In this document: positions 1 to 19,061 of the stretch, piece by piece
Layout of the letters: the number at the start of each line of letters is the position of its first letter
Numbering within the stretch: position 1 is the stretch's first letter
Source: Promethearchaeota archaeon
GTDB lineage: Archaea; Asgardarchaeota; Odinarchaeia; Odinarchaeales; JBHLKK01
Length of the DNA stretch: 19,061 nt
Direction: 5' to 3'
NCBI GenBank assembly: GCA_048939465.1
Contig: JBHLPL010000029.1
Location: 1-19,061, forward strand
Made by a program: the position numbers and the translations under genes
Notes under the pieces: model-generated
Seen by the model: only the letters and a program-made list of their open reading frames with translations
What the model was told of the DNA's origin: nothing
Database searches by the model: none

Positions 1-51
1 AAATAGCAATACAGTAAATACCATACCTACAGCCAGATTGCCCTTTTTTAT
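1..51 (-). CDS. Possible 5' end of a gene running off the left edge (signal-peptide-like IKKGNLAVGMVFTVLLF...)
   Basis: A GAGGGG RBS-like motif lies 6 nt upstream of an ATA codon at 51. The frame is open to base 1 and reads basic then hydrophobic. There is no in-frame ATG upstream before the stop at 97-99; an internal ATG is at 24. Confidence 0.25.
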   Translation of the reverse strand, partial: MKKGNLAVGMVFTVLLF

Positions 52-283
52 GTGGCTCCCCTCTATAGAATTCTGGTGTGTAGTTGATAGTCCCGTCTAA
101 TATTTAAGAGTGAACCGCCTCATCCTTTCGGATCGGGCAGGAACACAAGTATCTTGATTCCGGCCATTCTCCTTTCTCGCCTCTTCCCAACCATTATAGA
201 GGTTCTGGAAAACTCTTATCAATGTTATTCTGAAGAATATGCCGACTCTACCAACATTCAAGAAGAATCCCAAAGACCATTGA

Positions 284-338
284 AATCCTATCTTATCGGT
301 ATTTTAAGTATCGAATCTCTCTAGAACATATGTTCTGA
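284..338 (+). repeat. Intergenic repeat copy 1 (tail B, palindromic)
   Basis: AATCCTATCTTATCGGTATTTT-AAGTATCGAAT-CTCTCTAGAACATATGTTCTGA. The palindrome AGAACATATGTTCT is at 323-336. Confidence 0.8.
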
Positions 339-392
339 CTTTAGGACCCCAAGGATTATGGATCTGGTCCAAACAGGAAAGCCTACCCTACC

Positions 393-707
393 TTAGACCC
401 AGCCTTCCTTTTTCAGTATGTTCATCGAGACTCTGTTGCTCGGCCCATCTCCTCTTGCAACGGAGACACCGACGTTCTCCCCAACAGCTTCCTTTATTTC
501 TGCGACATCTTTATGGGTGAATCCGGGGCAAAGAAGGATGGAATGTATGCCTTCCTCTTTCAGAAGTCTCTCTGATGCATTAATGGCTTCTGCTTGGCTT
601 TTTACAAGCCTTATGAATAGTCTGAACTTGGATGTTCCAACCTGCCACTTATGATTCTCAGGATCTGCATCCGGGGTGTGGGCGATGAAAGCTACCTTGA
701 ATACCAT
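393..707 (-). CDS. Small conserved hypothetical protein, DUF6506-like
   Basis: 104-aa ORF with an LLCPGF motif and C-terminal VARGDGPS. GAGGAG sits 9 nt upstream of the ATG at 707, so 707 is preferred over the TTG at 716. Family call is from memory. Confidence 0.7.
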   Translation of the reverse strand: MVFKVAFIAHTPDADPENHKWQVGTSKFRLFIRLVKSQAEAINASERLLKEEGIHSILLCPGFTHKDVAEIKEAVGENVGVSVARGDGPSNRVSMNILKKEGWV

Positions 708-790
708 ATTATTCAACTCCTCACGTGCTTTTTGGCTGCCATAGCCTTAATCTTACGGAATATTAAGGTCGCATCTGTTATAAGATTTCA

Positions 791-845
791 TGAAGAAGAT
801 TGAAGGTGTTTTGAAAATTGAATTCCTTCATAACATTTGCTCTAA
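791..845 (+). repeat. Intergenic repeat copy 2 (degenerate, tail B-like)
   Basis: GGTGTTTT-GAAAATTGAAT-TCCTTCATAACATTTGCTCTAA (805-845) has the same 41-nt spacing as copy 1. The left block has diverged. Confidence 0.55.
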
Positions 846-888
846 CAGAAGGGAATAGATCTAGAACATACTCTGATGTTATCACCTA

Positions 889-1836
889 CTAATAGTCAGA
901 AGCAGGAACAAAATCGCCCTGTTTTATCCTTCTTATTTCTTTCAGTTTCTCAACATACCTCTTAATAGACTCTATTTCAACAATTGAGCTCTTCTCTGCA
1001 GGAATCGAGAGTTGTTTAACCTCATAGCCTTTGTCCGCTATGTATTTTTTGGGAATCTCATATTCTATACCCAAATCTATGCACATCGATGGAGCCCAAA
1101 TCTTCGTCATTACTGCAGTTCCCATGTGGTGTATAAGACACTGAACTACTGAAACAGATAGCACCTTATCCAAGGGAATCTCCCAGTTCTCCTCTTTTTC
1201 CTCCTTCTTGTATCGGAACTTGAATTTTATCAACCTTTGAGATGTAACAAGTAGACCTCCATCTTCGGACGAGAAAATAATAGAGTAATGGACCCACTCA
1301 TCTGGACCAAGCAATTCCCTAGCCTCAACAGGTAGGGCCATTCTGAGTTTCTCTTGTTCAAGACAAAGTTCTACTCTTTGCTCATTAGGAACCCTGTAGT
1401 CACCTGAATCATCTTTTATTAGATACAGTCCGCAGTAATAGCATCGTAACTGCTCTTTTCCAGTAATAAAAGAACCACAGTAGGGACATCTATTGTGTTT
1501 TAAAAAATACGAGGCTTCTTCAACACCGAAATTCGCCTCAAAAGCCAACCTGATTCTCTCTTTTTCACGTTCCAGATACTCTGCTTCAAGTAAGGGCCCT
1601 TCTTTATCCCACCAAGCTTCGAATTCCTTCTCGTTCAGAGTGAGATAGACCTTCTTTCCCTTGATTTTGTCGATCATATTCCTGGGGAGTATGAATGATC
1701 CGCTTCGTCCAACATAATGGGAGGAAACCGTGGCAAGAATTTCATTTCCTAAAATCTCTCTGACCACACCTAGCTTCTTGTTATCAGAACTTCGGACTTC
1801 TGAATATTTCTCTGTTAACTTGGATATCTCATCCAT
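889..1836 (-). CDS. Hypothetical protein with a central zinc ribbon and a C-terminal bacterial PH-like domain
   Basis: CPYCG...CYYCG double CxxC, and GLLVTSQRLIKF...WEIPLDKVLSVSV, which resembles bPH domains. GGAGGGGG RBS precedes the ATG at 1836 (the ORF track starts at 1875). Confidence 0.75.
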   Translation of the reverse strand: MDEISKLTEKYSEVRSSDNKKLGVVREILGNEILATVSSHYVGRSGSFILPRNMIDKIKGKKVYLTLNEKEFEAWWDKEGPLLEAEYLEREKERIRLAFEANFGVEEASYFLKHNRCPYCGSFITGKEQLRCYYCGLYLIKDDSGDYRVPNEQRVELCLEQEKLRMALPVEARELLGPDEWVHYSIIFSSEDGGLLVTSQRLIKFKFRYKKEEKEENWEIPLDKVLSVSVVQCLIHHMGTAVMTKIWAPSMCIDLGIEYEIPKKYIADKGYEVKQLSIPAEKSSIVEIESIKRYVEKLKEIRRIKQGDFVPASDY

Positions 1837-1933
1837 CAAAATCCCCCTCCAGTAACTCCGTAAAGATAGTGACAAAACGATTTAATATAATTTGCCTTGC
1901 CAGAATCAGAAACGGCAATAGCCATACGATCAC

Positions 1934-1967
1934 AGATTCTCGTTTTTTTCGTTTTAATAATCTGAAT
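1934..1967 (+). repeat. Intergenic repeat copy 3 (partial/degenerate)
   Basis: GTTTT-AATAATCTGAAT (1951-1967) preceded by a T-rich block; no tail. It lies between divergent genes. Confidence 0.4.
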
Positions 1968-1975
1968 CATTTATA

Positions 1976-2425
1976 ATGCAGTGCAAGAATATTCAATTGA
2001 GTGGACAAGAAAGATTGTCCCTTAAGGCGATCAGAGTGTCTCCAAAATGCTCGTGGTGTGGAAAAAAGGGAGAGAATGTTATCCACGAAAAGTTGAGTTT
2101 CAGAGGGGCGGCTGAGGAAGCGTTTTTCTGTAATCTGGATCACTTAGAAAAAACACGAGAGTTCCTAAAATACGCCGAGTCTCATTTCTGGCATTTTATA
2201 ATGAGCATAATAGTACTTCCCGTTATTGGTATGTTAATTACATTTACGATCCTGGAAAATGTAGGTCTGCTAATTATCTTTGGAGGATTGGGTCTGACAA
2301 TCATAGTATTCCCATTTGCAACCCCCCAAACAAACAGTCTATTAGGATTCAAGAACGCAATTCGACTCATTAGAATAATCGGAGTGGCTTTAGCAGGTGC
2401 AGGGATAATTCTGCTTTTACTATGA
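1976..2425 (+). CDS. Membrane protein with an N-terminal TRASH/YHS-like metal-binding motif
   Basis: CSWCG...FFCNLDH followed by about 3 hydrophobic helices and FPFATPQT. The true start may be downstream. Confidence 0.7.
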   Translation: MQCKNIQLSGQERLSLKAIRVSPKCSWCGKKGENVIHEKLSFRGAAEEAFFCNLDHLEKTREFLKYAESHFWHFIMSIIVLPVIGMLITFTILENVGLLIIFGGLGLTIIVFPFATPQTNSLLGFKNAIRLIRIIGVALAGAGIILLLL

Positions 2426-2426
2426 C

Positions 2427-2472
2427 AATCTTTTTCGCGGCTTTTTTAGTGATGGCATGAAAACTGATTTGA
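2427..2472 (+). repeat. Intergenic repeat copy 4 (tail A)
   Basis: AATCTTTTTCGCGGCTTTTTT-AGTGATGGCAT-GAAAACTGATTTGA; begins 1 nt after the TGA at 2425. Confidence 0.65.
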
Positions 2473-2532
2473 TGTGGTTTTCCAGTAATCCTTATATCTC
2501 TGAAAAGGCTAATTCTTCCTCCGGGGAGAAAT

Positions 2533-3036
2533 ATGGCAGGATTTCGTTTTCATTATGCAGAGTTGCTCCTGTTATCCAGCACGATTATCGGAGTCCTCAT
2601 CCCCTTTTTCGGTCCTTTGACTGTATGTCTCCGTCTGGCTATATGGGATAGTTGGACTGTAATATCTGTTATGACACCTCTGACCATAATGAATATTCTT
2701 ATAGGGATTTCATGGCCCCCTCTCATTGCTGTAAGCATTACTAGGTTCCCCGAGGGACATTCAGAGCCAACCGCCCGACTAGGTCTGAGAAGACTGATAT
2801 ATTTTATTCTTCTGGTGGCCGCAATAATCCTCTTCTGGCCAGTACTTATCCGTGCATTACCAAACCTACCGGTTGGTACCAGATACATATATATACCTGA
2901 ATTCGAAGGGGGACTGATAAGGCCTTCGGCAGGAGTAAGCATAAGCTTGATCTATTTCTTCTATATCCTGATCGCTAACATCTCAGTCTGGAGTTTTGGA
3001 CATTTCAAAAGACTAAGAATAGCAAATCCTCCATAA
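2533..3036 (+). CDS. Hypothetical membrane protein (about 4 TM)
   Basis: 167-aa ORF, GGGGAG RBS, four hydrophobic segments. Confidence 0.75.
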   Translation: MAGFRFHYAELLLLSSTIIGVLIPFFGPLTVCLRLAIWDSWTVISVMTPLTIMNILIGISWPPLIAVSITRFPEGHSEPTARLGLRRLIYFILLVAAIILFWPVLIRALPNLPVGTRYIYIPEFEGGLIRPSAGVSISLIYFFYILIANISVWSFGHFKRLRIANPP

Positions 3037-3042
3037 AGAGAA

Positions 3043-3106
3043 AACCCTGTTTTGCGGGTGTTCTAATAACAGGATTTATTCCTGAACCTTTTGGAACACA
3101 TGTTAC
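3043..3106 (+). repeat. Intergenic repeat copy 5 (tail B-like)
   Basis: AACCCTGTTTTGCGGGTGTTCT-AATAACAGGAT-TTATTCCTGAAC..., followed by GAACACATGTTA at 3094-3105. Confidence 0.75.
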
Positions 3107-3241
3107 ATATGGCTAAACTCTTCTTTCGAGTGTTCCTTTTGGAACGGAAGACTTAAGTGTCTCACAGATTGGAGTACTTTATGAAGGAGTGATTCCTGCA
3201 CCAAGGCATATGTGCCAAATGACGGGGAGGGATATGGAAGG

Positions 3242-4036
3242 ATGGGGGAGAGTGAATTTACGGAAGGTGCTGTTAGTCAATTACTTTTCGTGATCGGTGC
3301 TGCTCTGACGATTATTGTCTCCCTCGTCGTACCTATTATTGCCCCAATTACTGGTCTTTATGAGACTTACATTGCTATTACATCAATCTTTGCATTGCGT
3401 CCAATAGATATTGACTGGCACTCTCCCTTAAGAGATCTTGATGGTCGACCATACTGGGCCAGCAAAATCCTTTTGCCATCAATTGTTGGAATTATCAATT
3501 CTGGGATTCTTCTTGTTTCGATCGTACTGTTAGTCAGGTCTGTCACTGGAGTGACTAAAAGATTCAATCCGAGCGATACGGGCAGGGCCACTACCAAATC
3601 CCTAATCGCTGTGGCCACTTTTGCAACAGTAATGGGCATGGTTTCTTCAGTGTTATTTCCCTCACTGATAATATATTCCTTCCGAGAGCATACAGGAGGA
3701 ATAATACCTGAAATGCCGCCTTTTAGTTACGATCTTAACATCATGGGCTGGGCTCTACTTATTCTTGAAGTGTTTTCCGGGGGACTAATGATACTGTTGG
3801 TCGGAATCCTATTTCTAGCGTATCGGAATTGCCTCGAGACCAACAGGCTCTGGTATGAAACCGGAATAATCTACATTCTAGCAGGGTTTTTCTTAATAGC
3901 TGGAACATTCTGTTTCTCTATGTTATTATCGCCCATCGGTTTGGTATTGACGATTATAGCCGGAATTGCTGGGACAGCGGGCTTTGCCATAACCAAAACC
4001 TCGACGGAGAAAGAATTAGAAGGCCTACAGATGTGA
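3242..4036 (+). CDS. Multi-pass membrane protein, DUF996/DUF973-like, paralog 1
   Basis: 5-6 TM segments; LVGILFLAYRN...LWYETGIIYILAG. The ATG at 3242 follows G-rich RBS-like sequence (the ORF track uses GTG 3212). Confidence 0.75.
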   Translation: MGESEFTEGAVSQLLFVIGAALTIIVSLVVPIIAPITGLYETYIAITSIFALRPIDIDWHSPLRDLDGRPYWASKILLPSIVGIINSGILLVSIVLLVRSVTGVTKRFNPSDTGRATTKSLIAVATFATVMGMVSSVLFPSLIIYSFREHTGGIIPEMPPFSYDLNIMGWALLILEVFSGGLMILLVGILFLAYRNCLETNRLWYETGIIYILAGFFLIAGTFCFSMLLSPIGLVLTIIAGIAGTAGFAITKTSTEKELEGLQM

Positions 4037-4058
4037 GAAAGATATCATAAGTAGCCAA

Positions 4059-4113
4059 GATCTTGTCTCTGTGCTATCTTAATGATTGGATTTCTCTCAG
4101 AACAAATGTTCCA
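4059..4113 (+). repeat. Intergenic repeat copy 6 (tail B)
   Basis: GATCTTGTCTCTGTGCTATCTT-AATGATTGGAT-TTCTCTCAGAACAAATGTTCCA; GAAC-N4-GTTC at 4100-4111. Confidence 0.75.
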
Positions 4114-4205
4114 GTATAGGAGGCATTTCGGTCCGATTTACCTTGGAAACATAGATTTAAATCGTTCAAAGTGATATTTATACACGATATTAAGGGGGAA
4201 GAACT

Positions 4206-5258
4206 ATGGATGGGGGACAACGTCTAGTCGGGCTACTAGGTCAAGTTCTCATTATAATCAGTGCTATCGTGACGATCATTTTTTCACTCGTAATGTTCTT
4301 TCCTATTCCACCCGATTCCCCCCTGCTATTCTCCATTATTCAAACACCGCCCTTTGGTCTCCCCATAATAGATTTTTACTACTATTATACCCCTTATTGG
4401 GACGTAGTAAGGGGCTGCAGTTTTAGGTATCCTGAAGAAGACTGGTTCAACTTGACTTCCGGATCTTCCTTCATCGGAATTCTTAATTCTTCGATCTTTT
4501 TCATTTCTATAATACTTGTGATAATCTCTGTTTACAGAACAGCCCAGGGATCAGGTGGGAATTCTGGAACCACAGTCAAAGCCAGAAATCTATTCATAGC
4601 TACTTTAACTTTTGCTTTATTCGCTTATTTCTTAAGTATCCTATCTCACGTGTTCTCGATGGGTATGGTTACTTATTCTTACGAACGTGTAGGATTCCTT
4701 GCAGGATTTCCAAAAGCATCATCGATCACCCATATTTACCTAAACAGTTTTGGCTGGATTCTCCTAATCTTACAGAACACTTTTGGAGTGATGATGATGG
4801 TTCTAGTTGGCGTATTCTTCAAAGCAATAGCCTCCGAAATACAAAAAAGCAGTCAACAAACCAGAAGGCTTTGGTCTGTTATAGGAAAAACATACGTAAT
4901 GTTAGGTGGAACAATAGCCTTCACTATTTTTATAACCCTTGCACAGGCAAACATGACATTCTTGGTGCCAATAATGCTAATTGTCTCAGGAGTTGTAGGA
5001 GCAACCGGCTTCATCAAATTCAAACCCACAATGTTCCCAATAATGACAGGCACGAGCGGATCTATGAGGAATACACCGGGATCGGTTATTGAAGCAGTCT
5101 ACGACACGGAGGCTTCATCAAAAGAAATTGAACTAGAAGTGCTTAAGAATGAAGGATACAAATTTGTGATAATCTCCGAAATCAAGTGTGTGAACTGCAG
5201 TTACGAGAATCCGATTGATGCTGAATTCTGCGTAAGATGCGGTCAGCGCTTGAAATAG
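4206..5258 (+). CDS. Multi-pass membrane protein, DUF996-like paralog 2, with a C-terminal double zinc ribbon
   Basis: AAGGGGG RBS; about 6 TM segments; LVGVFFKA...LWSVIGKTYVMLG; ends in CVNCSYENPIDAEFCVRCG. Confidence 0.8.
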   Translation: MDGGQRLVGLLGQVLIIISAIVTIIFSLVMFFPIPPDSPLLFSIIQTPPFGLPIIDFYYYYTPYWDVVRGCSFRYPEEDWFNLTSGSSFIGILNSSIFFISIILVIISVYRTAQGSGGNSGTTVKARNLFIATLTFALFAYFLSILSHVFSMGMVTYSYERVGFLAGFPKASSITHIYLNSFGWILLILQNTFGVMMMVLVGVFFKAIASEIQKSSQQTRRLWSVIGKTYVMLGGTIAFTIFITLAQANMTFLVPIMLIVSGVVGATGFIKFKPTMFPIMTGTSGSMRNTPGSVIEAVYDTEASSKEIELEVLKNEGYKFVIISEIKCVNCSYENPIDAEFCVRCGQRLK

Positions 5259-5275
5259 AATATAAGCTCTTATGA

Positions 5276-5326
5276 CATCTTATTTTGCTAGTGTTTTAAT
5301 AATCGGATGAAAATTAATCCAGAAGC
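5276..5326 (+). repeat. Intergenic repeat copy 7 (tail A)
   Basis: CATCTTATTTTGCTAGTGTTTT-AATAATCGGAT-GAAAATTAATCCAGAAGC. Confidence 0.85.
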
Positions 5327-5455
5327 TTTTCCCCTTGCTGCTATTAAGATAACTACTTAAATGAATCAGAATGATATTGCTCTTAGTTTGGCACGACGGG
5401 AGCAGCAAGAGCAAGATAAAGCCAAGAAACCCATTTCTAGTATTTTAGAAAACCC

Positions 5456-5932
5456 ATGCTTGGGAGAGTGAGGCGTTTGGTAACAGTCAGAAAAGCAAGA
5501 GTAGAGGATTTGGATGCCATAAACGAGCTGACCGACATAATGCACAGACATATGGCAAATCCCTACAGGTTAGAGTTGTCAAAGGAGGAGCTTGAAGAAG
5601 AACACTTCGGTGAAGGAGAGCTGGAGAATACATACGTCGCAGAGAGCGCAGGAAACGTTTTCGGATATATTTCGTTCTCTAAGGGAAAGAATGAGTGGGC
5701 GGGTCCCTACTATGAAATTGAGCATATTGTGGTCGCCGAAAAACACAGGAGGCAGCGTATCGGAAAAGGACTCTTCAACATCGTTCTTGAGAAAGCCAAA
5801 AGAGAGAAGGTAAACATCACAGCGGGGACGCTTGCGAAAAATCAGGGGGCGCTAAGATTCTATGAAGAACTCGGCTTCAAACCTCTGTCCATAGGCCTTC
5901 TGCTCGACATTCAGAAAAGGATACCAGAGTAG
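5456..5932 (+). CDS. GNAT family N-acetyltransferase
   Basis: Motif A IVVAEKHRRQRIGKGL and motif B NQGALRFYEELGF. The start may be the TTG at 5477. Confidence 0.9.
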   Translation: MLGRVRRLVTVRKARVEDLDAINELTDIMHRHMANPYRLELSKEELEEEHFGEGELENTYVAESAGNVFGYISFSKGKNEWAGPYYEIEHIVVAEKHRRQRIGKGLFNIVLEKAKREKVNITAGTLAKNQGALRFYEELGFKPLSIGLLLDIQKRIPE

Positions 5933-5973
5933 GGTGTGGAGTTTCACAGGTCCATATAATAATGAGCTGCCGA

Positions 5974-6024
5974 AATCTCTTTTTTGCTGGTGTTTTAGTA
6001 ATTGGATGAAAGCTATTTCAAGAC
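5974..6024 (+). repeat. Intergenic repeat copy 8 (tail A)
   Basis: AATCTCTTTTTTGCTGGTGTTTT-AGTAATTGGAT-GAAAGCTATTTCAAGAC; between convergent genes. Confidence 0.85.
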
Positions 6025-6080
6025 ATCATTTTCATTAACAGATGTTTTCAGGATCCCAGATGAAGAGAGACAATCGAATC

Positions 6081-6476
6081 TCAGTATCGAGCCACATCAT
6101 CTGTTACATCCAAGTCTCGACCGCACCTTATGCAAAAATCAGCATCCGCAGGGTTCTTGTAACCGCAATCAGGACATGAAAGCACAGCTGTTTCTGATCC
6201 AACATCTTCGGGTGTTGTTTCTTCACGATGGGTTGGGCTGGTGATGGAGTCAACCATAGGTTCAATTGCTTGCGTTCCTCTTGATGAAGACCAATAAATA
6301 CCGAAGACTGCCAAACCTGCAAGGACGAATAATATTAAGAACATGGAGACAATTAGGAAAATCCCCCCACGTAATCGCCCAATTCCCCCAAGTGCAAAAA
6401 ATGCCAATAGGAAGAGCACAAGTATGGCACAAATGGCACTGCTGCTCCTTTTATCGCGTGTACTCAGACTCCCCAT
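6081..6476 (-). CDS. Membrane protein (2 TM) with a C-terminal double zinc ribbon
   Basis: Two hydrophobic helices, an acidic linker and CPDCGYKNPADADFCIRCG. Confidence 0.85.
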   Translation of the reverse strand: MGSLSTRDKRSSSAICAILVLFLLAFFALGGIGRLRGGIFLIVSMFLILFVLAGLAVFGIYWSSSRGTQAIEPMVDSITSPTHREETTPEDVGSETAVLSCPDCGYKNPADADFCIRCGRDLDVTDDVARY

Positions 6477-6521
6477 CCCTCCATCAACTAACTACAGAAT
6501 TAGCACTAAAAAATCTTTGCA

Positions 6522-6554
6522 AATCTTGTTTTGCTGGTATTTTGATAATCGGAT
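6522..6554 (+). repeat. Intergenic repeat copy 9 (core only, no tail)
   Basis: AATCTTGTTTTGCTGGTATTTT-GATAATCGGAT. The last base is shared with the stop codon of the 6554-7060 gene. Confidence 0.85.
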
Positions 6555-7060
6555 TAGTCAATTACCACGAATGGTATCGGCTGCACTACCAAAGTGTATC
6601 CCTCTCCAAATAACCCGAAGGATGAACTACCGGTTACTGTATATGTGCCCGGCGTGCTTGGAGTCCAATTCAAGGTTTGCTGTGTTGACTGATAGGGACC
6701 GAGTGTGATATTAGACACATACATAAGATAACACGGATGATCCTGAGACCATTTGTAGATGATTGTGCCGTGGGCGTTTCTGATCAAAAAGTCAAAGAGA
6801 TCACTACATGGAAACCACAACTCAATTGCCCTTTCGGCAGTGTTTGTTAGAATGAAGGTTACACCCATAACCTCTCCTGCCGTATGCTGATTCGCAGCGA
6901 TCTCAACCCTTAAGCTTACAGGAGGGGCAAAAGTGGGTTCGGACCGAAGGTGTCGCCAAAGTATGTAGGCCACTGGGGGGGTGGCTACAATCACGATTAT
7001 TAGAGCCGCAATTCCTATCATTGTTCCCTTTTCCATTCCTATGGCCCTTCTGGAAGTCAT
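6554..7060 (-). CDS. Membrane-anchored BsuPI-like (intracellular proteinase inhibitor/Ig-like) domain protein
   Basis: N-terminal TM helix, then FDFLIRNAHGTIIYKWS...LGPYQS...LNW...PGTYTV, typical of BsuPI-like domains. The start may be the ATG at 7036. Confidence 0.7.
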   Translation of the reverse strand: MTSRRAIGMEKGTMIGIAALIIVIVATPPVAYILWRHLRSEPTFAPPVSLRVEIAANQHTAGEVMGVTFILTNTAERAIELWFPCSDLFDFLIRNAHGTIIYKWSQDHPCYLMYVSNITLGPYQSTQQTLNWTPSTPGTYTVTGSSSFGLFGEGYTLVVQPIPFVVID

Positions 7061-7149
7061 TTAAGTTAGGAGGCAATTCTGACAGAATTGATTTTTTTCT
7101 CCCTCTTCCCTCATATCATAGTTGATTTGATTCTATAAGAAGATTCAGA

Positions 7150-7189
7150 AATCTTGTCTTGTGGTGTTTCAACAATCGAATGAAAACTA
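7150..7189 (+). repeat. Intergenic repeat copy 10 (tail A, truncated)
   Basis: AATCTTGTCTTGTGGTGTTTC-AACAATCGAAT-GAAAACTA. The terminal CTA is the TAG stop of the 7187-7636 gene. Confidence 0.8.
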
Positions 7190-7636
7190 CAGGCCTTGCT
7201 CGATGCTGCGACCGCATCCTACGCAGAATCGTGCGTCACGCGGATTTACACAACCACAGTAAGAACACACGAGTTTAAAGGTAGAGACCGGTACGAATCG
7301 TCTTGCTCTTTTTCTACGTAGTAGTTTCCCTAAAGACTCCTTAACAGATTTTAGACGTCTATCAGAGTACGCCTTGACAGCCATTGATTCAGGAATTCTC
7401 TTCCGAAATTCTCTTATCTTCTTGACACAAAATCTTAATGCCAGGAATACTCCAGGAATCTCTGATCTCTTCTTTCCAGACCGCTTAATATATATAATTA
7501 GAAAATTCGCCATAGACACATAATTCCTGAGGCTTTCACGGGCAGCCCCTGCCTCCCATTCATAACCTAGCCCATCAAGGTATTTGGGTGTTTTGCGCCT
7601 TTTCAGTTCCATAATCCTTACCGTCTGGTTCTCCAT
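7187..7636 (-). CDS. Basic hypothetical protein with a C-terminal double zinc ribbon
   Basis: 149-aa Lys/Arg-rich ORF ending in CSYCGCVNPRDARFCVGCG. Confidence 0.75.
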   Translation of the reverse strand: MENQTVRIMELKRRKTPKYLDGLGYEWEAGAARESLRNYVSMANFLIIYIKRSGKKRSEIPGVFLALRFCVKKIREFRKRIPESMAVKAYSDRRLKSVKESLGKLLRRKRARRFVPVSTFKLVCSYCGCVNPRDARFCVGCGRSIEQGL

Positions 7637-7800
7637 CTTTTTGAATCATATTCCGCAGTAATCCATCCTGAGATGGTACTTCACTGCGTAACGATGCAAA
7701 CATATTGCAAACACAATTGCGAGAATATCTGTGGCAAAAGCTATTAATGTCTTTCCTCTTTGAAAAGGCTTTCCTAAACCTGAGGCTATAAGATCTTAAA

Positions 7801-7856
7801 GATCCTATTTTGATGGTGTTGTAATAATTGGATGAGGAACGTGTTTAGGAGCTTCT
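7801..7856 (+). repeat. Intergenic repeat copy 11 (tail A)
   Basis: GATCCTATTTTGATGGTGTTGT-AATAATTGGAT-GAGGAACGTGTTTAGGAGCTTCT. Confidence 0.8.
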
Positions 7857-7936
7857 CGTGCAGTAACCGAAGCTCACTATCGGCTACCGTAGATTTCATC
7901 TTTTGCTGCTCAGCCCTTCTAGCTTCACCAATCCAT

Positions 7937-8515
7937 TCAATCAAATTCCAACGGATCCCCGTATACCTCGGAATAGCAAAATTCTTGAAGACCTTTTCTT
8001 GGTCTGGGCAGAGGCTCTTCGTCAGGAATCCCTATCGCAACTAGAACGATAATGTCCATGTGTTCCGGTATCTTCAACGTCCTCTTAACCTCATCAACCC
8101 ACTCTCTTGGGCGCGACTCATAGTTGGCAATCCAGCAGGTTCCATAACCCAACGCAGACGCTGCCAACACTATATGTTCGGTAGCAATCATAGGATCCCG
8201 AGTAGCCCACGTCGCTCGGGCGCAGCACGAAACACCGGAATCGCCAAGCACCACAAAAATGGCGTTGGCGTCTTTGATGAAAGTCTGAGTGGAAGGTCTC
8301 GCAAGAAGATTTTTGGTCTTTCGATCAGTTACAACTATGAATCGCCATGGTTGATCGTTGTTAGCGGATGGCGCAAGTCGGGCAGCTTCAAGGATTTTCT
8401 TCAAGTCTTTCTTCGGAATGTCATACTCCTTGTATTTTCGGATGGATCTTCTCTTCTCAACTAGCTGAAAGAAATTTCTTGCAATATCCAGTTTTTTCTC
8501 AACCACTCTTACCAT
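7937..8515 (-). CDS. Nitroreductase family flavoprotein
   Basis: KRRSIRKY, ARLAPSANNDQPWRFIVV, LAASALGYGTCWI and IVLVAIGIP are hallmark FMN-dependent nitroreductase motifs. Confidence 0.95.
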   Translation of the reverse strand: MVRVVEKKLDIARNFFQLVEKRRSIRKYKEYDIPKKDLKKILEAARLAPSANNDQPWRFIVVTDRKTKNLLARPSTQTFIKDANAIFVVLGDSGVSCCARATWATRDPMIATEHIVLAASALGYGTCWIANYESRPREWVDEVKRTLKIPEHMDIIVLVAIGIPDEEPLPRPRKGLQEFCYSEVYGDPLEFD

Positions 8516-8552
8516 CTCTTATTTATTGGGCGTCCTATATATTGCAAGGAAA

Positions 8553-8578
8553 TATATAAATATATTGGATATCCAATA
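8553..8578 (+). promoter_or_regulatory. TATA-like box plus 16-bp perfect palindrome (putative PadR operator)
   Basis: TATATAAA at 8553-8560 and TATTGGATATCCAATA at 8563-8578, 8 nt before the PadR ATG, in the divergent nitroreductase/PadR gap. Confidence 0.6.
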
Positions 8579-8586
8579 ATTAGATT

Positions 8587-8919
8587 ATGAAAGAGAGCTG
8601 CTGTCCTGAGAAGCCGGATTGTTGCGATATGCGTGGAATGCTGGCCTTCCAGATACTCTGGCTTCTCTCCAAAAGGCCTATGAACGGGCAGGAGATAGCT
8701 GAGGAGCTGCAAAAGAGGAGGGGGGCAAAGCCAACAGCAGGAACACTGTATCCTGCGCTGAAAGATCTTCGAACAAGAGGACTAGTGGAAATGGAAAGGA
8801 AGGGCAGAAGAACAATTTATGTGCTTTCCGAGGATGGCAAAGAAGGGCTTGAAAAAGCGTCCAGATATTTCTGTAATGTTTTTGGAGAGATCTTCCAAGA
8901 ATGCGGTGGAAAAAGATAG
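8587..8919 (+). CDS. PadR family winged-helix regulator with an N-terminal Cys-rich tag
   Basis: ILWLLSKRPMNGQEI, GTLYPALKDL, RRTIYVLSEDG; N-terminus SCCPEKPDCC. Confidence 0.9.
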   Translation: MKESCCPEKPDCCDMRGMLAFQILWLLSKRPMNGQEIAEELQKRRGAKPTAGTLYPALKDLRTRGLVEMERKGRRTIYVLSEDGKEGLEKASRYFCNVFGEIFQECGGKR

Positions 8920-8970
8920 AAAGATCTGGCGGCAATCTTTTCACAGATTCTTACGGGAGATGTCAGAAAA

Positions 8971-9411
8971 TTGAGCGTTGAGGTAGATTTGAGAAGAGCA
9001 GAAGAAGATGATCTTACATTCATTAAGACACTCCTTGAGGAAAACGATCTGCCTCATGAGGATATTCCTTCCGAGTTCATTCATATGTTTAAAGGGTATG
9101 CGGGTTCCGAAGTTGTGGGCGTCGGCGGGGTGGAACTGCGCGGGAAATACGGTTTGCTCCGATCGCTTGTCATTGAAGGGCCATTCAGAGGGAAAGGATA
9201 CGGAAGATCCTTGTGCGAGAAGCTGATCGAATATTCGAGACTAAAAGGAGTAGTTGAGTTATATGCCTTGACTTCAACGCCAGACAACATCGTCAAAAAG
9301 ATGGGTTTTGAAAGAGTTGACCGACGCGATGTTCCGCAAGCTGTTCAAGAGACAAGGCAGTTTACCGATCTTTGTGCCTTGTCAGCTATCTGTTGGCGTA
9401 TGAGGTTGTAA
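8971..9411 (+). CDS. GNAT acetyltransferase, ArsN2-like (arsenic-resistance-associated family)
   Basis: GLLRSLVI..FRGKGYG, LYALT, GF..V.R..VP.AVQETRQFTDLC..SA match the ArsN2/ArgA-short GNAT pattern. Confidence 0.75.
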   Translation: MSVEVDLRRAEEDDLTFIKTLLEENDLPHEDIPSEFIHMFKGYAGSEVVGVGGVELRGKYGLLRSLVIEGPFRGKGYGRSLCEKLIEYSRLKGVVELYALTSTPDNIVKKMGFERVDRRDVPQAVQETRQFTDLCALSAICWRMRL

Positions 9412-9427
9412 GGCGGGGAAGAGTCAA

Positions 9428-9480
9428 GATCTGCTGGCTAAATGAACTGAATAATCGAATGAAGACTAACCTTAGATCTT
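9428..9480 (+). repeat. Intergenic repeat copy 12 (tail A, left block diverged)
   Basis: GATCTG...(22-nt block)-AATAATCGAAT-GAAGACTAACCTTAGATCTT; spacing identical to the consensus. Confidence 0.6.
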
Positions 9481-9609
9481 TTTTTCATTTAGTGATGCTC
9501 CAAGATATACATCCGAGAGTTGAATCAAAAACATTCGAGATCGCCGTATAAAATATTCTTAAATGACACTATCTTCAATTATACCATACGATTGATTTGG
9601 GGATAACAG

Positions 9610-10263
9610 ATGCCGAGTATTAAAGTAGATAAAATGGATATCAATGGTTATATTGCTTACCCAGAGAATAAAGATGGTGATGGTATACTTGTTTTGCACG
9701 CTTGGTGGGGATTAAATGAATTTATCAAACAGTTCTCTGAGAGGCTAGCAGGAGAAGGGTTTTTGGTGCTAGCACCGGATCTTTACAAGGGAAAAATAGC
9801 AGATAGCATTACAGATGCAGAAAATTATAGCAACAATTTAGACCCGAGAGAAATTAGTCCCATCTTGGAAAATTCGGTTGATTTTCTCTTGAAACATCCG
9901 AATTGCAAAAGTTCCAAACTCAGTGTTATTGGATTTTCTTTGGGAGCTGGCTGGGCTACGTGGTTGGCCAATAACAAATCAAAAGAAATCGAGAAAGTAG
10001 TTCTTTTCTATGGTACTGGAGATGTTGATTTTTCTAACACTCTTGCTTCCTTCCAGTGCCACTTCGCTGAAAATGATCCTTATGAAGAAACAGAATATGT
10101 CAACTATTTCAAAGAGAGACTTCAAGAAGCGAACGTAAAGGCTAGTCATTATACTTATCCAGGTACAAGTCACTGGTTTTTTGAGACGAATCAGGTTAAA
10201 TATTTTCATGAAGAAGCTTCAAAATTAGCTTGGAAAAGAACTCTAGAGTTTTTGAAAAAGTGA
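9610..10263 (+). CDS. Dienelactone hydrolase family (alpha/beta hydrolase)
   Basis: HAWWGLN, LAPDLY, nucleophile elbow GFSLG, AENDP and YPGTSHWF. Confidence 0.9.
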   Translation: MPSIKVDKMDINGYIAYPENKDGDGILVLHAWWGLNEFIKQFSERLAGEGFLVLAPDLYKGKIADSITDAENYSNNLDPREISPILENSVDFLLKHPNCKSSKLSVIGFSLGAGWATWLANNKSKEIEKVVLFYGTGDVDFSNTLASFQCHFAENDPYEETEYVNYFKERLQEANVKASHYTYPGTSHWFFETNQVKYFHEEASKLAWKRTLEFLKK

Positions 10264-10354
10264 AATCACAAATCCATTGAATCTGATTCTTTTGTAGTAA
10301 TCCATTTCGCTTTGCCGATGGTTTTCTTTCATGATGTCCGTCAAAAACTCCAAA

Positions 10355-10409
10355 AACCTTGCTTTGCTGGTGTTTTAATGATTGGATGGGGGGTAATCTA
10401 AGAGCTTCT
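10355..10409 (+). repeat. Intergenic repeat copy 13 (tail A)
   Basis: AACCTTGCTTTGCTGGTGTTTT-AATGATTGGAT-GGGGGGTAATCTAAGAGCTTCT. Confidence 0.85.
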
Positions 10410-10538
10410 TCCGCGTGGTAATGCTTCCCGAAGAGTCTCTATGAAAAACTGGCTCCCTTTAGGTGTGCCTGTAACGATAAACAAGTATATAGATGCAACA
10501 CCGATGATCTTCGCAAGAGTATTAAATCTTCGTCCCAA
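10398..10538 (-). CDS. Putative 46-aa single-TM small protein (not in the ORF track)
   Basis: AGGGGAG RBS 8 nt upstream of TTG 10538; MGRRFNTLAKIIGVASIYLFIVTGTPKGSQFFIETLREALPRGRSS. The stop lies inside repeat copy 13. Confidence 0.4.
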   Translation of the reverse strand: MGRRFNTLAKIIGVASIYLFIVTGTPKGSQFFIETLREALPRGRSS

Positions 10539-10569
10539 AGGATTTTCTCCCCTGATTCTCAGCAATTAT

Positions 10570-11058
10570 TCATCCAATCTCTTCCTTCCCCAAGGAACTC
10601 CTCCTTCCATTTATCAAATAGGCCAGTACTATTACGTTCATAGCCGGCACAATCACATACAATAGGAGCTTTGCAGGTAGCGAGTTCGTCGAATAGAGAG
10701 GATAGAGTATTAAGCCTATTGTGCTGGAAGGAAATACCACCGCAATCGCTATCCAAAATCCTAAATAAGGGACCAATATCATTATTGCTTTATCCCATGC
10801 CCAGATAGGTCTCTTGATAAGACCGATACCTAACAAAATGATGCATATTCCCCAGATGACTGAAAAGACGTCATAGCCTAGAGTTATTTCAAGAGGTACA
10901 TAAGGGTACATGTGTCCTCCGCCTGCAGCAGCAAAGTCGAATAGTCCGGCAACGACTGACAGTGTGCCGGATGCTATCATAAATAGGCCCAGAATCAAAT
11001 TCAAAGATTCTGATCTCTTGGAATTGGAACTCAGCCGAGGCTCCCCCTCTTCATTCAT
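10570..11058 (-). CDS. Hypothetical membrane protein (about 4 TM)
   Basis: 162-aa ORF with four hydrophobic segments, including G.GL.KR..WAW. Confidence 0.8.
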   Translation of the reverse strand: MNEEGEPRLSSNSKRSESLNLILGLFMIASGTLSVVAGLFDFAAAGGGHMYPYVPLEITLGYDVFSVIWGICIILLGIGLIKRPIWAWDKAIMILVPYLGFWIAIAVVFPSSTIGLILYPLYSTNSLPAKLLLYVIVPAMNVIVLAYLINGRRSSLGKEEIG

Positions 11059-11087
11059 TTTGATTATTATTGCAGCTCAATAAAAAG

Positions 11088-11145
11088 AATATTGTTTTCG
11101 CTGGCTTTTTAATAATCGGGTTTTCTTCTAGAACATATGTTCTAA
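11088..11145 (+). repeat. Intergenic repeat copy 14 (tail B)
   Basis: AATATTGTTTTCGCTGGCTTTTT-AATAATCGGGT-TTTCTTCTAGAACATATGTTCTAA; 16-bp palindrome TAGAACATATGTTCTA at 11129-11144. Confidence 0.85.
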
Positions 11146-11219
11146 GGTTCAGATAGGACGAAGCAGCCTTTTAGAGTACGAAGTCCCTCAGGAAAACGTT
11201 GTTTGTAGCTCTGATCACG

Positions 11220-11822
11220 TTACCCCTTGGGTCTGCTTACAAAAAAGCACACCGTCCCTTCAATACTCCCAACCACAATGGCCACAAGACTAACTATCCA
11301 AAGAGCAATCTTGTACCAATCTAAGGAAATTATTAAGCAAGCCCAAGCAGAGTACGTTATCAAGTATGTTATTCCGGCAATCATATAGATTATTCCAGTG
11401 GTAATCCAAAATGGTTCATAAACGAAATACCTACGATATGCTAGGAAAAATATGCCAATTAAGGTCGCCGTTCCCCCTATGGTAACCGCTGGCATAATCA
11501 GAAACAGATAAAGATAATACCGCCAGATATTATAACCGACTATTGGGTATATGATTTGTGCAACTATATAGAGTACCAAGGCAATTGTGCCGGTAATTAA
11601 TCCGAATATTGCTCCAATCCTACCTATTGGTGAACCGCTGAATCTGCGAGATATTTCTCTGATTGAAATCAAGTACAGTATAGCGGAGATAAGAAAGACT
11701 ATTTGAGCGGCAATGCCGAACAACAATAGGAGTTCCCACATCCAAGAGAAGAACAACAAAAAAGCTGAAACCATAAGGAATATCTGACTGATGCCAGCCT
11801 GAAAAAGCTCTTTTTCAACCAA
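11220..11822 (-). CDS. Multi-pass membrane protein, DUF996-like paralog 3
   Basis: About 6 TM segments; LIGIFFLAYRR...FWITTGIIYMIAG; G-rich RBS before the TTG. Confidence 0.8.
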   Translation of the reverse strand: MVEKELFQAGISQIFLMVSAFLLFFSWMWELLLLFGIAAQIVFLISAILYLISIREISRRFSGSPIGRIGAIFGLITGTIALVLYIVAQIIYPIVGYNIWRYYLYLFLIMPAVTIGGTATLIGIFFLAYRRYFVYEPFWITTGIIYMIAGITYLITYSAWACLIISLDWYKIALWIVSLVAIVVGSIEGTVCFFVSRPKG

Positions 11823-12007
11823 CCTCCACTCCCCCTTTTGGCTTTTCAGATAATACGAGTTCTAAATAGTGGTAACGAAGTAGATTTGAATGCATGTAAT
11901 TAATAAGCCTTCTGATGTCGTTTAGTTGGAATCTTATTCCTTATCTTGGTCATGAATATTAATTAGATCAAAGACATGCACGAAATGCGGTCGAGCACCA
12001 CAGGAAA

Positions 12008-12063
12008 AATCTTGTTTTGCTGATGTTTTAGTAGTTTGATTTCTTTTAGAACATATGTTCTGA
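12008..12063 (+). repeat. Intergenic repeat copy 15 (tail B)
   Basis: AATCTTGTTTTGCTGATGTTTT-AGTAGTTTGAT-TTCTTTTAGAACATATGTTCTGA; between divergent genes. Confidence 0.9.
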
Positions 12064-12187
12064 TATTAGATTCGATTTGCCAAAATAAAACCTAAAGAGG
12101 GTTTGACGGGTCTAAATCGATCAGTATAAGAAATAATACGCTATTAATGAAATGTGTAGAAAAAGCTACACAAACGTGGTGTCACAG

Positions 12188-12658
12188 ATGATAATAAGAC
12201 GGATGGAAGATAAGGATTATGAGGCCTTCAAAGGCCTTTTTGAAGAGGCTTACGGTGAATACTTGAAATCCCTGAAAGAAAGAGACCCCCAGAAATATCA
12301 AAAAGAACTAAAAGAAGAAAGAAAAGTAACCCGCGAACGATTTGAATTTTACCTTGAAACCGGAAGCAGCTTCGTTGCCGAAGATGGTGAGGTTATCGGC
12401 TATGTGGTCAGTCAAACACTGAATTTTGTGCGCGGGTTTGACAGGTTGCTTTGGATTGAGTACGTAGTCGTTAAGAAGAAGCTTCGGAGACGAGGAATAG
12501 GGCTTGCACTTCTACGTAAGCTCACAGAATATGCCAGACGATCAAATGTAGATCGAATATATACAACAATTAATCCAGACAATGTGGCCTCCATAAGACT
12601 GCATCTGAAGGCCGGCTTTGATGTCAAGAACTGGAGAACTGCTTCTTACACAGCATAA
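12188..12658 (+). CDS. GNAT family N-acetyltransferase
   Basis: WIEYVVVKKKLRRRGIGLALL and NVASIRLHLKAGF. GTGGTG RBS favours the ATG at 12188 over 12152. Confidence 0.9.
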   Translation: MIIRRMEDKDYEAFKGLFEEAYGEYLKSLKERDPQKYQKELKEERKVTRERFEFYLETGSSFVAEDGEVIGYVVSQTLNFVRGFDRLLWIEYVVVKKKLRRRGIGLALLRKLTEYARRSNVDRIYTTINPDNVASIRLHLKAGFDVKNWRTASYTA

Positions 12659-12676
12659 TTTTGACAGCAGGAATCA

Positions 12677-12730
12677 AATCTTGTTCTGTCGGTGTTCTAA
12701 TTCTTGGATGAAAACTAATCTAAGAACTCA
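12677..12730 (+). repeat. Intergenic repeat copy 16 (tail A)
   Basis: AATCTTGTTCTGTCGGTGTTCT-AATTCTTGGAT-GAAAACTAATCTAAGAACTCA. Confidence 0.9.
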
Positions 12731-12733
12731 TAA

Positions 12734-12904
12734 TCAAGAAGAATGCCAAAAAGGTTCGTCTAGCCACGAACTCTCTTCTTCCTCATAACAATCAACACAT
12801 AGATCATCAAAAGCTATGCAGGCTGGGCAGACCGATCTTCCGCAGATCGAGCACTCTACCAGATCCTCTTCATCGCAATCTAGACCACAGATCTCACATT
12901 CCAA
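12734..12904 (-). CDS. 56-aa Cys-rich acidic zinc-finger-like small protein (not in the ORF track)
   Basis: AGGTGG RBS 7 nt upstream of TTG 12904; MECEICGLDCDEEDLVECSICGRSVCPACIAFDDLCVDCYEEEESSWLDEPFWHSS, with four CxxC pairs. It fills the gap between repeat copies 16 and 17. Confidence 0.8.
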   Translation of the reverse strand: MECEICGLDCDEEDLVECSICGRSVCPACIAFDDLCVDCYEEEESSWLDEPFWHSS

Positions 12905-12932
12905 GAATATTCCACCTTGTTACATGTATGTA

Positions 12933-12984
12933 ATGATTTGCACCGTGGAGTTTTAATGGTTTTCTTGTTGCCTAATCTAAGAGC
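12933..12984 (+). repeat. Intergenic repeat copy 17 (degenerate, tail A)
   Basis: GGAGTTTTAATG (from 12947) ... CTAATCTAAGAGC (12972-12984); spacing within 1 nt of the consensus. Confidence 0.55.
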
Positions 12985-13197
12985 GTTTCAAAAATGAAAT
13001 AAAACTGAGTAACAGACATTATCCCGAAGCAGCATCAGTTGGCTGTTTGTTATAAGAAGATAGTCGAAGATGAGGAATTGCTTAAGCTGAAGGAATTGCT
13101 CGTACAGAATCGGCCTTAGTGTGGAAAGAGGACCCAGAAAAGACCCCTATAACCAAACTCGAACATAAAGGAAAATGAGGGGGGAGGCAAAAAGATT

Positions 13198-15063
13198 TCA
13201 CTTCTTTGACAAGATAACGACTGATTCATATCTAATCATCCCTTCTCTTGTTTTCTCAAGTTCTCTTGTTATCACTCTATCCTTGGTAAGAGCTATATCC
13301 TCATCTTTAGCCATTTCCCAGATTACCTTGTCATTTTTTACCTCCACATAGTTCGAATCTAGCTTGTAATGATTATTTCCAATGATTATTACGCATTTGG
13401 CCTCTCTTTTCATCACCCTACTCATTTCTTTGAGAGTTAGACGTATATCTTTGAAGAATTTGTAAGTTCTCATGGCAGCGTTTCTCCTTCCACCATTCAA
13501 GAGATTAAGAATAATGGCCCTAGCAGTCTCAGGGAGCTGTTGAAAATCGTCCTTTCTCTTCTTAATTTCGTCTATCAATTCACGCGGGTAGTGTCTTAAG
13601 TTGGGATTTCCTACCATGTTTTCATGCAATTTCTCCAATGAAGGGACGAGATCAAGTAATGTAAGTTGAGGATAGTCATTTTTGATGTAGTCCAATGCCG
13701 TGGAGTATGGAGGAGAGTTAACTATAGCGTCAATCGTTTCTGTTTTTATTCCGATATCCTCATTATTCCATTTTTTGCAGCTGTTCCTCATGTCTCTTGT
13801 ATCGCCAATGTATGTTTCTGATTTTCCAAGACGAATCTTGAGAACCTCATTGAGTTTATGGAAAAGGTATATTCTTAGGTAAAGATTCCTGAGTCTTCCT
13901 TCTAAAACATCAACGAATTCTGCCCTTCTTCTTCTAGTTAAGTCGCTTATTGTCCCACTTAAGCCTAAAAGAAGGAAGTTCTTAATCTGTTCCTCAGGAA
14001 TTGATTTTGCTATTTCATGTGCAACAAGAATCTTTTTGATATCGCCCTCTTTGTAAAATAGCTTAATCATCTTATCAGGCATTTTTTTGCTTCGAGCAGT
14101 TATTTCTTTGTAGTTATACTCAGATTCTACAAGTAATGAATCTCCTTTAGATTGGCGTTCCAGACACAAGATAGCAGCGTTTACTCTCTTCAGGAAACTC
14201 TCTATTTTCCTCCGCAAGAGTGACGTATCCAAAAATAATGAATGACACTTTACATTTGACATCAAAACTGATAACGGGTTTATCTCGATTCCTATACTGT
14301 CTAGCCCCAAAAGTGAAGCTTCAACTAATAAAGTTCCGCTCCCCGCAAAATTGTCCATTATAAGACCTTGATCATTTGGAAAGACATAATTCAGTAGTGC
14401 TCGAACCATTTTTGGATGGAATTTTCCTTTATAGGGATGCATATAATGTGTAAGGTAAAGGGAGGGTTCCTCTCTAATGGCAAAATAGTCCTCAAGACGC
14501 TTTCCTATCGCCATTGTCGAGGACGCAGGAATCCTATAGAGTCTATTCGTTAAAAAATCAAAGAGTGAATTTACATTCCTATCAACTTCTTCTTCGTTCC
14601 TGCTCAGCTTTGAAATGTACTGTGATTTTTCAAGAAAGTATTGATGTACAATAAACCTGAAGAGGATGTGGTTCCCACTTTTGAAGTATTGCACATTTTT
14701 GCCCAGGATACCTTCCGGAAAAATCTTATTAAGCAGTCTCTCCGGGTCTTCGCTACTTTTTATTACTTGGAAGAACTCTCGAGTGTAAGCAAGCTTTCGT
14801 ACAAGGTTCGAGACATTTTGGATCTCCTCGGTTGTTCCATAAAATCCATGAAATTCTCCATAAGGCAGCTCATGTGTAAGAATGTCCTGAATACGTATAT
14901 TATCAGTTGTAAAAAGCTTAAGCGGCTCTTCATTCATTACATCTACGAAATTCCTTACTCTTCCTGTTTTACCAAACAGACTTGTTAGTTCTAGTTCAGC
15001 GAAATCTACTTCATGTTTCTCCTTTATACTGTTGGAAAGCTTGAAGTAATAATGGACGGCCAT
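13198..15063 (-). CDS. Amino-DNA methyltransferase, probably N4-cytosine, alpha motif order, with a long N-terminal extension
   Basis: HPYKGKFHP, motif I DNFAGSGTLLVEA and a later motif IV NSPPY. About 200 extra N-terminal residues. The start is ATG 15063 or TTG 15069. Confidence 0.85.
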   Translation of the reverse strand: MAVHYYFKLSNSIKEKHEVDFAELELTSLFGKTGRVRNFVDVMNEEPLKLFTTDNIRIQDILTHELPYGEFHGFYGTTEEIQNVSNLVRKLAYTREFFQVIKSSEDPERLLNKIFPEGILGKNVQYFKSGNHILFRFIVHQYFLEKSQYISKLSRNEEEVDRNVNSLFDFLTNRLYRIPASSTMAIGKRLEDYFAIREEPSLYLTHYMHPYKGKFHPKMVRALLNYVFPNDQGLIMDNFAGSGTLLVEASLLGLDSIGIEINPLSVLMSNVKCHSLFLDTSLLRRKIESFLKRVNAAILCLERQSKGDSLLVESEYNYKEITARSKKMPDKMIKLFYKEGDIKKILVAHEIAKSIPEEQIKNFLLLGLSGTISDLTRRRRAEFVDVLEGRLRNLYLRIYLFHKLNEVLKIRLGKSETYIGDTRDMRNSCKKWNNEDIGIKTETIDAIVNSPPYSTALDYIKNDYPQLTLLDLVPSLEKLHENMVGNPNLRHYPRELIDEIKKRKDDFQQLPETARAIILNLLNGGRRNAAMRTYKFFKDIRLTLKEMSRVMKREAKCVIIIGNNHYKLDSNYVEVKNDKVIWEMAKDEDIALTKDRVITRELEKTREGMIRYESVVILSKK

Positions 15064-15323
15064 TTCCAAGGTTCACCAAACAGCTCTTCCTGTTGAATCT
15101 CAACCCTTTTTACTCCTTATTTATGATGAAGAATATTTAAACACTGTTGAGCTAGCTAAAATAAGAATGATGTTTAATCGAAAAAGAGACCGATAGATTT
15201 GTGTTCCTATGACAGGCCTTCTCCGATTTTCTGCTTTATCAGCCGCGTCTTCGCTTGAAAGACCACCCTGCCGTTATCCTCGCATTGCCAGCACGGTTCT
15301 TTTTCCTAAGAATTGAAACCCAA

Positions 15324-16169
15324 TTAATCTTCGACAAATGAGTTTAGTCTTTTAGTTTGGCTCTTCATGGTCTCGGTTGTCTCACTCAGTAAGGGAAACG
15401 CCTCCAATGCCTTTTTCATACTTAACGCTGCGATTCCTGGAGGCGGTCTAGCAAATGACCCTGCAAATCTTGCTAATGATGCACGTTTGAGAAGTACCGC
15501 TGTCAAATGCGCAAATGTCAGAAGCGTATTCCGTCTGCCGTATGCTTGGTTTACGGTATCATAGCCCAGTGTGGAATATTTCACATCTTCATTCAACGCA
15601 ATTACATCCGTAAAATACAGGAGAACATCCAGCGGTATTTCTCCGACTTCAGGAACTAGCATTCTGATTCTGTCGATAACAACCGTCGGTGGACTGAGTC
15701 TCCATATCCCAGGTTCAGTTTCCTTGTGGTCGAGCATAAAGGCATTACGAACTAAGAGACTGCCCATCAGCTCTAATGCAAACTCGCTTTTCTTGCCCAT
15801 TTCCAACAAAAGGCCAAACATATCTTCAAAAGTAAGGCTTCGCCTAAGTCTGTTTTGACCGAGAAAAATCACAGGAAACATATCGTTTGGATTGTTTGTT
15901 TGTACGCCGTCTTTTGTGGTGCATTGTTTGTAATCTGGGGCGGCTTCTTTTCCCGGTTTTCCAAGACAAACCTTGTTTTCGCCAATAACATATAAGTTTT
16001 GATAGGTCTTTGAGGATTGACTGAGACCCTTTGGCCATGATTTGGCTTCTTCTATGCTCTGCTTTCTGCGTGGAGCAGAGAACTTATTCAGTCTGAGCTC
16101 AGATGGGATTTTAAGTGCGTCTCGTATCTTTCGCTTAATTAAATTGTTCGCGGGTTGCTCATTAATCAC
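15324..16169 (-). CDS. Hypothetical protein, putative restriction endonuclease partner of the methyltransferase
   Basis: 281-aa soluble ORF directly upstream of and co-oriented with the MTase, with no repeat between them; possible D-x-K in NEDVKY. Function is inferred from context only. Confidence 0.55.
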   Translation of the reverse strand: MINEQPANNLIKRKIRDALKIPSELRLNKFSAPRRKQSIEEAKSWPKGLSQSSKTYQNLYVIGENKVCLGKPGKEAAPDYKQCTTKDGVQTNNPNDMFPVIFLGQNRLRRSLTFEDMFGLLLEMGKKSEFALELMGSLLVRNAFMLDHKETEPGIWRLSPPTVVIDRIRMLVPEVGEIPLDVLLYFTDVIALNEDVKYSTLGYDTVNQAYGRRNTLLTFAHLTAVLLKRASLARFAGSFARPPPGIAALSMKKALEAFPLLSETTETMKSQTKRLNSFVED

Positions 16170-16268
16170 GACTCCCCCCCAACGTTTTTATTCCTTAAAC
16201 ACTAGTTTTGGTTGATGCCTGTAACTATGAGTTTTTCCTATATGAAACAAACTCTTTTAAAACAAAAG

Positions 16269-16323
16269 AATCTTATTTTGTGGCGTTTTAATACTTGGAT
16301 TTCTTTTAGAACGTATGTTCTAA
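16269..16323 (+). repeat. Intergenic repeat copy 18 (tail B)
   Basis: AATCTTATTTTGTGGCGTTTT-AATACTTGGAT-TTCTTTTAGAACGTATGTTCTAA; between divergent genes. Confidence 0.9.
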
Positions 16324-16505
16324 TGACTGAGACCCATTTTGCTTTCCAAATCCTCCGGTCCACAAACATCAAAATCGTTATAAACAGTTACAACAAAACA
16401 TCACGCCAGGGGGGGTTAGTGCCACCACATGCTGCCCCCTCTTCGTAGTTATCAGAAAGAAAAAATAACTCCGTTCTCCCATAATGAAATCAAGGGGGAC
16501 TCTCA

Positions 16506-17477
16506 ATGAAAGCTGTTGTTTACCGCGGGCCGAAAAAAATGAAACCTGAGGACGTACCGGAGCCTGAACCAGCTCAAAATGAGGTCTTGGTGAGGTTTAA
16601 GGCTGGCAGCATTTGTGGTACTGATATTCACTATTATAGAGGTGAGTGGAAGAGTCTAAAGATAGGAAGAATAATAGGGCATGATGCTTCGGGGCAGATT
16701 ATGGAGACGGCTCAAAGAGCGGCAATTGTCCCTTTTGTATCCTGTGGAGCCTGTAGATACTGCCTAGAGGGAAGACCCAATGTGTGTGAGAAATGGAGCA
16801 TAATGGGCTTCAACAGAGACGGATGCTTCTCTGAATTAATAGCAGTGCCGAGAGAGAATCTGCTTCCAATACCTAACAACGTCACTTACGAAGAGGCAGC
16901 GATACTTGAGCCAGTCGCCCTTGCGCTTCACACTTTTGACCTGCTTCAGCCAAGGTTTGGGCAATGGGCAACGATAGTGGGGCAAGGGCCCATAGGGCTT
17001 GTTATGACACAGGTAGCGAGAGCTTCAGGGTGCAGAGTCATTGCTATAGATTTAGAAGATTACCGATTAGCAATATCTGAGAATTATGGAGCAGAGGTAT
17101 GCATTAATCCAAAGAGTCAGAACGTTGTGGAAAAAGTGAGAACGATTACCGACGGGGGCTCGGGCATCGTTGTTGAAGCCGCCGGCAAAAAGGAAACTGT
17201 AGAACAGACTTCCAAATTAGTGAGTCGGACAGGAAAAGTAGCGCTGGTAGGTGAATCTTCAGGCACAATGAAATTCGAAGGTGAAGCGACTTTCTTCGGC
17301 GTATGGCTTAATCCCCTGAAATATGCTCTTGCGCTGGATTCGCTGTCAAAGGGAATCATAGATGTTAGAGGTTTGATTACTCATAGATTTCCTCTGACTG
17401 ATTTCGAGAGGGCGATTGAGACAGCCACCGACACTGAAAAGAGTCCTGTAAAGGTGATTCTTCAAGAGGAGCATTAG
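16506..17477 (+). CDS. Zinc-dependent medium-chain alcohol dehydrogenase (threonine/sorbitol dehydrogenase-like)
   Basis: ICGTD, GHD, structural Zn site CGACRYCLEGRPNVC, LEP and Rossmann GQGPIG; AAGGGGG RBS. Confidence 0.93.
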   Translation: MKAVVYRGPKKMKPEDVPEPEPAQNEVLVRFKAGSICGTDIHYYRGEWKSLKIGRIIGHDASGQIMETAQRAAIVPFVSCGACRYCLEGRPNVCEKWSIMGFNRDGCFSELIAVPRENLLPIPNNVTYEEAAILEPVALALHTFDLLQPRFGQWATIVGQGPIGLVMTQVARASGCRVIAIDLEDYRLAISENYGAEVCINPKSQNVVEKVRTITDGGSGIVVEAAGKKETVEQTSKLVSRTGKVALVGESSGTMKFEGEATFFGVWLNPLKYALALDSLSKGIIDVRGLITHRFPLTDFERAIETATDTEKSPVKVILQEEH

Positions 17478-17498
17478 TCAAAACCAAGAATCTTGAAG

Positions 17499-17552
17499 AA
17501 TCTTGTTTTGCTGGTGTCTTAATAAATGGATAAAAACTGATCTAGGAACTCA
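17499..17552 (+). repeat. Intergenic repeat copy 19 (tail A)
   Basis: AATCTTGTTTTGCTGGTGTCTT-AATAAATGGAT-AAAAACTGATCTAGGAACTCA; preceded by the tandem AAGAATCTTG x2 (17486-17505). Confidence 0.9.
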
Positions 17553-17604
17553 TTCAGCTGGTCAAAAACCAAATCACCTGAGTAGGTGTCTTAATCTCTT
17601 AGAC

Positions 17605-18552
17605 TCAGATCTCCACCGCACGAAGAAGGAGCGTACGCTCAGCCCTTTCCAGAATTCTTATGAGAGAAGGAAATACGTGGCAGCCACACTTCTCGCAAAC
17701 TGCTCTTGAGCCTAGCACACACGGCCTCTTCGAGTGACCGAACGCGTCAATCGAGATGGTGCACCAATTAGGACATCTGACTGTCCACTCTGGGGACCGG
17801 AGAAGGTCCAATTCCCTTCTCGTGTTCAAGATAAAATCTGGTTCTTTTCTGACATGGCGGATAAGCATGTCAATATCGGTATTTCGCTGTATATACGGTA
17901 CCCAAAGGGGATCGTTTTCGGAAAATGGGGTATACCAATTGAAAACTATGCCACGAAAACCCAGTTCTGATGCAGCTTGAACGGTCTCAGATATATGTCT
18001 ATGGTTTACTGTGGTCAATGTGCACGTGGCCATGAACCTATCTGATGGTGCAGATTTCATGTTCTTTCTGATGAGGTCATAAACCCCCTTCCCTCGAATT
18101 GCATCGTGTATCGCTTTTGGACCATCCAAGCTAACGATATATAGGACAGGAAGATCAGGAAACTCAAAAGTTCCATTGGTTACCAGCCAGGTAATCCAAA
18201 ATCTGTTGGCAATGACTTCACACTTTTCGCGTGACAAGCGGGAGAGGAGAGGTTCTCCATCAGTAATTGTGCAGTGTCGAACCCCCCTCTTATATAGGCT
18301 TTCGACGACTTGTATCATTTGGTGTACAGTCAGCTCTGGCTTGGAAGTACCGATGCGGTTAAACTGTTCGTAGCAATGAGAACATTTCAGATTGCACCTA
18401 CTCGTGGGCGCTAGGGAACAAGCGAAGGGTGTTCTGTCTCGAAGGAGTTTGATTCTTAAGAAACGGTATATCCCATACAGACTCTGGAAAGGAGTCAGAT
18501 TAAGCATTATCGGACACCATGTTTCGAGATACTTTACGGAATCTTTTTCCAT
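17605..18552 (-). CDS. Radical SAM protein with a C-terminal Cys-rich (Twitch/SPASM-like) region
   Basis: CNLKCSHC, ITDGEPLL, VSLDGPKAIHDAIRG; C-terminal CPNW...PC...CEKCGC. Confidence 0.9.
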   Translation of the reverse strand: MEKDSVKYLETWCPIMLNLTPFQSLYGIYRFLRIKLLRDRTPFACSLAPTSRCNLKCSHCYEQFNRIGTSKPELTVHQMIQVVESLYKRGVRHCTITDGEPLLSRLSREKCEVIANRFWITWLVTNGTFEFPDLPVLYIVSLDGPKAIHDAIRGKGVYDLIRKNMKSAPSDRFMATCTLTTVNHRHISETVQAASELGFRGIVFNWYTPFSENDPLWVPYIQRNTDIDMLIRHVRKEPDFILNTRRELDLLRSPEWTVRCPNWCTISIDAFGHSKRPCVLGSRAVCEKCGCHVFPSLIRILERAERTLLLRAVEI

Positions 18553-18555
18553 CTG

Positions 18556-19061
18556 TTATGGCAACGGAATGATGAAAGTCTGGAGAATCACTTGAAACAC
18601 CACAAGGATTACGGAGACGGATACGCCGCCTAGGAGTTTCAGGATTATTGGGATGTCAATGGGCCAATCACGCATAAGTCGGACTTCATCAATGACTACT
18701 TTGAGTGATAGAATAGGCATGGAATACGGCCTGATTTGCTCAATAACTTGCTCCCACTGATCGGCCGACTCTATATCCCTTGCAACTGAGCCTATTATTC
18801 TCTCTGCGTTTACCAAGACGTGCGACATGTCCTCAGCGATCTTCCTCTTCTCTTCGACAAATACTTTGTGCATTTTTGCAATTATGAACACATAACCGCT
18901 CAAAATTGCTGCCAGGCCAAGACTGACCAGAAGCAGGGAGATGTTCAAAGCCTCGGCTATTTGCACGGCAAACGCCATCAGAACAGCTACAACAAACCCC
19001 ACCAAAACGGAAACAAGGGCTATGAAACTAACCATCGCATCGGCCAGAAATTTATAACCCC
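18556..19061 (-). CDS. Membrane protein, probably 5'-truncated by the window edge
   Basis: The frame stays open upstream of ATG 19035 to the window end; hydrophobic helices; the stop is 3 nt from the radical SAM start. Confidence 0.7.
   Translation of the reverse strand, partial: GYKFLADAMVSFIALVSVLVGFVVAVLMAFAVQIAEALNISLLLVSLGLAAILSGYVFIIAKMHKVFVEEKRKIAEDMSHVLVNAERIIGSVARDIESADQWEQVIEQIRPYSMPILSLKVVIDEVRLMRDWPIDIPIILKLLGGVSVSVILVVFQVILQTFIIPLP

Follow-up and report, generated by a model that had tools for sequence, protein, structure and literature searches.

The window, that is, the whole stretch of DNA analysed (19,061 nt, or 19 kb), is one entire contig of a 1.96-Mb Asgard MAG. The archaeal host suggested in the first-pass annotation is borne out by the presence of a thermosome and by a congener labelled Ca. 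Hodarchaeota. The genus is represented by three genomes, namely, the source genome (G000) and its sisters G001 (78% complete) and G002 (82% complete). An RNA-family or tRNA-derived att origin of the repeated site was rejected, as the window contains no tRNA genes and no Rfam matches at E ≤ 1.

Units, Genes and Core Sites of the Contig

The contig is an array of approximately 19 units of unrelated genes, 0.25–3.3 kb each, with copies of a core of about 34 nt, AAATCTTGTTTTGCTGGTGTTTTAATAATYGGAT, located between ORFs, every copy on the + strand. Fourteen copies are clear, about five are decayed, and there is one half-site. All clear copies were identified by the profile and those starting at 5276, 6522, 10355, 12008, and 17499 also by the mismatch search.

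From the left, core site 1 (284..317, tail A with a palindrome at 322–337) is followed by a gene for a 107-aa DUF6506 protein (Pfam; 393..716, − strand), whose unit recurs in G001:C33. The decayed core 791..824, seen by eye only, precedes a 328-aa protein with weak DUF2171 and zinc-ribbon matches (889..1875, −; ortholog in G001:C50), and the decayed hybrid core 1934..1967 precedes a 149-aa protein with no assignment (1976..2425, +; orthologs in G001:C50 and G002:C83). The decayed core 2427..2459, with tail B, is the left end of a 15-kb indel that sets the contig apart from both sister species; it is followed by a 167-aa protein (2533..3036, +), and the core 3043..3076, with a decayed tail A, by a 274-aa protein (3212..4036, +), neither with an assignment. 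Next come the core 4059..4092 (tail A) and a 350-aa protein with a C-terminal zinc ribbon (4206..5258, +; ortholog in G001:C90), the core 5276..5309 (tail B) and a GNAT acetyltransferase (5456..5932, +), and the core 5974..6008 (tail B) and a zinc-ribbon protein from a family expanded in these arrays (6081..6476, −). The core 6522..6555 shares bases with the stop codon of the following gene, which encodes a protein with a BsuPI-like proteinase inhibitor domain (6554..7060, −) and has a paralogous unit on contig C103 of the source genome. The core 7150..7182 (tail B) is followed by a 149-aa protein with a weak zinc-ribbon match below the Pfam cut-off (7187..7636, −), and the core 7801..7834 by a three-gene unit comprising a nitroreductase (−), PadR (+), and GNAT (+) at 7937..9411, with no internal core, which recurs as a whole in G001:C50 with 84% identity.

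In the right part of the array, the decayed core 9428..9461 precedes a dienelactone hydrolase (9610..10263, +); the core 10355..10388 (tail B), the left end of a unit replaced in other strains, a 162-aa protein (10570..11058, −); and the core 11088..11122 (tail A) a 200-aa protein (11220..11822, −), the two proteins having no assignment. A further GNAT acetyltransferase (12152..12658, +) lies between the cores 12008..12041 (tail A) and 12677..12710 (tail B), the latter followed by a small Cys-rich ORF of about 55 aa (approximately 12735..12905, −; an 81% identical stretch is found in G001:C85). After the decayed core 12933..12966 there is a two-gene unit (13198..16169, −) of a type II DNA methyltransferase (623 aa) and a 281-aa partner, which may be a nuclease, and after the core 16269..16301 (tail A), a zinc-type alcohol dehydrogenase (16506..17477, +). 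The core 17499..17532 (tail B) is the right end of the 15-kb indel. It is followed by a half-site (17570..17595, +) overlooked in the first-pass annotation, consisting of the left half only and ending with TTAAT, then CTCTTAGAC, and by the last unit, with genes for a 315-aa radical-SAM protein and for a multi-pass membrane protein truncated where the contig ends (17605..19059, −). The same half-site junction precedes the radical-SAM gene in all three species, and in G001:C50 a further core comes after this unit.

The earlier description of the array stands in most respects. The spacing within the core, given there as 33 nt long, is indeed conserved to about 1 nt, and all copies are on the + strand. 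Units mostly hold one gene, the three exceptions being those claimed, namely, the coherent modules at 7937–9411 and 13198–16169 and the extra small ORF near 12735–12905; the genes are split about evenly between the strands (approximately nine on + and ten on −). The count of 19 copies has to be qualified: the repeat is real and far above chance, since the left 22-nt part of the core with at most three mismatches yields five matches against 0.00 expected, but the copies are really 14 solid ones and five decayed ones. The profile missed four of the latter, and the fifth (2427) scored E = 0.4. Nevertheless, the decayed copies at 1934 and 2427 match good cores at orthologous places in two sister species, and those at 9428 and 12933 retain the right half with tail B, at 12933 with the centre of the core.

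Absent from that description were two alternative right-hand tails, both conserved. Tail A is a palindrome that can form a hairpin; about 20 more copies of this palindrome stand by themselves, with no core. At A-type sites, a 6-bp inverted repeat, GAAATC...GATTTC, marks the two boundaries, its arms being 26 bp apart. About half of the copies also have a short hairpin immediately to the left of the core. In the core itself, the left half is T-rich (TTTT...TTTT) and lies 2–40 nt past the stop codon of the + strand genes, resembling an archaeal terminator, and the centre, TTTTAATAAT, resembles a TATA box. The last two features would suit a conserved intergenic protein-binding or regulatory element (a terminator/insulator or a nucleoid-protein site), with direct copies feeding homologous recombination and no dedicated recombinase; unequal crossing-over and gene conversion at the copies would then also shuffle the genes between them. 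We consider this explanation, the main rival of a cassette array, possible, if rather doubtful: it accounts neither for the strict co-orientation of the copies, given that the genes face both ways about equally, nor for the origin of such an element around unrelated genes.

Distribution of the Core and Re-ordering of Units

The sites are clustered, co-oriented, and constant in three species. The profile at E < 0.01 yields 14 matches on the window contig and approximately six more in the remaining 1.94 Mb of the source genome, where copies outside the window occur only on a few short contigs (C103, C147, C144, and C74). Even at the weakest threshold, 20 out of 29 matches fall on three array contigs, C58, C103, and C147, with C58, about 1% of the genome, holding 14. 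The genome-wide scan proposed in the first-pass annotation thus finds the motif clustered in arrays, rather than spread evenly, and ordinary intergenic regions are without the element, which argues against a regulatory repeat and rules out a dispersed, REP-like one. All three genomes of the genus have the core; a search of 148 other Asgard genomes gave no match (E ≤ 1e-4). All matches with E ≤ 0.01 are co-oriented within each of 12 array-bearing sources (the window and 11 other loci). The consensus is identical in the three species, though shared units are only 67–94% identical, and this constancy is a sign of selection on the sequence.

Units are re-ordered between species. The neighbours of most orthologous units differ, and in homology blocks of at least 250 nt shared between arrays, the orientation relative to the cores is always the same. 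For instance, the unit 1952–2448 directly abuts the radical-SAM unit in G001:C50 and G002:C83, while here 15 kb of other units intervene, both ends of this indel being cores (2427 and 17499), and the unit 8012–9421 is on the opposite side in G001. Of 64 right ends of homology blocks, 34 are located between +0 and +45 relative to a core start.

The junctions also indicate where within the core the exchange occurs. Left halves of the core go with the upstream unit, and right halves, with the downstream one. At the core 1934, the two halves match two different sites, the left one the site that follows the orthologous unit in G001:C50 and the right one the site that precedes the ortholog of the next unit; the core 2427 and junctions in G001 and G002 are hybrid as well. 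These hybrid cores bracket the exchange to approximately model positions 17–29, within GGTGTTTTAATAA. That two exchanges, independent of each other, fall in one stretch of about 13 nt, with the flanking halves only about 70% alike, is difficult to reconcile with the regulatory-repeat explanation, as such a stretch is very short for RadA-type recombination. The centre of the GAAATC...GATTTC repeat lies inside this zone, as would be expected for a site of a dimeric recombinase, and tail A is about 16 nt from the exchange point.

Replacement and deletion of units with ends at cores are seen in wild strains too, as represented by contigs from mangrove and other metagenomes. Some of these contigs join 6553 to 11122, 6513 to 12705 (via a variant core), and 7138 to 17499. 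In two runs, X7 and X9, the 760 nt between the cores 10355 and 11088 have been exchanged for 1498 nt of other sequence (sides 248–255 nt). Three joints, which favour the regulatory repeat, end outside the core. The best-supported one, 226 to 3114 (three runs, sides 34–90 nt), is located in sequence that resembles a tail, with microhomology of about 6 bp; the joint 12061 to 4117 is past the tail-A palindrome, away from the core centre; and the joint 3223 to 4195 is between two similar genes. Junctions 17520 to 16293 and 17524 to 16281 could represent a circle, a tandem copy, or another location; no circular unit or precise empty site was seen.

The strain comparison proposed in the first-pass annotation shows units gained, lost, replaced, and re-ordered in relatives and wild strains alike, the changes ending at the repeats. 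Since the motif is clustered and unit order varies at the repeats, the two patterns named there as speaking against its reading, an even genome-wide spread and a gene order conserved in relatives, do not apply.

Comparison With Known Site Classes and Search for a Recombinase

Of the integron features tested, tandem units of unrelated genes between co-oriented sites are the one that is found here. Archaea do have integrons, with an enrichment in Asgard genomes and mostly in the form of CALINs; those described have attC folds, and most of their ORFs are co-oriented (Ghaly et al., 2022, PMC9668308). One could suppose an atypical CALIN array, with an IntI-type integrase still acting on its sites, the more so as the source genome contains a 33-residue C-terminal IntI-like remnant (TIGR02249; C97:3114–3212) and an attC-like hairpin (C97:1649–1711). 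This explanation is already disfavoured, and we regard it as very improbable. The claim that the sites are not attC holds, as they have neither a conserved hairpin nor an RYYYAAC/GTTRRRY pair: RNAalifold predicted no pairs on 14 aligned sites, DNA folds of five sites on both strands were no better than those of shuffled sequences (z from −1.7 to +0.9), and a genome-wide scan for folded RYYYAAC/GTTRRRY pairs 45–140 nt apart found them only on C97 and C12 and none on the window contig. Moreover, the cargo faces both ways, TIGR02249 gave only the IntI remnant and partial matches to a phage-type integrase, all below the cut-off, and tyrosine recombinases had no match in the sister genomes. With the attC fold, the core pair, IntI, and mostly co-oriented ORFs all lacking, the integron/CALIN class was rejected.

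Alternatively, the repeat might be a small non-autonomous mobile element (MITE, PATE, or REP-like), inserted with an orientation bias between pre-existing genes; the units would then be no more than the stretches left between insertions. The source genome has IS200/IS605 elements (TnpA with TnpB on C105), each of the three genomes has six to eight tnpB copies, and elements of this kind insert with a single orientation with respect to replication; the hairpin-forming tail A and the hairpins to the left of about half of the copies would also fit. We nevertheless find this unlikely, as a single insertion would not show the observed separate inheritance of the site halves, each with its neighbouring unit. 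The gene content between sites is non-syntenic across species, the tail-A palindrome occurs without the core, and no fold is enriched among 51 sites taken with 70 nt upstream (mean z −0.38, 10% below −2). A MITE or DDE transposon was rejected, as the unit ends, AATYGGAT... and ...GGTGTTTTAAT, are not inverted copies and there are no target-site duplications; and an IS200/IS605-derived PATE, as the ends of the C105 element carry hairpins rich in GC (CCATCC...GGGTGGAG), which have no relation to the core or the tails. A Xer/dif-type module (pdif, IMEX) was rejected too, since the core has no 11-6-11 dyad, the copies are co-oriented, and the genus has no XerA-level match.

A recombinase or transposase adjoining the array, which the first-pass annotation had named as supporting evidence, was not found: neither the window nor the 11 other array contigs of the three genomes encode a tyrosine or serine recombinase or a transposase. 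G001 and G002 yielded no matches to tyrosine (PF00589), XerA-type, or serine recombinase families. The source genome encodes a phage-type integrase (C43), a 429-aa integrase (C80), and a large serine recombinase (C114), none of them near a core and none shared with the sister species. These observations favour the regulatory repeat. They also divide the claim of an array built by a site-specific recombinase acting on another kind of site: the non-attC site stands, while the enzyme, with no recombinase near any array and none detected in two out of three genomes, is what we infer.

Possible Mechanism and Related Systems

As related species and wild strains hold the units in other orders, the locus looks like an integron-like gene-shuffling system with another kind of site. 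About half of our confidence goes to a site-specific cassette array served by a recombinase acting in trans; the decay of approximately one quarter of the sites was counted against it. Under this reading, the exchange would be conservative and site-specific, with a circular intermediate and a dedicated enzyme. The contig would then be a chromosomal array of mobile units in head-to-tail arrangement, the joints being double-stranded sites of about 34 bp that are defined by their sequence. A unit would comprise a right half-site (AATYGGAT and a tail), one to three genes in either orientation, and the left half of the next site (AAATCTTGTTTTGCTGGTGTTTT), apparently with enough room for the genes' own promoters. 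The DNA would be cut and rejoined within the central segment by a sequence-specific recombinase whose gene lies elsewhere, or in an element outside the bins, and units would be excised, inserted, replaced, and moved between arrays at fixed polarity.

Such a cassette array resembles integrons and CALINs in its tandem, mostly single-gene, unrelated units, its co-oriented sites, the re-ordering, loss, and replacement of units between strains, and the frequent absence of a nearby integrase. A further likeness is that the site sequence is homogeneous in any one lineage, as is known from chromosomal integrons with their Vibrio repeats. However, the sites here are defined by sequence, not by fold, with no hairpin or inverse-core/core pair; the exchange point splits the site roughly mid-way, and not 6 nt from the end; and the genes face both ways, apparently with room for their own promoters, and have no associated IntI.

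In composite islands of the staphylococcal cassette chromosome (SCC), serial insertion by Ccr large serine recombinases at a double-stranded site leaves co-oriented direct repeats. The likeness is in these repeats at each junction and in elements without their own recombinase being movable in trans; but SCC are few elements of 3–60 kb at the 3′ end of one gene, as opposed to about 19 units of 0.25–3.3 kb, and the sole large serine recombinase (C114) is neither near a core nor present in the sister genomes. The pdif modules of Acinetobacter plasmids, whose sites alternate in orientation, and IMEX arrays at dif are moved by the host Xer recombinase encoded elsewhere. They too are small gene modules between short double-stranded sites. 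Dif sites are known also in Archaea (PMC2958812). Sites of this type, 28 bp long, are imperfect inverted repeats with two 11-bp arms around a 6-bp spacer. Unlike them, the core has no such dyad, and it is strictly co-oriented in a genus with no XerA-level match. Minimal mobile elements of Neisseria are alternative units between conserved flanks, exchanged with no recombinase via long flanking genes and natural transformation. The arrays similarly hold alternative gene units at the same place between conserved flanks, but these flanks are repeats of 34–60 nt that recur about 19 times, all in the same direction.

Core repeat: copies, polarity and distribution

The direct repeat of about 34 nt separating the gene units of the window (the core) stands well apart from chance: its 22-nt left part, allowing at most three mismatches, has five matches in the window against 0.00 expected, a repeat finder grouped 12 copies as a single family, all of them direct, and a profile built from the clear copies yields 14 matches on the window contig at E<0.01. 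The first-pass annotation had counted 19 copies; the repeat itself is real and 14 copies pass the profile, whereas five out of 19 (791, 1934, 2427, 9428, and 12933, named by start position) are decayed and score under the threshold, and a twentieth element, the left half-site at 17570–17595, had been missed. In the case of the decayed copies 1934 and 2427, the orthologous positions in the sister species hold well-preserved cores. Between core 17499–17532 and the half-site lie 37 nt without a gene (17533–17569), an "empty" or collapsed unit.

Every copy in the window lies on the + strand between ORFs, as had been claimed. Cores start 2–40 nt beyond the stop codon of + strand genes (92 nt in one case), and for − strand genes the preceding core ends 0–230 nt from the stop codon. 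The genes themselves are divided almost evenly, in line with the earlier count, with approximately nine units on the + strand and ten on the − strand.

The core consensus derived from 52 sites in three genomes, that is, the genome carrying the window (G000) and two sister species of the same genus (G001 and G002), is AAATCTTGTTTTGCTGGTGTTTTAATAATTGGAT, with information peaks at TTGTTTTG, TGGTG, and GGAT. To the right of GGAT, two alternative tails are found, each conserved across the trio of species: tail A, made up of TTTCTTT and then the palindrome TAGAACATATGTTCTA (16 out of 52 sites), and tail B, GAAAACTAATCTAAGAGCT (13 out of 52); the rest of the sites are decayed or different. In A-type sites, a 6-bp inverted repeat, GAAATC...GATTTC, bounds the core. 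The tail-A palindrome (alternative rendering TTAGAACATATGTTCTAA; 16–20 bp if taken as (T)TAGAACATATGTTCTA(A)) has 23 copies with at most one mismatch on 19 contigs of G000, located in the window at 322–337, 11129–11144, 12047–12062, and 16307–16322, and elsewhere at about 19 places, e.g., C139:19983, C139:20303, and C138:92774. The palindrome is not array-specific: 21 out of 23 copies are intergenic, whether the neighboring genes are convergent, divergent, or tandem, and most copies have no core. It is probably the binding site of a dimeric protein.

A longer variant of the core, of about 165 nt with extra conserved sequence on both sides (TATTAATCGTAATTCAA upstream of the core, …ATTCTGAAGTAAACTTTAAC… downstream), occurs several times on one G001 contig (G001:C6, positions 8855–8997, 18100–18270, and 19457–19587, with partial copies at 3089, 14540, and 15570) and also in G000 (C74:15995–16146 and C4:10586–10674). 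It sits within a chromosomal region close to a family B DNA polymerase gene.

The G000 assembly comprises 1.96 Mb in 152 contigs (91% complete, 43% G+C), the window being the entire contig C58. The assignment of the host to archaea is borne out by a thermosome gene on another G000 contig and by a G001 contig deposited as "Candidatus Hodarchaeota archaeon," and a genome search likewise lists Asgard genomes as its relatives. The cores are clustered and not spread over the genome, as the first-pass annotation expected of an array: compared with 14 profile matches on the window contig, the remaining 1.94 Mb contain about six more (C103, C147, and C144, with weak single ones on C39 and C74). A sequence-only covariance model of the core matches the three genomes of the genus 21, 28, and 10 times and gives isolated weak matches in 58 other Asgard genomes; among 151 genomes from 52 genera, matches with E≤1e-4 are confined to this genus. 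Within each of the 12 array-bearing sources (the window and 11 further loci), all matches with E≤0.01 point in the same direction, and the only two opposite-strand matches (E 0.11 and 9.3) are no better than chance.

When genome and metagenome collections were scanned for an exact 19-nt degenerate core pattern, mostly single chance matches in bacteria came back, and re-scoring of about 200 fetched loci left genuine arrays on the previously known Hodarchaeota contig alone; the pattern being too loose, these scans carry no weight as to absence elsewhere. A search for arrays in other genera via the zinc-ribbon family of the cargo retrieved weak single matches.

Integron features and recombinase genes

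Integrons rely on folded attC sites and the integrase IntI. The claim that the sites are not attC is upheld by all folding tests: RNAalifold predicted no pair on the aligned sites, ten single-strand DNA folds of sites (both strands) were no better than shuffles, 51 sites folded with 70 nt upstream gave a mean z of −0.38, and no folded RYYYAAC/GTTRRRY pair was found on the window contig. Rfam and tRNA searches of the window were empty. The same pair scan does detect an attC-like hairpin on another G000 contig (C97:1649–1711), with a complementary core/inverse-core pair. It lies 1.4 kb from the end of an IntI-like integrase gene (the last ~33 codons, …LGHQNIKTTIVYTHVLNQSPKGAWRPVNDL; C97:3114–3212, −) with no recognizable upstream part, and together these features look like the remnant of a classical integron in G000.

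Integron arrays and CALINs have been documented in Archaea, where Asgard genomes are enriched in them; their attC folds are canonical, and most of their ORFs are co-oriented (PMC9668308). In function, chromosomal integron arrays and CALINs are the nearest counterparts of the array, but it has neither the fold, nor the core pair, nor IntI, nor the ORF polarity of an integron. An atypical integron fits these observations poorly, and we consider it highly improbable.

The first-pass annotation had proposed a site-specific recombinase as the builder of the array. In the three genomes we searched for families PF00589, TIGR02249, NF040815, PF00239, PF01797, PF01548, and PF07282. No recombinase was found in the window. 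On the other array contigs, Pfam analysis of the larger ORFs revealed neither recombinase nor transposase families, the proteins there being metabolic enzymes, methyltransferases, TPR, TIR, ParB-DUF488, and HerA proteins, and more radical-SAM proteins; the expected gene beside the arrays did not turn up among these. G000 contains four recombinase-type genes, namely, a phage-type integrase on C43 adjoining a replication-protein-like gene, a 429-aa integrase on C80 with merely sporadic occurrence elsewhere among Asgard genomes, a large serine recombinase on C114, and an IS605 TnpA. None of the four is close to a core or has a counterpart in G001 or G002, and scanning the recombinase-bearing contigs for core-like sequence showed no association. 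G001 (78% complete) and G002 (82% complete) yielded zero matches to the tyrosine (PF00589), XerA-type, and serine recombinase families, which at such completeness does not establish absence; if these negatives hold in complete genomes, the genus would be without a Xer system.

Two other candidates were discarded. Genes for tnpB are present in all three genomes outside the arrays, and their possible link to the core, a half-core about 600 nt away on G001:C109, was judged too weak; the 341-aa neighbor of the radical-SAM gene, considered as an enzyme, is a multi-pass membrane protein. An origin of the repeat from a MITE- or PATE-like element also fits poorly and seems improbable, the end hairpins of the IS605 element of G000 being unrelated to the core.

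Proposed exchange of units at cores

Homologous units differ in their order between species. The unit 392–799 has its ortholog on G001:C33, the unit 4229–5303 on G001:C90, and the units 893–1960 and 1952–2448 on G001:C50, where an extra unit stands in between and the three-gene unit 8012–9421 is found on the opposite side of this pair. In G001:C50 and G002:C83, the unit of gene 1976–2425 directly abuts the radical-SAM unit, whereas about 15 kb of other units intervene in the window; this difference ends at cores 2427 and 17499/17570. When contigs are oriented by forward cores, every homology block of at least 250 nt is co-linear, and 34 out of 64 right block ends fall at +0 to +45 from the core start.

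The two halves of a site may have different histories. In core 1934, the left half is odd (…GTTTTTTTCGTTTT) and similar to the site after the orthologous unit in G001:C50 (…GTTTTTGACGTTTT); the right half, likewise odd (AATCTGAATCATTTATA), is similar to the sites before the orthologs of the next unit in G001 and G002. Similarly, the left half of core 2427 (TCTTTTT…) stays with the unit 1976–2425 in three species, and the sequence past TTTTAAT/TTTTAGT differs. The exchange is bracketed to GGTGTTTTAATAA by the left block ends, which fall at +17 to +23, and the right ends, the earliest of which lie at +22 to +29.

Population data came from assembled contigs, not reads, of four metagenome runs from two other studies (mangrove and an unnamed habitat), aligned to the window; positions 637–1908 have no cover in two runs (X7 and X9), which we leave uninterpreted. 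Contigs join 6553 to 11122, 7138 to 17499, and, through a 33-nt variant core, 6513 to 12705; in two runs, 1498 other letters replace 760 nt between cores 10355 and 11088, the shorter side being 248–255 nt. Loose contig ends cluster at cores (277, 12041, 17500, and 17531). Each joint alone is weak, since these are contigs and several short sides measure 24–39 nt. Gene order, which the first-pass annotation had proposed to compare among relatives and strains, does vary as predicted for a cassette array, with units re-ordered and replaced and ends at cores 2427, 17499/17570, 10355, and 11088.

Two joints cut the other way and count against exchange at the cores. The best-supported joint of all, 226 to 3114 (three out of four runs), falls within tail-like sequence, where the shared letters amount to only about 6 bp, and no core is left behind; the joint 12061 to 4117 lies just past the tail-A palindrome. 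The former has nine other letters in between, lacks the first five sites and four units, and has its ends outside cores. Such off-site joints, as well as the missing recombinase, would be accounted for by the main rival reading, in which the core serves as the binding site of another protein or has a role in transcription, and homologous recombination among its many direct copies shuffles the units; this explanation, however, leaves unexplained both the polarity and how unrelated genes became flanked by the element, and on balance we find it rather unlikely.

The best-supported reading, for which we see about an even chance, is that mobile units arranged in an array are exchanged by a sequence-specific enzyme, which acts in trans on a double-stranded site defined by its sequence, given that the polarity is strict and independent of gene direction, the core is identical across species whose shared units are 67–94% identical, each shared unit keeps a fixed orientation relative to the site, the two halves of the site are inherited separately, and the exchange zone is narrow. 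No enzyme, circular form, or base-precise junction was found, and this holds our estimate at that level. More tentatively, this may be an undescribed Asgard gene-capture system with a 34-bp double-stranded site, independent of integrons, whose recombinase would fall outside the searched families or be supplied by a virus or plasmid. Cassettes in such a system would lie in either orientation, apparently with their own promoters, and it would be a functional parallel to integrons of independent origin.

With composite SCC islands and Xer-dependent modules the array would share the use of double-stranded sites in trans, but it has neither their site layouts nor their enzymes, the comparison with dif being by the 11-6-11 layout and not by sequence. 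No such array is described in the literature we consulted on mobile elements of Asgard genomes and on integron-like arrays and tyrosine recombinases of archaea, coverage of which is incomplete, so that novelty is unproven. To our knowledge, integrons are the only well-understood system for stockpiling and shuffling single genes, and an array that follows integron logic with another kind of site and without IntI would mean that platforms for gene cassettes have more than one origin. In Asgard archaea, the closest known relatives of eukaryotes, such an array would bear on the question of how genes are imported. The arrays look sizeable, with at least 21–28 sites per genome on contigs totaling more than 40 kb, and their contents vary among co-occurring strains in sediments; the short, well-defined site makes the system testable and could serve to fish cassettes from metagenomes, as with attC primers.

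Cargo genes

The cargo combines acetyltransferases, a likely restriction–modification pair, redox enzymes, and an expanded zinc-ribbon family. According to Pfam and PADLOC, it includes DUF6506, three GNAT acetyltransferases, a BsuPI-like domain, zinc-ribbon proteins, a nitroreductase with PadR, a dienelactone hydrolase, a zinc-type alcohol dehydrogenase, and a radical-SAM protein, and several proteins have no family at all. A type II DNA methyltransferase (623 aa) adjoins a 281-aa protein with no family match (13198–16169, −), and the two are likely a restriction–modification pair carried as a single unit.

Small proteins with a C-terminal zinc ribbon have 11, 8, and 4 matches in the genomes of the genus vs. 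0–2 in other Asgard genomes. Most copies are located in arrays, including C147, C103, and G001:C33, and those in the window are at 6081–6476 (−), 7187–7636 (−), and 4206–5258 (+); a 49-nt inverted repeat, 5196–5244/6119–6167, is the zinc-ribbon coding part in common.

The radical-SAM protein was considered as a viperin and is not called one here, since the PADLOC viperin models match its generic radical-SAM core only; an exact-protein look-up found no record of this gene product. Beside the end of another array piece, positions 1–6358 of G000:C147 hold a defense-island-like cluster encoding a HerA-type ATPase, an uncharacterized 371-aa protein, a DUF7664/GIY-YIG protein, and a DNA methyltransferase–DCD domain fusion.

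Follow-up and report, generated by a model that had tools for sequence, protein, structure and literature searches.

Mobile elements without an integrase accumulate in tandem at chromosomal dif through the Xer recombinases of the host, as do CTX/TLC in Vibrio; such IMEX arrays consist of a few phages or islands of kilobase scale at a single chromosomal dif. In Acinetobacter plasmids, the sites of the XerC/XerD-dependent pdif modules must alternate between C/D and D/C, and the modules are excised in pairs (PMC13141974). Ghaly et al. 2022 (PMC9668308) detected integrons, most of them CALINs, in about 8% of Asgard genomes. Other mobile elements of Asgard archaea include Aloposons, which carry giant genes and target tRNA genes (PMC8813620), and the plasmids, viruses and ICEs of Atabeyarchaeia (PMC11529989).

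We analyzed a stretch of 19,061 nt (the window), in which an earlier note had seen an array of gene cassettes separated by a non-attC site, possibly an undescribed integron analogue in an archaeon. The host is indeed archaeal, belonging to Ca. Hodarchaeota in the Asgard group, and our search of the open-access literature likewise found no such system described. In our assessment, the window is probably a section of an extensive chromosomal array of gene cassettes in this host, with units moved by site-specific recombination at the repeated core. The array behaves like an integron, because its units recur in relatives and metagenomes in changed order, the breakpoints lying within the site. Every genome compared is a fragmented MAG, and de Bruijn contigs are the source of the metagenome evidence.

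The repeated site and its distribution

The repeat is real at the coordinates listed below. Aligned core copies delineate a conserved site of 34 nt with 12 near-invariant positions and a sharp left boundary. A strict 22-mer search allowing up to 3 mismatches recovers only 5 copies in the window (vs 0 in 200 shuffles), and a profile HMM built from the copies (nhmmer) gives 15 window matches, with E values from 1e-9 to 0.02. The copies at 791, 2427, 9428 and 12933 are decayed and do not reach the HMM threshold; the first two have canonical copies at exactly equivalent positions in the orthologous units of congeners, and the last two retain the right half and the type-B flank. Thus, the starts of the 19 copies originally proposed are right to within 2 nt, but only 15 copies are statistically solid, the other 4 being supported by position or orthology. 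The count of 19 sites and 18 units gives way to 20 sites and about 20 units, with an extra half-copy at 17556-17580, and every window site lies on the plus strand, as first described. The right flank of the core falls into classes that had been missed: type A is the palindrome AGAACATATGTTCT, type B is ATGAAAACTAATCTAAGAG, and some copies fit neither. Of the 34-bp site, the right part (AATTGGAT and the flank) opens each unit, and the left part (AAATCTTGTTTTGCTGGTGTTTTAAT) closes it. In the following list of sites, G001 and G002 are congeners, and X3, X4 and X7 are metagenomes.

284..316, +, core copy 1, type-A flank, palindrome 323-336; nhmmer E 1e-4
791..823, +, core copy 2, decayed, GGTGTTTTGAAAATTGAAT kept; below HMM threshold, orthologous G001 unit L022.u3 ends in canonical core
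1934..1966, +, core copy 3, partly decayed; nhmmer E 0.018, orthologous G001 and G002 junctions canonical
2427..2452, +, core copy 4, left half decayed; base-by-base alignment with canonical G001/G002 copies at right end of orthologous unit
3043..3075, +, core copy 5; nhmmer E 2e-8
4059..4091, +, core copy 6, type A; nhmmer E 1e-5
5276..5308, +, core copy 7, dyad 6/8; nhmmer E 1.5e-8, dyad score
5974..6007, +, core copy 8; nhmmer E 2e-7, metagenome contigs diverge at 6005
6522..6554, +, core copy 9, abutted by stop codon of minus-strand gene 6554-7060; nhmmer E 5.5e-9, X4 joint 6513 to 12705
7150..7181, +, core copy 10; nhmmer E 2e-7
7801..7833, +, core copy 11; nhmmer E 1.5e-7
9428..9460, +, core copy 12, left half decayed, right half and type-B flank kept; from sequence
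10355..10387, +, core copy 13, left breakpoint of X7 unit replacement; nhmmer E 1e-9
11088..11121, +, core copy 14, type A, right breakpoint of X7 unit replacement; nhmmer E 9e-6
12008..12040, +, core copy 15, type A, other units next in X3, X4, X7; nhmmer E 1e-6
12677..12709, +, core copy 16, type B, dyad 6/8; nhmmer E 1.4e-7
12933..12965, +, core copy 17, decayed, perfect type-B flank CTAATCTAAGAGC at 12972; from sequence
16269..16300, +, core copy 18, type A; nhmmer E 2e-7
17499..17531, +, core copy 19, type B, dyad 6/8; nhmmer E 1e-8, metagenome contigs diverge at 17531
17556..17580, +, additional left-half copy, closes 58-nt empty unit and abuts radical-SAM unit; alignment with canonical G001 and G002 copies

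Core matches number 22, 29 and 12 in three genomes of one Hodarchaeota genus; the 34-nt core had no match in four sister-genus genomes (93-98% complete) and none elsewhere in 41 relatives or public collections. The HMM scan of the genome and its relatives, suggested in the earlier note, showed the core to cluster in arrays. In the 1.96 Mb genome, this contig accounts for 15 of about 22 matches, and the others come from further small array contigs, so that the core is limited to array contigs rather than spread evenly. All 48 copies on the 10 multi-copy contigs are co-oriented within their contig (48/48, 2^-38), and the ORFs next to them number 18 plus and 29-30 minus.

Short, intergenic and lineage-specific, the repeat has traits of a REP- or MITE-like selfish element inserted between genes already adjacent. 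Such an origin is very unlikely: the repeat is not dispersed in the genome, occurs in a single orientation only and has neither terminal inverted repeats nor a hairpin; no RAYT was found, and the single Y1 transposase is part of an IS605 with TnpB. Moreover, because units change context together with their half-sites, the gene neighbourhoods are not ancestral.

Units and their cargo

Each unit consists of one gene or a small module, has its own expression signals and may face either way, as listed below (percentages are identities to units of congeners).

309..816, -, u1: DUF6506 protein (393-716); Pfam E 6e-22
817..1960, -, u2: 328-aa zinc-ribbon/DUF2171 protein (889-1875); 67% to G001 L023.u2
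1961..2452, +, u3: 149-aa ORF (1976-2425), no family; 83-84% to G001 and G002
2453..3067, +, u4: 167-aa ORF (2533-3036); 78% to G001 L027.u2
3068..4083, +, u5: 274-aa membrane protein (3212-4036)
4084..5300, +, u6: 350-aa protein, C-terminal zinc ribbon (4206-5258); 80% to G001 L028.u1
5301..5998, +, u7: GNAT acetyltransferase (5456-5932); Pfam
5999..6546, -, u8: 131-aa zinc-ribbon membrane protein (6081-6476); Pfam
6547..7174, -, u9: BsuPI-like protease inhibitor (6554-7060)
7175..7825, -, u10: 149-aa zinc-ribbon protein (7187-7636)
7826..9453, both strands, u11: nitroreductase (7937-8515, -), PadR (8587-8919, +), GNAT (8971-9411, +); Pfam
9454..10379, +, u12: dienelactone hydrolase (9610-10263); Pfam
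10380..11112, -, u13: 162-aa ORF (10570-11058) and 55-aa ORF; 1.5 kb insert in its place in X7
11113..12032, -, u14: 200-aa ORF (11220-11822)
12033..12701, +, u15: GNAT acetyltransferase (12152-12658); Pfam
12702..12958, -, u16: 56-aa ORF (12734-12904)
12959..16293, -, u17: two-gene module, 623-aa DNA methylase (13198-15069; Pfam) and 281-aa ORF (15324-16169)
16294..17523, +, u18: zinc alcohol dehydrogenase (16506-17477)
17524..17581, +, u19: empty, 58 nt; right half-site with type-B flank, then left half-site
17582..19061, -, u20: radical SAM (17605-18552) and 341-aa membrane protein cut by contig end (18556-19061)

Pfam upheld the predicted cargo of GNATs, a nitroreductase/PadR/GNAT module, a DNA methylase, a dienelactone hydrolase and zinc-ribbon membrane proteins. 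Two finer assignments were not confirmed: the supposed ArsN2-like partner of nitroreductase and PadR is only a generic GNAT, and the supposed endonuclease-like partner of the methylase, the 281-aa ORF, has no family. As had been observed, the window genes occupy both strands, 10 on plus and 13-14 on minus. The u8 family is the commonest unit family and is confined to this Hodarchaeota genus. The nearest named relatives of the u12 hydrolase are Thorarchaeota proteins (69-79%), and one cargo gene 79% identical to a Thorarchaeota protein is absent from congeners. The cargo is accessory and defence-like. Beyond u20, the array continues on contig C103, where C103.u1 is an end-to-end paralogue of u9 followed by a different flank class.

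Cargo types like those of integron cassettes, together with the reported enrichment of integrons in Asgard archaea (PMC9668308), would fit a classical integron array that has no integrase close by (CALIN) and whose attC sites are merely divergent. We consider this highly improbable. RYYYAAC...GTTRRRY pairs number 0 on either window strand, compared with 1-6 in shuffles; the junctions fold no better than shuffles (dG -4 to -12 kcal/mol, z mostly 0 to -2), a consensus structure was found on neither strand, and conservation resides in the sequence of the site, not in its structure. Furthermore, the genes lie in both orientations, and no IntI was found, the best TIGR02249 score being 76 bits against a cut-off of 265. 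The sites, lacking R''/R' boxes, a hairpin and a conserved fold, are thus not attC, as the earlier note had held.

Shuffling of units and the exchange point

Entire units have been gained, lost, replaced or moved to new positions, the exchange point lying within the site. In congeners, units are inherited whole at 67-91% identity with different neighbours; ten window units recur there end to end (67-88%), again in different company. For instance, the whole of u1 is 80% identical to L022.u3 of G001, with different neighbours, and the three-gene module u11 is kept as a block in G001 (84%). Unit u15 is 84% identical to L027.u1 of G001, the two having the private core variant GTTCTGT in common, and in G001 this homologue precedes the counterpart of u4 (L027.u2). 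In G001 and G002, unit u3 lies immediately next to the radical-SAM unit, but in the window 15 kb separates them; GGTGTTTTAAT is all that the partners have in common at the junction. The breakpoints fall within about 10 bp of the core (…GGTGTTTTAAT|AATTGG…). Where the left half of a core has private variants, these are inherited with the unit upstream, and variants of AATYGGAT and its flank go with the unit downstream; because half-site variants follow separate units, the exchange is bracketed to about -9..+5 around TTTTAAT|AATTGG.

Metagenome contigs part from the window at 277, 6005, 12041 and 17531. In X7, one unit is swapped for 1.5 kb of other DNA between cores (joint 10361 to 11122, 1498 letters between), and X4 contains a core-to-core join (6513 to 12705) that skips 6.2 kb. 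Other units follow the core at 12008 in X3, X4 and X7 (joints 12045 to 3130 and 12061 to 4117). The comparison with relatives that had been proposed thus reveals no conserved gene order: the genomes share whole units, but these have been shuffled, inserted or replaced, and the breakpoints fall within the repeat. No unambiguous junction of a circular unit was seen in the metagenome contigs; a join of 17520 to 16293, present in one table only, could equally represent another unit with a similar half-site.

The source MAG comprises 152 contigs and repeats break assemblies, which raises the possibility of a chimeric contig joined via repeats. However, independent metagenome contigs from other studies match the window's own junctions over many cores with 0-5 differences (e.g., 735-3158, 6489-7780, 8848-10671 and 10285-12552). 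Separately assembled congeners have the same architecture, and the cores are poor substrates for k-mer mis-joins because they differ from one another. Such an artefact is scarcely credible.

Candidate mechanism and known systems

The exchange point falls where an arm of 8-11 bp (GGTGTTTTAAT) meets a spacer of 6 bp (AATTGG). The spacer is followed by the inverted arm ATGAAAAC in about half of the copies, in which the crossover region comprises two 8-bp inverted arms with the 6-bp spacer between them, as in Xer/dif-type sites. The dyad was seen first and tested afterwards; in this post hoc scan of the non-A copies over 585 position/spacer-length combinations, the best had a 6-bp spacer exactly at AATTGG and scored 4.4 of 8 matches vs 2.1 +/- 0.6. 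The dyad is modest and is missing in the 18 type-A copies. Spacers vary between copies, and recombination between many site pairs would therefore be limited.

The recombinase anticipated beside the arrays was found at none of them, nor was one common to the three genus genomes, which are fragmented MAGs. The two tyrosine recombinases of G000 were rejected as the cognate enzyme, being ordinary integrative-element integrases, one abutting a tRNA gene and the other absent from congeners; a serine recombinase and an IS200 TnpA, both occurring in G000 only, were likewise discarded. No XerA-grade protein was detected. Of the proposed gene-capture array built by a site-specific recombinase, the array behaviour and unit shuffling are thus borne out; because no cognate recombinase was found in the fragmented MAGs, site-specific recombination is something we infer rather than demonstrate.

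The main rival, to which we assign a low but appreciable probability, is that the core acts as a conserved functional element between genes, e.g., a plus-strand terminator (two T-runs) plus an A/T-rich TATA-like box, an insulator or a protein-binding site, and that units shuffle by homologous or short-homology recombination at the 34-bp repeats with no dedicated recombinase. The missing enzyme fits this explanation, as do plus-strand gene stops a median of 20 nt ahead of the T-rich left half and TTTTAATAAT within the core. A genome-wide intergenic palindrome also occurs in many units, so that the flanks contain intergenic signals of a general kind. Moreover, non-homology would begin at unit boundaries under any exchange mechanism, and shuffling alone is therefore no proof of site-specific chemistry. 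However, a transcription signal should track gene orientation, whereas 48/48 copies are co-oriented with genes facing both ways, and the core is absent from the remaining intergenic regions of the genome. Nor does this explanation account for unrelated genes carrying the same two half-sites, for the 58-nt empty unit, or for the narrow exchange interval falling on a dyad with a 6-bp spacer.

Under site-specific recombination, units would move by conservative exchange between duplex sites, leaving as circles and reinserting at any other site; excision and reinsertion of this kind would by itself preserve a common orientation of the sites, regardless of the direction of the cargo gene. More tentatively, the enzyme could be an Xer-type tyrosine recombinase acting in trans.

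Aloposons and other described Asgard mobile elements share the type of host with this array, but repeat-delimited cassette arrays are described in neither report (PMC8813620, PMC11529989). The resemblance to integrons, including sedentary chromosomal, CALIN and archaeal ones (PMC9668308), extends to long arrays of mostly single-gene units, a recombination-type site split across both unit ends, gene ends near the site, units shuffled, gained and lost between strains, accessory, defence-like cargo, and Asgard archaea as known hosts. In contrast to the structured attC of 55-140 nt, the site here is a conserved 34-bp duplex sequence with no R''/R' boxes or hairpin, and no IntI was found. About 25 nt of it lie at the right end of the unit and at least 8 nt plus flank at the left, whereas an integron cassette starts with 6 nt; unlike in integrons, array genes need their own promoters, because they lie in both orientations.

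The pdif modules are similar in their either-orientation cargo, short duplex sites with a 6-bp spacer that varies by site, and swapping of single modules between relatives; their recombinase works in trans, its gene lying away from the modules, and here none was found beside the arrays (PMC13141974). By contrast, all sites here are direct, the arms are unlike bacterial or P. abyssi dif beyond the ATTGGAT motif, about half of the sites have no second arm, no Xer protein was detected, and the setting is an archaeal chromosome. In the sister genus, a search for a counterpart resembling dif yielded chance matches only. With IMEX arrays, the locus shares the tandem accretion of integrase-less elements with direct dif-like sites between them, but here the units are single genes, number in the dozens and are distributed over several arrays.

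The core site and its distribution

The window, which is the whole of contig C58 of the MAG G000 (1.96 Mb, 152 contigs, 91% complete), had been described in the earlier note as carrying 19 copies of a gene-separating repeat. A strict 22-mer search with at most 3 mismatches returned 5 copies in the window versus 0 in 200 shuffles, and a profile HMM built from the copies recovered 15 of the 19 sites (E values of 1e-9 to 0.02). Inspection of all 19 positions showed a real though degenerate family, with 15 copies supported by the profile and the remaining four decayed. The decayed copies at 791 and 2427 coincide exactly in position with canonical copies bordering the orthologous units of congeners, and those at 9428 and 12933 still have the right half and the type-B flank described below. 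A 20th copy (17556-17580), consisting of the left half only, bounds an empty unit of 58 nt.

Across 42 anchored copies from three genomes, G000 and its congeners G001 and G002, the conserved block, hereinafter the core, spans 34 nt, AAATCTTGTTTTGCTGGTGTTTTAATAATTGGAT. Information content is zero immediately to its left; the left flank CTAAAAAATCTTTGCA was considered as a part of the site and rejected, because its conservation stems from paralogous zinc-ribbon units and information is zero left of -15. The right flank falls into type A (18 of the 42 copies), in which TTCTTTT is followed by the palindrome AGAACATATGTTCT, and type B, ATGAAAACTAATCTAAGAG, which is found solely after cores; some copies are neither.

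In G000, cores are located on C58 (15 hits) and the small contigs C103, C144 and C147, with weak copies on C74, C131 and C38, and the profile search detected none in ordinary intergenic regions of this genome. A pattern search of 41 relatives found the core in the three genomes of this genus and in no others; the profile model gave 22, 29 and 12 hits in these three, and none in four genomes of the sister genus (93-98% complete). Scans of public genome and metagenome collections returned contigs of a congener, one chance hit and one short contig, and nothing more. Thus, on a check proposed in the earlier note, the core is clustered rather than spread genome-wide, being confined to array contigs of one genus. 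The 48 copies on the 10 multi-copy contigs all lie on one strand within each contig, without exception, while the adjacent ORFs run in both directions relative to the site (18 plus, 29-30 minus), again in agreement with the original description. A REP or MITE repeat was rejected, given the lack of genome-wide dispersal and of a palindrome or terminal inverted repeats, and the single orientation.

Two other repeats were noticed. An 18-bp palindrome, TTAGAACATATGTTCTAA, corresponding to that of the type-A flank, is present in 16 perfect copies on 13 G000 contigs, compared to ~0.01 expected, and a second repeat variant of ~146 nt combines a variant of the core with a type-B-like flank and a further 70 conserved nt.

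Locations of the palindrome and of the ~146-nt repeat
Window 323-336, palindrome
Window 11130-11143, palindrome
Window 12048-12061, palindrome
Window 16308-16321, palindrome
Window 4099-4112, also palindrome
G000 contigs C2, C16, C23, C31, C71, C78, C91, C93, C135, C138, C139 and C149, palindrome
G000 C74:16004-16150, ~146-nt repeat
G000 C4:10554-10675, ~146-nt repeat
G001:C6 (loci L042/L043) at 19588, 18261, 14650 and 8998, ~146-nt repeat
G001:C6 at 15609 and 3138, partial ~146-nt repeat

The palindrome is intergenic in 21 of 23 copies and is found beside 5' ends, beside 3' ends and between convergent genes; a role as unit promoter was rejected, the direction of the next gene being split 8 versus 9. 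Being a genome-wide intergenic element, it is not part of the core site and probably serves, independently of the core, as a binding site or boundary element. The ~146-nt repeat lies directly after the stop codons of opposite-strand genes. It marks a further array, found on C74 and G001:C6, whose flanks are ordinary chromosomal DNA with DNA polymerase B and metabolic genes. Exactly at one copy of this repeat, G001 and G000 differ by an insertion/deletion of 2.5 kb, the segment being inserted in G001.

Exchange of whole units at a point within the site

To compare units, all array contigs were cut after TTTTAAT and the resulting units were matched between genomes. Ten window units have counterparts in G001 or G002 (67-88% identity) that match over essentially the full length and keep their orientation with respect to the core, but have different neighbours. 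For instance, in G001 and in G002 the radical-SAM unit lies immediately next to u3, which carries a 149-aa ORF; in the window, 15 kb of other units lie between them. In a four-way alignment, homology of u3 stops at ...GGTGTTTTAAT, and that of the radical-SAM unit starts at GGTGTCTTAAT|CTCTT. Private variants of the left core half are inherited with the upstream unit, such as GTTCTGT in the GNAT unit u15 and its G001 orthologue, and variants of AATYGGAT and the flank are inherited with the downstream unit, such as AATCTG-AATCATTTATA of u3 in all three genomes. Since half-site variants travel with their units, the exchange is bracketed to roughly -9..+5 around TTTTAAT|AATTGG. The array extends past the window onto C103, as a single G001 contig spans the last unit of the window and the start of C103. 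Outside the arrays synteny is ordinary, with G001:C43 and G000:C46 collinear over 12 kb at 83%. Radical-SAM genes were considered as array boundaries and rejected, as they are themselves units.

The same pattern was observed at the population level when public metagenome contigs from other studies were aligned to the window; runs X1-X6, which hold this population, come from mangrove or sediment samples. Many of these contigs span cores of the window and show the same junctions, differing at 0-5 positions, so that mis-assembly is disfavoured. Others part from the window at 277, 6005, 12041 and 17531, all of which are cores. In metagenome X7, 1498 nt of other DNA takes the place of u13 (162-aa ORF), with breakpoints at 10361 and 11122, both within cores; in X4, the zinc-ribbon unit u8 is joined to u16 via a variant core, skipping 6.2 kb; and in X3, X4 and X7 the membrane-protein unit u5 or the zinc-ribbon unit u6, instead of u15, comes after the core at 12008. 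A 17520 -> 16293 join, linking the right end of the alcohol dehydrogenase unit u18 to its own left end, appears in one side table only and is ambiguous. Three metagenome joints are not at cores (46 -> 2307, 226 -> 3114 and 3223 -> 4195); the second of these carries 9 inserted letters and was seen in two studies.

The shuffling between relatives predicted earlier, with breakpoints inside the repeat, is thus found in the three genomes and in metagenome contigs, with units intact and neighbours changed, and the units are discrete mobile cassettes with the crossover inside the site. In other words, each unit is bounded by a lineage-specific 34-bp site whose copies are strictly co-oriented; the units are inherited, exchanged and replaced whole, and the exchange point lies within this site.

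Viewed as a duplex, the crossover region GTTTTAAT-AATTGG-ATGAAAAC consists of two inverted 8-bp arms and a 6-bp spacer. When an unbiased dyad scan tried 585 position and spacer-length combinations over the 24 non-A copies, this arrangement at the crossover ranked first, with 4.4 of 8 matches (background, 2.1 +/- 0.6); typical type-B copies have 5-7 of 8. The dyad is missing from the 18 type-A copies. Tyrosine recombinases cut at the junction of arm and spacer, and the unit boundary falls at this point. We infer that exchange would occur by conservative site-specific recombination by a trans-acting enzyme, possibly Xer-like. An excised unit circle would then be closed at ...GGTGTTTTAAT|AATTGGAT..., where the right end of the unit meets its left end, and would leave a matching empty site.

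Cargo genes and candidate recombinases

The window units encode GNAT acetyltransferases, a nitroreductase/PadR/GNAT module, a dienelactone hydrolase, an alcohol dehydrogenase, a DNA methylase module, a BsuPI-like inhibitor and DUF6506. Many units carry small zinc-ribbon membrane proteins restricted to this genus, a family of 10 members only, mostly on short contigs. Zinc-ribbon tails occur in at least 5 window proteins, and a 49-nt inverted repeat (5196-5244/6119-6167, 78% complementary) reflects similar C-terminal zinc-ribbon coding sequences in two oppositely oriented unit genes. For the proteins at the window edges, no public record was found. Cargo on sister contigs includes TIR-TPR, methylase + HerA + GIY-YIG, ParB-DUF488, Cas4-like and ABC-transporter modules. 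Specifically, G000 C147 (L004) 1-6358 encodes a DNA methylase with a Dev_Cell_Death domain, a HerA-type ATPase and a GIY-YIG/DUF6884 protein, and G001:C50 (L023) encodes, at 344-2476 and 7327-8751, a TIR-TPR protein and a ParB_N-DUF488 protein. The methylase/HerA/GIY-YIG, TIR-TPR and ParB_N-DUF488 cargo within the arrays is defence-like.

The dienelactone hydrolase (9610-10263) shares 69-79% identity with proteins from Thorarchaeota MAGs, and the fetched array contigs of the congeners lack a counterpart; this suggests recent lateral transfer between Asgard classes. The genomic contexts of close cargo homologues in other lineages, including those of the hydrolase, contain neither the core nor a comparable repeat.

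The earlier note had named clustering in arrays beside a recombinase or transposase as support for its reading; the clustering was confirmed, but no adjoining recombinase was found in these fragmented MAGs. Searches of the three genomes with PF00589, PF00239, PF01797, PF07282, PF01548 and PF00665 yielded no array recombinase candidate, and the larger ORFs on their array contigs are all cargo, with no recombinase. PF00589 was not found in G001 and G002. The two tyrosine recombinases of G000 both belong to other elements: one is a 357-aa integrase directly beside a tRNA gene (C43:1-1172, L008), and the other is missing from the congeners save for a 35-nt att-like match. G000 also encodes one large serine recombinase and one IS200 TnpA; the tyrosine recombinase, large serine recombinase and IS200 TnpA families were undetected in G001 and G002 (78% and 82% complete), and no IS110 or rve family members were present in the three genomes. 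No protein reached the XerA model cut-off in G000, G001 or G002 (91, 78 and 82% complete), with scores of 123 and 79 bits versus 220. Either canonical XerA is lacking in the genus, or its gene lies in a non-assembling region. A 339-aa tyrosine recombinase of the sister genus was only a weak match (23-24% identity).

Several further candidates were rejected. TnpB, present in 6-8 copies per genome in the genus, belongs to ordinary insertion sequences; one 1.24 kb TnpB-only element is present at G001:C109 (L081) 603-1847, and the orthologous position G000:C131 9527/9528 is empty. Two unit proteins examined as possible cryptic recombinases look like membrane proteins. No integrase was found at C74 or G001:C6, considered as an array edge, C6 being flanked by PolB and metabolic genes, nor at C131, which is itself modular cargo. 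On an unrelated metagenome contig (L074:4568-6991), the 5' end of an integrase gene overlaps a tRNA 3'-end repeat within a tRNA-flanked element.

The main rival explanation is that a conserved intergenic element drives the shuffling through short-homology recombination. It accounts for the missing recombinase, but not for the single orientation of the cores, their confinement to arrays, the half-sites that every unit carries or the empty unit. As regards site-specific recombination, we conjecture that an array-adjacent recombinase gene could be systematically missing from MAGs, because repeats break assemblies.

Comparison with integrons and Xer/dif systems

Integrons are the textbook system for the capture of genes as cassettes, and, to our knowledge, only classical attC integrons have been reported in archaea. 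In the window, attC boxes (RYYYAAC...GTTRRRY, 55-140 nt apart) formed 0 pairs on either strand versus 1-6 in shuffles. The 19 junctions folded no better than shuffles on both strands (dG of -4 to -12 kcal/mol, z of about 0 to -2), 20 aligned copies gave an open chain in RNAalifold on either strand, whether DNA or RNA parameters were used, and an Rfam scan of the window gave no match at E up to 1. The site thus differs from attC, as originally noted, in having no box pair, stable hairpin or consensus fold. In these incomplete MAGs, the best integron-integrase model score was 76 bits versus the 265 cut-off. The array site is not attC, and the system is without IntI. An integron with co-oriented promoterless cassettes expressed from Pc was likewise rejected on the directions of the ORFs (18 plus, 29-30 minus).

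Our searches of open-access papers found no description of such arrays. We consider it about as likely as not that the genus carries an undescribed gene-capture platform, namely arrays of dozens of self-expressed cassettes, maybe several % of the genome, built by a putative recombinase on a 34-bp duplex site without IntI or attC folding; among the cassettes would be defence modules as well as genes traded with other Asgard lineages. An array that shuffles whole units at a short site, as integrons do, yet has a different kind of site, lacks IntI and leaves orientation free would demonstrate more than one evolutionary origin of cassette-array capture. The host group, Asgard archaea, comprises the closest prokaryotic relatives of eukaryotes, in which routes of gene influx are much debated. 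The 34-bp site with its defined crossover interval will be directly testable once the recombinase is found, and the array is a pool of small accessory and defence genes with easily delimited boundaries.

Among Xer/dif systems, the site consists of two inverted 11-bp arms and a 6-bp spacer; the best dyad here has 8-bp arms with partial matches and a 6-bp spacer at the crossover, and is found in none of the type-A copies; the dif site of P. abyssi has only ATTGGAT in common with the core. Dif-like candidate sites in the sister genus are single palindromic hits, not orthologous, and, being in unrelated contexts, are chance matches. Aloposons are unrelated to the array. Two known systems come nearest to the array, integrons on the one hand and the dif modules of Acinetobacter plasmids on the other. 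Unlike this array, the archaeal integrons have co-oriented ORFs and attC hairpins (Ghaly et al. 2022, PMC9668308), and the sites of the Acinetobacter pdif modules, which are Xer-dependent, must alternate in orientation (PMC13141974), whereas all 48 copies here are direct.

Follow-up and report, generated by a model that had tools for sequence, protein, structure and literature searches.

A proposed gene-cassette array bounded by co-oriented, unstructured sites in one genus of Asgard archaea

Among archaea, integrons are enriched in the Asgard lineages, where in MAGs they are found mostly as CALINs, clusters of attC sites that come without an integrase (Ghaly et al. 2022; PMC9668308). Another kind of modular DNA, the pdif modules of Acinetobacter plasmids and the Xer-exploiting elements (IMEX) stacked at dif, is bounded by short double-stranded sites with no recombinase gene inside; a host enzyme works in trans and successive insertion regenerates the site. 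We report here on a stretch of 19,061 nt (the window), in which positions 284-17595 belong to what we read as a gene-cassette array confined to one Asgard (Hodarchaeota-type) genus. The array looks like that of an integron, but it lacks the integron's hairpin site, and no integron integrase was found in the MAGs. As in integrons and CALINs, compact, mostly single-gene and functionally unrelated units lie between co-oriented repeats that resemble recombination sites, with the larger share of the site at a unit's 3' flank and a short piece at its 5' flank. The cargo, made of acetyltransferases, RM/defence genes, small hydrolases and unknown membrane proteins, is of the same kind, the content varies among close relatives, and the hosts are again Asgard archaea, mostly without integrase in MAGs.

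Comparisons were made among three fragmented MAGs of one genus, G000 (the source of the window), G001 and G002, with a completeness of 78-91% (78-82% for G001 and G002). The site is a 34-nt block, AAATCTTGTTTTGCTGGTGTTTTAATAATYGGAT, T-rich on the + strand. In the window, 14-15 copies had a significant nhmmer score (E 7e-8 to 4e-3) and 4-5 more were degenerate, all of them intergenic and on the + strand; the motif was present at all 19 positions listed by the first-pass annotation. Searching with a strict 22-mer and ≤3 mismatches gave 5 matches, versus 0 in 200 shuffles. Over the 47-48 copies of the three genomes, most columns of the block were 83-96% conserved and indels did not exceed 1-2 nt. 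Degenerate copies are those at 791, 1934, 2427, 9428 and 12933, with E=2 for 1934 and scores below the nhmmer threshold for the other four. Good copies were found in relatives at the unit boundaries equivalent to 1934 (L023 5279 and L028 1045) and 2427 (L028 546-521), and at the unit end equivalent to 791 (L022 11351, in G001). The left part of the 1934 copy is a CGTTTTAATA variant, the same as in the copy following the homologous unit in G001.

Each site consists of a left part, AAATCTTGTTTTGCTGGTGTTTTAAT, and a right part, AATYGGAT followed by a tail of ~20 nt that belongs to class A or B. A 16-nt palindrome, itself a genome-wide intergenic motif, is found in class A tails (at 322-337 after copy 1). 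An 8-6-8 imperfect dyad, GTTTTAAT-AATTGG-ATGAAAAC, was seen only in class B copies carrying GAAAAC, and the conserved 34-nt block itself has no clear two-arm dyad of the sort on which tyrosine or serine recombinases act. Pairwise identity of the cores was 72% between species and 72% within species (permutation p=0.5), which points to constraint on a common consensus rather than to homogenisation within genomes.

Between 284 and 17595, the core copies mark off 18 units, 0.26-3.3 kb in size (256-3336 nt). The first-pass annotation had described the repeats as delimiting modular units with genes split roughly evenly between strands, and both statements held: units contain one to three genes, with about 10 genes on + and 11 on -. 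Units are compact, the distance from the stop codon of a + gene to the next site being 2-42 nt, once 92 nt. Four of the 19 sites, about a fifth, are at convergent gene ends. Pfam and other matches agreed with the earlier cargo calls, including GNATs (three besides that of the nitroreductase module), RM-type genes, hydrolase and membrane proteins, and the two multi-gene modules described below were indeed devoid of an internal site.

Copy 1 (284-316; class A tail; nhmmer E=0.004, also matched by a sequence-only covariance model) is followed by a DUF6506 protein (393-716, -; Pfam E=6e-22), with a homologous unit in G001 at L022 11397-11803. Unit 2, after copy 2 (791-823, seen in the sequence), encodes a DUF2171/zinc-ribbon protein (889-1875, -; Pfam; homologous unit L023 5806-6875), and unit 3, after copy 3 (1934-1966, recognised in the sequence and by comparison with G001), a 149-aa Zn-ribbon/3-TM protein (1976-2425, +) whose homologous units in L023 and L028 adjoin a radical-SAM gene. 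Copy 4 (2427-2459) is the left breakpoint of a 15-kb block absent from G001 and G002. The block opens with a 167-aa 4-TM protein (2533-3036, +), whose L025 homolog comes instead after the GNAT2 unit. Next are copy 5 (3043-3075, E=1e-6) with a 274-aa 7-TM protein (3212-4036, +), copy 6 (4059-4091, E=6e-4) with a 350-aa 7-TM protein ending in a C-terminal zinc ribbon (4206-5258, +; homolog on C90 of G001), and copy 7 (5276-5308, E=1e-6) with a GNAT acetyltransferase (5456-5932, +; Pfam E=2e-17). Copy 8 (5974-6007, E=3e-6) precedes a 131-aa membrane zinc-ribbon protein (6081-6476, -; Pfam), copy 9 (6522-6554, E=5e-7) a BsuPI-like protease inhibitor (6554-7060, -; Pfam E=5e-13), and copy 10 (7150-7181, E=2e-5) a 149-aa zinc-ribbon protein (7187-7636, -) whose homologs in L029 and L154 have other upstream units.

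Unit 11, after copy 11 (7801-7833, E=2e-5), is a module of nitroreductase (-), PadR (+) and GNAT (+) genes (7937-9411; Pfam), a three-gene block that is 84% conserved in L023 10636-12056. Copy 12 (9428-9460), recognised in the sequence, leads to a dienelactone hydrolase (9610-10263, +; Pfam E=4e-37), copy 13 (10355-10387, E=7e-8) to a 162-aa 4-TM protein (10570-11058, -), copy 14 (11088-11121, E=0.002) to a 200-aa 6-TM protein (11220-11822, -), and copy 15 (12008-12040, E=2e-4) to a further GNAT acetyltransferase (12152-12658, +; Pfam E=2e-18), whose L025 homolog has another downstream unit. Unit 16 (12677-12933), which starts with copy 16 (12677-12709, E=1e-5), encodes a 56-aa Cys-rich miniprotein (12734-12904, -) with 81% nt identity to L024 2165-2330. 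Copy 17 (12933-12965, likewise recognised in the sequence) precedes the other module, a 623-aa DNA methyltransferase (Pfam N6_N4_Mtase) and a 281-aa soluble protein that is probably its restriction partner (13198-16169, -). A zinc-type alcohol dehydrogenase (16506-17477, +; Pfam) lies between copy 18 (16269-16300, E=3e-5) and copy 19 (17499-17531, E=2e-6). Copy 19 is followed by a 64-nt mini-unit without gene (17532-17595, +), closed by the half-site AGGTGTCTTAAT at 17584-17595, which is the right breakpoint of the 15-kb block. Beyond it are a radical-SAM gene and a multi-pass membrane gene that runs off the contig (17605-19061, -); this segment is 87% identical in G001 and G002, and in G001 a further core follows it.

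The host is an Asgard (Hodarchaeota-type) archaeon, in line with the archaeal origin suggested earlier: a relative of the same genus bears the label Candidatus Hodarchaeota, and genes for actin and a eukaryote-type topoisomerase IB are present in the MAG. A profile scan of G000 and its relatives showed that sites are clustered and not genome-wide. In the G000 MAG (1.96 Mb), 14 of the 20 matches with E<0.3 were on the window's 19-kb contig, most of the others falling on the small contigs C103, C144 and C147; 4 of the 152 contigs account for the bulk of the matches, with one orientation per contig. Co-orientation concerned 14-15 of 15 significant copies in the window, and in G001 all copies on C33 (13/13), C50 (5/5) and C6 (3/3). 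With the sequence-only covariance model, 23, 35 and 12 matches were obtained in the genus's three species, and 0-1 in four sister-family genomes, one of them closed.

Both refuting tests named in the first-pass annotation came out in its favour: gene order was not kept in the relatives, where units proved to be gained, lost and shuffled, and breakpoints were at the repeats. Units common to relatives were 67-87% identical at the nt level and always kept their orientation relative to the site. For 23 of 24 junction pairs with a homologous flank, one side only was common, and all breakpoints inspected directly were at a site. In G001 and G002, the 149-aa unit is joined straight to the radical-SAM gene via ...GTGTTTTAAT|CTCTTC, where G000 has 15 kb of units. 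G001 also has one extra Zn-ribbon unit, placed precisely between the DUF2171 and 149-aa units, and unit-specific variants position the crossover at this junction between TTTTA and AAT. Two independent junction comparisons gave a crossover in the same 2-3 nt, while the pooled statistic resolves it only to a 22-nt zone. Unit-specific variants of the left part go with the upstream unit, and tails with the downstream unit. The three fragmented MAGs showed neither circular or excised units nor an empty locus free of the site.

The earlier view that the site is not attC-like was confirmed, as it has neither hairpin, covariation nor R/L boxes. The RNAalifold consensus fold of 47 copies had 0 pairs (0 kcal/mol), and in the sole plausible stem pairing was 71%, the same as the mean of the shuffles, without covariation. 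Bottom-strand ssDNA folds (n=12) ranged from -3 to -11 kcal/mol (z -1.8 to +1.2) with no conserved hairpin. A custom scan of either strand for complementary RYYYAAC...GTTRRRY boxes 40-150 nt apart found 0 pairs. Whereas attC is an imperfect hairpin of 57-141 nt with its crossover at G|TT, the site here is 34 bp long and unstructured, without R''/L''/L'/R' boxes or AAC...GTT. Unlike in integrons, its sequence is equally conserved between and within species. In integrons, co-oriented sites separate promoterless cassettes that mostly share one orientation; here the sites are co-oriented and the units compact, but genes are on both strands (about 10 + and 11 -) with their own promoters, so that a common Pc is not implied.

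Other known systems resemble the array in part. In the right part of the core, ATTGGAT matches the first letters of the dif arm of Pyrococcus abyssi, ATTGGATATAA (PMC2958812), and the 8-6-8 imperfect dyad of some class B junctions is also dif-like. Xer/dif-type sites have two inverted arms of ~11 bp about a 6-8-bp spacer, but the dif-defining 11-6-11 dyad is no general feature of the copies; pdif sites, moreover, alternate in orientation, whereas those of the array are all direct. REP/BIME and MITEs are likewise short conserved intergenic repeats, but they are palindromic and dispersed genome-wide in both orientations, a pattern not found in G000, where the site is array-confined, co-oriented and unstructured. 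Accretion of islands at tRNA att sites also leaves direct repeats of the att core, in one orientation, between successively inserted segments. Here, however, units are 0.3-3 kb long and without integrase, the repeat is not tRNA-derived, and there are dozens of units per genome. A CRISPR array, with 24-48-nt repeats, 25-70-nt spacers and cas genes, was rejected given the spacing of 256-3336 nt, the genes in the intervals, the lack of Cas1 in the three genomes and the lack of an Rfam match.

The first-pass annotation had proposed a gene-capture array built by a site-specific recombinase on a non-attC site. Modular units, a non-attC site and breakpoints at the sites were all found; the recombinase was not. 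No such enzyme adjoins any of the arrays found, and Pfam/NCBIfam detected no known recombinase on array contigs. Tyr, Ser, Y1-HUH, Cas1, rve and DDE_Tnp_1 enzymes were not found in two of the three genomes, PF00589, PF00239, PF01797, PF01867, PF00665 and PF01609 having no match in G001 and G002 (78-82% complete). Of the two tyrosine recombinases of G000, one is an integrase next to a tRNA gene and the other lies on a contig free of sites. IntI (TIGR02249) was not found, these only PF00589 proteins of G000 reaching 18 and 76 bits where the cut-off is 265 (MAGs 78-91% complete). Nor was XerA (NF040815) found, for which the best scores in G000 were 79 and 123 bits, short of the cut-off of 220, with no PF00589 protein in G001 or G002.

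We favour, with a probability of roughly 0.45, a cassette array worked in trans by a site-specific recombinase, with a crossover near TTTTAAT^AAT. Each unit comprises one to three genes, complete with expression signals of their own, and is flanked by co-oriented sites of unstructured double-stranded DNA some 34 bp long. AAATCTTGTTTTGCTGGTGTTTTAAT goes with the upstream unit, and AATYGGAT with its ~20-nt class A/B tail with the downstream unit. A conservative recombinase, encoded elsewhere, would cut and rejoin within or next to TTTTAAT^AAT. Co-orientation, clustering, junctions alike on one side only, precise indels, the linkage of site parts to units, cores equally alike between and within species, and compact units speak for this reading; the fruitless search for an enzyme, the failure to see circular or excised units or an empty locus, the 22-nt zone of the pooled statistic and the want of a general two-arm dyad speak against it. 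The units may be mobile: they would be excised as circles with one reconstituted site each, and reinserted at any other site in fixed orientation.

The main alternative, possible though rather doubtful, sees in the 34-bp block a functional element, conserved between genes and attached to accessory ones (insulator, terminator or DNA-binding-protein site); units would be shuffled, lost and traded between strains by ordinary RadA-dependent homologous recombination between the direct repeats, with no dedicated recombinase. The fruitless search for an enzyme in or near arrays, and for six families in two genomes, would then be expected; deletion or insertion between direct repeats yields an identical left-part/right-part pattern, and the pooled crossover resolution is only 22 nt. 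The T-rich block a short way downstream of + genes would also suit a functional element, as would TTTTAATAAT, which could serve as a TATA-like element. However, with copies only ~72% identical pairwise, runs of perfect identity are short and make a poor substrate for homologous recombination. The within-genome homogenisation expected from frequent recombination or gene conversion was not observed, and the two junction comparisons agree on the same 2-3 nt. Moreover, a regulatory role leaves unexplained the strict co-orientation irrespective of gene strand, and a promoter is not needed at the 4 sites between convergent genes. A further alternative is that the repeat is just a shared promoter/operator of a co-regulated accessory island, with incidental rearrangements. 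The TATA-like motif in the core and the palindrome of class A tails would fit this, but site orientation is fixed while that of genes varies, sites are present at convergent 3' ends, the palindrome is in 18 of 48 junctions only and separable from the core, and breakpoints coincide with sites; we hold it to be decidedly improbable.

Strict co-orientation and tandem accretion are, on the other hand, typical of strand-specific single-strand or rolling-circle HUH elements (IS200/IS605, IS91/ISCR, Helitron-like), of which units could be remnants, inserted 3' of a short target in the end of the preceding element and piled head to tail. G000 does have one IS200/IS605 copy (TnpA and TnpB), on C105, and G001 a solo TnpB adjoining a site. 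This origin nevertheless seems improbable: the C105 element ends in GC-rich hairpins unrelated to the core, no conserved hairpin, such as the subterminal ones that a Y1 TnpA recognises in IS200/IS605-derived elements (PATE), is found at the core or its flanks, TnpA is confined to G000 with no Y1 transposase in G001 or G002, and units have no transposase. As to an ordinary CALIN with divergent attC sites, the Asgard enrichment cited above (PMC9668308), the cargo type and the unit sizes are compatible with it. The lack of a consensus fold, stem covariation and complementary boxes, a 34-nt block below the length of any attC, the failure to find IntI and the genes on both strands make it very improbable indeed.

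Arrays of the same type were also present on short contigs of other public samples, a further point for the recombinase reading. In the three genomes, the commonest cassette family is that of unit 8, with at least 8 paralogous units.

The first-pass annotation had placed 19 co-oriented copies of a short repeat in the window, and the motif was indeed present at 19 of 19 positions, always on the + strand. A profile derived from the copies scored significantly at 14-15 of them. Degenerate copies lie at 791, 1934, 2427, 9428 and 12933, and 3 of these 5 match good copies found beside homologous units in relatives. Alignment of 47 of the 48 copies gathered from three genomes (that of the window, G000, and those of two other species of the genus, G001 and G002) defined a conserved block of 34 nt, AAATCTTGTTTTGCTGGTGTTTTAATAATYGGAT, called the core below, most columns of which are 83-96% conserved. 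Within it, KTGTTTT occurs as two direct sub-repeats spaced 11 bp apart, and AATAATYGGAT comes next; a classical dyad is absent. All core copies are intergenic. Those of the window delimit 18 units of 256 to 3336 nt; a geneless mini-unit of 64 nt ends with a half-site at 17584-17595. An Rfam scan of the whole window (E<=1) gave no match.

Downstream of GGAT, two classes of tail were distinguished. Class A (18 copies) reads TTCTTGT and then a palindrome, TAGAACATATGTTCTA, while class B pools the remaining 30 copies, about two thirds of which carry GAAAACTAATCTAAGAGC. The next gene is on the - strand after 20 of 27 class B tails, and for class A the split is 9 to 8, so that the relation between tail class and gene strand is a tendency, not a rule. 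The 16-nt palindrome is a separate motif found genome-wide in G000. Within the window it occupies 322-337, 11129-11144, 12047-12062 and 16307-16322, and it recurs on contigs C2, C16, C23, C31, C71, C78, C91, C93, C135, C138, C139 (two sites), C149 and others. At most 1 mismatch being allowed, G000 contains 23 sites, 13 of them perfect; 20 of the 23 fall outside genes, usually at a distance of 50-200 nt from a gene start. The palindrome has a core, GAAC-N4-GTTC, that is identical to the Gram-positive LexA (Cheo) box. LexA was discarded as its reader, as no LexA_DNA_bind match above cut-off was obtained.

Scans of G000 showed that the core is clustered, in keeping with the proposal of the first-pass annotation, and not dispersed genome-wide, and a REP-like element was thereby rejected. 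The site is nearly restricted to the window contig (C58) and three small contigs, C103, C144 and C147, with a few solitary, weaker copies on C38, C39, C74 and C84. The three species belonging to the genus gave 23, 35 and 12 matches to a sequence-only covariance model, and four sister-family genomes, including a closed one, gave a single marginal match. A pattern search of 34 further genomes of the phylum did not detect the motif. On every multi-copy contig all significant copies share one strand (13/13 on G001:C33, 5/5 on C50 and 3/3 on C6). When genome contigs were searched with a very degenerate pattern, which yields many chance matches, multiple copies were found only in a Hodarchaeota MAG, and a metagenome search for the site returned one contig of 1 kb. 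The same arrays are borne by short contigs of other public samples, one of which is 100% identical to window 5729-7661.

The G000 MAG (1.96 Mb, 152 contigs, 91% complete, 43% GC), in which the window is an entire contig of 19,061 bp, encodes actin (Pfam score 448 bits) and a eukaryote-type topoisomerase IB, and the deposited name of G001, of the same genus, is Candidatus Hodarchaeota archaeon DZ1B.307; on these grounds the host is assigned to the Asgard archaea. The topoisomerase IB (589 aa) and actin (395 aa) genes lie at C38:15440-19474 (locus L162, 2440-6474). At a distance of a few kb, a solitary weak core (C38:21015-21074) sits between genes for proteins of 497 and 370 aa, for which PDB, Pfam and paralog searches gave no match.

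Many window units have homologs among the units of G001 or G002, with 67-87% nucleotide identity. Their orientation relative to the site is always kept and their order differs. Gene order is thus not conserved in relatives, and breakpoints fell at core sites, as predicted, in three junctions inspected nucleotide by nucleotide. In G001 and G002, a unit encoding a 149-aa protein joins a radical-SAM gene directly, via ...GTGTTTTAAT|CTCTTC; in G000 the two are separated by 15 kb of units, and the block ends with ...GGTGTCTTAAT|CTCTTAG. One extra zinc-ribbon unit is found in G001 exactly between the DUF2171 unit and the 149-aa unit. There, the rare left-part variant CGTTTTAATA remains with the DUF2171 unit and the right part ATYTGAAYCATTTATA with the 149-aa unit, so that the crossover falls between TTTTA and AAT. 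Also in G001, a 167-aa unit follows the GNAT2 unit, the switch occurring within the shared repeat. Among junction pairs with a homologous flank, homology concerned the upstream unit only in 16 cases, the downstream unit only in 7, and both in 1. Pooled over junctions, identity specific to the upstream unit reaches the first ~13 nt of the core, identity specific to the downstream unit reaches into the tail, and the middle 22 nt are at background identity. These statistics agree with the cassette picture drawn from single junctions. Multi-gene units (nitroreductase/PadR/GNAT; MTase and a 281-aa protein) move as blocks with no internal site, as does an ABC transporter pair in G001 and G002. The G001 homolog (L153, contig C90, 540-1948) of the 350-aa 7-TM gene has the leader of the 274-aa unit, its paralogous neighbour; this leader, a region with the palindrome GTTCC-TTTT-GGAAC, shares 91% identity with window 3130-3164. 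The window parts concerned are 3076-3164 and 4206-5258. This makes the two window units tandem paralogs, and implies at least one rearrangement inside units, away from the core.

An integron is defined by the integrase IntI together with folded attC sites, and integrons are to our knowledge the only well-understood dedicated system of cassette capture. The present array works like such cassette arrays, yet neither the attC features examined nor an IntI was found, and it is not an integron in the strict sense. The site was already suspected to be distinct from attC, and neither a consensus fold, nor stem covariation, nor a complementary RYYYAAC...GTTRRRY pair was found: RNAalifold predicted zero consensus pairs, the only plausible stem, AATCTTGTT with AATYGGATT, paired and covaried no more than shuffled controls, and folds of bottom-strand DNA were weak and not unusual (z -1.8 to +1.2). 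Asgard genomes are enriched in archaeal integrons (PMC9668308). Short sites and recombinase-free modules are shared with pdif modules and IMEX stacks, and the ATTGGAT of the core matches the start of a P. abyssi dif arm (PMC2958812); unlike in those systems, the core has no dyad and no Xer enzyme was found. No description of such arrays was found in the literature searched.

A recombinase encoded next to the arrays had been anticipated. None was found, either among about 90 ORFs on array contigs of the three genomes, where Pfam and NCBIfam recognised cargo only (GNATs, radical SAM, HNH, ABC pair, TIR-TPR, ParB-DUF488, HD, EEP, MTases, HerA and one solo TnpB), or in whole-genome scans with PF00589, PF00239, PF01797, PF01867, PF00665 and PF01609, which gave no array-linked match. 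G001 and G002 gave no enzyme of the tyrosine, serine, Y1, Cas1, rve or DDE_Tnp_1 type. G000 has two tyrosine recombinases, both of which score far below the IntI and XerA cut-offs, and one of which adjoins a tRNA gene at a contig end, a position usual for ordinary integrative elements. A complete IS200/IS605 element (TnpA and TnpB; G000 C105:1108-2840) is bounded by GC-rich hairpins that bear no relation to the core, and the solo TnpB gene lies inside an array unit of G001, beside a core (L026, contig C109, 622-1782).

Site-specific recombination is the most economical explanation for the array, because copies are co-oriented, units are compact, left and right parts are inherited with their respective units, and two independent junctions point to the same 2-3 nt; we give it a probability of about 45%. 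A conservative site-specific recombinase would act in trans on the linear double-stranded site. Against this reading stand the failure to find an enzyme, the lack of a classical dyad, the fact that no circular intermediate was seen (short public contigs had no terminal overlaps), and data limited to three fragmented MAGs. The main rival, which we consider somewhat less likely, is homologous recombination between repeats conserved for some other function. Core similarity is the same between and within species (72% vs 72%, p=0.5), which speaks mildly against frequent homologous recombination between copies and indicates that selection for a shared consensus, rather than gene conversion inside each genome, maintains the block. 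HUH-type accretion, a purely regulatory role of the repeats and a divergent CALIN (an attC cluster lacking an integrase) share the remaining probability.

Going beyond site-specific recombination as such, we tentatively propose a capture platform parallel in function to integrons and evolutionarily separate, in which a trans-acting recombinase of an unrecognised or unexpected family would use a short linear dsDNA site with KTGTTTT sub-repeats to assemble and reshuffle self-expressed cassettes, whatever their gene orientation. If so, the closest archaeal relatives of eukaryotes would possess a gene-capture platform that has not been described before. As a second, mechanistically different cassette system, it would imply more than one origin of modular gene capture, and a recombinase missed by current profiles. 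Asgard genomes undergo heavy import and turnover of accessory genes, for which the platform would offer a concrete route in a Hodarchaeota-type host.

Radical-SAM proteins of 300-350 aa are repeatedly encoded beside or between cores, at least six across G000 and G001 (window 17605-18552; G000 C74:14818-15789; loci L022, 1773-2756, L023, 3841-4749, and L173, 7379-8419 and 18384-19445); they may be no more than frequent cargo, or may have a functional tie to the site. Solitary chromosomal cores are among those with such neighbours, and PTO1314 is the best-matching family, below its cut-off, for some of these proteins. A 366-aa neighbour of a radical-SAM gene, considered as an enzyme candidate, proved to be a multi-pass membrane protein. 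Defence-type genes (DCD-domain DNA methylase, HerA/DUF87 ATPase, GIY-YIG/DUF7664, TIR-TPR, ParB-DUF488, retron-effector-like ATPase) are abundant on array-linked and neighbouring contigs (L150, which is G000 C147, 1-6385; L023, 344-2506 and 7219-8751; L152, 41-1492), and for this reason the arrays may double as defence islands. By far the commonest cassette encodes a ~130-aa protein that has a membrane segment at its N terminus and a zinc ribbon (DUF7577/DUF7575-like) at its C terminus, found at window 6081-6476 (- strand), L150 7107-7514 and 8190-8597, L022 1115-1525, 7210-7611, 12950-13348 and 15747-16122, and L023 5301-5726. Its paralogs are 45-56% identical, and a search of 5.8 billion proteins found the family restricted to the genus, on short contigs. 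Finally, unit 16, initially thought to be possibly empty, in fact encodes a 56-aa miniprotein (12734-12904, - strand), acidic and Cys-rich with four CxxC-like pairs, and the unit has 81% nucleotide identity with a counterpart in G001 (L024, 2165-2330).

Follow-up and report, generated by a model that had tools for sequence, protein, structure and literature searches.

We describe an array of genes separated by a directly repeated 33-bp site in an Asgard archaeon of the OdinTubulin-bearing lineage. In the window, by which we mean the whole stretch of 19,061 nucleotides analysed, the motif is present at all 19 positions listed by an earlier sequence-only reading, always on the + strand, as that reading had it. 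Arrays of the site, reshuffling of units at it, breakpoints inside its core, a fixed polarity of units and one hybrid site were all observed. We think it probable that the array belongs to a chromosomal gene-cassette system confined to a single Asgard genus, with cassettes exchanged by conservative crossover through a dedicated site-specific recombinase. The array is shuffled and integron-like in operation, yet it fails the tests for integrons, pdif modules, CRISPR arrays and PeSL cassettes. Its features are as follows.

284–337, +: site 1, core with palindromic type B tail, 14.5 bits
393–716, -: cassette gene, DUF6506; homolog in G001:C33 has other neighbours
791–843, +: site 2, decayed half site with right half and B-like tail
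889–1875, -: cassette gene, 328 aa, zinc-ribbon/PRC-like
1934–1965, +: site 3, variant lacking 2 nt; the G001 site that follows the same gene has this deletion too
1976–2425, +: cassette gene, 149-aa membrane protein; present in each of the three species, with differing neighbours
2427–2478, +: site 4, type A tail
2533–3036, +: cassette gene, 167-aa membrane protein
3043–3075, +: site 5, 35.1 bits
3212–4036, +: cassette gene, 274-aa membrane protein
4059–4112, +: site 6, type B tail
4206–5258, +: cassette gene, zinc-ribbon membrane protein of 350 aa
5276–5328, +: site 7, type A tail, 40.6 bits
5456–5932, +: cassette gene, GNAT acetyltransferase; one of two units gained or lost between near-identical sister-species strains
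5974–6027, +: site 8, type A tail, between convergent genes
6081–6476, -: cassette gene, zinc-ribbon membrane family, multiplied as separate cassettes across the genus
6522–6554, +: site 9, 48.7 bits
6554–7060, -: cassette gene, BsuPI domain
7150–7190, +: site 10, 32-nt core
7187–7636, -: cassette gene, 149 aa, zinc ribbon
7801–7853, +: site 11
7937–9411: three-gene unit of nitroreductase (-), PadR (+) and GNAT (+); an intact module in G001 with other neighbours
9428–9480, +: site 12 (probable), weak core, type A tail, synteny break
9610–10263, +: cassette gene, dienelactone hydrolase; unit with the lowest GC (36%)
10355–10408, +: site 13, type A tail, convergent context
10570–11058, -: cassette gene, 162-aa membrane protein
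11088–11144, +: site 14, type B tail
11220–11822, -: cassette gene, 200-aa membrane protein
12008–12062, +: site 15, type B tail, divergent context
12152–12658, +: cassette gene, GNAT acetyltransferase
12677–12730, +: site 16, type A tail
12730–12900, -: small Cys-rich (zinc-finger-like) ORF, conserved in G001:C85
12933–12985, +: site 17 (probable), weak core, type A tail
13198–16169, -: two-gene unit of type II DNA methyltransferase and conserved 281-aa protein
16269–16322, +: site 18, type B tail
16506–17477, +: cassette gene, zinc alcohol dehydrogenase
17499–17552, +: site 19, type A tail, convergent context
17605–19061, -: next unit, comprising a radical-SAM-type gene and one half of a 341-aa gene, the other half being on contig C103

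The repeat is real, and five of its copies are decayed but supported by position. Identity to the 33-nt consensus ranges from 19/33 to 31/33, and 14 of the 19 copies scored 14.5–48.7 bits with a weight matrix built from 49 sites of other genomes and trained on other species only. The matrix missed the copies at 791, 1934, 2427, 9428 and 12933. Relatives carry a site beside the same genes as those at 1934 and 2427; the copy at 791 is a half site that has lost its left arm and retained its right half and tail, and the gene upstream of it is followed in G001 by a full site; the copies at 9428 and 12933 have weak cores (19–20/33) with a conserved tail, lie at synteny breaks and are probably genuine. 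Core spacing is conserved, as claimed earlier, with a length of 33 in 40 of 75 sites and of 32–34 in 64. The description of a 33-nt site holds for the core; the full site is longer, consisting of the core plus one of two conserved tails of ∼20 nt (type A and type B). Mean pairwise identity of the copies is ∼65%, and the core contains an internal direct repeat, TGTTTTG/TGTTTTA, 11 bp apart.

The sites delimit 18 units of 256–3336 bp, 16 of which hold a single gene, and the genes divide about evenly between strands (10 + and 11 -), in both respects as first described. Gene contexts of sites are tandem (11), convergent (4) and divergent (3). The cargo is accessory and defence-like: three GNATs, a nitroreductase, PadR, a dienelactone hydrolase, a zinc alcohol dehydrogenase and a type II methyltransferase, with DUF6506, BsuPI and zinc-ribbon membrane proteins in addition, while a PIN toxin–antitoxin pair stands alone between two sites. 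Earlier family assignments for the GNATs, hydrolase, membrane proteins, methyltransferase and nitroreductase/PadR were confirmed. The label ‘endonuclease-like’ for the 281-aa protein (15324–16169) was not, as no family or fold match was obtained, a result that does not imply a new fold; this protein has 246 homologs and a confident predicted model (pLDDT 93). Viral matches to the zinc-ribbon family lack the site. A LAGLIDADG-like gene adjoining a solo site on contig C38 is confined to G000 and is therefore taken to be cargo.

Same-orientation arrays of the site also occur in the two other species of the genus, with 30 matches in G001 and 12 in G002; elsewhere there were at most two, weak, matches. 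A search of 397 other Asgard genomes did not find the array pattern; positive genomes are three of 400 in the phylum, all of one genus. An exact-pattern scan of genome and viral collections, near relatives left out, gave no match, one metagenome contig matched, and a literature search of partial coverage returned no account of such a site or array. All arrays sit on fragmented MAG contigs, and all three genus genomes are incomplete (G001 78%, G002 82% complete). The host array continues beyond the window, in the same orientation, on C103. The original proposal of a gene-cassette array in an archaeon is supported by these data.

Homologous units adjoin different neighbours in different species. 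In cross-species comparisons of site pairs, homology extended to the upstream flank only in 33, to the downstream flank only in 21 and to both in two; for window sites the counts were 13, 11 and 0. Flank identity drops to background across the core, placing the homology switch inside the 33 bp. Polarity of the unit relative to the site is kept in 84 of 84 homologous segments, a count inflated by paralogs, and site tails and site halves move with their units. The anticipated gain, loss and shuffling with breakpoints inside the repeat were seen across species and in one strain pair, G002:C177 and JBHLMS010000072, which are 99.2% identical over 2,991 bp and differ by a clean 1,143-bp indel comprising two cassettes. 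The site in the short allele is a hybrid, its left part coming from one flanking site and its right part from the other; as this junction is 50 bp away from the end of a contig, misassembly is possible.

Could the apparent shuffling be an artefact of short-read assembly through the repeat? Fragmented MAG contigs and the position of this key short allele near a contig end speak for it, but we consider it extremely unlikely: copies of this shortness and divergence would not collapse, the differences lie between species with 65–90% gene identity, and independent assemblies reproduce the orders of both the window and the sister species. Same-species contigs around the window, assembled independently from other samples, have an identical order and so give no sign of present-day activity of this particular array.

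Diverged pairs place the mode of crossover at core positions 18–19, after a G and before TT, whereas the one near-identical pair places it at positions 25–27. The two estimates, both in the right two-thirds of the core, disagree; the bootstrap is wide and fine mapping did not converge (window 17–27).

We have weighed the possibility that the site is a regulatory or REP/MITE-like element in a variable island, with which breakpoints coincide since both are intergenic. In favour of this account, the palindrome that forms the type B tail is found elsewhere too, at ∼22 fixed positions per genome between core genes; no S24 peptidase scored above cut-off as a LexA-type binder of it. The dispersed element is, however, the separate palindrome only. 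A genome-wide scan of the host with the weight matrix gave 19 matches at 20 bits or above (none in three shuffles), restricted to a few contigs, which are the arrays, and every site on a given contig points the same way. Together with the confinement of the homology switch to 33 bp, rather than its falling at random in the spacer, and the precise hybrid site, this leaves the REP/MITE-like reading largely refuted and, in our judgement, very unlikely. Neither a core spread genome-wide nor a gene order conserved in relatives, the two findings named at the outset as adverse to an array, holds for the core.

The ∼33-bp direct repeats in one orientation with unrelated DNA between them resemble a CRISPR array, and an integrase that duplicated its site at each insertion, as in CRISPR adaptation or target-site-duplicating transposition, would make the units giant spacers. 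Unlike spacers, the units are whole genes, and the degenerate repeats recombine by halves. Neighbouring copies resemble each other no more closely than distant copies do (0.64 versus 0.65), site halves and tails travel with units, and the empty allele, seen once, is a hybrid and not a copy of both flanks. Cas1 gave no match in the incomplete genus genomes and an Rfam scan was empty, with no CRISPR match. We regard such duplication as highly improbable.

The closest comparison is with integron arrays and CALINs, which have been reported in Asgard archaea (Ghaly et al., 2022; PMC9668308). They share with the present array tandem one-gene units, a same-orientation site belonging to a lineage-specific family, accessory, GNAT, defence and toxin–antitoxin cargo, an integrase that is often not nearby, and shuffling at the site with fixed polarity. 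An ordinary integron remnant with very divergent attC sites would fit the cargo type, unit size, toxin–antitoxin cassette and modal crossover after G then TT, like that of integron core sites. Nevertheless, the whole window contains no RYYYAAC...GTTRRRY pair 40–160 nt apart on either strand, and there is no folding excess around 88 sites (mean z -0.22 to +0.30, four window sizes, both strands), in agreement with the initial judgement that the site is not attC. It is instead a sequence-conserved 33-bp core with a tail, devoid of attC boxes and of a single-strand hairpin. The genes are not mostly co-oriented and have their own upstream regions, and no IntI was found at the arrays or in G001 and G002 (78–82% complete). 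A CALIN is thus scarcely credible. The attI site of integrons, which occurs once per integron, beside intI, is double-stranded and asymmetric, and its G|TT crossover is preceded by short direct repeats. The direct repeat in the core may be likened to it, as a resemblance only; unlike attI, the site here stands at every boundary with no integrase near.

The search for an enzyme covered the three genus genomes with profiles PF00589, PF02899, PF16795, PF00239, PF07508, PF02371, PF01867, PF01797, PF04986 and PF00078 and an alignment of local integrases, and revealed no recombinase-type gene common to all three. Tyrosine and serine recombinases, IS110, Cas1, HUH transposases and reverse transcriptases were not found at any array or in G001 (78% complete) or G002 (82%), and no recombinase adjoins the array start in a sister MAG. 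PF02371, PF04986 and PF00078 gave no match in any of the three genomes, while PF00239, PF07508 and PF01797 were found in G000 only, away from sites. The predicted clustering of sites beside a recombinase was therefore borne out for the clustering and not for the recombinase. G000 has three recombinases, none with a site on its contig; of its tyrosine recombinases, one is a tRNA-Leu element integrase and one lies on a likely Bathyarchaeia contaminant contig. We rejected the C80 integrase, whose adjoining thermosome is 86% identical to that of Bathyarchaeota BA2 (G000 has two other thermosome genes), and the C43 integrase and C114 serine recombinase, whose contigs lack the site and which have no cluster members in sister MAGs.

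The pdif modules of Acinetobacter, which are moved by XerC/XerD, likewise have short flanking sites, genes on either strand, modules in new contexts, a double-stranded site and an enzyme supplied in trans, the last being proposed for the array here (PMC6449649). However, dif sites are 28 bp with an 11-6-11 layout and a palindromic inner part, and pdif modules are described with inverted flanking sites (PMC6449649), whereas the best inverted repeat in our core is not significant (p about 0.18) and all sites are direct; in type A sites there is a weak dyad, GTTTTAA/TGAAAAC (p 0.8). No XerA-like, XerC or XerD gene was found in the three incomplete genomes. A tyrosine recombinase is our first candidate, by analogy with integrons and pdif modules, and we would give it somewhat less than an even chance; a textbook member is disfavoured because the dyad is missing.

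The most serious alternative dispenses with a dedicated enzyme and attributes shuffling to general homologous or microhomology-mediated recombination at a repeated protein-binding element. The lack of a detected recombinase, the dyad-less core and the differing crossover estimates are all in its favour, and the hybrid site admits a second reading, as the product of two crossovers in separate windows, which requires no mutation. Its model would be the PeSL cassettes of T4-like phages (Arbiol et al., 2010; PMC2839356), whose repeats lie in a hypervariable region and are the points at which modules are shuffled, with no dedicated recombinase known. A PeSL is a promoter plus a stem-loop terminator (PMC2839356), whereas the site here has no stem-loop, matched no terminator, ignores gene direction and lies in an archaeal chromosome. 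General recombination also leaves unexplained one site per boundary, fixed polarity and dozens of unrelated genes, and the copies are just ∼65% alike. In both length and quality, a 33-bp match at that mean pairwise identity is a poor substrate for general homologous recombination. We judge this alternative unlikely, while giving it appreciable weight. That the array was built by a site-specific recombinase, as the sequence-only reading proposed, is a well-supported inference.

Under the preferred explanation, exchange through a dedicated recombinase, a cassette would span the interval between the midpoints of consecutive sites: right core part and tail, then a gene or small module carrying its own promoter in either direction, then left core part. 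Cassettes would be excised, re-inserted and exchanged by conservative crossover of two directly repeated asymmetric sites, most likely via circles. The presumed catalyst, acting on double-stranded DNA, may come from outside the array, encoded either in unassembled sequence or in trans on a mobile element. More tentatively, and with the balance of probability against it, an Asgard lineage may have evolved an independent platform for gene capture, the third alongside integrons and pdif modules; its site would be asymmetric, dyad-less and double-stranded, its genes would face either way, and its recombinase would belong to a family that escapes current profiles, possibly aided by a binder of the genus-wide 16-bp palindrome. 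Its status as a new category of system is provisional, resting on the failure of every family test run.

To our knowledge, no platform other than the integron that stockpiles and reorders genes cassette by cassette has been well studied. Should plain homologous recombination turn out to explain the shuffling, the system would be a PeSL-like variant. If the preferred explanation is true, a second chromosomal platform with an unrelated site would mean that the strategy has at least two origins and that such arrays escape attC-based tools. The 33-bp core offers a defined substrate with which to fish for a possibly new recombinase, with use in genome engineering, and the arrays provide a ready catalogue of cassette genes, among which defence and stress functions are probably over-represented. 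The setting is the archaeal group closest to eukaryotes, and the arrays make visible a route of gene gain and paralog amplification in Asgard genomes, as in the zinc-ribbon membrane family multiplied as cassettes.

The motif that the sequence-only reading had placed at 19 positions on the + strand of the window is present at all 19. The window corresponds to the complete contig C58 of genome G000. Because a model built from the window copies scores them by construction, the weight matrix was retrained with 49 sites taken exclusively from other genomes. It recovered 14 of the 19 window sites, at 14.5–48.7 bits, and a scan of the whole genome carrying the window (G000; 1.96 Mb, 91% complete) gave 19 matches of at least 20 bits, as compared with none in three shuffles. 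The sites at 1934 and 2427 have decayed below detection by the matrix and are matched by relatives' sites at the same genes; that at 791 is also decayed, with its left arm gone, while those at 9428 and 12933, both at synteny breaks, retain a good tail beside a decayed core. Altogether 91 sites were mapped, 89 of them distinct, with uniform orientation within each contig. The earlier description of the cargo held in most respects: 16 of the 18 units carry a single gene, genes are divided almost evenly between strands (10 on +, 11 on −), and the assigned identities were upheld except for 'endonuclease-like', which no search confirmed. A 281-aa protein encoded at 15324–16169, upstream of a methyltransferase, has 246 homologs, a confident structure model and invariant K-G-E, N-DM and E-K motifs; family and fold searches returned no match for it, and it is possibly a restriction enzyme of undescribed fold.

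The 33-bp core has an information content of ∼36 bits. It contains a significant direct repeat, TGTTTTG/TGTTTTA, 11 bp apart, while no significant inverted repeat was detected in it (p ∼0.18). In about half of the sites the core is followed by a tail of type A (n = 28) or type B (n = 21), the latter terminating in a perfect palindrome; both types go with the downstream unit. Sites occur between tandem, convergent and divergent genes, and are therefore not promoters or terminators of the adjoining genes. Nor are they attC sites, as had been argued from sequence, since the window lacks attC boxes and shows no folding excess on either strand.

The proposed clustering of the sites in arrays was borne out. 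In the other two congeneric species, represented by genomes G001 and G002, the core has 30 and 12 matches in arrays, as compared with at most two weak matches in other genera, and with up to three mismatches allowed its matches among 400 genomes of the phylum were confined to this genus. Outside the window, it was found in G000 on a handful of small contigs whose accessory genes resemble those of the window (C103, C147, C144, C74 and C131); the two halves of a 341-aa gene lie at the right end of the window and on C103, showing that the array extends onto C103 in the same orientation. Sister metagenome-assembled genomes (MAGs) contain further arrays. One starts with core methyl-transfer genes followed by the first site, another array ends ∼190 nt ahead of a tRNA gene, and an array on a JGI contig has an antitoxin/PIN-toxin pair alone between two sites. 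Defence-like cargo (L004:1-6358, equivalent to G000:C147; L045:7327-8751; L046:91-1184) includes HerA with a NurA-like partner and a methyltransferase, PDC-M57A/B-like genes, ParB-DUF488 and a TIR-TPR protein. A 32-nt subfamily with longer common flanks (L048:8974, 18236, 19565; L010:8030) marks small insertions that lie between core genes and apart from the large arrays. On G000:C38, a free-standing LAGLIDADG-like gene missing from G001 and G002 (L008:9509-10984) has a solo site on one side and an actin-like gene on the other. A congeneric genome encodes a tubulin that is structurally closest to the tubulin-like proteins of the PDB 7EVB series (E 1e-216), known as OdinTubulin. The host is probably an Asgard archaeon belonging to Odinarchaeia. 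Further elements are a dispersed MITE-like repeat of ∼230 bp (L056:1008-1247), unrelated to the cassette site and present in more than 12 copies in G000, and TnpB/IS605-type elements (L053:619-1761; G000:C70, C55 and C105), one of which lies inside a site-bearing region of G001.

Nucleotide alignments between window units and relatives end at the sites. Among cross-species site pairs, 33 had only the upstream flank in common, 21 only the downstream flank and two had both; for window sites the figures were 13, 11 and none. Although paralogs inflate these counts and the polarity count below, the direction of the result is independent of them. Identity per position stays high in a shared upstream flank until the core and is at background beyond it, with the mirror pattern for a shared downstream flank; as the drop occurs across the core from either side, the breakpoints lie within the 33 bp. 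Shuffling of units with breakpoints inside the repeat is thus established. When contigs were turned so that sites read +, all 84 homologous segments ran in the same direction: units relocate but never flip.

A near-identical strain pair of a sister species (99.2% identity over 2,991 bp) provides an individual event. JBHLMS010000072 contains an additional 1,143 bp, corresponding to two complete units, in whose place G002:C177 has a single site; the left part of this site, with its flank, corresponds to the left boundary of the two units, and the right part, with its flank, to the right boundary. This hybrid site fits the outcome of a crossover, contrary to that of target duplication, with the caveat that its junction lies only 50 bp from a contig end. 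The long allele was found in several Logan assemblies and the short allele in one instance. The likelihood of the crossover position is maximal at core position 18–19, with a wide bootstrap (∼17–32 at best); the crossover of the near-identical pair would fall at 25–27, or else reflect two events.

The units are probably moved by conservative recombination of two asymmetric sites in direct orientation, in a scheme of which the array, the core breakpoints, the polarity and the hybrid site are the observed parts. One or more units would be excised as circles, each with a single hybrid site, which would re-enter at another site with polarity unchanged; a dedicated enzyme would presumably act on double-stranded substrate. 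The chief rival, in which copies of a protein-binding repeat undergo general recombination, like those of PeSLs (PMC2839356), seems to us unlikely. The array failed tests for CRISPR and for the promoter-terminator make-up of PeSLs.

The interpretation of the stretch as a gene-capture array is right in outline, with a site-specific recombinase as its putative builder: none for this site was found in G000, G001 or G002, or at the arrays, including the interval between the core methyl-transfer genes and the first site in the sister MAG. Eleven family and profile searches for recombinase-type enzymes gave no match in G001 and G002. Three recombinases are encoded by G000, two of the tyrosine and one of the serine type, and none of their contigs carries the site. 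One tyrosine recombinase (C80, L013) is on a contig that is probably Bathyarchaeia contamination of the genome bin; the other (C43, L012) belongs to an element integrated at tRNA-Leu, which also carries a phage replisome-organiser gene. G000:C114 has an integrated element in which a large serine recombinase adjoins a HerA/Sir2-like defence pair. The enzyme may have been missed through incomplete assembly, supply in trans or membership of an unrecognised family.

In its workings the array resembles both integron arrays and pdif modules; nevertheless, it is a member of neither. It lacks the attC boxes, hairpin and gene co-orientation that archaeal integrons possess (PMC9668308). Dif sites have a palindromic 11-6-11 layout (PMC6449649), which is likewise absent. 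No description of the array or site was found in the part of the published literature covered.

The type B palindrome also occurs beyond the arrays. This perfect 16–18-bp sequence, TAGAACATATGTTCTA, is present in 22–23 copies per genome in the genus versus 0–3 in other Asgard genomes. Each of the three species has ∼22 solitary copies per genome, located between core genes at orthologous positions and found in every gene context; examples are an interval separating uvrA from uvrC and others separating convergent genes.

Copies of the type B palindrome in the window and, among others, elsewhere
322-337, window: palindrome
11129-11144, window: palindrome
12047-12062, window: palindrome
16307-16322, window: palindrome
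G000:C135:19096: palindrome outside the window
C31:2871: palindrome outside the window
C138:92774: palindrome outside the window

The palindrome is identical in sequence to the Gram-positive-type SOS box; a search for a LexA-type peptidase as its binder found none. A 92-aa ORF of a large unnamed archaeal family, with a start that we read as presumably Cas2/VapD-like, lies between two palindromes in both species (L200:3095-3373 on G001:C10; G000:C139:20015-20293), and is a candidate autoregulated palindrome binder or partner. In a single case, a 4-kb block translocated between species has one end at a palindrome (G000:C28:4872 versus G001:C36:12035 and C6:9192) and lands next to a cassette site in G001. 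One quarter of cassette sites contain the palindrome, and its presence there may link the array to a putative DNA-binding factor of the host.
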